A DNA stretch of 63,982 bases, filler included, from Hausera hauseri (taxonomy: Eukaryota): the NCBI GenBank assembly GCA_046269625.1. It is 12 parts of 12 records of this genome, joined end to end, with 100 filler letters (N's around TTAATTAATTAA, not from the genome) between each part and the next. Parts side by side here need not be neighbours in the genome. Positions count along the whole stretch, not along the records: positions 22,751 to 26,708 come from JBJURY010857856.1; positions 26,809 to 31,641 come from JBJURY010420698.1; positions 31,742 to 36,026 come from JBJURY010656886.1; positions 36,127 to 44,310 come from JBJURY010740986.1; positions 44,411 to 50,576 come from JBJURY010131539.1; positions 50,677 to 54,721 come from JBJURY010797201.1; 6 more parts are not named here. One strand, written 5' to 3'. Position 1 is the stretch's first letter, and each line of letters opens with the position of its first letter. Shown in pieces: positions 1 through 63,982 of this stretch. The translations under genes and the position numbers were made by a program. The notes below the pieces were generated by a model. It saw only the letters and a list, made by a program, of their open reading frames with translations, was not told the DNA's origin and ran no database searches.

Positions 1-190
1 TCGATGGGCACATGTGCAATATCGATTTATCGATTTCCCCCCCCCTCCGGAGGGGTCTATGCCCGATTTTCCATTTTCTCCCTACTCTCCTCTGATAAGC
101 GTATATTTTTCATGTTCAATAAACTCTATTTAATTAGTTTAATAGGATTGTGAAGTAACAAATTATGAAAGTTCAGATGAGAGCAAAAGA

Positions 191-418
191 ATGATTGTGG
201 ATCAACTAGCGATGATTTATCAGTCTAATGCCTATGCTACTGAAATTAACACTTATGAAATGTATTTCGATATTACTAATCTTCTTAAACAATTAACTGA
301 TACAATTGGAAGTGGTATATTTCACAAATCAAGAATTAAGCCTGAAGCTAAATTACCAACAACTGTCCGAGAACACATTGAATTATTCACTCTATGTATA
401 ATTATTTATGATATTTAA
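191..418 (+). CDS. small hypothetical protein, convergent with the 558-857 ORF
   Basis: 75-aa ATG ORF followed by AATAAA signals (~488, ~518); no recognisable motif. Confidence 0.25.
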   Translation: MIVDQLAMIYQSNAYATEINTYEMYFDITNLLKQLTDTIGSGIFHKSRIKPEAKLPTTVREHIELFTLCIIIYDI

Positions 419-557
419 TGAATGTTGGTGCGAAAGAGATGAAACAAAGAAAAGACTTGCATGTTTAGTATATTTAAACTGTTATATAATAAAACTTTTA
501 TGTGTTTCGTGTTCTACAATAAAAACAAGTCACTGATTACAAGCTTTATTACAACAA

Positions 558-857
558 TCATTGACCATATTTATTAAAGTCATTAATTAAATTGTTCAGT
601 TCGTTCTGATTGTTTTGCAATTCTTCTTTCATTCTGATTATCTTACCGATCATTGGACTGACATTAATTAATCTGTTTTGTATCACTTCTAGAAAAATCT
701 CTTGTGCAACATATGCTAAATCATCTGTTGTAGTAAACAAGCTTTGTACTTCTTTCAATGCACTGTGAATTTCCTCTTTCATCTGTATCAATACCGAAGC
801 AGCAGTCATTCGCATTTTGAAATTGGACAATATTTTTAAGTCAATTGGATGAGACAT
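558..857 (-). CDS. small helical/coiled-coil protein with its own TATA promoter
   Basis: Intact 99-aa ORF. TATAAATA on the minus strand at 893-886 and AATAAA just after the stop. Segment LKEVQSLFTTTDDLAYVAQEIFLEVIQNRL resembles LNEVQNEYFLSKEDYVELVVRSILMQTLEMNL at 63383-63619. Confidence 0.5.
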   Translation of the reverse strand: MSHPIDLKILSNFKMRMTAASVLIQMKEEIHSALKEVQSLFTTTDDLAYVAQEIFLEVIQNRLINVSPMIGKIIRMKEELQNNQNELNNLINDFNKYGQ

Positions 858-879
858 TTTACATTCATCTGATATTCAA

Positions 880-1102
880 GGCCTATATTTATACCCCATC
901 ACCAAAAATTAAAACAAAAGAATTTTTACGCGCGAAATTCAAATTTTTTATACCGCCGGAATCCATGCAGTACGCCTGCTTGTGTGCATCCACTTTCTGA
1001 CTGTGTGCCTCCTATCTCCACCATATTAAACGTGTATGTGTGCATCATTTATTCTACCCCATGACTCATCCGCGAACCACATTATTTTTCCTTCCACGGG
1101 GG
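880..1102. repeat. dispersed promoter-bearing segment, inverted homologue of 63045-63300, ending in a G-run (PPT-like)
   Basis: Shared blocks after reverse-complementing: CCTATATTTATACCC, TTTTTACGCG, AAATTCAAATTTTT, CATGCAGTACGC, CCCATGACTCATCC, GAACCAC, then a terminal G-run. Confidence 0.85.
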
Positions 1103-1106
1103 TACT

Positions 1107-3690
1107 GTGCTCATGTGCTCACTTCTTTCTATTAATAAAGAAAAGTTTTATTACACAGCCGTGACCAATTTGGACAGATTGTTGAACATGGAGCAGGACC
1201 AGTTCATCAAAAAGCGTATACGGTTCAGATGGTGTCCCGTGTGTTTGCATGGATTCCGGTCAAATGCGACATGGGGAAAAATGTGGCTCTGTGCAGGCAA
1301 ATTTCGTCAGGAACCATAAAGTATATTATGCTAATCAGAAAGGAGTTGAGATTCATTGACTTGTCAAAAACGGACAGTCCTTCATATGTGTTGTATGCCG
1401 CTATCGAAGCAATTCTACGATGGCACAATGTATACTATCAAAAACACGTCGGTATGTTGCTAGTACCAATAAAAGTCGCCGGACAACAGCACTATTATGT
1501 TTGGTTGGAACAGTGTGCGTGATTTCCTGCAGCATTTGGAAACCATAGTGGAAACGGAAATCGCGCCGTGGTATCGCAACAATTGCAATAAACCATTAAT
1601 TTAGGCAGAAGAATATCAACCGTTGCTTTTCGCTGTCGCCGATGAATGCTATCTGTGTCACAAAATAATACCGTTTGATTCACAGGCACGGCTCGTACCA
1701 GATCACGACCATTTCACCGGTCGATACTTAGGAGTATCATGCAATTCATGCAATTTAGCAAGGCGAGTGCGACAATTCCTGCCGGTGATCTTTCATAATT
1801 TCCGAGGTTATAACTGTCACTAAGACTGTCACCATATTCTCAAATGGGCCATTAACGGATTTCCATATAAGGAACTGTCCATAATCCCAACGATATTGGA
1901 GAAATTCCTATTGCTGTCGGCACGTGTAAACCGATTCCGGATACGCTTCCTTGATTCTTTGCAATTTCTCAATGAATCATTGGCAAAGCTGATAAATGCC
2001 TTGCCAGATGTGCCGATAGCACTGACGCAGTTCCCTGCACGTATTGCATGCAGCAAAGGCATATTTCCATATGACTTTGCAACATTATATGAGCGACTTC
2101 GGACAGCAGAGGAATCACCGCCGCGATGGACAGGTATCGCAGAAGATGAATATCGGAGAGCGCAAGAATGTTGGACAGAACTGGGCTGTAGAAACATGTT
2201 GAATTATATGCTTCAGTATCTTAAATTGGATGTGTACTTATTAGCCGATGTATTTCAGTCATTTCAAGCTAAAGTGTTGGCTGGAGCCATTCAACTTTTA
2301 TTCCACACCGGGAATGAGTTTGGCGTCAACTCTAATGTCACTGGATCAAGACAATCAGTTGTTGCAAGACCCCGAAATATACCCTATGTTTGATGTTGTT
2401 TTCGTGGTGGTATGACATTAGTCAACAAGCGTCAGTTCAGTGATACCGATATCACATCACTGCTGAATATTGATATTAATAACCTGTATGGCTGGGCGTA
2501 TTCGCAGTCCTTGTCGTACAGTTCATTTGAATGGGTAGTCGACAGACAAGATCTGGACGACAGTGGTCAACCTACCACGAGCAGACATGGCTGGGTCAGT
2601 TGGATACTTGATGGAGGTCGATCTCGAGATACCAGATGAGCTGCATGACGTTTTGGACTATTTACCGGTCGCACCATTTAACCAATGTCTGCCAGGCTCA
2701 AAAGTGAAGAAACTGCTAATGACGCATGAACCGAAGCTGAATTACGCAGTTCATTGGCGTCTGCTACAATTCTACATGCAGCTCGGTGGGTGCGTCACAC
2801 AGCTTCATCGTGCATTCCTGTATGCTCAGGCTGCCATATTCAAGGCGTACATAGATGAAAATTCGGAGAAACGAGTCGCAGCTTGTACAAAGTTCGAAAA
2901 GGACTACTACAAGCTGAAAAACAATTCTCTGCACAGCAAAACAGTGGAGAATCTGAGAAAGCTTCTCAATGTGCTCCTATGTAACTCGGAAAAGCGGCTG
3001 GTTACATATACCAGCAAAACAGTTTCGACAGAAAATGCTCATTGCCGATGGATTCGTTGCGGTGCTGTTAAACAGGAAAGAAGTCGTACTGGACCGGCCA
3101 AGTTACACAGGACAGGTGGTATTGGACCGGAGCAATTTATGGATGTATGAGCTGCAGTATTGCGACTTGGAACGTTACCGCCGAATGTTTGACGGCTGCA
3201 ATATTGACATATTTGCCGGTGACACAGGCAGTTTTTTCCTGCAACTGAAAAACGTCAATCGCGAACATCTACTGCAACAAATGCAGTCAGATGGATTACT
3301 GGACACGTCCAACTACCCACCGGATCATCCGTTGTACAGCAACGCCATCACAAAGAAAATCGACTGATTCAAGGATGAAAGTGAGGGCAGGGTTCAGTAT
3401 CGGGAATTGATATTTCTACGGCCAAAATGTTATAGCCTTTTAACTGACGGTGGACCGAAAATGCACGCCAAAGTAGTTCAGTTGGTCCAGACAGAAATAA
3501 ACCACGGTGATTATCGACGTATTGATGAAGAAGGAGGAAAATCAAAGGCTATTGTGTATCAAATGATCATCCGATCAATTGAGCACCAGCTGTATACGGT
3601 GACCAATACAAAGGTCGCTTTATAGTGCAATGATGATAAACATAAGTGGGTTGGAAGAAATAACAGTTGGGCGTACGGACATTGGCGTTT
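1107..3690 (+). pseudogene. Polinton-type protein-primed DNA polymerase B (frameshifted)
   Basis: Motifs CYLC..DHDHFTGRYLG..CNSCNL, VIFHNFRGY, RFLDSLQFL..SLAKL, KGIFPY, YLKLDVYLLADVF, DINNLYGWA, KLKNNSL, GDTGS (YxDTDS-like), LRPKCYS, spread over several frames. Confidence 0.9.
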
Positions 3691-4375
3691 GGGATAACAT
3701 ACGTTTAATGTTCACAAACAGTTCAGTGCAAACGTGCAATTAAGTCCATCTAGATCATTGACATTTGTGATCTTTATTTTACATTCATCTGCTGTACATG
3801 TTTTGTTATATATGATCAATAACGCATTTGTGCACTAATTTTTGTCTTCAGTTTTATAACAAGGAAATGGGATTTAATTTTGGTTATCGAAAATAAATTA
3901 AAAAATTTCCTGTTACTCAAAAACTCAAATACTTTTCATTATTAATCTAAACCACAACACCAAAAACTCAAATAAATTTTATTATAAATTGTAAACTAAC
4001 AACACTGAAAACTAAAAAGAGTATGTCAGGTCAATTCATTAGGGTAAACTTCCTCAACTTCCGCCTTGGCAATTTAATACCGCGCAGTTTCTTATATCCT
4101 TTCGGCTTCATTGTCAGGTATCCTCTTACTCATTCCGTTGCAAAAACTACTGTTTGTCCACTTGCACTCACAATTTTCGCCATGTTGCATTTAAGGAAAA
4201 GCGAGGATGTGTCCCGAATTTTATTGGACAATATGAAATCTTTGTCCATTTTTCTTCATCGTTTCCTCCAATGCATCCAAGTCACTGTCACCGGGTAGAT
4301 GTACGGATACTATTTATGCATATAATCATTCGACACATCGTGGCATCAATGGATTACGGCCGGTGGATGTAATCG

Positions 4376-4735
4376 ATGATTTGGACATGCGACTTTATCA
4401 AAACCGACAAAGAAAAGCAATTAAAATATAAAATCGGTGCTTACGTATGTATGTCAAAAATAAGTACGACGCCATTCATTAAGAATTTCAATCAGAACTG
4501 GAGCGATGAGGTTTTCCACATTTCGGGAAATCAACAAGTTTTAGAAAATGAAAACGGTGAGGGAATACACGGTAAATTCTGCGAACACGAACTGCAGATA
4601 CTGCCCGAGAAACTCGATGTATATCGTATTCAGGAAATTCGACGTTCACGTGGCAAAGGTTCGAATAAACAATATCTCGTCAAGTGGCACGGATACATTA
4701 CGCCGAGCTGGATTTTTCCATCGTTGATTGAGTGA
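4376..4735 (+). pseudogene. Polinton integrase C-terminal region with chromodomain
   Basis: KYKIG..V..SK...F.K....NWSDEVFHI, G.F.EHELQ, YRIQEIRRSRG....QYLVKWHGY..PSWI; the catalytic core is absent. Confidence 0.75.
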
Positions 4736-5760
4736 TGAGCATTTATTTGGTACTTGATAGTAACATATTATCAGAACATGACAACAACAACAATACCGCT
4801 GAACAGTTTACCATGGCGTTGGAACAGCAGCTCAACTTACTCCAGGGAGCCTGGGAGGTGGCTTTGGCGTAATGCACATTTACACTTTCACCAATAACAA
4901 TATGTGAGAACATTTGAATATTCTATACTCTACTAAGACAATCTCCTGCATTTAGTCGATTGCAGTTTGTCCGAGACTTTAATGGAATATATTACGTTAG
5001 CAACTACAAGCAGAAAAATTTCCCGGTTTATGTTTGTCATTTAAACAATCTATTGGTGCCAAACACAAACATCCGATTGAATTGCATGCATGGGGCTTTC
5101 AATCTGTCAATGTGCACTCGACAGGTCTACGGCTCGGTGGACATAGTATAATTAGTGAAAAAATCAACATCATTAAACCACCGATATCACGGTGAACTGG
5201 CAAAAGACTGAATCATTCTTTTATTCTCATACAACAGGAACTGGTTTTTGTGCTTAAACGGAAACAGAATTGTGCGCAACCATCAAGGTTGTAGCTAAAT
5301 TGGCTCTCGAGACATTTCAATTAAACTCTGGTGGTCGTATTTCATTTACATTGCATGATAATGTTATATATTTTGCCTTTGATAAACTATTTGCACTGGA
5401 TCTGGGTATTAAGAAATGAGAATTCGGTCAAACCGGCGGCGGACGGCCCATTGTTGATAAACACAAACCACGTTTCTACGAAGCATTTTATCGAATCAAT
5501 ATTTTAATAGATCTAACCGAACGCGTATATGTTGGCGGAGACAGTAAACAACTATTCGTTTCTATTGGGCTGGATTCGGACACGTACAAAACATCGGGCG
5601 AAACTGTTCACGTAAATATCATCTGGCCCATGTATTTATCGTTGCCTCACAATGTTGTGCGCAGTATTTCCCTGTATATAGTAGACGAATTTTGGAAACC
5701 CATTAAATTTCTGTTTGGGGCCAAGACACATTTTATGCAACAAATCGTCGTCGTCGTCGA
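4735..5760 (+). pseudogene. Polinton minor capsid (penton)-like gene, copy 1
   Basis: N-term MSIYLVLDSN..NTAEQFTMALEQQLNL..AWEVAL; C-term DLTERVYVGGDSKQL..PMYLSL..SISLYIVDE..KPIKF; contains stops and frameshifts. Confidence 0.6.
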
Positions 5761-5802
5761 TAATAAGCTAAATGCATAATCATAATCATCATCATCGAGA
5801 TC

Positions 5803-6870
5803 ATGAATATTTACATAGTGTTGCCGAGCAACAGTTGTCCGACTACTCGTTCGAACAATTCACCAGTGATTACGTTGTAGATTAGAACAATCCTTTGGAT
5901 TTATCTAGAAAATATAAGGTTGCACTGACGGAATTTTACTTTCCCTACGCACCGGTGACATTGAAAGTTAGTACGAAAATGAAGTATAACAAGACTGTTC
6001 GTGAAACCAAAACACATTCTTGACCTCTCACACTTACTAACAATAAAATAACAGTTGGAGAATCGGCCATTTGCACGACCGAAGCAATTTACGGTTCACA
6101 CGGAAAAATTGGTGTTCTTATTTAAGGGAAAAACTTAAATTTTATGGCAGATTTTGAAATTACTGTCACCTTTGAGTTCTCTGACAAGGCGCAGAAATTT
6201 GGACTCAAAAATACAGAGTACAAAGGTGAACGTATTAAAAGTGAATATGCAGTTGCTCCAAGATTAAGTCCCGTATATTATCAGGCAATGGTGAAATTTA
6301 CCTATACAGCAGAAAGAGTGTCAACGTCATACGTATCGATTGGCGACAATGTTTATTGCAAATCTGTAGCACATCTCTGTCAGCACTTTTCTTTAAATCA
6401 AAACAACAAGGAGATATTTAAAGTTTTCGAGTCAGACGCAAATGGGTACATTAAATTTGAACTGGAAAAAGATATTGTCGACATTTCATTGGGCAAAGCT
6501 TTGGCCATAGTATAGGGTTTTGAAAAACAGCGATTTGAGACATCATATACGAAAACAGGGGCGGAGGTGGCAAATGTTGCAACACTTAAACCCAAACTGA
6601 AAGCGAAATTAAGTCAAATGTACATTTACGTGAATGTCACCGAACCGATTTGGGTCGGTAGAGTACGTGTACCGCTACTCCGTGCAATTTATACGGAAAG
6701 CAGCAATTATACTGACGGTGACTATGTCACTGTCAAGCTCTATAATCCAATGTACCTATCTGTGGCAACTACATCTATAAATAATGTTGAAGTGAATATC
6801 CGATGTGACGCGGGCTACCTTATTGAATATCTGTACAGTACCACAACCAGTCAAACTCTTAATTTCGACG
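5803..6870 (+). pseudogene. Polinton minor capsid (penton)-like gene, copy 2
   Basis: N-term MNIYIVLPSNSCP..PLDLSRKYKVALTEFYFPY; C-term MYIYVNVTEPIWVGRVRVPLLRAI..NPMYLSV..INNVEVNIR. Confidence 0.7.
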
Positions 6871-6878
6871 AATCCAAC

Positions 6879-7037
6879 ATGATTGATTCTGAAAAAGTTT
6901 CCATTTACAGTAAACGCAGCAAGGCTGTGAACTGCCACATTTTGTTGGAAAACAGTATGGCTCTGGATAGTTGCGTACATTGGCACGTTTAGCATTCCTA
7001 GCGTTAAAGCGTATTGGAGCTGTGGAAGCAAAAGCAC
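6879..7037 (+). pseudogene. Polinton core/membrane-lytic protein-like fragment
   Basis: Alternative frame reads ELPHFVGKQYGSG*LRTLARLAFLALKRIG: a QxGxG motif followed by an amphipathic basic helix; truncated by the contig end. Confidence 0.45.
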
Positions 7038-7137
7038 NNNNNNNNNNNNNNNNNNNNNNNNNNNNNNNNNNNNNNNNNNNNTTAATTAATTAANNNNNNN
7101 NNNNNNNNNNNNNNNNNNNNNNNNNNNNNNNNNNNNN
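7038..7137. other. artificial contig spacer (first of 11)
   Basis: 44 N + TTAATTAATTAA (stops in all six frames) + 44 N. Identical spacers at 11462-11561, 16841-16940, 22651-22750, 26709-26808, 31642-31741, 36027-36126, 44311-44410, 50577-50676, 54722-54821, 59846-59945. Confidence 0.98.
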
Positions 7138-9800
7138 GTTCGGCTTAGCAATCAGCTTCTTGGCTCGCTTCCACTTACATACTAAATCCATGCTGATCCT
7201 ATTTCGGATGTTCTCTATCGTCTTGTCAAAAAACGCTGTTGTTGTAGAGCTTAAATTGATTTTTCTCAAAATCGTTCTTGGTGTTGCCCACAGCTGCATA
7301 TTCAGATCTTTATATAGTATCGGCCACATGGACTAGCTGAACTGCAGGGCCCGATAAATCTTTATGATTCTAAGTCCGTTCTTTATTGCTTGCTGGAGAA
7401 TGATTTAGTGGGCTACATACCTCTCCCTGTTCTCTAGATGGCAGAGCAGCTTTCTATGTTTTCCATTAGGTAGCGGCTTGCTCTCAGGGAGGAAAGCAGT
7501 TGTTCATGCCTTGCATGGATATTATGTGGATATTCAATATCCACTTCTAGTATGTAGCGCGTATTTCCGTTGGGATCTACATCTTGTATTGCTAAGTCTT
7601 TCGGATGATCCACCCATTTAAAGTCGTCATAAGGCAATGAGGCGCCCATTGCCCATCCATAGATGTTATTGGCATCCAAGTAGGTAATATAGGAGGATGC
7701 CTTGGATGGATCATATTCGGCCATATACTTGTTATTAGCCTCACTATACCACTGAATGGTCTGGCATATTCCACCTCTAATGTCTCTGTCCATGATGAGG
7801 AACATATCTTAATCTTTCAAGATCTGCAGCCTAATACCCGTATATCGCAACATTGCTGCCCAACTCATTCCTGGAACTGTGAAGAAATGAGCTGGATCCA
7901 ACTTGTGGCTTGCAAGTGTTACATCACGGAAGTTTTCAAAGACATCTGCCAGTAGCACCACGTCCGTCTTAAGGTATACATCACTGTATTCTCCTATTTT
8001 CCTACATTTGAATGCTTCCCAGTCATTTTGGGCATGTTGGTAATCTGAGCATACTGTAAATATCTTTCTTGGCCGCCAAAGCTGTTTTATCGAGTGTTTC
8101 CCATGAGGTGATGTAATCATAGGGAAACACTCCTTTCCTTTTGACTATATCAAACATATTAGGAACGAACCGCTTTGTCTCCTTTGGTTCTTCTGCTGGG
8201 AGGTTCTACACGAGGCTATCAAGTGAAGAAGACATGAATTGAAAACTGTCTACGAAACGAAGTCAGACTTTTCCAACATGCTTCGTAAATATGACATATT
8301 TCTCCTCACTGTTGGGGATCACGTCGATATTACTCTTAATGTTTCCTAGTTCCCAAACAATGAAATGGGAATCATATCCACTGAGGTTGTGGAATACTAC
8401 AAGCAGAAATGTCACTGTTCTGCAAAGTAGATAGCAATTGTTGCATGCTGTGTATCAATATGTGCCTGTAAAATGGCACTGATCGCTGACATTATGATTC
8501 TTCTTAGTGAAAGATTAAGAGATCAAGTGGCATGTTGCTGCCTCGCGCCATTCCTGCTCCTTCTTCGACATGCTCATTTTATCCAAATCCTTGTGTTGCT
8601 GTAATATAACTTCAATCCTTTGAGCCATATTTTCTAATCGCTTTATAAAATGTGCGTCTGCATTTGGACCCCTGAATAGAAATGGATCCTTGTCCAGTCC
8701 TATTTAATACATACAACATGACGAGAGTTCGTGATATTGATATACCGTTGTGCTGTTTTGCTGCAGATTGGGGTTGCAACTCTGAACTGGACTTAAGATT
8801 GCTTCAAAGTTGCAATAAATGACTATTGGAACCTTCAGCTTCTTTTCAAACTCTTTAAATTCTATACGGTCCTCTTTGAAAAATTCTGTCCTGATACAAT
8901 AATTGTTGTTTCAGTACATCTGGTATTTCTCAAGCTTTTTCATAGGTACATCGCCACCGAAATGGGATAAACATCTTCTACAAATTTTAATTCTTCCATG
9001 ATTTGTTGTTATTTAAGATCTTACTAGACGCTAAAAAGTTTTTAATCCATCGTCTAACAGGAACAGATCCATGTGATCTTACAATTCAGCGTCACATATT
9101 TGTAGCGGATAGAATTTATTTTCCTCCAATCCAAAGTTATTGATGGATATATTGTTACGTCGCCAGAATTTTTTGACTTCATCTAAGGATGGGGGGAATA
9201 TAATACATTGGAAGTCATAATTGTGCAGTAGATCATTATACAACCAAACTCGACATGCATACTTTTGATAGAATGAAATATTTGAAACACATTGTATCAT
9301 CATTATGGACATAGATGCATGCTTTTTTCTTAACGATCCATTCCGGAAGCTGTATATAAAAGCTGTCTCGCATGGGGGAGTACTTGTGCACAAACACAAG
9401 AAATCTCTTTATGTTGGCCAAAGTCTATCCACTCTTTTTGTTCTCCTTAGATTCACGTATTGATGCTTTCTAATACTGGCCTATTTTTAGTCTTGAAGGC
9501 CCAGTTTGATTTCTTGCCATCGACATTGGTAAACGTGGCCTCTAACTTAAGTTGACTTTAAGAACCTTGAGCTCCACCATATTATCTTGGAGAATCCCAT
9601 GGTTTCATCCTTTGTATATTCCAGAAAGTCATGAAGCGTAGTTTGATTAGTTTACAGATATGATATCTGCGGACTTTGCTCTTCAATGCTGCGATATCAA
9701 CTGTTTTCTGCCTTTGACTTTTTGGTGCAGCTTTGGAATATCTGCAGTTGCACGTTTTAATCCTGTGTTGCTGCTCCATTCATTCAGTGTGCTGCACTGA
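7138..9800 (-). pseudogene. second, distinct Polinton-type DNA polymerase B (heavily disrupted)
   Basis: YSPMR..YIQLPEWI..KKACI.V.NDD..CF, YLKTDVVLLADVFENFR..LDPAHFFTVPGMSWAAML, IRGGI..ANNKYM..YDP..YLDANNIYGWAM, ILEVDIEYP, K.IENIRNR. Confidence 0.9.
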
Positions 9801-10425
9801 AGTGTGAGAAACTGGCTGTTCAGCATCTGAAACTGGCTGTGCTGCTGCAACAGCAGAGTTATGTTGCTTGAAGTCTATTAAATGAACCTTGTGATCCAAT
9901 AAAACTGTGAAAAGCGGTTTGATTTCACCGATTGACTGCCCGGCTCTCTGATTCTTTCTTATTACACTGTAGCTATCTTCGTCAAAAAAATTAATTTGAT
10001 ACTTTCCAGCAGGAAGGCGACTGTGCTCATTATGGAAAGTAACCTAAAGCTGTTGATAAATCTATGAAAAAGTACAAATAACAAACCTGATATCTATTTG
10101 AATCAGTGTCACGACCAGCAAGAACCAGTTGGCCATTTAATTCAGCATACAAATTAATACTCTAAAGAAGTTTCATTCTAAAACAAAGTATTAAAATTGT
10201 ACCGAAGAAACACCATCACAAGCCAATTTCACTTCTGTAATAAAAACTGTTTCACTTGACAATAAAGCTTCACTGGTAGAAAAGTTTTAGAATCAATAGT
10301 GGGATTTTTACAATGTGTTACCGAAACGACTGAATGTGCATAACCAGGCGGTTTAGCAGGACTGATATGGAGCTGCTCTGAATATCTAATAGGACACGAG
10401 CCGCAACCACAACCGCGGCACCACA

Positions 10426-11461
10426 TCACTCACCCCCCCGTGGCAGAAGAGGAGCTATGTAAAGTAAAAGGAATGATAAAGATAATATGGATGAAAACAA
10501 TGAATCGCAACAAGAAATAATGTTAGGTTCCTATTCAGTTTTAGTACGCGTATGGATGAAAGCAATAAATGACAACAAGGAATAATGTTTGGTTCTTATT
10601 CAGTTTTAATATGGGTCAGGCGTTGTGTGCCATCAAATAATTTTTCTCTGCTGTACGTATTAAATGTCACTCTGCGTACCTTACTCAATAGATTTGTGCT
10701 GAGTTGTAGTTTGACGTTTTGTGATGAAAAATTTTTGAGATTACGTAATCCAGTGTGTGGTGTTGTTCGTGATGAAATCGACAGAGGTGACGAAGAGAAT
10801 GTGTCAAGCAAAGGCGATAATACAATTGAAGGGGATGAAACACTGGATGTAGGCAAAGAATGCGAAGAAAATGGTGAGCATGATGAAAGAAAGGGAAAGA
10901 GTAAAGGAGAAAGTGATGATGATTAAGTGTGATCGAACAGTGATTGCCGCAACGGCGCAAAATCGTTTAGAAAATCGATAGGAGTGGGAGTTGAGTTGGA
11001 TTGGCGGTGGAATTAGCATCCGGATTGTCATCAATGAAGAAAGCGGGCTTCAGATTCGAAATGTGGACGTTGTAAGGTTTATCTTGGTGTAAAACGGTAG
11101 CTGTGTGAGATGAAAGATTCAGCAGTTTATACGAGCCAACATATTGAGGTCTAAAACCTGAAGGCGATTGATTCTTCAATCACACAAACTTGGCGGAGTA
11201 TAAATCCTTCGGAATATAGAATTTGTTGTTGTTAAAAAGGCGACAGAATGAATCTGAGCTGACCTCGACAAAGTGAGATGGTGCCGCATGAATGTTTTCG
11301 TCTGCAGGGTTGCCGTTGAGATCAGAAAGCTCAAATAAGGCCCGAATTAAAGTCCCAAAGAGTGCTTCAGCTGGAGCACAACCGATAGTGGAAGGTGTGT
11401 TGCGCCAACCTAGTAGAACAAATGGTAGAATGGACGTCCAATTACGATGAGTGTCAGCCAA
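10426..11461 (-). mobile_element. Ty3/Gypsy 3' fragment: integrase C-terminus, S/P/T-rich tail, PPT; LTR begins TGTGGTGCC at 10425
   Basis: WTSILPFVLLGWRNTP..PAEALFG, PQYVGSYKL..VHISNLKPAF, KVRRVTF..GTQRL, then GGGGGGGTGAGTGA|TGTGG; same family as 38186-43203 and 55675-59760. Confidence 0.85.
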
Positions 11462-12159
11462 NNNNNNNNNNNNNNNNNNNNNNNNNNNNNNNNNNNNNNN
11501 NNNNNTTAATTAATTAANNNNNNNNNNNNNNNNNNNNNNNNNNNNNNNNNNNNNNNNNNNNAGAATCTATGCTAACAAAATGTTAATGAGTTTTCACATC
11601 ACTGATGTTACGTTTAAGTGTATTTCTGTTTGTTTAAGGGCTGATGACACAGCACATACAAGGTGTTACAGTAAGTGACTTTGACTCGTAAAGTGTGCAC
11701 CCAAAACTCTCAGCTAGCTTCATCAGTAACCATTCCAGCACATTTCTGCTTCAGTGCTGAGAAACAACCGCTTGAACAGAAGAAGCCTCGTCCAACGATC
11801 TCTGGGTGTTTTTCAGTGTCAGTTTCCTGCTCTGTTAGTTCAGTCGCCACAAACGAGGCTTTCACTGAAAGCCCAGATGAAATCATCACCGTACACATCT
11901 GCCAAGCAGCCTTTTTTTTTTTCTCTTTTGAAAATAAGAAAAAAATATTCTAAAAGTTACTGTGTCCTTGCATAATTTGTAGAATTGTTTGTGGGTTTGC
12001 AAGGGTGGTCCTCTGCCAGAAGCTAATGCTGTTTGAGAGGCCAAGGCATGTAAAAGTTTGGGAACCCCCGGATTGTCATTTTGTAAAATAAACAGTTTCT
12101 GGGAAAAAGGGCTTAGATTCATATTCTCTACAGTTGTAAAGTAACAAAGCATACATACC

Positions 12160-12645
12160 TCAGTAGAAATTTTGGTTATTTGTACTTCACTTGAATCATT
12201 ATTTTTCAGCTAACTTTTAACATCTACTCCTTACATTTTTACACAATTATCTGTACTTTTTACTCCATGCATTTAAAAAAAAGATAAGAAACTGGTAAGA
12301 CTTTAATTATGGTTAGATGACAAGTATAAATTTATACAATTCTCACACCCTGCTGGTTTGAGTGATCCATCTCACTTGTAGGAAACAAACCACGTCACAC
12401 TTTAGCAGGAAATATCAGATGTATGTAACTGAGTATAAAGATGACTGTGGCAGAGATATATAGGAACAGTGCATTCCAAAGTTTTCAACATTAACATGTT
12501 AATATAACTTTATAATCATTGAGGTCTTTAGAAAAAACTACTTTTGATACTTAAGTACAATAAATGCCAGAAACAACATTTACTCAATTATTCGATAAGA
12601 GTTTAACTTTTACTAAAGTAATTTATGGTAAGATACTTGTGCTTT
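12160..12645. repeat. teleost hAT-type non-autonomous element remnant
   Basis: Repeated TACTT/ACTTTTACT..AAGTA words typical of fish DNA-transposon MITEs. Confidence 0.4.
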
Positions 12646-24476: not shown

Positions 24477-25790
24477 TTACTGGTCCAGACTCAACGGGAC
24501 ATGAACGAATTTGCCGGTGGTTCGAGATTTATAACGGATGGACTCCGGTTCATATACCTCTTCGTCGATGACTACGGTTTCATCGACCTGTATTTTCCTT
24601 TTCCTGGCACATATCGATGGTATTGGTGCTATTCGCACCCTATCGGGAGCCGCGTCAGTTAGGATTATTTCATCATTCCATTTGAGTTGACGATATATTG
24701 ATTGATAGCATTGCACCAGAGCGGTGCTGCGTAACGGAAAGCCCTTTGAATCGTAGAATTTGCGGGCTAATTCCTTATAAGTGTTGTTCGATAGTTGATA
24801 CTTCCGAATAACCTCCTCGTGATGTAATACATCACGAACTCCGGCTATTCGGCGCATTGGGCACTTGAGATGATTCACAATCATCTCGACCACATCGGCC
24901 CCGATGACAATCTTATCCGTTAATATTTCTGCTACTTTGTGATATACGTCCGGAGGGTCCATTTGATTGGTAATATTTATCTCTGCCAATCCGGTTATAT
25001 GACTATCAAAGTTGTTTATGCGTTGGCGAGGAGATACGATACTGTAGAATAGGGTGTTCCCCTGCACGTCAATTATTGATATTTCGATTGGCTGGAGTTG
25101 GTTCCACTGGTCATAGGCCAGATTGACGGCGGCTATGACCAGATCTTTGTCGGAGAACTGCTGGATACGTCTGTAGGGAATGGTTCTGTATTTGACGTAA
25201 TCAGGTTCTGGGAGATCGAAACATCTTCCGTTAGGTACACTTGGTTGGAATTTCTCTTTCTTTATTACTTCGATGGCTAATATGAGACGATTGGTGAGGG
25301 ATCGTAATTTCAATAAGTTTTCTTGCACAAAGGAATAGTCAAATGCCAATCCGTGTTCTGAATTCATATTAATGAGATCGCCTTTTATTGACGTTTTTCT
25401 GGCTGTTGTCTTGATGTGGAATTGGCCGAGTATACAATAAATGTTTATGGAGTGGTATCGCTCGGGAAGGATCATTATGTCTGTTAGATATAGCGATGTG
25501 GCTTTTGTTATTTGCAGTAGAGCTAAGGATCTGTTGGCCATGCTATATCCCTTTAAGTTATTTGGTATTTGCGATGTCTGTGGATAATTCAGACTGATCG
25601 TATGGTCGTTTTGTACTGTATAATATTGATTAGCCGGATTGGCGTTAATTATATGATTTTTCGCATTTCCATACCAGTGTTTAGACCTGGTAATTGATTG
25701 AACTTGATGAGAGGTTGAAGACGACACTGTAAATAGAAATGTCAATTGCAAGTTAATGTAGGTATCTACACACATCACAACGGTTATCAA
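24477..25790 (-). CDS. retroelement cargo region with a degenerate REX4/ISG20-like DEDDh exonuclease domain
   Basis: EISIIDVQGNTLFYSIVSPRQRINNFDSHITGL..VAEILTDKIVIG..VRDV (~24700-25150) matches the REX4-type scaffold, but the acidic catalytic residues are not evident. Same frame as 25908-26699. Confidence 0.6.
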   Translation of the reverse strand: MITVVMCVDTYINLQLTFLFTVSSSTSHQVQSITRSKHWYGNAKNHIINANPANQYYTVQNDHTISLNYPQTSQIPNNLKGYSMANRSLALLQITKATSLYLTDIMILPERYHSINIYCILGQFHIKTTARKTSIKGDLINMNSEHGLAFDYSFVQENLLKLRSLTNRLILAIEVIKKEKFQPSVPNGRCFDLPEPDYVKYRTIPYRRIQQFSDKDLVIAAVNLAYDQWNQLQPIEISIIDVQGNTLFYSIVSPRQRINNFDSHITGLAEINITNQMDPPDVYHKVAEILTDKIVIGADVVEMIVNHLKCPMRRIAGVRDVLHHEEVIRKYQLSNNTYKELARKFYDSKGFPLRSTALVQCYQSIYRQLKWNDEIILTDAAPDRVRIAPIPSICARKRKIQVDETVVIDEEVYEPESIRYKSRTTGKFVHVPLSLDQ

Positions 25791-25907
25791 ACATACAGTG
25801 GTAATCGTTGTAGTATTAGGGTTTAATTTATTTCTATAGATAACCTGATGACCTGTGGTTATCTTTATTAGAAGGGTTGCGTTGATAGCAATCCCTAAAC
25901 TCCACCG

Positions 25908-26708
25908 TCAGCTGGGACTAGTTGTGGCTAACGGATTCGTTAGCTCACGTAAGTTAATTCGTACCCAGTTTTGTCTTCTCTTGCGTCGTTGGCGTTGTAT
26001 CACCTTAACTAACATTACTGCTACTATCACTATTGCTATAGGGGTTATTGAACCTATTATAATCATTTCTAAACGGGAATGCTTATATTCTGTTCGCGAT
26101 GGTTCTTTAGTTGTCTTATTTTTAACTATCTTTAATCTGTACGGTGATTCTACTCTATTACCTTTTGTGATTGCAGACATTATTTTTGTGGAAGTTACTT
26201 TGTTATAGTCGTCCAGCAACTGCAAAATGACCGTATATTTCGTATCAGTCTCCAAGGCTGCACACGGCACTATCAGATCATCAGGGGTTATTATTCCTTT
26301 TGCTACTATAGTATCTTGCTTTTTACAAATAAATTTAATTTTTACGAAGTCAAGATCTGGTTTAACAGAGATTATTAGTGCAGTGGGAGCTGCTATAATG
26401 GTTACGTTATCCCAGATGGAGCGTTTTTGGCGATAGTAAGAAGCATAAGGTTTAATTAGAACAGTCATTTCTTTTTTATCGGCTGGGAATTGCACAAGTG
26501 GCGTCGTGATCCTCTCTTGTATATCATCATACTCTTTTTGGTTCTTATATCGTATAAACATCGTCGGTCCTTTTCTATGCCTTTTATTCTTGAGCTTTCC
26601 ATGCTCTTTCCGTGACAGAGAATATCTTACTTCGTATATTTTACCTCTTGTTACGTTACAGCAAACTTGTTGTTGTTCATCCGTTAATTCACATTTCAAT
26701 AGTCTTTG
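25908..26708 (-). CDS. FN3-like type I membrane protein (5' partial)
   Basis: CELTDEQQQVCCNVTRGKIYEV and PCAALETDTKYTVIL repeats, TM MIIIGSITPIAIVIVAVMLVKVI, stop-transfer QRQRRKRR; homologous to 44585-45780. Confidence 0.65.
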   Translation of the reverse strand, partial: QRLLKCELTDEQQQVCCNVTRGKIYEVRYSLSRKEHGKLKNKRHRKGPTMFIRYKNQKEYDDIQERITTPLVQFPADKKEMTVLIKPYASYYRQKRSIWDNVTIIAAPTALIISVKPDLDFVKIKFICKKQDTIVAKGIITPDDLIVPCAALETDTKYTVILQLLDDYNKVTSTKIMSAITKGNRVESPYRLKIVKNKTTKEPSRTEYKHSRLEMIIIGSITPIAIVIVAVMLVKVIQRQRRKRRQNWVRINLRELTNPLATTSPS

Positions 26709-27059
26709 NNNNNNNNNNNNNNNNNNNNNNNNNNNNNNNNNNNNNNNNNNNNTTAATTAATTAANNNNNNNNNNNNNNNNNNNNNNNNNNNNNNNNNNNN
26801 NNNNNNNNTAAACACTAGTTTCACTAACTAACAAGTAATAACAAAACTCATTATAATACAAATATTTATATCATTTATCATCTATAGGTAAGTGATTTTG
26901 ATAAAATAATTGTAATGTTTACATGTGACAGCGATGATAGCGAATATGAAGAAAAGTTATAGTTTTAATTAATTTTCACAAGAGTGTATAGCCCTATATT
27001 TACTTATATATACATATTAGTTTATCTTAGTTATCGGCGTTTCAATTAATATTACATTC

Positions 27060-27615
27060 GATTTTACATATCCTTTTTACTGATCGAGTTATCAGTTTAC
27101 CATCAACATGATCATTATAATACCGTCTTTTCTAGGGATTGTTTGCTTGATAATTCAGACTCTCCATTGATTTTGTTTGGTATCATAAACCAATAATTAA
27201 ACTTCGTCTCTAACATTGAGTTCTGTTATTTTGGTGCATTTCTTTGAACAACTCCGATACTCTGAGACTACTTCACGCCATCATATCCATTAATCACAAG
27301 CCAATCGCTATACATGTCGCCAAAGTGCCGCCAAGGAACGTTGATGAGTACCATTAATTTGGTTATTAATTTCTCCATAATAACCTGGTATGATGAAATG
27401 ATTCGGGAAAAATATAATATCATCTTTTGTATTCACTACAGTACTCGTAGTAGGTCTGGAGTTAACGATTCCTTCCACAATGGTTATCACTGTCCATAAT
27501 TCTTCTTCAGTTACGTTCGTCAGAATTTTATATCAGGTTTCCTTTGTTGCTTATATCATGATTTCAAAAATTACACGAAAATGTGCAGCTCCTGGCGGAT
27601 TAAAATCCATCGGAT
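27060..27615 (-). pseudogene. BEL/Pao integrase remnant
   Basis: FNPPGAAHF..FE, EEL.TVITIVEGIVNSRP, PNHFI, and a DUF5641-like downstream region with many lesions. Confidence 0.7.
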
Positions 27616-27740
27616 TTCGATTTACTGTAAATGTTGTCTTGCGGCATACATATCTGTGGTGCCCACATTGGCCCACCCAGAGAAACAATAATATATAAAC
27701 ATTAATTTTTTGTTTAAATATTTTGGAAATTTACAGTTTT

Positions 27741-27983
27741 TTAACAATAGAACAGCTGAATGCGTCAATTGACGCAAATGAAAAATTCAGTCTTTAGTAT
27801 CAACCGATATATTTATGATTGAACTTTGAAATTAAGTGACTTTTATTTTCCTAACGTCTCCTTACGGAAAATGCCAATGTGACTCTAACTGTATATAGTG
27901 CACACATGATGGATGAGTTTCTACCTAGAACGGCGATAAGCGTCAATTGACGCAATTATAAAAGAACACTTAGTTCCAGTTAA
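27741..27983. repeat. possible TTAA-type MITE with two GCGTCAATTGACGC palindromes
   Basis: TTAA|CAATAGAAC start, palindromes at 27761-27776 and 27940-27953, GTTCCAGTTAA end. Confidence 0.35.
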
Positions 27984-29564
27984 ATTTATTATTCCAGTGG
28001 TATACATCGCATGCAATAACATCATTGTATATAATTATTAGATAATGCAATTCAGTCATTGAAGAAGAAAACTAGGCAGTTATTTGACAATTACAGCAAA
28101 CCTTGATCAAAGGGCTGGAAAAGCTACGTCGTATTTGGTGATAGAAAAAGTAATTAAATAGAAGGAAGCGGCGGCGACGTGCAATGGCTGGTGACAATGT
28201 CGACAATCAGCATAGTCTTGAGACGATTTCTTTGCTGGTCGAATTTAAAGAGCCACTCACTCCAGAGAGAGTGATTCACCATAGCCTTTTGCTACTGGCA
28301 TACTACACTGGGAATCTCGCCGCATCAATTCCTTTAGAGCATCGTAGTTTGGCATGGCTCCCAATAAAAAGAAGCTTTCTTTTGTCACTCCCATTTACGT
28401 TGGTGCAAAACAACAAAGTCACTAGTGTCTAAGGTTGTCCAATACCGTGATATTGCGCACTTGTATAATGACTCAGAAACTGAAAATATTTATTATCCTT
28501 GTCATACCATGCAAACATTTAGAAATATAAATTTCTGATCATATTAAAGGCTTGTTTAACTTACTTGTTAAATAAGTCAGCGTCACATTTATCATATATA
28601 CAATATGACGGTTCCAAAATAAATGCCGCAAAAATTATTTTCTATCCCTGTGAGTCTGTTATTAAAAAACTTCGATGATCGATGAGTCATCAATTTAATT
28701 TAGTAAAAGCATTTAAGAATGTAAAAAATTAATAAAAAGTAGAGAGGAATTTAGAAAGGACTCTTGACAGCTCGCTTCACACGGGTAATCGTTGAAGTGG
28801 GGCTTTAATTTTATAGAATGCGAGGGAAACGTTCGTTAAATCGGAGTTTTCGTTAAAATAGGGTTCGTTAAAACGGAATTTACTATACATACCAGGAATG
28901 GGATTTCGGCATGGGCTTCATAATTCTTTCGTTTATGTGCGGTTCGACTGTATTAGTTAGATTCATTTATATAATGGATCATTATTTTGCCGGTATTTTG
29001 TGTCAACTTGCTATTTATCGAGTGTTGCTATTAGACGAATTGCAAATAATTGATTTTTGCTGTACTTTCCAGCAGAAAATTGTTAGCCCTATGTTGAATT
29101 TGTTACTATATCGCTAATTATTTTAAGAAAATATCTTCAGTGGAAATAGTGCGTTTAAATAATGATTTGTTTTAAATACAAATCGTTTCATGGATCCTGT
29201 AAAAATCGGCAATTTGGTAACGAATACAAACAATAAAAGTGGGAAAGTGTGCAGAAGAAAAATACTCCAAAAATACACATTTATTTACAGTATCGATCGG
29301 CTTTCATTTTCTCCCGTCTATCCAACAACGTTTCGTGCAACATACCGTCGACTTTAGCTCGTTTCACTGCCAATTTATCTTCCTTACTAACCTTTATATT
29401 TCCACCTTGAAAACTCTGAAACTTTTTCCTGAAGTGCACGCAGCCAAATCAAATTGGGTTGTTAAAAAGCAAAAAAAAAACAAAAAACAAATTCGTCCTT
29501 TGTAACTTACCGCTCCATAAAAATATTTTCAAATAAAGACTGATACTGCAAAATTTGTATTTTT

Positions 29565-29601
29565 GATCGATGTTCCGGCAAACACTGCCTACTTCAGGAT
29601 C
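29565..29601 (-). ncRNA. degenerate minimal hammerhead ribozyme (Penelope pseudo-LTR type)
   Basis: Minus strand reads GATC-CTGAAGT-A-GGCAG-TGT-TTGCC-GGAAC-ATC-GATC. Confidence 0.5.
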
Positions 29602-29809
29602 TTTGGAGAACAGATTTTTTGAATTTAATATCATTTGGACATTGCGTAATATACACAACAATTTTATTTGTTTTCGTATGTAGATGGTTATGCCTGTCAG
29701 TTCGTTTGCTGCCTCTTTGTTATTTGTTTTCGGATTTTGTTGGTTGGTGTAAAGGGCGTTTAGTATTTGTAAGTCAACTGGATCATGCTCATATCCTTAA
29801 ATACTAACT

Positions 29810-30384
29810 GAAATGTTTTTGTCATTGTCGCAGAACAATTGCTGCTGCCGATGATGCTCGTCGTCTTGAAATCATTAATTATAATAAAGAAAAAGGAGGA
29901 GTCGATCAAATGGACGAAATTTTGTTAGAATTCAGCTGCATTAAGAAAACAGTCCGTTGGCATCTACTTGTCTTTTTCAATATTATTGATCGTTCTTGAA
30001 GCAATGCATACATTTACCGAAAACGTGACGGGTATCAGCTTTCAAAGAAACAATTTATGCGATCATTAGCTTTACGCAACGCAGAGACATCAACGGTAAT
30101 TGAGGTTTTCAGAAATCTATTGTTCAGGCAGCAGAGTTACTTGAATTTTTATCCGACCGACAACAGCCGATAAATGACGTGCCAAAGTTGGACCGCTGGC
30201 TTTCTTGTTCTAAAGTTTCTCGCTCTTGTTGTGATCGTTGTCAACGATTTATTTGCCCTGTGCATCGAGTAACATATGTACAGACTGTAATCAGTAATAC
30301 ACAGACCATCACCATGCATTCTTGTATTGTGCCAACGAAATATCATTGTAACATTTTGTTACACCTTGACCAGATAAGGGTTAA
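29810..30384 (+). mobile_element. piggyBac 3' remnant
   Basis: YNKEKGGVDQMD..VRW.L.VFFNIID..NAYI, Cys-rich tail CDRCQRFICPVH, terminus ..AGGG|TTAA at 30377-30384. Confidence 0.8.
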
Positions 30385-30421
30385 ATACGGAAACTCCCCA
30401 AAAATCGATCAGTTCTCCGAA

Positions 30422-30458
30422 AATTCTAAAGAAGGTAGTGCCTGCCGAAACGTCGGTC
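30422..30458 (+). ncRNA. degenerate minimal hammerhead ribozyme, second copy
   Basis: CTAAAGA-A-GGTAG-TGC-CTGCC-GAAAC-GTC-GGTC; flanks are homologous to the inverted copy at 29525-29620. Confidence 0.55.
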
Positions 30459-30519
30459 AAAAACAAACACATTTTTCGGTATCGGTGTTGTTTGAAACGG
30501 CTTTCAAATGTTACATCAT

Positions 30520-31641
30520 TATGGCACATGTTCAATTCCCCCCTAACATGAAGGGGAATTTTGAAATTTGACCAATTTGTTACATATGTTCCATTTCCTT
30601 TGAGTCATTCATTTTATAATGAGCAAGCCACGGAGAAAATTTGTCATATTTCCTAAATTCCTTTAGATGTTCGGGGAAAATTGAACAAGTGCAAAACGGC
30701 ACGATGCGGACTCTAACAATGAGAAATTAAATCTTTTGGATTTATAGAATATTCCCCGAACACATTTGGAATGTTTTAAGGTAGAACTGGTCGATAAAAA
30801 TTTCCCACGAGAAAAATGTGGATAATGTTCTCAGATTCAAACGAAATGCGACCGGCTCTTGAATGTTAAGGAGTGTATGTTCGATGTTTCCAGTCGGATG
30901 TGGATTTCCGTTGAACGTTCTCAGTTTTATTTGCCACGTTACATTCTGTTGCATTCAGACTTATAATGCAAGGAATTTTATACTAAATCTGGGATTTTTA
31001 TAACAAATAGTCAGAGTGATGTGCAAAATATAATGCTGATTAATAATGTGAGAAAATTGTTGAACATTTCTTTTGTGGAATTTGTTAAAATGTATAATTC
31101 AAAGAAGGTGGGGAATATTGTACAAGTACCATAAATTAGGGATTTTACTGTAAATATGGGTCATTTTTATAACAAATAGTCAGAGTGATGTGCAAAATAT
31201 AATGATGATTAATAATGCGAGTAAATAATTTTGTCAAAGCAACACAGTTCGAGCTTTTAAATCAGACACTAATCGCCCCAACTGCATTCAGGAATGTTGA
31301 ACTTTGGGAAATTTATCCTTCCTCAAATGTTCTAAAATGTATTTGTCTTAATAATTGGACATAACTGATCACAGACGATAATCGAAATTCAATGAAACAT
31401 TACAAATCCAATATTAACTCGAGAAAAGTAATGAAAATTTTGTAAAAGTTCAAAATGTCTAAACCTAATGGGGGATATTTGAACAAGTGTGAAATGCTGT
31501 TACATTTAATGGCTCCAAATGCGTTATTTTAGCACCTCTTGGCAAAAACATTCTCACATTATTAATCACCATTATATTTTGCACATCACTCTGACAATTA
31601 GTTATAAAATGACCCATATTTACAGTAAAATCCCTCATTTA
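30520..31641. repeat. non-autonomous DNA-transposon-like cluster with direct and inverted repeats
   Basis: TATAACAAATAGTCAGAGTGATGTGCAAAATATAATG at ~31000 and ~31168, inverted at ~31560-31640; recurrent GGGGA..TTGAACAAGTG words. Confidence 0.6.
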
Positions 31642-34606
31642 NNNNNNNNNNNNNNNNNNNNNNNNNNNNNNNNNNNNNNNNNNNNTTAATTAATTAANNN
31701 NNNNNNNNNNNNNNNNNNNNNNNNNNNNNNNNNNNNNNNNNTCACAGATGGGATAAGGTTCTTATGCAGGAATGTTCTCCAAATACAGTATAACACTTTT
31801 CATTTAAACCAAAAAGTTCTACTTTGGTCTCAATGGGTCAGGTTTTTGAAATAAAAAAGTTGACTTGCTTAAATATTAATGATTTTTAAATTAGGTCAGT
31901 TTTTATTATTTTAATAGTTTTTCACTAATATTTTGCCATTTTGTTTAAACACCATAAACACACTAAAGAAAACCTGAAACCATTTGTCATCAGCCCATTT
32001 ATTATTACCTTGTCTTAAAAAAGGAGGAAAACATTTTGTTCATTAAAAGCACACAGTATATGTGACTCATCGCACTGAACCATGGATTAAGTCCCAAGAA
32101 GAAATAGGCAGCTTTAGTCAATGATTAAACATTTGTAACAATTGCATTTTGTCAAAAAGCAATAACTAAATAAATCTTATCTTATTTATACCTAATCTAA
32201 TGTTTCATTTTGACCAAATGAGACCTAATTCTCAGTATGATGTGATGGGTCAAATAAGTAACTTGAACCTGTGATTTAATTTGATATAAAAGATCTTTGT
32301 ATTTGAAGAATAGTTCAGCATCCTTTTTTGTCAAAGTACTTTAGACTTATTTGTCCATCTTTCTATTTGTGCCTTTGCAATAAATTTAACTATACCATAT
32401 GCAGCCTTTTTTGTGACTGTTTGTATATCGTCGGCGTGCCTCCGTAATCTGTCCACAGTCTTTGACAGTCTGCTTACAGGGACATAGTTCTAAGAATAGA
32501 GATACGAAAAACAATAGAGGTGAACTTTGATTGTCAGTAATGACGTGTGAAAGGCCAGCAATCACATGGTTGTTCTGGGCTCCGCAGTGATTAGGGGTGA
32601 TGGAAAACTGTGATCTCTGTCTCAGCTGTAACAGCAGAGTCCCTCTGTGGTAGGTCCATCTGTTGACTCCTCTAATGAACGCATGACAAAGTGCACCCTA
32701 CAAAAGATGTCCAGATGTTGTGGGCATTCCTGTTGCGTCTGATTTTTATTTTTAAATTAATGTCATATTTTTTAATTCAATTACGTGTTATCTTTGGTCA
32801 TCCCTATGCTTATAGGCGATATATCTATCTAAATTGGAGCAGAAACAAGTTGTTAATAGAGTGAAACTCAGATAAAACAGGTAACCTAAGTACAATTAAC
32901 AATTAATTTAGTAATGTGTTTCAGTGTTTATTTTCGCTTTCCATGTATAAATTATAAATTCTTATATTATCTAAGTAATGTAAATAAGATTGATATTTAA
33001 TTAATATGATGGTTTTTCTGAAGCCTGACATATTCACCAAATAGTACATAGAATTGTGTTTGTAACCGATCTGTAAAGTAAGTTGATAGAGGTGAATTTA
33101 GTATTTTTACAGGTCTAAATGTCAGGTTTAAATGACTAAAGTGAAAGGCTCGATCAGGTCCATTTTTATCCCGTTTCAATGATATTAATTATTGGAACAT
33201 TATGTTCACTGATTAAAACGTTTTCACTGTAGAACAATGCCCAAATCCTTGATGGTGTTCGCTGAAATCACCACCAATTGAAAGACGCCACTTATCTTAA
33301 TTTCAATAATTAGCTGGATCATATAATGAGCGAAATTTTTACCTGGGTTGGAAACCGTTTTCAAAATCAGGATCTCGTTTTTTCATTTGAACGAATGCCT
33401 GACCCAAGGGCAAGAATGTCGCATGACTGAGGTCAGTGAAACTTTTCAGATTTTTTTAAATTTCAATTCATTATATCCGTCATCACGGACTTAAATTTGA
33501 TGGATCATTCTGTGTTCGAAACCACACAAAGAACTAAATTTGTTGAAGAAAGAACTAATTAATGCCTAACAAGGAAGAGCACCTTACTACTAGTCGAAGG
33601 TTTATAAGTTCTACAGGTTCTACAATGACAAAATATTATACTAATTAATATGAAAAATATTTTTGCAAACAAAGGAAAGATTACTCAATATGGGCTTCTA
33701 AATGTTATGTCTTTTTGCACTCCTTTAATTTTCTCCTAATATAAAGAAGAATTATATGAATAAATAAAATTTTTGTCATTTTTTCGACCAGAAATATGAA
33801 TATTTGTGCTTTTTCATGTTTTGTCGACCTAATAAATATCCGTCTAAAATTTGATTCATTACTTGTCATAATGTGTGTAAAGTCCATATTTACATAAAAG
33901 GAAGACATGTTAATGATGCGACTGATAATTAGACGAATACATTGTTCTTTGACATGACATGAACGATAAACTTGAAATCAGTCCTTCGTAAATTATTGGT
34001 TGAAAACAGAAACGAAAATTGTATGAAATCACAAAATTGTTCTCCAAACAAGAGGGAAAATAAAGAATATTTAGAAACCCATATTGCATAATCTTAGCTT
34101 TGTTTGCAAATTGTTTTTTCATATAGTTATCCAGCGTAACATTTTCTACTTCTGAAATCTGTAAAACTTGTGAAACTCCGACTAGCCGTAATGTACTCTT
34201 CTCGTAAGATGAGTTAGATGATACGTACTTTCTAGCTTAATCAATGCCTTCTCTAAAAGATTTACAGTCTGCATAGCCGCCAATGAAGATTGACTGGAAA
34301 ATGTATTATGATTCTTGTTCAGTTTTTTGTTCAGTATAAATCCATTTAATTGAAAATTGGTGAGACACAGACAAACAATTCTAGTGATTATGCGCTACCT
34401 CGCATATAAAATGATTTAATTTTTAAACCAACACATTAAGCATTTGAAATACTAAATCGATATAGTATTTGTAAATATCTGATTGTATTTGTAAAACGAA
34501 ATTTCATAAATACGGTGGTAAACAGTAAATTCCGTTTACTATTTATTTCTTGCTGCCTCATTTATTACTATTTATTACTGTAAAATTATTGTAGAAACGT
34601 CCTTTA

Positions 34607-35774
34607 TATTGGGTTGTTAAAAAGTTTCCGGCCCTTGCAAAAAACTCAAATTTTATGCGGATAAATTTATTTAAAACACGAACAATTATTCCTCAAAATA
34701 GATACTATCATTATCTACAACTTTCTGCCTTGGACTCCTTTGAATCGAAGACCTCTTGACACGCTAACCCCACTTCATCAAATGAATCGAATCGGCGACT
34801 CTTTAGAAAGTGTGGCATTAAGCAGAAAGGCTGTAGTCTGATGGAGCGCAATCTGGGCTATATGTTGGATGCGGAAGAACCTCGACGCCGTCCAACTCTT
34901 CGAACTTGTGCTTAGTCTTAGTGGCTGTGTAAGGCTTGGCGTTGTCTTGCTGAAACAAAGCGCGTTTTCGGTTGACTAATGCCGTGTACTTTTCCTTCAG
35001 CTTGTCGTAAACGCTGTCCAGTTGTTGAATGTAGAGATCGGCATTCATGGTGTGACCGTTCGAAACCAACTCTGAATGCAAGACTTCTTCAATGTTCCAC
35101 CAGAGGCACAAAATGACTTTCTTGCCAAATCGATCTTGCTTTGGAGTTGAGGGCGTTGTTTGACCTTTAAAAATCCATTGCTTGTCTCGATTGTTGCTGA
35201 CCAGATACACACACTTCTCGTCAAAGTAACAATCCGCTTCCAAAACTGATAATCCAATGGATTGTTGAGCAACCGACGGAAATTTCAACTCGTTTGGCAT
35301 CTTCAGCTAGGGTAAGTTCGTGCAGATCTTGTCGTGGAGTGCTTGACGAAGGTTCAATGTCCAATTCGGTTTGCAAATCTCGATCATCATACTTTGTCGG
35401 TCGACCTGGGTGTGGCTGGTCTTCCAATGTCTCAACGTCGTTTCTGAATTTGGCAAACCATTCCTTACCTGTAGATCGGCCAATTGTTCTCTTTCCATGG
35501 GCTTCATGGATCTTTTCGGCGCTTTCAGACGCATGCGTGCCCAATTTCCATTGAAAATGCAATAATAAGCGTTTTTGCTCTCGACTCAACTCCATTCTAA
35601 ACAACTATAGACGAATAATATAGTAGATCAATAATAATAACAATAGTAATATATCAGAATACGCGCAAGAAAACGGGCTTTCCGATTAAGCCAAAATCAT
35701 AAAAAATGGTTTGAAAATTAAGAACTTAATTTCATAAGTTTGCAAGTGCCGGAAACTTTTTTAAAAACCTAATA
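34607..35774 (-). mobile_element. mariner element with both TIRs and a disrupted DD34D transposase
   Basis: TIRs TATTGGGTTGTTAAAAAGTTTCCGGC..TTGCAAA and its inverse; HTH (WFAKFR..LEDQPHPGRP), KKVILCLWW, FQQDNAKPY, HPTYSPDCAPSDY. Confidence 0.93.
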
Positions 35775-36126
35775 TTACGACCTAAACAGCATTTATTGTA
35801 ATTCTGTCACTCGTAATTTAGAAATGATGTATTAATTTGTCAAATTCATTGCCAACGAACTACTGTATGCTTTATTAATCAATATAACAATGCTAGTACT
35901 ATCTACTGATAGGATTTAAGTTTTTATAGTTGTGATAATTGTTGGCTGCGTGCGCATCCACACCGCGCACGTCATCGCCCAGCCGGGGTAGGGTTTTAAA
36001 ATACTCGCCCTCTGGTATGTCTGCTGNNNNNNNNNNNNNNNNNNNNNNNNNNNNNNNNNNNNNNNNNNNNTTAATTAATTAANNNNNNNNNNNNNNNNNN
36101 NNNNNNNNNNNNNNNNNNNNNNNNNN

Positions 36127-36270
36127 TTGTCGACCTAATAAATATCCATCTAATATTTGACTAATTGTGTTTTGTTGATGTTTTGTCGACCTAATAAATA
36201 TCCCTCTGTTATTTGACTAATTGTCTTTTGTTTATGTTTTGTCGACTTGAAAAATATCCATCTAATAAAC
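36127..36270. repeat. ~56-57 bp tandem repeat (about 2.5 units)
   Basis: TTGTCGACCTAATAAATATCC..TTTGACTAATTGT units; a related copy lies at ~33780-33860. Confidence 0.75.
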
Positions 36271-38185
36271 GGTCGACATTTTTTGCGTATGTATAAATTT
36301 TCTTGGTGTATACGAAATGTTGAAAAGTTCGTCTAAAAATTGTCCGTTTTTAGCCACGAAATTCACCCACAATAAAACGACACTATATACAGTACATTTC
36401 AACGATAACCAGTGAAACAATAAAAGTCGAGAAGTTTCCTCAAAAATATGAATATATACACAAACGCATCATTTAGACGCAAAACGCATTTGAATACAGA
36501 AAAATCTTTCGAGTAATGGTACACATAGTTAGTCCTAACAGCCGAGTACTCGTCGGAGAACTTATAATCGCGTGTAGTTTTGAGTATGCCGGAAAAGTTT
36601 TTGTAAACAGCAGAATAAAGTACGCCGGTTCAAGTGCATCAGTAAATCACAAATACATTTATTTGCTGATGAAATGGTAATATCGAAGACGAGTTCCAAA
36701 AAATATAATACTGAACGATAAAGAATCTTACATTGACATCAATAATTCGAACAATGTCATTACCACGAGAAACGAGTTGAACACACTTACGTGGCTAGTC
36801 AAACATAAACGATCTGTCAAAACTGCTACATTCAGTGCACCTCATCATTCAATCGTGATAAAATTTAATGCCGCAACGAAACGTAATAAACGACCTATTT
36901 ACATCACCCCCAACTCTGTCCGTCCTTTCCTAACTAAATGCCAATTACAAAATGAACTAACTCGTTGCTAACAGCCGATCATATTCACGCTTATACTGAC
37001 ACTAAACAAAGTAACAAGTCGACACTACGAAACCGTATTCTTATGTTATTCATTTCCGGATGACTGTTTCTCATGTCCCCTGTACGTACCTCCTCTGTAG
37101 ATTCTGTCAATAATCACCATCACACTGGATACAGCGGACCCACAATTGAACTTAGTTTTGCCTCCAAGAACCGACATCCGCGCCTTCACAATGAAATTGA
37201 CATCCGTACTGATGTGACATTCAACAACAACAACACTGATAATAAAACCAACATTCGTAATACATCGAATATACCACACGGCAGCATAACCCTTTCTCAA
37301 AATGTCACAGACAAATGTCAGCCATACGTAAAGAAATTCTTCACTTTTCGATTCCTGAAACAACCGAAATCTCGTCAACAATGAATTAATAGACGAATAC
37401 GGTCACAATACCACTTTCGCCAACTTGGACAATTGTGCAATTAAAAATAAAAGGGATTTAAACAGAAATTTTACATCCTGCATACCCATTGATAGCGTCA
37501 CCACAAATATTCGAGAGACTCTTCTGTTGATTTTAGACCACATTCAAACGCAGCGAGTAAAGACCGATCGAATCCGATGATTCAATGAAGTAATCGAGGA
37601 TAATTTAAAGGATGTGGAAACGACATTGACGCTACTGGCACATATTAAAACGACTCACGACGTTTCGTATAACGCAAAAAATGCGAATATACTAAACTAC
37701 AACAAACAATTTCGAATAACTCCGATAAAACGTTCGACGCCTCCACAACTCTCACTCAGCTTATCTACAGTTTAACTTATTCTGCTCATCCTAGTTATGC
37801 ACTACGTCACGTCATCACATCCACCATCCGAGAATACGTACGCATCACAGATCTCAAACAGAAAACATTCACATTAGACACTGTAACTATGATGGAGATC
37901 GACGGAAGGGGGAGTTGACCACCCCGAAATTTCGGATTCCACGCGGCGGCACTGAATTTCCGGCCGCTCGCCCTAAGTCATTAGATCGGACAGCACGGTT
38001 CACGGGGACCCCACAACTCGCCCCTGGTTACACATCACCTCATTTTTTCTTTTCTTTTTTTAAATAATTTACTCATTCACTCTATCAAGACATCTTAAAT
38101 AAACAATACACAAATTTATAACATCAATGTACCTTCATCTGTTCATCTGACTTTTACGTCATACAACGTCTCTGACTTACCTATC

Positions 38186-41100
38186 GCTGGGACCCTAAAT
38201 CCTTTTTCACTTCATATCTACCTCCATATACACTTTTGCATCCGTCGTGGCATGAATTCATTGCCAACCATAGACACAATGGATAAATTCACCACGAAAC
38301 CAAAGCCCGTTATACTACTCCAAAATTCACTATTAGTACTCCTCCTGCTAATAACACATCAATTCCTACTTCTTCTGCTCCTTTCTTTCACTGCACAAAA
38401 TTCTTTGTCGACAACAAAGGTTTCAGCAAACCTGGTTGCAATTTCATCAACTCTGCTTACAAGCAAACAACGTAACCGATTCTTTAACGAAAGTATACAA
38501 CCTCCTTTTCTTACTCTCTAACACTATCAAACACGAATTCATAACATCATCCAAATCTTCGAACTGCGTCATCCGTATTCACAACTCTTCAACGCCGTTC
38601 TTATGATCTCAGATCCCTCAATGGACATTATCATACAACACTTCTTTTATGACATCGCCATAGGTACACAACGACCATCAGACTCCTTACTCAGTTCTTT
38701 GGCACACCTGCAAACCCTCAGCGTTACAAAAGAACATAATCCAGAACTGCTTCGTCATTACCTTCTCAACGCGTTGCCCATCCAAATTCGGGCCCCACTT
38801 ACCGTCATGGAGAACTCCACGGCTCTTGAAAAATGGCTGAATTATCCGGCAAGACACACAATGTTTTGAACTTAAACTCTCCATTAGTCGTTTCGGCGGC
38901 AGTTGCTGCAAATGGTATCCAAAGTAACAACGAAACGATAGAACAACAACCAAATTAGCTACGTGCTGAAAATACAGTACTGCACGCAACAATTAACAAT
39001 ATTAATAATAAATTAAATCAGCTTTTGTTGTCCCGCGGAAGAGATTTTGACGCTGATCGCACAAATTCTGTACCTAGAAACCGGTCACCATTACCCGCGC
39101 AATCGTCTGTCTACTATTATCACAGCAAATTCAATGAAAATGTCAAAAATGCTGCCTAGTGTGAAGATTTTACAATAAAAGCTTCTTTTCGGACACCGTT
39201 GTTTGCATTTACCACGCAAAGTTTAAAAATCAAGCTCACAAATGCATCCCAGGCTGCACTTTCAAACCCGATACGAACGACGGACGTGCTACCTTTCCTT
39301 CTAATAGCCGTCCTAGTTCACTTAAAAAAAACTAAGTTCGCCGCCAGAATTCACGGCAAACTCTGGCAAAGGCACTACTTTACTTTCTGAACGCCGACAC
39401 GTCTCTTTTGCTGTCTTTACTCTAAAGGCTCCAATCACCGCTCCTACAACGCAATCCGTTGACTTCCTCATTGATACAGGTGCAGCGATTTTTTTATTAC
39501 CACAAACTTTTCCTGTACCAAATTCACCATTCAGAATTAAGCCCTTATACACCGCTTCAGGTCAATCGCTGCACATTTCTGGCATGGCTAAACTATCTTT
39601 TATCTTACCAAAGTTTCCTTCACCTTTCCACTGGATATTCACAGCTGCTAACGTCCAGGCGGCAATTCTAGGGTCCGATTTTCTATCACATTATAATTTA
39701 CTGGTTGACTGCAGTCAACGATATCTGAGGAGCGGCATCACTGGCAGCGTTAATGAGCATATCAATAGCATTTCGACTACTGCTCAGTCTATAGAGACGC
39801 GGAGATCAATTTTGAGAAAACCAAAAACTACTTTGAATTTTCGTAATATTTCACTCCGTAAATTTTTAAATAATAATATTGAAATCCAGTCGAGGTTCGA
39901 TGTCTCCAATTGTGGTACTGTCACCAACGTTAATTTACTTGACGAAATCACTTCATTCAACACCATTTTCAATTCCACCATCTTACACCAAATACTACTT
40001 GACTGCACATCACCAAACAATTCACAAATTGCATCCGCTACTACTCAAACTGTTTCATCATCATCACCGAATCTCTCACAGTTGCCTATAACTTTACAGC
40101 AATTCGTCAACACATCATGTCCACGAATACTCAAAAAATATCGTACGTTTACTCCTGCAAACAGCACTGTACATCACATAATTACACAGCATCAACGACC
40201 AATATGCCAAAAGGTACGACCATTGTTACCTCGTCGTAGGCAGGCCGTAGAAGCCAAATTTCTTGAACTTGAACACTCCGGCATTGTACGCCATTCCAAA
40301 TCTCCTTGGTCGTCAACTTTACACATTGTACAAAAAAGGACGACACTTTTAGACCATGTGGTGACTACCGCCAGTTAAACAACTTGACGATGATGGATGC
40401 GTACCCCTTACCACTCATCATGGACATGTTACATCGCCTTAATTAAACTACCATTTATTCGACCATCGATTTGGCCAAAGCATACCACCAAATACCTGTG
40501 GCACCCGAAGACATAGAAAAGATTGCTGTCACTACTCCTTTTGGCCTTTACGAGTACCCGTTTATGTCATTCGGTTTGCGAAATGCCGTGCAGACCTTTC
40601 AGCGACATATCGATTTGATTCTCTCAGATTTTCCGTTCGCACACCCTTACATTGATGATATTCTGATCGTTTCGTCTTTAGACAAAACAACATGAGGAAC
40701 ATCTTCGCGCAATATTCCAACGCCTTAACCACTATAATCTCCAAGTCAATTTCGAAAAATGTCATTTTTTCAAAAAGCGCATCAATTTTCTGGGCCACAT
40801 TATTTCACTAGACGACCACTCTCCTCAACTAAACCGAGTTGAAGCCCTTAAGAATATCCAGTTACCACGTATGACCACTGAAATGCGCAATTTCCTTGGT
40901 ACTCTAGACTTTGTACATAAATATGTACCATATTGTTCTGAACTGATAGAACTATTTGCACACTTAAGTTGCGGCAAAAAACTTCAGACAATTCAGTGGA
41001 CACCTGCATTGGTTGATAAGTTTGATAAGCTACGCGAAGGAATTAAGACCGTCGACGTTCTCGCTTTCCCCAAGCCTGACGCGGAACTTATCCTTACCAC

Positions 41101-43203
41101 AGACGCTTCAGCCACTGCGGTAGGTGCTGTGATTCACCAAATCCACAAAGGAGAAAACCAACCGCTAGAATTTTTCTCTCGCAAGTTAACATCCCCTGAA
41201 ACTAGATATTCGACGTTCGATCGAGATTTATTGGCCATCGTTCTCGCTTTAAAGCATTTGTCCAACCTACTTGTCCCTCGCAATTTTACCATACCAACCG
41301 ATCACAAACCCTTACTTAACATCATGGTTATGAAACATTCTTCCATACGCCAAGAACGACAGATATCATATTTATCGACATTTAACTTCGACATAAAACA
41401 CATCAATGGGGTTAATAATTTGGTTGCCGATTTTTTATCCAGGTCGGTTAGTTCGATTAATTTTTCACCAATCTTTACGCAAGCACAACTTCAACAAAAC
41501 CAGCCACCTCAGGACATGCTTAATTCTTTCAAGTTTTGCACAATTCTTGACGACATGGCATTAGATACTTCCAAACCCGGTCATTCCGTAATAATTCTTG
41601 CACTATCATTGCAAAGGCAAGCATTTAATAGTGTACATTCGCTACACTACCTTGGTGCTAAAGCCACTTTTTGTTTACTCCACAAACAAGTAATTTGGTG
41701 GTCAATGCGTTCTGATGTGCATTCATGGGTTAAGGAGTGTGTGTCTTGCCAAAAATACAAAACAACTAAGCATTTAAAGCCACCACTATTCCACTTTCCC
41801 TGCACATCGCGTTTTGAATCCGTGCATATTGACATCGTCGGACCTCTTCTTCCAGACAACAATCAATTCATTCTCACCATGATGGATTGTTCCTCGCGAT
41901 GGCCAGAAGCCATCCCTCTGCGGAGCACAAATACCGACACTATAGCTGACATTTTTATTCGTACATGGATTAGCAGGTTTGGATCACTTCGTTTCATCAT
42001 CACGCACCAGGGTCCACAGATTGAATCCAACCTGTTCAAATCCCTTGTTAACCGACTGGGCATCCATCACATACATACTACGTCTTAACATCCCCAATTG
42101 AATGGCCTGCTAGAACGCTTCCACCGAACATCGAAAACGCCACTAAGAATCTTTGCAGAGTCCAACACTAGTTGGACGAATCTTCTTCCGTTTGTTCTGC
42201 TCGGCTGGCGGAACATTCCGTCTACTTCTACAGGATGCTCACCTACTGAAGCCTCATTCGGAGCTCCTATACAATCATTATTTGAACTTACTGTCCTGGA
42301 TGACACTCCCACAGATGAGACGATACGGGCAGCGCAAAATCACTTTGTTACGGTCAGCAAAGATTCGTTCTGAAGGTTACTCCATAAAGACAAAACATAT
42401 TTACCCGAAGATTTGTATTCGGCAAAATTCGCATGGCTAAAGAATCAAACGCCGTGCGTTTTTCAGCCGCGGTATCTGGGGCCCTATAAATTGGTACAAT
42501 TGCATTCACATAACGCCATTATTTCCAAAGACGGCAATAAACTTACAATACATATTACCAACTTAAAGCCCGCCTTCTTCGTCGATGACACTTCACCAAT
42601 CGATACGTCAACCCCTTTGCTCACTCCTACACTTCTTATTATTCCTATTTCTATCGCTACATCTGTTCCACCTCCTCCTTCTGCTTCTAGTTCTTCTTCA
42701 TCATATTCCACGCTTTCTCCTTCTATTCCTATCTGTCTTCCTATCTCTACCACTACCTCTGTTTCATCTACTTCTACTCTTTCGCCTAAAACTTTTCCAA
42801 TTTCCACGCCAACTTTTGTCTCTCCTCCTTCACCCACCACTGCACCTTTTTTCAGTCCATTGTCTTCTAACTCTCTTTCGAACACCTTCAACCATCTATC
42901 TTTAACAATCTCTGTTCCTCCTTCACCTTATTCTTCTCTTCATTCTGATTCGCCTTTGCACGACACAACACTTACAACAAAATCTGACAATATTTTTCCC
43001 TAGCTTCAACCTCTGCAAGCAAACAGACTGCATAAATACAAAATACGCAGAGTCACATTTAGCATGTATAGCAGGGGAAAATCAGTAGAAGGCACCCAAC
43101 GTCTTGTTCACACTATGACCAGCTGACACAGACACTTTTTCGTTTAGCGATTTTTTCTTTCCATCTTTTTTGATCTTTATAGCTTTTATTTTGCCACGGG
43201 GGG
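38186..43203 (+). mobile_element. near full-length decayed Ty3/Gypsy internal region (gag-PR-RT-RH-IN, S/P/T tail, PPT)
   Basis: Gag with CIYHAKF..AHKCIPGC knuckle, [58 protein letters not shown]; PPT CCACGGGGGG at 43194-43203 with no LTR after it. Confidence 0.93.
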
Positions 43204-44584
43204 TATTATTTATCATGTTAATTGAAGGGGCGAAATCCAGACGTGGCTCTGTTTGTTTCTCCACTAAAAACAAATCAAATGTGCATAACCTAGCTCCGAA
43301 CGAATTTCTCGCGATTAACATTGTCTTTTTATTTTAGATTCAATTACCAAAAACATTGAGATTTGTGGAATTTGAGAACAAAATAAATGATCTGAAATTT
43401 CCGTTATTCTGTAACTGTGCTTGTAATAAATGAGTCGACTATGTAAAATCCTCGTAAAGATTGAATTATGATTAAACACAGAATCTTTGAAATTGAAAAG
43501 AAAATAAATTGTTCAAAATTGGGTATGAAGATTCAAATTCGCACTATAAACTTTTTATTATTAAAGCAAAATTTTTTAAAACATTTAAAAGTAGGTCACA
43601 ACAAATGCCGTTTAAAAAGGGCCAACGAATTCGGCAACATAAACAAGTATAACAAATGGAAAAATTACGTTGGAGAAACATGGAAAGCGAATTAGTAGCG
43701 TGTCCAATAACTTTTAACAACCATTTGAAATTTGATCAGCGGAGATTGTTTTTAAATTAAAAAGGAAAAATTCTTCAAGGATCACTTACACTAAATCGTC
43801 AAGCGATACTGCTGTTTTTGGCTAAATTTTGATAGATAACACAAGACAACCCAACGGCAATTTCCTTTGTATAATCATTACGATCTGTATCATACAGTCA
43901 AACTTCCAAACTTCTACCATTTGCTTTACACAAACAACTTCAACATTCTTTGTCAAAACATTCAGGAAATATTTTATCAATTGATTATGTATAGTAACAT
44001 CCCATTTATCCTCCGTGTTTCAAACTATACACACATCGTTTCATTAAAGATCCTGCATTTACAACTATCTCTGAATATATCCAATTTAATTTGCAAGGGG
44101 TATTCTCTTTTACGAAATTATCTTTAATACAATTTACGTAAATCGGTAATTATTATAATACAATAAACATGGCCTATCTCAACAATATTTAACGAAAAAA
44201 GATTCTGTTTGTCAATGCCAATCAATTATCACATTCTCCATTTTTTTATCGTAGGGTCTTCCATTTCCCTGCAGCCGGATCGTATACACTGACTACGTAA
44301 TCCACTGGCTNNNNNNNNNNNNNNNNNNNNNNNNNNNNNNNNNNNNNNNNNNNNTTAATTAATTAANNNNNNNNNNNNNNNNNNNNNNNNNNNNNNNNNN
44401 NNNNNNNNNNGTGCTGCTGTAAGAAATTATCGATGTCGTAATTGGAAATGAGTGCTGGATTCTACGCCTTCTTGGCCATACTTACTCTGTTGGAATAAAA
44501 ATAAACGTTAATCCTAAGACAGATCATCGTTTTGAAGCAAAACACTTTTTTTGTCTGATGATAGGGTAAACCGATTTGTAGTTG

Positions 44585-46150
44585 TTAGGTTATGCTGTCA
44601 TAAAGTCCGTCTCGGTGTTCGTTTACCCATTTATCTCCTTTCTGAATTTTACAGCGCTTATTACAATTTTTGGAAAGTATAAAAATCGTCGCTGTTATTA
44701 TGACAAGAACGAAAATTGAGAAACTGAATTTAGCTATTATCAGTAAGTTATTTGGCTCAATAGAACTTTTCGTAGTAAGCACATTTTGGATACTAGGATC
44801 TTTATATCGCTTTATTTCAATTTCGTTTCCAAGAGTTTGTACTGTAAAAGTTTTAGGGTTTTTACCCTTTGCGGTGATTTTGACTATATAGTCATGTTGC
44901 GGTCGTAATGACCTGCATTCAGTTTCCTGACTCTTCTTTCTCAGGATCACAACTTGGTTGGTGTGCAGGGTGCGGCATTCAATTTTGACGTCTTGATTTA
45001 ACGTCTCTTTGGCGAAAAATAGAATTTTATCGCTTTTCGCCAAAATCTTAACCGGTATGCTTCCCGGCATTTCATCTGAAGTGACTATCGTAGTAGTGAG
45101 GTTGTACTCGGGACAGTGGACGGTCTTCCCGTAGTGGTTGGAAAGGGAAGCTTCCATATTCCGTTTTTTGGGCGATATCCCCGTAAATAGGTACTTTGCT
45201 CTCCGGGCTACGTATTATACAAATCGAATTGCAGCTGATACTCTTGTCCTAGTTGTAGTACACAGCACACAGTAGATCGGCGTCTGGGCAAATAACAGTA
45301 TTCCGGAATAGGAATTGAAGCATTTAATGGTGTAAATCGGACAGAAATTTGTCTGTCTCCAGGCAGTTCCACCTTAGTTTTGATTCGAATACATTGGTTT
45401 TTTAAGTCCTTTGAAATCCCAATAATGTTATAGTCTAAGAGTCTTTTAAATGGGTCAGTGCTTCGGATTATTTCGTCCGTCTTGGCTTGATTTGCGTCTT
45501 TCCGTAGAGGCATTCTTAGTTAGAGTTTCGTAATTATGTAGGCTTGAGCTCCAAACTGATTGTAATAAAACATTTGAAATCCGTACCCGTAGGCTTGTCC
45601 AAAATCCAAATTACAACATCTTTTGTGATGTCTGTACGGAAAATCGCACGTTCTCATCTTGTTTCCGGTTACAAATATTATTTGAAAATTTACGTGGCTC
45701 TGAATAGGTTTGCTTGCTTAAAACCATGCACATGGTTTGCTCCAATCCATATCGTGTACTCTAAGTGAGTGTAAGTTTTGGATATCCCTTTGTTTTTTCG
45801 CATATTGTAATTTTTCGATCTGAGTGATCGGTACATACGAAGCAATTAACGATAAGGCCACGACTATTTGCACATACGATATTGGTCTAGTCACTATCGA
45901 CGACGCTTTCTTTTCTTTATTTGTTTTGTTTTGACGCAAATTATAGCGTTTGTCTGGTCTTATTTCCGTATTAACTACTCTCTGGATTGATACGACCTCT
46001 TCCTTGCCGTTTTTATTTATATAAACTGTGGTTGGTGTAACCTTGGCAACTTCAAAAGGTCCTCTGCCTGTTCTAGTAAGTTTGAGAGATGTGCCTTTCT
46101 TCGCCACTGTATATTGTACGTAAACCCAGTTTCCTGGTTCTAAGTCGTGT
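44585..46150 (-). pseudogene. env-position extension of Gypsy Pol: signal-like segment, 3 FN3-like repeats, TM helix
   Basis: In frame after the integrase SH3-like end (GPFEV..VVSIQRV..RYNLR): VQIVVALSLIASYV; CDFPYRHHKRCCNLDFGQAY; CYLPRRRSTVCCVLQLGQEY; after a frameshift CRSLRPQHDYIVKI and TM FSFSIFVLVIITATIFIL. Confidence 0.7.
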
Positions 46151-46153
46151 GGT

Positions 46154-49100
46154 TTAGCCTTCTTTAGATAGTTCCTTGGCTATTTCCCAACATTTGTGCA
46201 ATCTCGATTGTAATACTTCGACAAAGTTTTGCTCTAAATCTTCCGTTCTTGTTGTGTATGGAATTAATCCTAAGTCCATAGGCAATACAGCTTCTCTGCC
46301 ATACATCATGAAAAATGGAGTGAATCCTGTCGTGGAATGTGGAGTATTATTAATTGCAAACTGTGTACCTTCTAAGAACTCATCCCAATCTTTCTGGTCC
46401 TTTGCGACTACAGTCGATAAGATTCTTATAACGGTTGCGTTCATTCGTTCAACCATTCCATTACATTGGGGATGATAAGCTGCAGTAGTAAGTCGTTCAC
46501 TTTCAAAAATTTTGGTAATTTTGTCGAACAATTCACTCGTGAAGTTTCTTTCTCTGTCTGTCAAGATTTGTTCGGGTGGCCCATATCTGAAAATGATTTT
46601 TTGGACTACCGCTTCGGCCAAGGTCTCGGCCTTTTGGTCTAATAACGCTATAAGTTCGACGAAATAAGTCAATCGGTCTACACAGGTTAAAATATATTTG
46701 TTATTCTTGTGGGTTGTAGGCAATGGTCCTACAATATCCATAGACATTGCTTGCATTGGTCTATCGGACACGTCGATAGGCTTAAGTTCGGCGATGTAAC
46801 TTTTTACTTTTATTTGTTTGGTTGCGCATACTTCGCAAGCATTTACCCAATTTTTCACATCAATGTAAATGCTTGGCCAATAATATTTATTCAAGATTCT
46901 TTCTAGGGTCTTTTTTCACGACATGTGTCCGGCTAAATACGAATCGTGTTCGGCCATTAGTACTTCTGAATGCAATCCTTTTGGTATGACTATCAATTTT
47001 CGTCCTTTTCGTTCGTAGTATAACACATTTTCGTGGTTCAAATCTCCAGCGACGCAGTATTTGTGATCATATCGTCGTAGATGTTTCCGTAACTGATGAC
47101 CTTTGGTGTTACCTTGGTATCAACGTACTCGATAATCTGTTGTATAACCTTGTCTTTTCTCTGTTCGACAGCAATCTTCAATGCATTATCCAGTGTAAGA
47201 GTTCGTTGTCTTTCTACTAAGTCTTCAAGGTGGGCTTTTATCATTACCGTAACTGCGCTTGTTTTGGTTTTAAGCCTCGATAATGCGTCGGCATTGACAT
47301 GTTTATTTCCGGGTTTGTATTGGAATTCAATATTGTAACGTGAGATTTCCTCAATCCATCTGTTAAGTCTACAGGTTGGATTATTCGCCCTACCCTCTAA
47401 GGTCGTCACTGCCTTATGATCGGTAACAATTATGATCTTTTGTCCATGGACGTACACGTTAAAATGTCGCAGCGCTTCTTTTACCGCTTGTGTTTCTAAC
47501 TCCGTAATGGAATAATTCTTCTCTGCTTTCTTTAAGGAACGTCCTCCGTATGCAGTTGGGTGTTCTAATTCATTGTCTTCTCGTTTTTGGTCCAGTTCAT
47601 ATCCGATACCTTCCTTACTTGTGTCTGTTTTGATTATGAACGGTAGGTTAAAGTCGGGTTTCCGTAGAACAGGTTCACTAGTTAGAATCTTTTTCATTTC
47701 GTCAAAAACTTTTTGTTATATATCGGTCCATTTCCATTTAATCCCTTTTTTGAGTAAGCGGTATAAAGGTGCGTTTATCTGGTACGTAGGTTGCATAATA
47801 CCCACATAGCCCCAACCAGTGTCTTAATTCCTTTTGATTTTGAGGTTCCATACAATCCAATATCTTACTCAATAATGATTTATCCGGTTTCGATCCTCCT
47901 TCTCCAACTATATGTCCAAGATACGATACAGCATTCTGAGCCCGTTTGCATTTCTTGGGATTCAATTTTAATCCAGCCTGCTTCAGTCTCATGAGTGTAC
48001 CTTCAATATCCTTTAGGTGATCTTCTTCCGTTTTCGACGCAATCATAACGTCGTCCAAGTAAGAGAATGCATGTTCCAATCTCATTAGCATCTTATTCAT
48101 CATGCGCGTAAAAATGGCTGGTCCGGTAGTTATTCCAAATGGCATAACATTAAATTTGTATATCCTGTCGTGTGTCTCAAATGCCGTTTTGTAGCGATCT
48201 TCCTCCTCTATCTCTACTTGCCAATATCCAGATTGTAAATCGAGCGTGGTAAACCATTTAGATCCCGAAAGTTTGTCCAAAGCTTCCTTTACCGATGGTA
48301 ACGAAAAAGAGTCCTTCATCATAAGTGTATTTAATGCTCGATAGTCGATACAAAATCGGTTCTTACTGGTACCTTTCTTCTTAACCATAAGTATAGGCGA
48401 GTACCAAGATCGGTAGCTTGGTCTTATTATGTCGGCCTTTAGTATTCGTTCAACCTCTTTGGTTATCTCTGGCCTTAACGAATGTGGAGGAGGATACAAT
48501 TTCGGCATCTTTTGATCCTCAAGATCTATTTCCTCGTTGGAACCAGGCTTTTTCTTAAGCGGAATCGTAAGTCTTAGGGCTCTGGCTCGGCCAATGTCTT
48601 CTTCGTTTCTCGCGATAATTGAGCTGTAGTGGCAAAGTATTTTATAAAATCGACAATATGATTCCGGTGAAATTTTAGTCTCAACATGGAGTGGAAATTC
48701 GGCACCCTTATACGGTTTCTCTTGTATAGTGATTGACGATACTCGGTACGCGTGTCCCAACGTGGTATTGGCATACAGTTTGATCGGAGTTGGTGCGTTA
48801 TTTGCTATTCTGATTGGCATGCGGCCTGTTAATACTCTTGTCAAAACCTTACTGAGCACAATATTTAGATTAAGCGATTCTTTCGGCTCGAAATATACTG
48901 GCTGATCGTCATCCTGACGTCTTTGGGCATATAGGAGTACTTCCGTTCTGGGCGGTATAGTTTCCTCCACTGGAATCCACACTTCTCCAAATTTTCGGTC
49001 TTTAGTGGTTTTAACTCCTTTTATTGGGCCTAGTTCTATCAACTTGCCGTCATTGAAATAGATTGCTATATTAGGTAGTAGTCTCAATAAGTCACACCCC

Positions 49101-49525
49101 AACACTACATCGTCCATTAATTGCTCCATTACTAAGAATTCATGATGGAAAGATTGTCCCATTATGTAAATTTCTGGTTTCCAACGGAATTTGCTTTTCG
49201 ATGATTGTCCGAAAGCTCCAGTGCTTCCTGGCTCTGTCGTAGGAGGTGGATATAATTGTTTCCGTAGGAATTGCGGTATTGAATCATATTTTATCAGTGA
49301 TATTTCGGATCCCGTGTCTATCAGTGCGTATACCTCCCAATCTTCTAATTGAATTTTTGCAAATGGTTTGCCTTTGATTACCGTACCGTAATAACTTGGT
49401 GCTGTTCTCGGATGTCTTACCGTAGACACCTTGGAACCGTTGATGGTAATTTCGGTGGTTCCAACTGGCTGTTCAACTAACTGTCTTAACTCTCCAAATT
49501 GAATATAGTTCGTTATTCGTACCAT
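46154..49525 (-). mobile_element. Ty3/Gypsy pol (PR-RT-RNase H-integrase), frameshifted; family distinct from 38186-43203
   Basis: ALIDTGSEISL, RFCIDYRALN, LDLQSGYWQV, YLDD, TDTSKEGIG, ELETQA, TDHKA, YYWP..C..C, MDIVGPLP, YHPQCNGMVERMN. Confidence 0.95.
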
Positions 49526-50676
49526 TTGTGTTTTCTACTCTTTGGTTTCTAACCGGTAGCTGAACATCTTGTGTTGGAACCCGACCGTTTAGTTGGGGAA
49601 TCCGGTCGAAATTCATTGGGAAAGGCGTAGGTGAAATATAAAAGGTGTATATAATGTATAAAAATATGTATATATGCATGTATATAGGCATGTTCATATG
49701 TTTTGATTGCAATGGTTGTATTTAAAATATGGGTTGTTGAGGGTCGGATTGTTGAATGAATATTTGTGATGATAAAATAAAATGTGTTGATAAATAAATG
49801 TGATTGTAAACAACTCCTGGCGACATTCGCGTGGACGGGCAGGTGGTGACGGTGGCATAAAGTCTAAGGAACAATTAAAGACTGTAAAGGAATTACTTCA
49901 TGACTTCCACAGCGCAAACGAGCAAGATGAATTGGACAAAACTAATGATACTATCGGTAATTATCGTGGCATTAAAGCACCTGATACTATTAGAAGTGAT
50001 TCAGAGTACAGCAAAACATTCTAGATGAGAGAGACTTATTCGAAGATGACATGTCTCTTCAAAACCCTCAATAATTAAAATTTTACAAGAACAAGAGGAG
50101 ATCGTGAACGGATGAGATAAAGGATTCGTAATATAAAGGAGGAAATTTATCGTGGTACGAGAAAGATATCATGTGTACCAAAGAGACGTTGGAATTTTAT
50201 TATCCAGAATAAGCACACTCTCAGGCTAGTAAATAAAGCCTCTAATTTTGTAAATATTCTGTCGCCAGGCGTAGATTTATAAGGCCTTTGCTATTTTAAC
50301 AAACTTCATTGCAGAGGACAAAAATTAAACAACGGATGCATAAAGCAGCAAAACTCAATTGTACTCAAAATGACGGAAAATGTGAGAAAAAACAGCAGGC
50401 TATAATTGCATACAAAATAACGAAACAATGAGGATAATATGAAAATCATCTTTTGCTTCCACCAAGAAATAAACCAAAATAAACCAAAATCATAACTACG
50501 TTCAGGCCAACGGATCAAATGCATTTAAAATATTATGCTTTATTTAATATTCTCGATTGAAAATAAATGTTGATTCNNNNNNNNNNNNNNNNNNNNNNNN
50601 NNNNNNNNNNNNNNNNNNNNTTAATTAATTAANNNNNNNNNNNNNNNNNNNNNNNNNNNNNNNNNNNNNNNNNNNN

Positions 50677-52066
50677 CAGCTTCACAATCCCATGCAAACG
50701 ACCAGTATTTACTACTGTCGTGTCGCAGATTATCATGCGTATATTTCCCCAAGCATCGTATTCATCAATCAGCTGATATAGTTCCTTGTGAATGGCCGCG
50801 GCAGAACCACTCTCACTTTTCAGAATACCGAGTTTGATTTCGGTTGTGATATTTTTCAGCAGAATTAATTGATACTCTTCTCCTTGGATTCTTTTACCAT
50901 CAAACTGGAGACAATAGGGATCTTTGCTTTGAAGTTTTTCAAAAATTTTGGTTTTCATTTCGTGTCCTTCCAAGATTGCTCGTTTCCAGACACCAGACTG
51001 ACTTAAAACCGGCACATCATGACTCTGTTCAGCAAAGGTTACAAGAAAGTTATGTGCTTTATGTGTTGAAATGTTGCTTTTCAGTATCAGTAAACTTGTT
51101 GTTGCAGTGCTTCCTCTTTTGTATTTCGGTTTGCATTTAGGAGACGATGATGCGGAAGAAGAAGTTGCAGACTGGGGCGAAGGGTCGGAGGCAGATTCAG
51201 AGAATGTATCATGTGTGGGTTGCGATTGAGAAGTGCTGGCTTGAGCTTGAGATGTTGATAGTCGAATTCGTTTTATTGAGTGGATTGATTCCAAAAGGGC
51301 TTGTTTGACCGTTGAATAACCAACCTTGCCTCTACTCTCAATTTGCCACTGGTACAACTCTCCAACCTCCGAGCTTCTCCATTGTCCATTCATGTTGGTG
51401 ACATCAAATAACTGAGAAAGTGTTTCAGTGAATTAATCAGACGATTTCTTCTTGTTTTTGTCATTTAAATCAATCAATCGATTGAGTTTCTTCCTGATGA
51501 ATGCACTGGATGGAAGAGGAAAGTCTAGAGTTCCCCTGCAGGGCAATTCTATATCCGTTATCACATTTTGTTTCTGTCCTGTCGCAGTTTTTCGCTATTG
51601 AGCAGAAAAGTGAAATTTCCAAGAATTTGGCGATTTATCGGCATCCGTGTGAGATTGGAGAGCTTTTCAACAGATGGAATGCTAGGATCTCTTTTCTCTG
51701 TAGAAGAGGAGGGTAGATTCTTCCTCCAAATAGACCTGTTTGCATTAACACTGCTGGTGAAATCTCTAGAAGACATTTCGTGGTGGTTTAAAAGTGATTA
51801 AATGACTTGCACTGAAAACTGGATAGTTTAAAAAAATGTTCTAAAATATTCCAGAATATTCTACATTATTCCAGAATGTTCTAAAATATTTCAATACGAA
51901 AACATAGTTTTGAAGATTTAAAAAAAATGAAAAAAATAAAAAGGGGGAACTTTTCTCAACTTCTTTTAAATTTGATGTTCCTAATGTCATCTGAATACAA
52001 TTGTTCCTCGAATATAAGGGGTTTCATTTTTGTACTGTAAAAAATTAAAAATAGTAATTACCCTAA
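50677..52066 (-). mobile_element. hAT-superfamily (hATm-like) transposon 5' part
   Basis: LQFDGK, GSAAAI..L..LIDEY, ICDTTVVNTGRLHG motifs; terminus TTAGGGT at 52066-52060 on the minus strand. Confidence 0.7.
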
Positions 52067-52076
52067 TGTAATACTA

Positions 52077-54075
52077 ATGATACAATTTAACCCAGAATTT
52101 GAAATTCTGGTACCAATAAAACATAGGGTAGACAAAGTGGCATACAATGACGCGATCAGAAGCTTACATATTGAAGTAAAATTATTGGACGAAAACCTTG
52201 TTCTGATAAAGGTTAACCACAATCCGAGCTGCGTAGAAATACGTTATCACCCAAGTATGCGAAGCAGACACAATTAAATTATACGACTTTCTTGTTGATA
52301 ATAACGATTAGCTCTGGTATTTTAGCATTCACAATCATATTATTATTGATGCATTGCACATATATGCGCCGACGCCGAAGACTGCATCTTAATGTCCTTA
52401 AAGTAACATTTAACACTGAACCATTTGAGGTCCTTATTAATAATTCAGAATATGACTTAGCAATCTACTGGGCGATGACAAATGGTTATTAATGATCAAA
52501 GAAGACGATTATTAGCTTTATGTAGAAAGCAATGATTAGCAAATTTTAACAAAAGTCGAACGCTAAATATTAGGATGTAACGGTAAACCGACTAATCTAG
52601 TAAAATAAATAACGCTGGAACAACTTTAATATTAGCTCTTGCATCAAGAAACGAAGTAAGAACCAAAAAAGCTATAACCCAACTGGGCGATGAAATATCT
52701 GAAGCACTCAAATTCAAAGATACAAAAGGAAATACCATAGTTTATTTACCTATTATGGACGAATGTCATGATTTCTTCATACATATGCTTATCCAGTTGC
52801 AAGCCCTCTTGCATCTACCTAATACTGATGGAGATATTCCCTTATTACTCGATATACGATATGGCCAGCATAATTTGGCAACTCTAATTTTTGACTATGC
52901 TTACGACAACGAAGCATTTCTGGCTATTTACCAACCACAATTACGCAGTACCCCATTATACTACGCAGTAGTTTTCAACGATTTCTCTTATTAGAAACTT
53001 TCTTGAACAAAAAATTAGAAAATGGTATCTACATATTTGACGTAAACTACGCTTATGTTACGTATGAAAAACTCCTCATAACCTCGCTCTTAAGTCGAAT
53101 CTATGGGGCAGTCTCCATCCTGATGCAATGACCAGACATCCTTCTTGAAACTCACAATTACCGAAATCTAAAAGTCAGTGACATTTTAGTACATGTTCCT
53201 ATGATCAGCTTTTCGAACACGAACACCTACAAACCATTAAAGTTATTGATTGTTTCTGATTGGAAAACACCCCTTGCAGGCATTACAGACGATCTTACAT
53301 TGAATAAAATTGATAATGAAGACTTTTCACCCCTCATACAAGATTATTTAAAAAATAAATTTATTATAAAGACACAACTAGATTTATTCCTATGTTCGTT
53401 AAAACTACCCATCTCCCATCATCCAATCGTTGCAAATTTCTCAGCAGATCCAGTTCTTACAATTCGTCGAAGCGAACAACTGTTACAAACCACCACTATC
53501 CCTATTTTACATCATCCTTAGAACAAGCTCAAATACTTTAGCAATTGTACAATTATCTGAGAGATTCTTACTATATCGAAGACACTAATAATAATATAGA
53601 TTTTAGTATTATTGAATTGACCTTCCTTTTTATCAGATTATTCCCAATGCATGGAGTGCCGAGTAATTCTTGAAGTGATACACCGACTCACCCTATGTCT
53701 ATACATACTATGTTTATTCCGTATATATCGAGTTAAATTACAAGCAGATACAACACCACGTTGCCCCACATATAAGTTCGAAATTAAATACTGCATTAAA
53801 CATGATGCTTCTCCACCTGATGCTTATGAATTCTTACTCGACGTTACAACACTTGACACTCTTGAATTACCTGATGATATAGCGTATTACTACACCTGTA
53901 ACCATAAAACCCCTTTTCACTTCCTTACGTCCAGCTCAATATGTGTTATATTTACCATAAACCCAATAAAACAGCCTATAATTTTAGTTGTTGCAACGCA
54001 GAATGTTGTTCTCATTGTTACCAGATGGATTCCCATCATCGATATTTAATCTGCAGTTTATGCTATTATTGCGCT
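52077..54075 (+). pseudogene. decayed intronless TM + ankyrin repeats + two RING-like fingers
   Basis: TM LIITISSGILAFTIILLLM + RRRRR; ankyrin-like KDTKGNTIVYL, PNTDGDIPLLL..YGQHNLATLI, STPLYYAV; RING-like CMEC..C.Y..C..R..CPTY and CVIF..CCNAECCSHC..CSLC. Confidence 0.55.
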
Positions 54076-54522
54076 GTATATATCTATATTTATATCACTC
54101 CAAAGGAGCATTACTTACGTCACAAATACGCCAATTACCCAATTATTACCAACCCTGTATTTCTTACCATTGCAACAGTCTGCTAGAATAGAATTTCCTA
54201 TACACCACTTTCACCCAACGACAATAGTAGTCCACATTCTATTACATTTAGAACACCTCAACCCCATATAAATGTTACATCGCTATTACAACAACCATCT
54301 TTTATACCCAATCCTAGCTATCAAGTCGAACGTATTAATAACCCACTACCAGAATTACCACTGGCTGCTATTCCATCAATTTAATATTGTCGCCCAATAC
54401 CAACAGCATCACAACAAGAATGGCTTCTGATGTGAACAAATTTTCGATTTAACTTACTGCCGATCTAGCCTCTCCTGATTTTCTAGCCATGATACAATCA
54501 ATCTTCCCACGCGTGAATGTAC

Positions 54523-54721
54523 TACTAGGTAGTACTAAAAAGTTTTCGGGCAGCAAAATTTCGACACTTTTCCAAAAACGTTTTATTTACAAAATGCATT
54601 TCAGTTACTAATTAAAATATAAATTTATTCATCAGAGTAAAGTCCATCATTATCAGTAACACGGTGCCATGGTTCTGCAAGTAATCTGAACTGTTTTAGG
54701 TACCAATCACGGTTTTTATAA
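54523..54721 (-). mobile_element. mariner 3' end (second family)
   Basis: Minus strand reads DWYLKQFRLLAEPWHRVTDNDGLY (mariner C-terminus); TIR-like TACTAGGTAGTACTAAAAAGTTTTCGG. Confidence 0.65.
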
Positions 54722-55674
54722 NNNNNNNNNNNNNNNNNNNNNNNNNNNNNNNNNNNNNNNNNNNNTTAATTAATTAANNNNNNNNNNNNNNNNNNNNNNN
54801 NNNNNNNNNNNNNNNNNNNNNACTGTCGCAGTTAGGAATTAAACAATCAAGATGATCCAAACAAAGTAGAGATGATACACAAAACAAGCATTCGGAGAAA
54901 GCGTTTATAATTTTTTTGCTTCTCCGTCACTGCATTCATGCCTATAAAATCTCTGCTGTCCATATGAACCGAAAAATACTGATATTTTGAATGACTACTA
55001 AGAAATTTGTATAATTTTTCGCAGTAAACGCTTTTTTTCTGATCCAGATGATCCATACGAAATTAACATTTTATCCGAAAGTATACTCAGACGACAAACT
55101 AGTACACCAACGTTTTTTCTTTTAGTTTTTGTTTCATTTCTGTCAACGATTCCGTATTGATTATTTCGTTTATTTTCACCAAATAATGATATAGATTTAT
55201 TAGAGGGGAAGGTTCGGAATTTTCGATACCGAAAAGTTCGAACATTGCCGAATAATGAGCTCGCGGACTCGTAGCACCAGTGTTGTACTTGATTTTATCT
55301 AGTATAACTGAGGAAATTTGGATGAACTGGGTCAAATTCATTTTTTTAATGAGACCTGGTGCGGAAAGATCTTATAAAGATGTTCCCTTAAAGATTCGAA
55401 AACCTAATTGGGCCTTTGTATTCGACAAAAAATTAATTTGACATATACGCTAGCAATTGTGGAAGTCGAATTGGTTTTAGGACTCGGTAACAGTATATTC
55501 CAGTATATCGGCCACATGAATAATATCCTTCCGGCGAATTGGACTTTCAAATTAGCTGAAACCTGTCGAGATGTGGAAGCACTGGTCTGAGATTTCGGCT
55601 CACGGAAATTTTTGAGGCGGGGAATCGGGCCCGACCAAATGGGCCAAAGGGCATCGGCCGCTGTGGGCACCACA

Positions 55675-58600
55675 TCACCCCACCCCCATGGCAAAGTGAA
55701 AACTGTAAAGAGTAAAAGAGACAGAAAGAAACTATCGCCAAACGAAAAAGTGTCTGTGTCAGTTGGTCTTAGGTGGGCAAGACGTTGGGTGCCTTCTGTT
55801 GATTTTTCCCTGCTATACTTGGTAAATGTGACTCTGCGTGTTTTTTCTTTATACGATGTGTTTGCTTGCAGAGTTTGAAGTTGGGGAAAAACGTTGTCGG
55901 ATTTTATTGTGAGTGATGTACCATGCGAAGATGAGTCAGAATAAAGAAAAGAAGAAGGTGAAGGAGGAAGAGAGTTTGCTGGAGACAGAAGGTTAAAGGT
56001 GTTCAAGAGAGTGTTGGAAGACAAAGGACTGAAAAGAGATGTTGTGGCGGATGAAGGAGGAGAGACGAAAAGTGGTGTAGAAATTGAGATTGTATTAGGT
56101 GAAAGAGTAGAAGTAGAGTATGAAACAGAGGAGGACAAGAGAGAGGAAGAGAGAGATGACGAGAAATAGGGATAGAGGTAGAGACAGGAGGAAGTTGCGA
56201 AGCGGAGATGAAAGGGGTAAAAGACGATGTGTGAGGAGAAGGGAAGAAAGAAAGTGCCGAAGATGAGGAAAGTGTGGAAGGAGAAAGAGAGAGAGAAGAC
56301 GGCGAAGAATGACAAAGCGGAAGAGAGCAAGAAGATGGAGAGATTGGTGAAGTCGAAGTGGTGTTTGGCGGAGGAGGTCTTGTAAAAGGAAAAAGCAGGT
56401 TGTCACCAAATGAAGAAGGTGTTAAAAGGCTTGAAGGTGCAAAATCCTATGGGGAAAAAGGGGATGAAATGTAAGAAAAAGTTGAAGTAAAAGTCTTGGG
56501 AGAAAACGTAGATAAAAGTGGATTAAAGATTTGAGCAGACATTAGAGTAAATTTTTGGATTGCTGCGCGTCGTATAAAGATGTTGCTGGAAACGTGGTTT
56601 CGATGGGAGCTGTATCGTCAGTGAAGAAACCGATTTAGCGTTGTTGATGTGGACTGTTACTTCTTTGTCGTCCTTGAGAATGATGATGTTGTGAGAATGT
56701 AAACTAATTACTTTGTAAGGCCAACATACTGAGGTCGAAAGCCACATGGCGTCTGATTCTTTAGCCATGCGAACTTGGCAGTATATAAATCGTCGGGTAT
56801 GTAAGGTTTATTTCCGTGTAACAGTCTACAAAAAGAGTCTTTGCTGATCTCAATGAAGTCTCTCTGGGCCGCTTGTATGGTTTCGTCTGTTGGAATATTG
56901 TCCAGCTCAGCCAGCTCGAATAATGGTCTGATAGAAGTACCAAATAATACTTCTGCAGGAGAGCATCCTGCAGAAGTAGATGGTGTGTTCCGCTAACCAA
57001 GCAGAACGTACGGAAGGAGTGTAGTCCAACTGCGATTGGACTCAGCAAGGATTTTGAGAGACGTTTTCATTGTTCGGTAAAAGGGTTCGAGAAGGCAATT
57101 CGATTGAGATGTGGCGAGGTGATCCAAACCTGCTGATCCAAATGCGGATGAAAACGTCTGCGATTGTTTCTGTGTTGGTGCTCCGAAGCAGGACAGCCTC
57201 TGGCCATCCCGAGGAACGGTCTATCATTGTGAGGATGAACTGATGGCCGTTGTCTAAGGATAGTGGGCCTATAATTTTATGTGAACAGATTCAAAACGAG
57301 ACGTGCAGGGAAAATGATATAGTGGTGGCTTTACGTGCTTAGTAACTTTATATTTTTGGCATGCCACACACTGCCTTACCCATGCCTGCACGTCAAAGTG
57401 CATCGACGGCCATACTACTTGGCGTTGTAAGAGTCGAAAAGTGGCTTTGGCACCGGGATGATGCAACGAATGGATGTTGTTGAATGCTTCTTTTTGATGC
57501 GATTCAGAAAGGATGACTTTAGGATTATTAGGTTTGGAGGTGTCAAAGGCCACACCATCAATCGTTTTGCACGATTTAAAAGACTTAAGGATGTCTGGAG
57601 GTGGCTGGTTTTGTTGAAGTTTGGATTGAGGGAAAACTGATGTAAAATCAATCGAGCTGACCGATCGGGACAAAAAGTCAGCTACTAAATTGTTGACTCC
57701 GTTTAGGTGCTTAATTTCAAAATTAAATGTGGACAAATACGATATTTGCCTCTCCTGACGTGGCGAAGGTGATTTCATGGTGAGAATTTGAAGAATGTGC
57801 TTGTGGTCCGTTTGTATTGTAAAGATTCGTGCGGTTAGCAGATGCTTAAAGTGTTTTACGGCAAGGACCATTGCAAGCAACTCTTGGTCAAAGGTGGAAT
57901 ATCTTTGCTCTTGTGCCGTGAATTTTCGAGAAAAGAATTCTACTGGCTCATGGGATCTATTTTTGACTTGATGGAGGACAGCACTTGCAGCTGTTGTGGA
58001 TGCATCCGTGGTAAAGAAGAGTTCTGAATGGGAGTGGGGATAGGCGAGGATTTCCGCGGTTTTTAAATTATCTTTGAGGTGATAGAAAGCGCTGACTCGC
58101 TTGGCGGTCCATTGAATAGGCTGTTTTTTCTTGCCAGGACTTAGTGATGCAAATGGAGCGGTTAGAGTGGAGCAGTGTGGAATATACTTGTGAATAAAGT
58201 GCAAGGTTCTGAGGAAAGAACGAATCTCTGTTAATGTACTTGGTAGCTGTATATTTCTGAGCTGTGTGATGCGCTCTGGCTGAGGTGAGTGACCGGAGGA
58301 GCTAATAACATGTCCTAGGAAGTTGACCTTATGTTGAAAAAAGAGCATTTAGAGAAATTAATTTGCAAATTGTTTTGGTGCAAGCGTTGGAAGATTAAAC
58401 GTAAGTGTTCGGAGTGTTGTTTCGAGGAAGGTTATGCAATTAGGATATTATTAATATAGGGATAAGCAAAGTCTAAACCTGAGAGAACTGTATCAATATG
58501 CCTTTCAAAGGACTGTGAAGAGCTACGGAGTCAAAAAGGCATGAAAATGTATTCAGAAAGGCCGAAAGGTGTAATGACAGCCGTTTTCGGAATGTCTGCT

Positions 58601-59760
58601 GGGGCCACCGGAATTTGTTAGTATGCTTTGTGCAAATCAATGCGGGAAAAAATGGTCGAACCATGGCGCCTGTAAAGGATATTGTTAATTAATGGTATAG
58701 GGTAGGCATCCATTGTTGTTATGATGTTGAATTGGTGGTAATCACCGCATGAGCAAAGGGTACCATCTTTTTTGGAACCACATGTAATGGCGAAGACCAA
58801 GGGGACTTGAATCTTCTGATTATTCCTAATTTTTCCAGTTCGAGAAACTCAGCCTCCATTGCCTGTCTGCGGTGAGGCAATAGCAGGCGGATCTTTTGAC
58901 GTATTGGTCTTTGATGTGCTGTTACTGTGATGGAAGGTGGATTTAGGTGGTACGAATGATTTGTCCTTTTGTGACAAACGCGTGCAAAAAGACGAAACGT
59001 ATTGATGTAAGTCAAAGGGCAACGATGAAAAGTTTTCAGATGGTGTAGATGCATTGTGACTGGATGCAGTTGAGGTATGCGATGTAGACGAGGTGTTGTG
59101 AAAAGGTGGTATTAGGTGCAGGATGTTCGTGTTGAAAATGGTGTTGGCATCTGTACTATCATTAATGGGTTCCACGCAGTTGGAAATATCATATTTGTCG
59201 CCGTAATAAAAATTTCTGTATAACGAGGGCGTATAAAAATAATTCAAATAGGTAGTCGTTTTTTTAGTATTGACTTCCTGTCAGCGGTCGCCCTCGCAGC
59301 CACCGAAATGCCGCTAATTTGATTAAAATTATTTCCATTCTTTAAGGAACATCGTTTGCAGTCCACAAGTAAATTATAGTGGGGCAGAAGGTCTAAACCC
59401 AATATAGGTGTGTACATTGCCTTCTGTGAATTTCCATGTGAATGAGTTTGGAAAATTTGGTAGGGTAAAAATTAATTTAGTAATGCGAAAATTTTATAAA
59501 GATTCACCGGACGCAGTGAACAGTTGCTTGTTAGAAGTAAAATTGTTTTGGATGTGCTGTGTTGGTGGTAGTAAGGAGATTGCTCCACCGGTGTCTGTGA
59601 GAAAATTAATGTTTTGTTTTGTTGGAGTGACAACTGCTGCTTCCGATGTGAATACAGAAAAGGAAATGTGTCAGCCAGCTTTATGAACATTGTTGCCTTT
59701 ACTAGAACTTGCCGTGTGTCCTAGCGGGGAATCAGTTTTTAGTAGTTGTTGAGTTTGGCC
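55675..59760 (-). mobile_element. decayed Ty3/Gypsy (PR-RT-RH-IN, S/P tail, PPT); LTR begins TGTGGTGCC at 55674
   Basis: Co-linear with 39400-43203 (FLTDTGG, SPWSSPLHVVPKK, TDASTTAASAVL, CTSRFESVHI, KTRRVTF..GTQRL); PPT GGGGGTGGGGTGA. Confidence 0.92.
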
Positions 59761-59999
59761 TACTACTTTGTGTGAGTTTAATAGTGTTAGTTTTATTGTG
59801 TGTGTTGTAGTTACAACCACGTAGTGCCTATCACCTTTTATGTGTNNNNNNNNNNNNNNNNNNNNNNNNNNNNNNNNNNNNNNNNNNNNTTAATTAATTA
59901 ANNNNNNNNNNNNNNNNNNNNNNNNNNNNNNNNNNNNNNNNNNNNGATAAATATCCGTGTATTTATAATGATTGATTAATATTATTTTTAGAATACAAA

Positions 60000-62900
60000 T
60001 ATAGTTTAAATTTTACTTTAATCGAATTATTTTCCATACATTGCGTCTTCGAATCAGTCTTGCATCCTAATTGTAAATTAACGAAGCATTTTCATTTGTT
60101 TAAACGATGGAGTTCCTTCTGTAGCGTTGTCGCGTTACTGCCAATATCATGGAAATTAGGAAGCTCTTTTTGCTGAACCCCGACCATTTCGGTTCGTCGG
60201 CTGATCTCTGATTGCAATTGGGGTCTTTCTGTTTTGACTTCGTCCAATCTCGTTTAATTCATCTATCTGATGGGTTACATCATTTTTAATCTCTTCGCAA
60301 TTGATCTGCAACTACATTCATAGTTTGTTTAGTATATTTGTATTCAATTCCTTGATTTGATTGTTAAGATATCTTTTCCGTTTCAATCTTTTCCAATTTG
60401 ATGTTTGATAGATTGTACGGCGAGTTTTTTTAATACGCCATGGTAGACGGCATTTTGCGTTCAGGACAATACATGGGAAACATTTTTTCAGCAGTGCTTT
60501 TTAGAAATGGTGTTTGCCTGGTTTCATGTAGTGCACTCGTTGCCTATTAAAAACGGCATGAGCAAGTGTCGGTATTGACACTGGGTTTGATCCCCACCTG
60601 TTTTGGTGCGGCGTTTACGCTACGTGCAACTAGGCGTTCGCTGTTTGGTTACGGTAGGATTTCAATGAAGTCGGAGTATCTTAGATGCACTCCTAGTGCG
60701 ACTCGATACCGGTGCGGCAGGGATTTGACTACGTATTGTCGTGCGTTCCGTTTCCGGAAGTAGGGGTGTTGGGGTAATATGTGTTTCAGTATGGACAGAG
60801 ATTAGGCCATATACTACGGAAGTGTCCATATTGAATGGATCAATTCTGTCGTAGTTTTCTCGAAGTTTGTCTACTTCTGACATGCTTGGTACGTCTTGAT
60901 GGGTAGGATTTTCGGTATCGGAATCATGATAGCCGAATGCTGGTTTTACGTTCGATAAGTGGACTATATGTTCGTCGTTGTCGCGTATTATTTTGGCGTT
61001 GCGCTCAGTGATTTCTATGAGCTTGTAGGGGCCCGTGTAGTATGATCCAGACAAAGATGCATCTCGTAGGTTATTGGGCATGATTGGTTTTTTTGTGATT
61101 TTTGTGGAATGCAGGTTTCGTGTCCATTGACAGGAAATGTTTCCGGGCTTGGTTGAGAGCAGGAATTGAAGTTACTTCCGAGTTGCTCACCAGATCTTGT
61201 GGGAATGTAAGGTGGGCACCAAATAATAGTTTTGCCGGAGAGGCATCAGTGCTAGTGTTCGGAGTGTTTCTCCATCCTAATAGCACGATGGGTAATGCGT
61301 CCAGCCAGTTCTTGTTGTCGTGGCAAAGGATTTGTAGGGATGATTTGAGTGCACGACGAAATCGTTCAATCAAGCCATTCGCCTGTGGATGGTAAGATGA
61401 TTTGTGTATGTGCTTAGAACCAAGCGATTTTGTCAATTGTTTAACATTGATGACTTGAATTGGGTACCTTGATCTGTTATAATATTTTTGGGTACTCCGA
61501 ACCGAGAAATCCATGTATTTAGCAAGACAGCCACAACGTTTTGCGTTGTTATTTGGCGGATTGGAATGGCTTTGGACCATCTTGTTTTCCCGTCGAGAAT
61601 AGTTAGGACGTATTGATATCCGTTGCATTTGGGAAGTGGTACTACTATGTCCATGTGAATAGTTTCAAACCGTGAGCCAGTAGGATAGTGTAGAATTAAT
61701 GGTTGTATAGTCTTATTGTCCACCGCGTTATGTCGCTGAGCATGCGAGGCCAACAAACTCTACTGCTTAATACGTGATCTGTAGCTTTTTATCCAGGGTG
61801 ATGGATGTTGTGTAGGGAGTCAAGTGCTTGTTTCCGTAGGTTTTTTGCCAGAATTTGGCGTGGACGACCATTGAGGATGGTACTGAAGTGTATTCCATCT
61901 TTGGTATCGACTGTTTTGAAGAATGTAACACCGTCTTCGTGTGGAGGGTTCGATCGGCGAATTTCTTCCGTGAAAATTGGGTCGAAAGATATCGTCGATA
62001 TCCCCGTTCTGGAAAAGAAATCAGCAACTGTGTTATCTTTTCCAGTTATGTGTTCTATCTGGAATGAGAATTCCGAAAGAAATGAGATGTGCCGCTCTTG
62101 ACGAGTAGATGGGTTCTTTATACTCATCATGTGAATGAGTGGTTCGTGATCCGTGCGGATTGTGAACACATCTCCTTCGAGGAAATGTCGGAAGTGTTCG
62201 ACACTAAAAATTATGGCTAGTAATTCTCGGTCAAAGGTTGAATAGCGTTGCTTAGCCGAAATGAATTTGTGGGAAAAGAATTCAATGGGAGCATTTCTGC
62301 TATCGATTGATTGGGCAAGCATGGCGCCTACTGCGATTGTGGATGCATCTGTTGTTAAGATAAACAGTGCATCTTGTTTAGGATAGTGCTGTATAGGTAG
62401 GTGGAGAAACGCCATATTTGCATTGGAAAATGCCTGTTCAGCCTCATCTGTTCAGCGTACCTGGGATTTCTTGGGTTCTTGGCTTAGAGCAGATAGAGAT
62501 GACAGGATTTCCGAGCAATGAGAAATGTATCGATGGCAGAAATTGATCGTGCCAAGAAAGCTGCAAAGTGCAGTCACTGTGGATGGCTTCGGTATTTATT
62601 TGATGGCTTCTAGTCGCTCAGGAAGTATACTGTGATCATGTAGTGTTAATCGAAATCCAAGAAATAAGGCTTCAGTTTTAAAGAATGAACATTTCTTTAT
62701 GTTCAACTGTAGGTTGTTTTCATTCAAGCTATGAAACACATGTTCGATATGTGCTTTGAGTCGCTTCATCGGGTGATACAACCAATATGTCATCTATATA
62801 TGGGATTGCATAAGGCATGTCGATAAAGATTTGGTCTGTGGCGTTAAAATGTTTGATTTGCATTCCGAAAGCTAAAAGGCATACGTAGATACTCGAACAA

Positions 62901-63020
62901 ACCAAAAGGCGTAATTATAGCCGTTTTTTGAATGTCTTCGGTAGCCACTGGGATCTGGTGGTATGCCCTTTCCTGATCTATTGTGCTGAATATTGTGGCA
63001 CCATGTAGGCGATGAGCAGG
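60000..63020 (-). mobile_element. decayed Ty3/Gypsy RT-RH-IN with 3' extension (related subfamily)
   Basis: [80 protein letters not shown]. Confidence 0.9.
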
Positions 63021-63044
63021 AGGATGTTAGAGCATCGCGTCAAG

Positions 63045-63300
63045 CCCCCTCCCCCCAGGGAAAGAAAGAAACGACGTGGTTCGGGATGAGTCATGGGATA
63101 GAAAAAACAATACACACATGTACGATTAATAGGGAGGAGATGGCAGACACACACTCGCAAAGTAGATACGCACAAACCAGCGTACTGCATGAATTTTAGG
63201 TACATGTAAAAATTTGAATTTTGCGCCAAATTTTTTTTGTTTAAATTTCGCGTAAAAATTTCTTCGGTTTAATTTTGGTCATCGGGTATAAATATAGGTT
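63045..63300. repeat. inverted homologue of 880-1102 (G-run, AP-1 site, TATA box)
   Basis: CCCCCTCCCCCC at 63045-63056, ATGAGTCAT at 63086, TATAAATA at 63287. Confidence 0.85.
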
Positions 63301-63382
63301 AGCAAATAACATAGCGTTGTTTCAATGAATAGTACGACAAATGGTATATTTTTAATTCTGTTCTCCGAAATTATTTATATAC

Positions 63383-63619
63383 TTAGAATTACAAATAGAT
63401 TTAGAAGCTGAAATTAAACGGCTTACAAACGAAATATACAATGGGAAAATAGACTGTGTCCAATTTTTAAACGAAGTGCAAAATGAATACTTTTTGTCAA
63501 AAGAAGACTATGTAGAACTTGTTGTTCGATCGATATTGATGCAAACATTAGAGATGAATTTAGAAAGAGACAGAGAAATGTTTTACTTGTGTGTAATATT
63601 CTTACTGGTGCAGTTGTAA
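63383..63619 (+). pseudogene. remnant homologue of the 558-857 small protein
   Basis: Open frame LELQIDLEAEIKRL..FLNEVQNEYFLSKEDYVELVVRSILMQTLEMNL downstream of the homologous TATA box; start is frameshifted. Confidence 0.4.
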
Positions 63620-63982
63620 TATTTTTATAAAAATTTGTTCGTTTTTTTATCTTATAAATCTTCACAATATCAAAATCATATAAATGTTCACAATATCGAA
63701 ACGTATCTACAATGATTAAAAAACCTTATTAACAAAACAAACACGGTAAAGAAAGAAATATTTATTAACATGAAATATATTTATATCATGAACAATCATC
63801 ACATATTTATACAATAATATTCGTATGCGACACATTTATTCTAGTCAATCCACTGGGGTTTGTTGTCAAACGAGTCCAATGCTTTCTTTTTGAACTGATT
63901 GCCATAAGTTGGTGGTTTTTGGTGCTAATTCGCTCCTGGTCCACCATGGTCCCACAACTGGTTTCATAAGCATTTAGGTAGT

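Follow-up and report, generated by a model that had tools for sequence, protein, structure and literature searches.

The window, a 63,982-nucleotide stretch of Hausera hauseri DNA (GenBank assembly GCA_046269625.1), consists of 12 short contigs joined by N-spacers, and parts that stand side by side are not necessarily genomic neighbours. The repeat described here lies on the contig at 22751–26708 (JBJURY010857856.1); a related sequence, element 2, lies on a separate contig at 44411–50576, and no genomic neighbourhood is implied. Features are on the minus strand unless stated otherwise. From 26708 to 24477 a single frame encodes 743 residues and a final stop, with a TGA at 25908–25910 as the sole internal stop and no frameshift, in agreement with the sequence-only reading, which had described a shared frame of at least 740 codons with a lone TGA. 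Upstream of the TGA, ORF1 (25911–26708) has lost its 5′ part, its open frame reaching the contig edge at 26708; it appears to encode a single-pass membrane protein with a possibly FN3-like ectodomain, a TM segment and a basic cytoplasmic tail. ORF2 (24477–25907; 476 codons) continues in the same frame, and is 58% identical across 411 residues to P0002, the sole ORF2 homologue found, which is a singleton on a 1561-bp contig. Coding constraint was evident from 17 of 30 listed variants being synonymous, against 28% expected. Behind ORF2 follows a non-coding part of the repeat (23668–24476), judged from the depth step and sequence to be a probable 3′ LTR with an unfixed inner boundary, and containing tandem units of 51–54 nt (24270–24393).

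A CA at 23668 closes the repeat, in step with a change in depth between bins 23543–23674 and 23675–23806; only this one repeat end is present, and inspection by eye found no clear PPT. Beyond it, on the plus strand, lies a single-copy exon of a host aromatic amino acid hydroxylase (23274–23503; Biopterin_H match, E = 1e-29, and depth), to which the repeat is antisense, ending 165 nt beyond the exon's donor. An opposite-strand TH exon had been proposed for this place; the match upholds this at the family level, without distinguishing TH from PAH/TPH. On this stretch we found 3093 contigs of run X1, mostly 80–95% alike (348, 554, 1070 and 1121 by identity class), whose summed depth was 273–11030 over the repeat versus 1–7 over the host exon, with a sharp step between the two. 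The ORF1/ORF2 sequence thus belongs to a high-copy repeat. No Rfam family matched 22751–26708 at E ≤ 1.

The in-frame stop sits in the context UGA-CGG (25905–25910), and the sequence-only reading had left it to be decided whether the TGA was conserved or private. We therefore examined a variant listing for 25896–25926, which leaves variants below 4% unlisted and in which X1 is possibly from the same source as the window itself. The listing, complete above that cut-off, held 17 variant rows across this interval and none at 25906–25910 (158, 29, 3 and 3 contigs of runs X1, X2, X3 and X4), and since no other letter is listed at the stop in four runs while the flanks on both sides vary, we concluded that the TGA is not a lesion peculiar to the window copy. 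Taken by itself, a variant at 25902 would put another stop two codons past the TGA; its depth is 140 of 14531 in X1 and 4.4 of 147.7 in X2, and X3 has it paired with a change at 25903. A depth peak at the stop was dropped as evidence, because the 107-base query was centred on the stop. On a contrary view, a nonsense mutation private to this copy would interrupt a continuous ORF, or the region would belong to a host gene that is spliced and present once. This view could appeal to a contig without pol and to neighbouring elements in the window that are full of disabling stops, but it is at odds with the uniform stop, with the copy number and depth given above, and with 743 codons free of any further stop or frameshift; we strongly disfavour it and regard it as very improbable.

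At 44588–49534 element 2 carries a decayed Ty3/gypsy pol (PR-RT-RH-IN), whose nearest solved RT is that of Ty3 (E about 1e-46), continuing into a signal-like segment, a pair of Cys-motif repeats and a TM; this whole stretch is broken by stops and frameshifts. Kinship between element 2 and ORF1 is indicated by their common layout and, as the best homology, a 20-residue motif: across the whole window, read in six frames, C-x9-CC-x4-G-x2-Y (26634–26693 in ORF1) has three matches, placed at 26693, 45648 and 45297, in line with the spacing reported earlier for ORF1 and the element 2 repeats. Against shuffles the Cys-motif segments gave z values of 5.4 and 4.8, for segments picked after being seen. 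A second claimed similarity, that of the membrane-proximal repeat to 44820–45060, is visible by eye, yet shuffled sequences scored as well (z −0.14 and −0.81; BLASTP E = 32) and was rejected as statistical evidence. Of the mobile-element origin proposed previously, the high copy number and sharp depth step lend support to the general claim, whereas pol itself is absent from the ORF1/ORF2 contig, which stops inside ORF1, and its linkage is drawn from element 2 only; the repeat is likely a Ty3/gypsy-type LTR retrotransposon. No longer relatives with flanking DNA were found in viral or metagenome contigs, in scans that need exact short peptides and whose blanks are therefore weak, and no nuclease ORF was matched in element 2 by tblastn, its contig ending before such an ORF could appear.

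ORF1 contains one clear TM segment, as had been claimed, at residues 216–234 (26007–26063; KD 2.85, Hessa sum −1.5), followed by RQRRKRR. Nine of the 10 Atlas clusters listed for ORF1 were fn3, with scores of 0.84–0.88 that lie under the 0.9 mark, while Pfam and PDB sequence searches for FN3 were blank; the earlier suggestion of an FN3-like ectodomain has gained support from these clusters as a lead only. No ORF1 homologues were found among longer or similar-length proteins, and the 266 visible residues, which lack the N-terminal part, had no Pfam fusogen match. Elsewhere in the window, on another contig, there is a match to the viral fusion protein family PF24664.

Type II readthrough motifs consist of UGA followed by CGG or CUA together with a 3′ structure, and their stem-loop starts about 8 nt past the stop (PMC3542737, PMC13517186). 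Behind the ORF1 stop, MFE folding predicted a forked stem-loop (25820–25906) whose main stem begins 6 nt past the stop and whose inner hairpin has 8 bp (25864–25838). This fold had a z of −2.86 (1 of 200 shuffles was as low), and the interval 25898–25809 gave −4.85, ranking second among 74 intervals. Of the stops of ORFs of at least 100 codons in the window, 2 of 76 had a type I or type II leaky context, namely that of ORF1 and that of the TM ORF of element 2, compared with a background rate of 59 in 6945. The element 2 stop, a TAA, is followed by CAA-CTA (44584–44579; feature at 44582–44587), which fits CARYYA and thus a type I context; its frame stays open for 40 codons, and no stem-loop was found behind it (fold z −0.5), a structure that type I readthrough does not require (PMC13517186). 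Past the ORF1 stop the frame is open for 64 codons until the conserved part, for which the chance is about 1.5%. Given also the variant listing, the UGA-CGG stop appears conserved and is probably leaky. Two other explanations of the stop were set aside: reassignment of TGA to Trp or Sec was rejected because element 2 carries TAA at the matching place, and a start at ORF2 Met45 was disfavoured, as it has no same-place counterpart in P0002 and leaves the stop context without a role.

The region 3′ of the stop can also be read in terms of splicing. At 25727–25756 there is an acceptor-like site with a branch-like TTAAC, a T-rich tract and CAG, which leaves unproven the earlier statement that the frame has no introns; an acceptor-like site also lies 100 nt past the element 2 stop (44487–44512). 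With such a site past each stop, ORF2 would be reachable by splicing without readthrough. It may thus be a separate accessory gene, expressed from a subgenomic mRNA that joins a distant 5′ donor to the 25727 acceptor and yielding a soluble, possibly nuclear cupin-pseudonuclease that binds element RNA for export, 3′-end protection or anti-silencing, with the leaky stop serving mainly to shield unspliced RNA from NMD. We consider this possible, if on the whole unlikely. In both elements the best-scoring YAG site (of 87 and of 119) lies 3′ of the stop, but the ad hoc score was devised after the sites had been seen, the margin is 1 point at 25727 (4 points in element 2), 105 of 2979 YAG sites window-wide score as high as 25727, and hydrophobic codons also yield T-rich tracts. 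Similarity to P0002 starts at the 25727 acceptor, with a P0002 Met right at the boundary; in the window copy, however, no in-frame ATG occurs from the acceptor to ORF2 codon 123, so that the start would have to come from an upstream exon. LTR-element ORF3s typically come from spliced messages (PMC5408684), and a basic cluster near the C-terminus, RKRK at 24594–24605, is conserved as KKRR in P0002 and could be a nuclear-localisation or RNA-binding patch, but such splicing does not by itself need ORF1 and ORF2 to share one open frame.

A donor-like GTGAG in phase 1 (25943–25948), which matters to this reading only, would allow a short intron from 25948 to 25727 that removes the stop in frame, with alternative splicing yielding a membrane-anchored fusion that lacks the hydrophobic linker. 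Donor and acceptor agree in phase, and across the 2.2 kb of ORF sequence GTRAG occurs just twice, this donor included. The reading would nevertheless leave unexplained the stem-loop and the presence of leaky contexts in both elements, and the joint was seen in no DNA contig, where only copies lacking the intron could reveal it. We hold this short intron to be quite improbable.

Turning to the product of ORF2, its first 60 codons past the stop align poorly with the P0002 N-terminus and contain a stretch of moderate hydrophobicity (KD 1.77, Hessa sum +3.8) which, if membrane-crossing, would leave the distal domains on the non-cytosolic side. Between the stop and the nuclease-like part, structure prediction suggested, with low confidence, a cupin or double-stranded beta-helix-like domain (ORF2 residues 87–225; 25233–25649) that the sequence-only reading did not have. 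The model matched cupins with Z scores of 6.2–8.2 (rmsd 2.5–6.6, 79–119 residues aligned), where a Z of 7–8 is also common without a clear match; nearly all of the best 50 fold matches listed were cupin-fold chains, and Foldseek agreed. Both AlphaFold models were poor (mean pLDDT 30 and 33, with about 45–56 in the core of the cupin part), and neither Pfam nor PDB sequence searches supported the cupin-like part. A dUTPase as the middle domain was unsupported by Pfam and by the fold lists.

The distal part (24678–25148) resembles DEDDh exonucleases of the ISG20/REX4/DnaQ type in profile and sequence comparisons, as anticipated by the REX4/ISG20 resemblance noted earlier. It matched ISG20L2 at E = 0.005 across 68 columns and Atlas RNase_T clusters at 0.90, and of the records matched at E ≤ 10, 6 of 6 from phages and 8 of 11 from plasmids were annotated as exo- or endonucleases. 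Alignment by hhalign to five phage and plasmid templates gave 95.8%, with 0.35% for a reversed control, figures that are partly circular in that the templates were chosen by similarity. The support is confined to the N-terminal half, and Pfam PF00929 itself was unmatched. At Exo I, LDTET aligned to AVNLA in both ORF2 and P0002, and D-x-E occurred in no register, which bears out the loss of both Exo I acids claimed before; Exo II and Exo III aligned poorly, and H-x4-D is absent from the C-terminal part of both proteins. Judging by these residues, the domain is not an active DEDDh member and may work like pseudonucleases. No exonuclease appeared among the listed fold matches of the ORF2 models, but one domain filled those lists, and this is no evidence against the fold.

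Taken together, we propose that ORF1 and ORF2 form an accessory gene in the 3′ part of a Ty3/gypsy-type LTR element with a high copy number, in which UGA-CGG and the stem-loop would direct programmed readthrough from ORF1 into ORF2, a proposal that we consider evenly poised between right and wrong. Most ribosomes would stop and give a short form, which would cross the membrane once, with FN3-like domains outside and a short basic tail, while a few percent would read on to give a long form whose tail carries the cupin-like domain and the DEDDh-like domain that lacks the catalytic acids. If the analogy with Exuperantia, Egalitarian and Maelstrom holds, the latter domain would bind rather than cut RNA. 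Made in a constant, low proportion relative to the short form, the long form might then keep element RNA or RNP at the membrane, to serve the assembly or the trafficking of particles. Unspliced RNA could also escape NMD with the help of readthrough, despite about 2.2 kb 3′ of the stop; readthrough below 1% can be enough to inhibit NMD (PMC9661723). As for the membrane-tethered fusion envisaged in the sequence-only reading, the TM segment and the in-frame continuation stand, but the tether itself, like the RNA binding and anti-silencing suggested there, is conjectural, a spliced soluble form being a live rival.

Several known systems share parts of this arrangement. In the bdelloid LTR elements Juno and Vesta (Rodriguez, Kenefick, and Arkhipova, 2017; PMC5408684), as in our repeat, a DEDD-superfamily domain occupies the env position, behind pol; for our repeat, we infer this placement from element 2. 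The bdelloid precedent invoked earlier therefore holds for a DEDD exonuclease in LTR elements but is looser than implied, because the Juno/Vesta ORF3 is a stand-alone DEDDy, RNase D-like protein with invariant residues kept, described there as without TM or coiled-coil domains, whereas ORF2 is nearest the DEDDh ISG20/DnaQ type, has lost the Exo I acids, has a cupin-like domain before the nuclease-like one, and continues the frame of a TM protein, from which a putatively leaky stop divides it. VEEV, coltivirus VP9/VP9′ and the furovirus CP-extension have the same UGA-CGG hexamer and a stem-loop at similar spacing, and in these viral type II cassettes, too, a fraction of a structural protein is extended (PMC3542737, PMC13517186), but the putative site here belongs to a repeat integrated in DNA and comes where the cytoplasmic tail of a membrane protein ends. 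TMV has the type I CARYYA (PMC3542737, PMC13517186), which the element 2 context resembles even though type I is described as not found in animal viruses (PMC13517186). In SIRE1, a sirevirus with pol-env stop suppression (PMC2829016), and at the gag-pol UGA of Tca2, a lone in-frame stop likewise meters a downstream ORF; there the stops separate gag and pol or pol and env, while here the stop comes after the membrane ORF in the env position and gives access to one more accessory ORF.

An exonuclease fold with catalysis lost or dispensable is shared with Exuperantia, Egalitarian (PMC5785220), Maelstrom, EXD1 (PMC5408684) and the PXL of PML-1 (PMC13659232), in which it binds nucleic acid. In contrast to ORF2, these are soluble host proteins, none described in those sources as element-encoded or membrane-linked, and no direct sequence match of ORF2 to them was found. 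Env-carrying Ty3/gypsy errantiviruses similarly have a membrane-anchored ORF downstream of pol (PMC13524379), but ORF1 has no Pfam viral-fusion match and a seemingly FN3-like ectodomain; the main text of PMC13524379 contains no occurrence of "fibronectin", "exonuclease" or "readthrough". Neither the layout of TM ORF, leaky stop and pseudonuclease nor an element-encoded cupin-pseudonuclease was found in the literature searched, and the latter would be without precedent there even if ORF2 were expressed by splicing.

More speculatively, and in our view unlikely as a whole, an animal Ty3/gypsy lineage may have replaced its env gene with a captured FN3-type surface protein, and a readthrough-metered cupin-pseudonuclease may grip element RNA at the membrane as a matrix-like tether assembled from host components. 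RNPs could then pass from cell to cell by adhesion, without a fusogen. Distant members would keep the site with differing leaky motifs, UGA-CGG with a stem-loop or UAA-CARYYA without one. The role of non-env extra ORFs in LTR retrotransposons is an open question (PMC5408684). In the repeat described here, two types of extra-ORF cargo, one a membrane protein and the other nuclease-like and of DEDD type, are coupled through a conserved putative recoding site. The readthrough proposal would add a new retroelement readthrough position, after an env-position ORF, and possibly a CARYYA signal of type I in an animal element and an FN3-based alternative to viral envelopes. It offers a testable model in which a dead nuclease domain serves as an RNA-binding module brought to membranes at a set ratio.

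The window is joined from 12 short contigs by spacers of the form N44-TTAATTAATTAA-N44, and the feature under study lies on the contig at 22751–26708, with its ORF reaching the contig end at 26708. As the sequence-only reading had proposed, its two ORFs share one frame and are split by a lone TGA; the frame runs for 743 codons (24477–26708, minus strand), and the TGA is codon 267. ORF1 (25911–26708) encodes a single clear transmembrane (TM) segment with a basic cluster behind it, and ORF2 (24477–25907) encodes the distal protein.

The feature belongs to a repeat rather than to a host gene. The stretch was present in four public sequencing runs (X1–X4), of which X1 is possibly the source of the window itself. 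X1 contained 3093 contigs matching the stretch, 2191 of them less than 95% alike, and its summed depth, which is not equivalent to copy number, was 1–7 on the hydroxylase exon versus 273–11030 from bin 23675 onwards. This step coincides with a minus-strand CA terminus at 23668, matching the expectation for the end of an LTR. Among the 40 best-supported of 903 variant rows, which are not a random sample, 10 outside the ORFs were dropped, and 17 of the remaining 30 were synonymous (11 of 17 in ORF1 and 6 of 13 in ORF2), compared with 28% expected for random changes. We consider it likely that this repeat belongs to a Ty3/gypsy LTR element.

Element 2, a decayed Ty3/gypsy element on a separate contig (44411–50576), carries a TM ORF that had been put forward as a homologue. 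The cysteine spacing said to be common to both was borne out: across all six reading frames of the window, C-x9-CC-x4-G-x2-Y has three matches, one in ORF1 and two in element 2. The proposed membrane-proximal alignment can be drawn, yet it did not rise above shuffled sequences (z −0.14 and −0.81; BLASTP E = 32), so the homology rests on the Cys motif and the common layout. For the ORF1 ectodomain, fn3 clusters made up nine of the ten listed Atlas rows (scores 0.84–0.88), a lead suggesting that it is FN3-like. The C-terminal module of the element 2 integrase leads, with no change of frame, into a hydrophobic, signal-like segment and the Cys-motif repeats (45721–46179, minus strand), which suggests a pol–membrane-protein polyprotein rather than a separate ORF3. 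In both elements a Trp-Val pair (TGG-GTA) lies a few codons past the basic cluster of the tail (25974–25979 and 44621–44626, minus strand); the pair may act at the protein level as a motif, or it may be a weak splice donor common to both.

Among the proteins searched, ORF2 had a sole homologue, P0002; the two are 58% identical, with the similarity starting at residue 332 of the read-through frame. Pfam gave no match for the nuclease-like domain of ORF2. With a two-sequence profile, the C-terminal domain matched ISG20L2 at E = 0.005 and PolC and ISG20 at E = 0.3–0.4; it also matched phage and plasmid 3′–5′ exonucleases, and a profile–profile comparison with five of these, which is partly circular, gave 95.8% (reversed control, 0.35%). 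RNase_T clusters scored 0.90 in the Atlas. These several weak but concordant searches support the resemblance to DEDDh exonucleases noted earlier. The lack of the Exo I acids was also borne out: in ORF2 as in P0002 the Exo I motif lines up with AVNLA, so the first two catalytic acids are gone. Exo II and III were poorly aligned in the profile–profile alignment, where no H-x4-D was found. A structure model of mean pLDDT 33 gave matches to cupin/double-stranded beta-helix chains (Z up to 8.2) over ORF2 residues 87–225; we treat a cupin-like domain as a lead, not a result.

Whether the TGA is common to other copies was assessed at 25856–25962, a region covered by 158, 29, 3 and 3 contigs from X1, X2, X3 and X4, respectively, with a variant table complete at a 4% threshold. 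The 17 variant rows there span 25896 to 25926, and none falls at 25906–25910 in any of the four runs. Loose contig ends in X1, X2 and X4 start at 25906–25907; therefore, in some divergent copies the match covers the stop and is lost one or two letters later. The change at 25902, taken alone, would make a second stop (~1% in X1, 3% in X2); in X3 it is paired with an adjacent change. The stop sits in the sequence UGA-CGG. This is the type II readthrough motif, described as usually accompanied by a stem-loop beginning ~8 nt downstream (PMC3542737, PMC13517186). A forked stem-loop is predicted for the 100 nt from the stop (z −2.86, 1 of 200 shuffles), and window 25898–25809 ranked second of 74 in a sliding fold scan (z −4.85). 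RNA structure is not peculiar to the 3′ side: a good fold (z −2.89) was likewise predicted for the 100 nt preceding the stop. The strongest local fold signal of the ORFs lies at 24759–24878 (minus strand; z −5.0 and −4.2, 90-nt windows), within the nuclease-like domain and at high contig depth, and is possibly a cis-acting element. The TM ORF of element 2 ends in TAA-CAA-CTA, a type I (CARYYA) motif, with the frame open for 40 codons further. No significant RNA structure was predicted 3′ of this stop, and type I readthrough requires none, according to an excerpt of PMC13517186. Known leaky contexts were found at two of the 76 stops ending ORFs of at least 100 codons in the window, namely these two, with ~0.65 expected from the background of 59 in 6945; their weight comes from both occupying the same place in related ORFs. 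A functional role for the stop as a leaky site is likely.

Splicing is a serious rival, overlooked by the sequence-only reading. The top acceptor-like site in the repeat (25727, first of 87 YAG sites) lies 183 nt past the stop, where similarity to P0002 starts, and the top site in element 2 (first of 119) lies 100 nt past its stop. A donor-like site at 25948 is phase-matched to 25727, and the pair would define an in-frame intron across the stop; such a local splice may reach ORF2 and give a similar fusion, while a distant splice to the acceptor may give a soluble protein. Against this, the acceptor score was ad hoc and devised after the sites were seen, and 105 of 2979 YAG sites in the window score at least as high as 25727 (17 of 2979 for the element 2 score). 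A moderately hydrophobic stretch preceding the acceptor-like site may simply reflect translation of a T-rich tract, or it may weakly span the membrane as a second TM segment, in which case the distal domains would lie outside the cytosol. Readthrough and the two splices are not mutually exclusive.

By Pfam search, the window also contains mariner, Ty3/gypsy, a chuvirus-like glycoprotein and a spliced hydroxylase exon, a content suggestive of an animal source. Broken ORFs at 16941–18491 (minus strand) match the Monjiviricetes fusion glycoprotein PF24664 (E = 9e-27 and 5e-13), probably the env of another retroelement. A 518-codon ORF reaching a contig end (21091–22650, minus strand) is rich in coiled coil; its ubiquitin-like match is weak (E = 0.05), and it includes GRPRK, spotted by eye as an AT-hook-like motif. 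By eye, the decayed ORFs at 1139–7808, whose sole Pfam match is a weak Chromo, look like pieces of a Polinton/Maverick: protein-primed polymerase, integrase-chromodomain and minor capsid. Positions 34818–35604 (minus), 39326–43003 (plus) and 55404–62451 (minus) contain a decayed mariner transposase and several more Ty3/gypsy pol fragments, the latter with long Ser/Pro/Thr-rich tails past integrase.

In kind, the feature belongs with LTR-element accessory ORFs. Retroelement readthrough reportedly occurs at gag–pol in Tca2. It is described at pol–env in an excerpt on SIRE1 (PMC2829016). The bdelloid Juno and Vesta ORF3s differ from the feature in being DEDDy-type, intact and without a TM segment, as excerpted from PMC5408684. 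Neither this layout nor a membrane protein coupled to a pseudonuclease through a recoding site was found in titles and abstract starts of the full-text literature searched, mainly open-access papers.

The feature is real and mostly as first described, and the case for programmed readthrough is stronger than the one first made. In the mechanism we propose, the main product would be a short FN3-like membrane protein made by termination at the stop, and readthrough would add a longer form in small amounts, with the cupin-like and dead DEDDh domains in its tail. Low-level readthrough is described as able to block NMD (PMC9661723), and Exo domains whose catalysis is lost or dispensable are described as binding RNA in Exu and Egl (PMC5785220), Maelstrom and EXD1 (PMC5408684), and PXL (PMC13659232). 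By analogy, the dead DEDDh domain would bind the RNA of the element at a membrane; to the entire model, membrane tethering and RNA binding included, we give an even chance.

Follow-up and report, generated by a model that had tools for sequence, protein, structure and literature searches.

The best reading of the window analyzed here (63,982 nucleotides, made up of 12 animal contigs joined end to end) is that it holds genes for a surface protein, predicted to be of FN3 type, that occupies the env position of Gypsy elements, unlike F- or gB-type Env, with a variable accessory region at the 3' end. We lean, by a little, toward an account in which contig 9 (44411-50576) is a decayed Gypsy element with an FN3-like membrane-protein gene after its integrase, while contig 5 (22751-26708) and contig 10 (50677-54721) probably represent the 3' ends of relatives that have diverged and carry accessory genes. 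The module appears to be present in 3 of the 12 contigs and may therefore be abundant in the host lineage. The 3 contigs are 4 to 6 kb each, and their features are collected in Table 1.

By Pfam, the pol of contig 9 has the order PR-RT-RH-IN of Ty3/Gypsy (Metaviridae). The sequence-only reading had placed one of the ectodomain-transmembrane (TM) loci in fusion with Gypsy Pol, and contig 9 confirms this, with the C-terminus of the integrase in frame with a signal peptide. The membrane protein that directly follows the integrase has a type I layout of signal peptide, 3 FN3-like repeats, TM, and short tail, and the similarity of repeat 1 to repeat 2 was reached in 0 of 1,000 shuffles. No Gag was identified by Pfam in the 3 frames of 49552-50576, the contig ending 1 kb upstream, and no 5' LTR was recognized; at the other side, the contig ends ~130 bases beyond the PPT-like tract. 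Other Gypsy pieces in the window, in contigs 2, 8, 11, and 12, had no match to the ectodomain.

An intact homolog of the contig 9 membrane protein, P0002 (479 aa), has a signal peptide, repeats, a TM, and a Tyr-ending tail, and together with the partial P0001 it keeps the Cys pattern and the C-terminus at 35% to 44% identity to contig 9. The region after the TM of contig 9 had been taken for an unknown or truncated module, but both homologs stop at the same Y-x-x-I-T end; because P0002 is intact and ends at the same place as the contig 9 ORF, contig 9 is not truncated there and no effector follows. P0003 was dropped as a homolog, being a tandem-repeat protein that matches a few residues only. 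A search with alignment A1 returned only P0002 itself among 4,600 proteins, none of 1,280 candidates among proteins of 467 to 2,000 aa was a relative of the contig 5 ectodomain, and no relatives or matches were found in the viral contigs scanned or, for the contig 5 ectodomain, in metagenome contigs. The RT of contig 9 matched 22 metagenome loci (best identity 49% to 51%), with the ectodomain found at a meaningful score in 0 of 22 (1 match at E 0.41), an absence that is a weak test because only 6 of the 22 reach at least 1 kb beyond pol.

Table 1. Features annotated in contigs 5, 9, and 10, with positions along the whole window.
Contig	Feature	Positions	Strand	Evidence or remark
5	Single-copy host exon, tyrosine-hydroxylase-like	23274..23498	+	
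5	Non-coding repeat end, putative 3' LTR	23679..24367	-	Purine tract 24359-24367, then TG; AATAAA near end; terminal CA at 23679
5	476-codon stretch in the frame of the ectodomain-TM ORF	24477..25907	-	~250 codons without assignment, then DEDDh/RNase_T-like domain (~24700-25150)
5	Ectodomain-TM ORF, cut by contig end	25908..26708	-	CC motif, profile, fold
5	Parts of this ORF	CC motif 26634-26693; RQKR 26421-26432; FN3-like domain ~26163-26420; TM 26007-26063	-	Followed by basic tail and TGA
9	Possible PPT and 3' LTR start: purine-rich tract, then TG	44545..44556	-	By eye; holds 1 C, missed by strict scan
9	Third repeat with TM (44690-44746) and a tail that ends in Y-D-S-I-T-stop, in another frame	44585..45214	-	P0001 44%, P0002 39%; same C-terminus
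9	Two Cys-Cys FN3-like repeats, helical linker, 2 in-frame stops	45211..45825	-	35% to P0002 over 292 columns
9	Hydrophobic signal-peptide-like segment	45826..45882	-	KD 1.89; aligns with P0002 N-terminus
9	Integrase C-terminal region, frame-shifted versus core, open into signal peptide	45895..46179	-	tblastn to SH3_Tf2-1 region of L002, L003
9	Integrase zinc finger and core	46154..46915	-	Pfam Integrase_H2C2, rve
9	RNase H, frame differs from RT (copy broken)	47038..47715	-	Pfam RT_RNaseH 1e-29
9	Gypsy protease and reverse transcriptase	47738..49534	-	Pfam RVP 1e-5, RVT_1 1e-37
10	Separate repeat with transposase-like frame, upstream of ectodomain remnant	50677..52000	-	End approximate; class by eye
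10	75-codon open stretch, not in TM frame	52044..52268	+	52092-52241 matches linker and repeat 2 start of contig 9 family
10	TM (52292-52348), R5 stop-transfer, ~35-residue tail, stop	52217..52492	+	
10	Ankyrin repeats, frame-broken	52596..53209	+	72% and 69% to P0015; P0015 Pfam Ank_2 1e-14
10	Degenerate RING-like cluster 1	53642..53806	+	BRCA1 RING E 0.57; no Pfam match
10	Second Cys cluster, spaced like a RING as judged by eye	53944..54063	+	Multi-copy in 4/4 runs; zinc-finger match E 1.2 only; no Pfam match

The 3 loci had been linked by an ectodomain-TM-basic stop-transfer architecture on unlinked contigs, and a 19-residue TM with basic residues after it was found in contigs 5, 9, and 10 (mean KD 2.85, 2.53, and 2.68, respectively). 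This pattern alone is weak, as the window holds 5 such matches over its six frames and 2 of these lie outside the 3 loci. An FN3-like repeat common to 2 of the loci was likewise recovered, as the Cys-Cys motif in contigs 5 and 9 and as a match of a contig 9-family profile to contig 5. The motif C-x9-CC-x-[LV]-x2-G-x2-Y, which was derived from the very sequences it was scored on, has 3 occurrences, one in contig 5, two in contig 9, and none in contig 10, and is absent from all of 200 shuffled windows. With a profile made only from the repeats of contig 9, P0001, and P0002, contig 5 scored 21.6 bits against a shuffle maximum of 11.5 (n = 1,000) and was the best non-self match in 72 frames (E 5e-4). 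Just upstream of the contig 10 TM, a 50-residue ectodomain remnant scored 81, compared with 51 at the next best location out of 4,368 tiles, was equaled in 0 of 5,000 shuffles, and had a profile E of 2e-4.

Pairwise comparisons were weak. Against the contig 9 alignment, hhalign gave probabilities of 21% for contig 10 and 2% for contig 5. The direct comparison of contig 5 with the contig 9 repeats was equaled in 18 of 1,000 shuffles, that with repeat 3 in 579 of 1,000, the repeat-3 profile on contig 5 in 276 of 1,000, and contig 5 with the contig 10 remnant in 4,854 of 5,000. The short profile matches of contig 5 and of the contig 10 remnant support a shared ectodomain-TM module that appears to extend to all 3 loci, the remnant having been missed by the sequence-only reading. 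The membrane-protein gene of contig 9 thus likely has distant relatives in contigs 5 and 10.

The low hhalign probabilities, together with the lack of DNA similarity among the 3 loci, also suit a distinctly unlikely alternative, in which contig 9 alone is Gypsy, the other two contigs stem from mobile elements of different classes or from a host family that is intronless and has expanded, and FN3 plus TM, a very common animal architecture, arose by convergence or separate capture. Neither contig 5, which ends mid-ectodomain, nor contig 10, which borders another repeat, holds Pol or Gag within the contig, and the other classes could be, for example, Ginger-type or Polinton-type DNA elements. Separate origins fit poorly, however, with the 2 best non-self matches of the contig 9-family profiles, out of 72 frames, falling in contigs 5 and 10, where each precedes a TM on the right strand, with a Cys-Cys pattern and helical linker that Pfam fn3 does not pick up, and with the PPT-like tract and TG/CA ends of contig 5.

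Fold searches of the ectodomain led to beta-sandwich repeats. In a comparison that rests on a single-sequence model, residues 97-182 of contig 5 matched IL20R2 (Z 8.6, rmsd 2.6, 83 residues), fibronectin (Z 8.2), and, in a tie, a bacterial Ig-like domain (Z 8.7), and the best ESM Atlas matches were FN3 plus TM proteins at 0.92. For the P0002 model, the best Foldseek matches were mostly FN3, none at E <= 0.001, and a wide search reached a best Z of 6.5, its top values tied with unrelated bacterial Ig-like domains; both models are of low confidence (mean pLDDT 46 and 52). The Pfam FN3 (PF00041) cut-off of 25 bits was not reached, the best being P0001 at 13 bits, and no Pfam fusion glycoprotein matched contig 5, contig 9, P0001, or P0002. 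The BFVD fold search gave generic beta-sandwich matches and pointed to no particular viral source. The same Pfam scans found a gB-type env (PF24664) in contig 4 and L012.

Downstream of the TM, the sequence-only reading had assigned a pseudo-exonuclease to contig 5 and an ankyrin-RING region to contig 10, of which the first two domains stood and the RING was weak. The contig 5 domain was exonuclease-like by ESM (0.94, with 27 of 30 matches to RNase_T), by phrog_192 (E 0.0023), and by the PolC exonuclease (E 0.3), and this copy is without the D-x-E catalytic acids of ExoI. Pfam gave no match on the contig 10 ankyrin copy itself, which was identified through P0015, its 72% identical intact homolog. 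The second Cys cluster of contig 10 was also considered as a Gag zinc knuckle, a reading rejected by eye only, as the spacing suits RING better, and on inspection the tail of contig 10 resembled ankyrin, with no such match on search. The separate repeat in contig 10 has a depth of ~85-390 in run X1 and no Pfam or PHROG match.

These modules had been proposed as swappable cytoplasmic effectors, which would make single polypeptides of an FN3 ectodomain, a TM, and an exchangeable effector (pseudo-exonuclease or ankyrin-RING ligase) that manipulates the host cell. The ectodomain common to all 3 loci would suit such chimeric receptors, as would the contig 5 exonuclease stretch, which shares the TM frame behind a single TGA, and the contig 10 ankyrin match, which begins ~80 codons past the TM in a heavily broken copy. 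Yet the proposal is unlikely and the effector claim was not borne out: contig 9, P0001, and P0002 stop after a short tail; the exonuclease-like domain starts ~290 codons and 1 stop past the TM; stops or frame breaks separate the TM from the downstream domains in both contigs 5 and 10, whose post-TM regions have nothing in common; and P0015 is called as a separate ankyrin protein of 236 aa that has neither TM nor RING, though on a 1,695-base contig. Depth in contig 10 also differs between the TM region (6-31, few relatives at 80% identity) and the ankyrin region (870-4,300). A bolder version is doubtful as well, namely a Gypsy lineage with a third env-position type, an FN3 receptor mimic, and attached modules (a nuclease-dead RNA-binding domain and an ankyrin-RING ubiquitin ligase) forming transposon-encoded signaling receptors.

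Repeat depth supports contigs 5 and 10 as mobile elements. Their cassettes are multi-copy and were found in 4 of 4 runs labeled as different organisms, and the contig 5 element has a depth of 270-11,030 versus 1-7 in the host exon region, with a step at 23675 that marks a sharp repeat end. The contig 5 repeat ends, in antisense, in an intron after the tyrosine-hydroxylase-like host exon. As for the claim of a family of large LTR elements, nothing in these contigs of 4 to 6 kb speaks for large size; contig 9 belongs by its Pol, whereas contigs 5 and 10 have no LTR pair, target-site duplication, or Pol, and depth speaks to their mobile status only; no PPT or TG...CA LTR ends were found in the scan of contig 10.

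Stops and frameshifts interrupt all 3 copies; these breaks, with the missing catalytic acids of the exonuclease copy, could mean that host-gene fragments were retro-copied and carried without function. We regard such passenger capture as very improbable given the cassettes in all 4 runs, the cysteines and tail kept by the intact P0002 at ~35-39% identity, and the synonymous excess among contig 5 copies: 17 of the 30 listed differences (of 766) between contig 5 and other copies were synonymous in the ORF frame, with 8.5 expected (p 0.001), and 7 and 3 of the same 30 were so in shifted frames.

Under the favored account of a Gypsy element with an FN3-like membrane-protein gene, the contig 9-type protein would enter the secretory pathway, where its Cys pairs may form disulfides, and would be displayed on the cell surface or a particle membrane. 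Its predicted role is in attachment or adhesion, and not fusion, bringing the element-expressing cell or particle to its neighbor, and the Y-x-x-I tail is a putative sorting signal. As for the exonuclease-like gene and the ankyrin/RING genes, different lineages most likely acquired them as separate accessory ORFs in the stretch from the membrane-protein gene to the 3' LTR.

The env-position genes described so far in invertebrate Gypsy elements are F- or gB-type fusogens, short FAST-like proteins, and enzymes, and no case of an FN3-type protein in this position was found in the literature searched. If the account is true, Gypsy elements would have a type of cargo not described before, an FN3-repeat surface protein apparently under selection in families of many copies, and env-position genes would include a receptor-like class overlooked by screens for env. 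It would also offer a testable case of cell-surface use by retroelements without a fusogen and of gene gain between pol and the 3' LTR.

A survey of errantiviruses (Ty3/gypsy) divides their env genes into 2 types, one like F of paramyxoviruses and the other like gB of herpesviruses (PMC13524379). The likeness lies in Gypsy pol followed by a glycoprotein gene with signal peptide, ectodomain, and TM, as contig 9 has its ORF after pol and, with P0002, shows signal peptide and TM; the difference is that the contig 9 ectodomain is predicted FN3-like, without a Pfam fusion-glycoprotein match. LTR elements of bdelloid rotifers carry a diverse ORF3, including DEDDy exonucleases, GDSL, and TM ORFs (PMC5408684), and resemble the present loci in variable, independently gained accessory ORFs past pol, among them DEDD exonucleases and TM proteins. 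The rotifer exonucleases are of the DEDDy type, keep their catalytic residues, and have no TM, and the text makes no mention of "fibronectin", whereas the contig 5 domain is RNase_T-like, follows an FN3-TM gene, and in this copy is without the ExoI acids.

The giant elements Burro of planarians and Ogre of plants, to which the loci had been likened, are of the Gypsy type and carry ankyrin and RING-type additions, and their in-frame env in a polyprotein is a precedent (PMC6431247). The planarian Burro exceeds 30 kb, with a dUTPase between PR and RT (PMC6431247). The parallel fails on layout, since the extra domains of Burro and its env (gB-type, mononegavirus-like) are part of a single polyprotein and precede pol (PMC6431247), whereas the contig 9 cargo is 3' of the integrase, not between gag and pol, with no dUTPase by Pfam, and is known from 4-6 kb contigs. 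Gypsy elements of the MDG1 group with sORF2 likewise encode a membrane protein that is not Env, and they are a precedent for Env-independent cell-to-cell transfer (PMC11952523); sORF2 is a short FAST-like fusogen, whereas the contig 9-type protein has an ectodomain of ~400 residues.

Three of the 12 contigs joined in the window (4-8 kb each, N spacers between them) hold the loci under study (Table). On the minus strand of contig 9, Pfam identified a Gypsy-ordered set of protease, reverse transcriptase (RT), RNase H and integrase, spread across several frames, with no Gag recognised upstream. A 95-codon stretch that matches the C-terminal part of integrase in two metagenome Gypsy loci stays open, with no intervening stop, into a hydrophobic segment, behind which lie two Cys-Cys repeats (C-x9-CC-x-[LV]-x2-G-x2-Y), a third repeat, a transmembrane segment (TM) and a short tail; a purine-rich tract with TG follows about 30 bases past the stop. 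The last 209 residues had 3 matches among 1.84 billion representative proteins: P0001, P0002 and a tandem-repeat protein, which was dropped. P0002 is unbroken at 479 residues: its signal peptide is followed by two Cys-Cys repeats and their helical linker, then by a Ser/Thr stretch, and finally by the third repeat, TM and tail. The sequence-only reading had the contig 9 ectodomain fused to Gypsy Pol and followed by an unknown or truncated module. On its contig of 4939 bases, P0002 is annotated as a protein of its own, which makes obligatory fusion to Pol less likely. The truncated module falls away: P0002, contig 9 and P0001 end alike (Y-D-R-I-T, Y-D-S-I-T and Y-G-R-I-T), so the C-terminus is natural and no effector lies behind the TM tail.

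Coordinates of features in the window
Feature	Contig	Position	Strand	Detail
Locus	5	22751-26708
Locus	9	44411-50576
Locus	10	50677-54721
Depth step	5	23675
CA of repeat end	5	23679	-	preceded by AATAAA
TGG-led stretch	5	23684-23693	-	just ahead of repeat end; primer-binding-site-like, presumably tRNA-Ala; odd at a 3' end
Integrase C-terminal region	9	45895-46179	-
Broken coding-like stretch	9	49800-50320	+	opposite pol, at expected gag place; no Pfam match (one frame covered)
Separate repeat	10	50677 to about 52000
P0002 match	10	52092-52241
Very deep repeat	10	54537-54721		contig end; X1 depth 1500-3700; aligned contigs extend into other flanks; may be LTR start or separate insertion
Type-B DNA polymerase genes, decayed	1; 2	1605-3400; 7437-8454	+; -	PF03175; cross-match; presumably Polinton-like
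Mariner-type transposase remnant		34821-35604	-	PF01359
Second Gypsy family	8; 11; 12; 2	36127-44310; 54822-59845; 59946-63982; 10500-11461
gB-type fusion glycoprotein gene, broken	4	16941-18842; 21091-22650	-	PF24664, E 9e-27, 5e-13

A GT-AG-bounded exon closest to tyrosine hydroxylase was identified on contig 5, indicating an animal host. Logan contigs from four sequencing runs (X1-X4) were aligned to this contig; summed depth in X1, which may be the source sample and whose depth is not copy number, was 1-7 across the host exon region versus 270-11030 from the depth step to the contig end, and X2, X3 and X4 covered 26, 19 and 16 of 30 bins. The step is the boundary of a multi-copy repeat ending within the intron. 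Reading the minus strand, the terminal CA comes some 680 bases after a purine tract and TG, a layout compatible with a candidate 3' LTR. The contig 5 ORF contains one half of a Cys-Cys repeat, a presumed furin site (RQKR), one predicted beta-sandwich, a TM and a basic tail. Past a single TGA the same frame is open for 476 codons, the later part of which is RNase_T-like (ESM 0.94, 27/30 matches; phrog_192 E 0.0023; PolC E 0.3). In this copy it has no ExoI acids, in agreement with the pseudo-exonuclease proposed behind the TM. Among 40 listed of 766 differences from other copies, 30 fall inside the two ORFs, and 17 of these are synonymous versus 8.5 expected (p 0.001; 7 and 3 in shifted frames), an excess that suggests selection on the family.

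A seven-repeat profile drawn from contig 9, P0001 and P0002 was run against 72 frames, and its top non-self match was contig 5, with 21.6 bits against a shuffle maximum of 11.5 (n=1000) and E 5e-4. P0002 matches contig 10 just upstream of the TM, in a frame differing from the TM's (score 81, 0/5000 shuffles; next best of 4368 tiles elsewhere, 51), and the profile search gave E 2e-4 there. Hence one ectodomain family appears to touch all three loci, by matches of 26-31 and 50-55 residues. The observation of an ectodomain-TM module followed by different domains is partly confirmed, and strengthened in that contig 10 joins contigs 5 and 9; its interpretation as a shared module with swappable effectors is partly supported. 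Against a single ectodomain family, the matches are short, direct pairwise comparisons are weak, hhalign against the contig 9 alignment gave 2% for contig 5 and 21% for contig 10, and no match was obtained between contig 5 and the contig 10 remnant. The window has 5 instances of the TM-plus-basic pattern taken by itself.

The ankyrin domain claimed on contig 10 was corroborated by P0015, 72% identical and the sole match among 331 candidates, and the accompanying RING corresponds to degenerate RING-like clusters. X1 depth was 870-4300 over the ankyrin region, 2750 over the second cluster and 6-31 over the TM region. On contigs 5 and 10 the downstream domains could be fused with the TM protein into chimeric receptors, and the frame past the contig 5 TGA is open; P0015 has neither TM nor RING, the post-TM regions of the two contigs have nothing in common, and separate accessory ORFs are the preferred reading of these domains.

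An FN3-like (fibronectin type III-like) beta-sandwich is a fair prediction for the ectodomain, not a proof. The single-sequence P0002 model was poor (pLDDT 46), with mostly FN3 chains in Foldseek, none at E <= 0.001, and a best Z of 6.5 in a wide fold search. The contig 5 model was better for residues 97-182, which matched IL20R2 over 83 residues (Z 8.6, rmsd 2.6) as well as fibronectin (Z 8.2) and CD45 (Z 8.1), with a bacterial Ig-like domain tying at Z 8.7. The ESM Atlas search yielded FN3+TM proteins at 0.92, its recognition value being low. Pfam fn3 was below cut-off, and no Pfam fusion-protein family matched contig 5, contig 9, P0001 or P0002 in scans that detect gB-type env in contig 4 and the metagenome locus L012.

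No relative of the module was found in the viral contigs searched, nor of the contig 5 ectodomain among metagenome contigs or long proteins; the ectodomain alignment search returned P0002 solely, and 0/22 distant RT loci carried the module, only 6/22 reaching 1 kb beyond pol. P0001, P0002 and P0015 are single-contig records that may share one host and thus give no evidence of wide spread. Searches of the literature, which included PMC6431247, PMC13524379, PMC5408684 and PMC11952523, turned up no report of an FN3-type ORF in Gypsy elements; supplementary element lists could hold one.

Transposon debris was abundant across the window in the Pfam scan. In the second Gypsy family, which lacks the ectodomain and is about 30% like contig 9 Pol, contigs 8 and 11 are 66-81% alike; contig 8 has a Ser/Thr/Pro-rich tail behind integrase. 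L012 (7166-10585) has Gypsy pol, then gB-type env, then another ORF (same-length ORF in L013), an ordinary errantivirus layout that serves as a positive control. On contig 4, where pol was not found, a 519-codon ORF with a weak ubiquitin-like match (E 0.05) lies upstream of the gB-type gene, a pairing that recalls Burro's Ubi2/SUMO plus env (PMC6431247).

Type-I membrane proteins enter the secretory pathway and display a disulfide-bonded ectodomain at the surface. By these properties the FN3-like protein would take this route, its ectodomain disulfide-bonded and surface-displayed, with Y-x-x-I in the tail presumably a sorting motif. Such a protein would most likely act in attachment or adhesion, helping the element reach other cells, judging from gene position and analogy with Env and sORF2; alternatively, it may be a receptor decoy. 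Taken jointly, the chances are marginally better than even that contig 9 is a Gypsy element with an FN3-like gene after integrase and that contigs 5 and 10 are likely the 3' ends of relatives with accessory ORFs, a layout that would fall within the broader known kind of LTR elements with accessory 3' ORFs.
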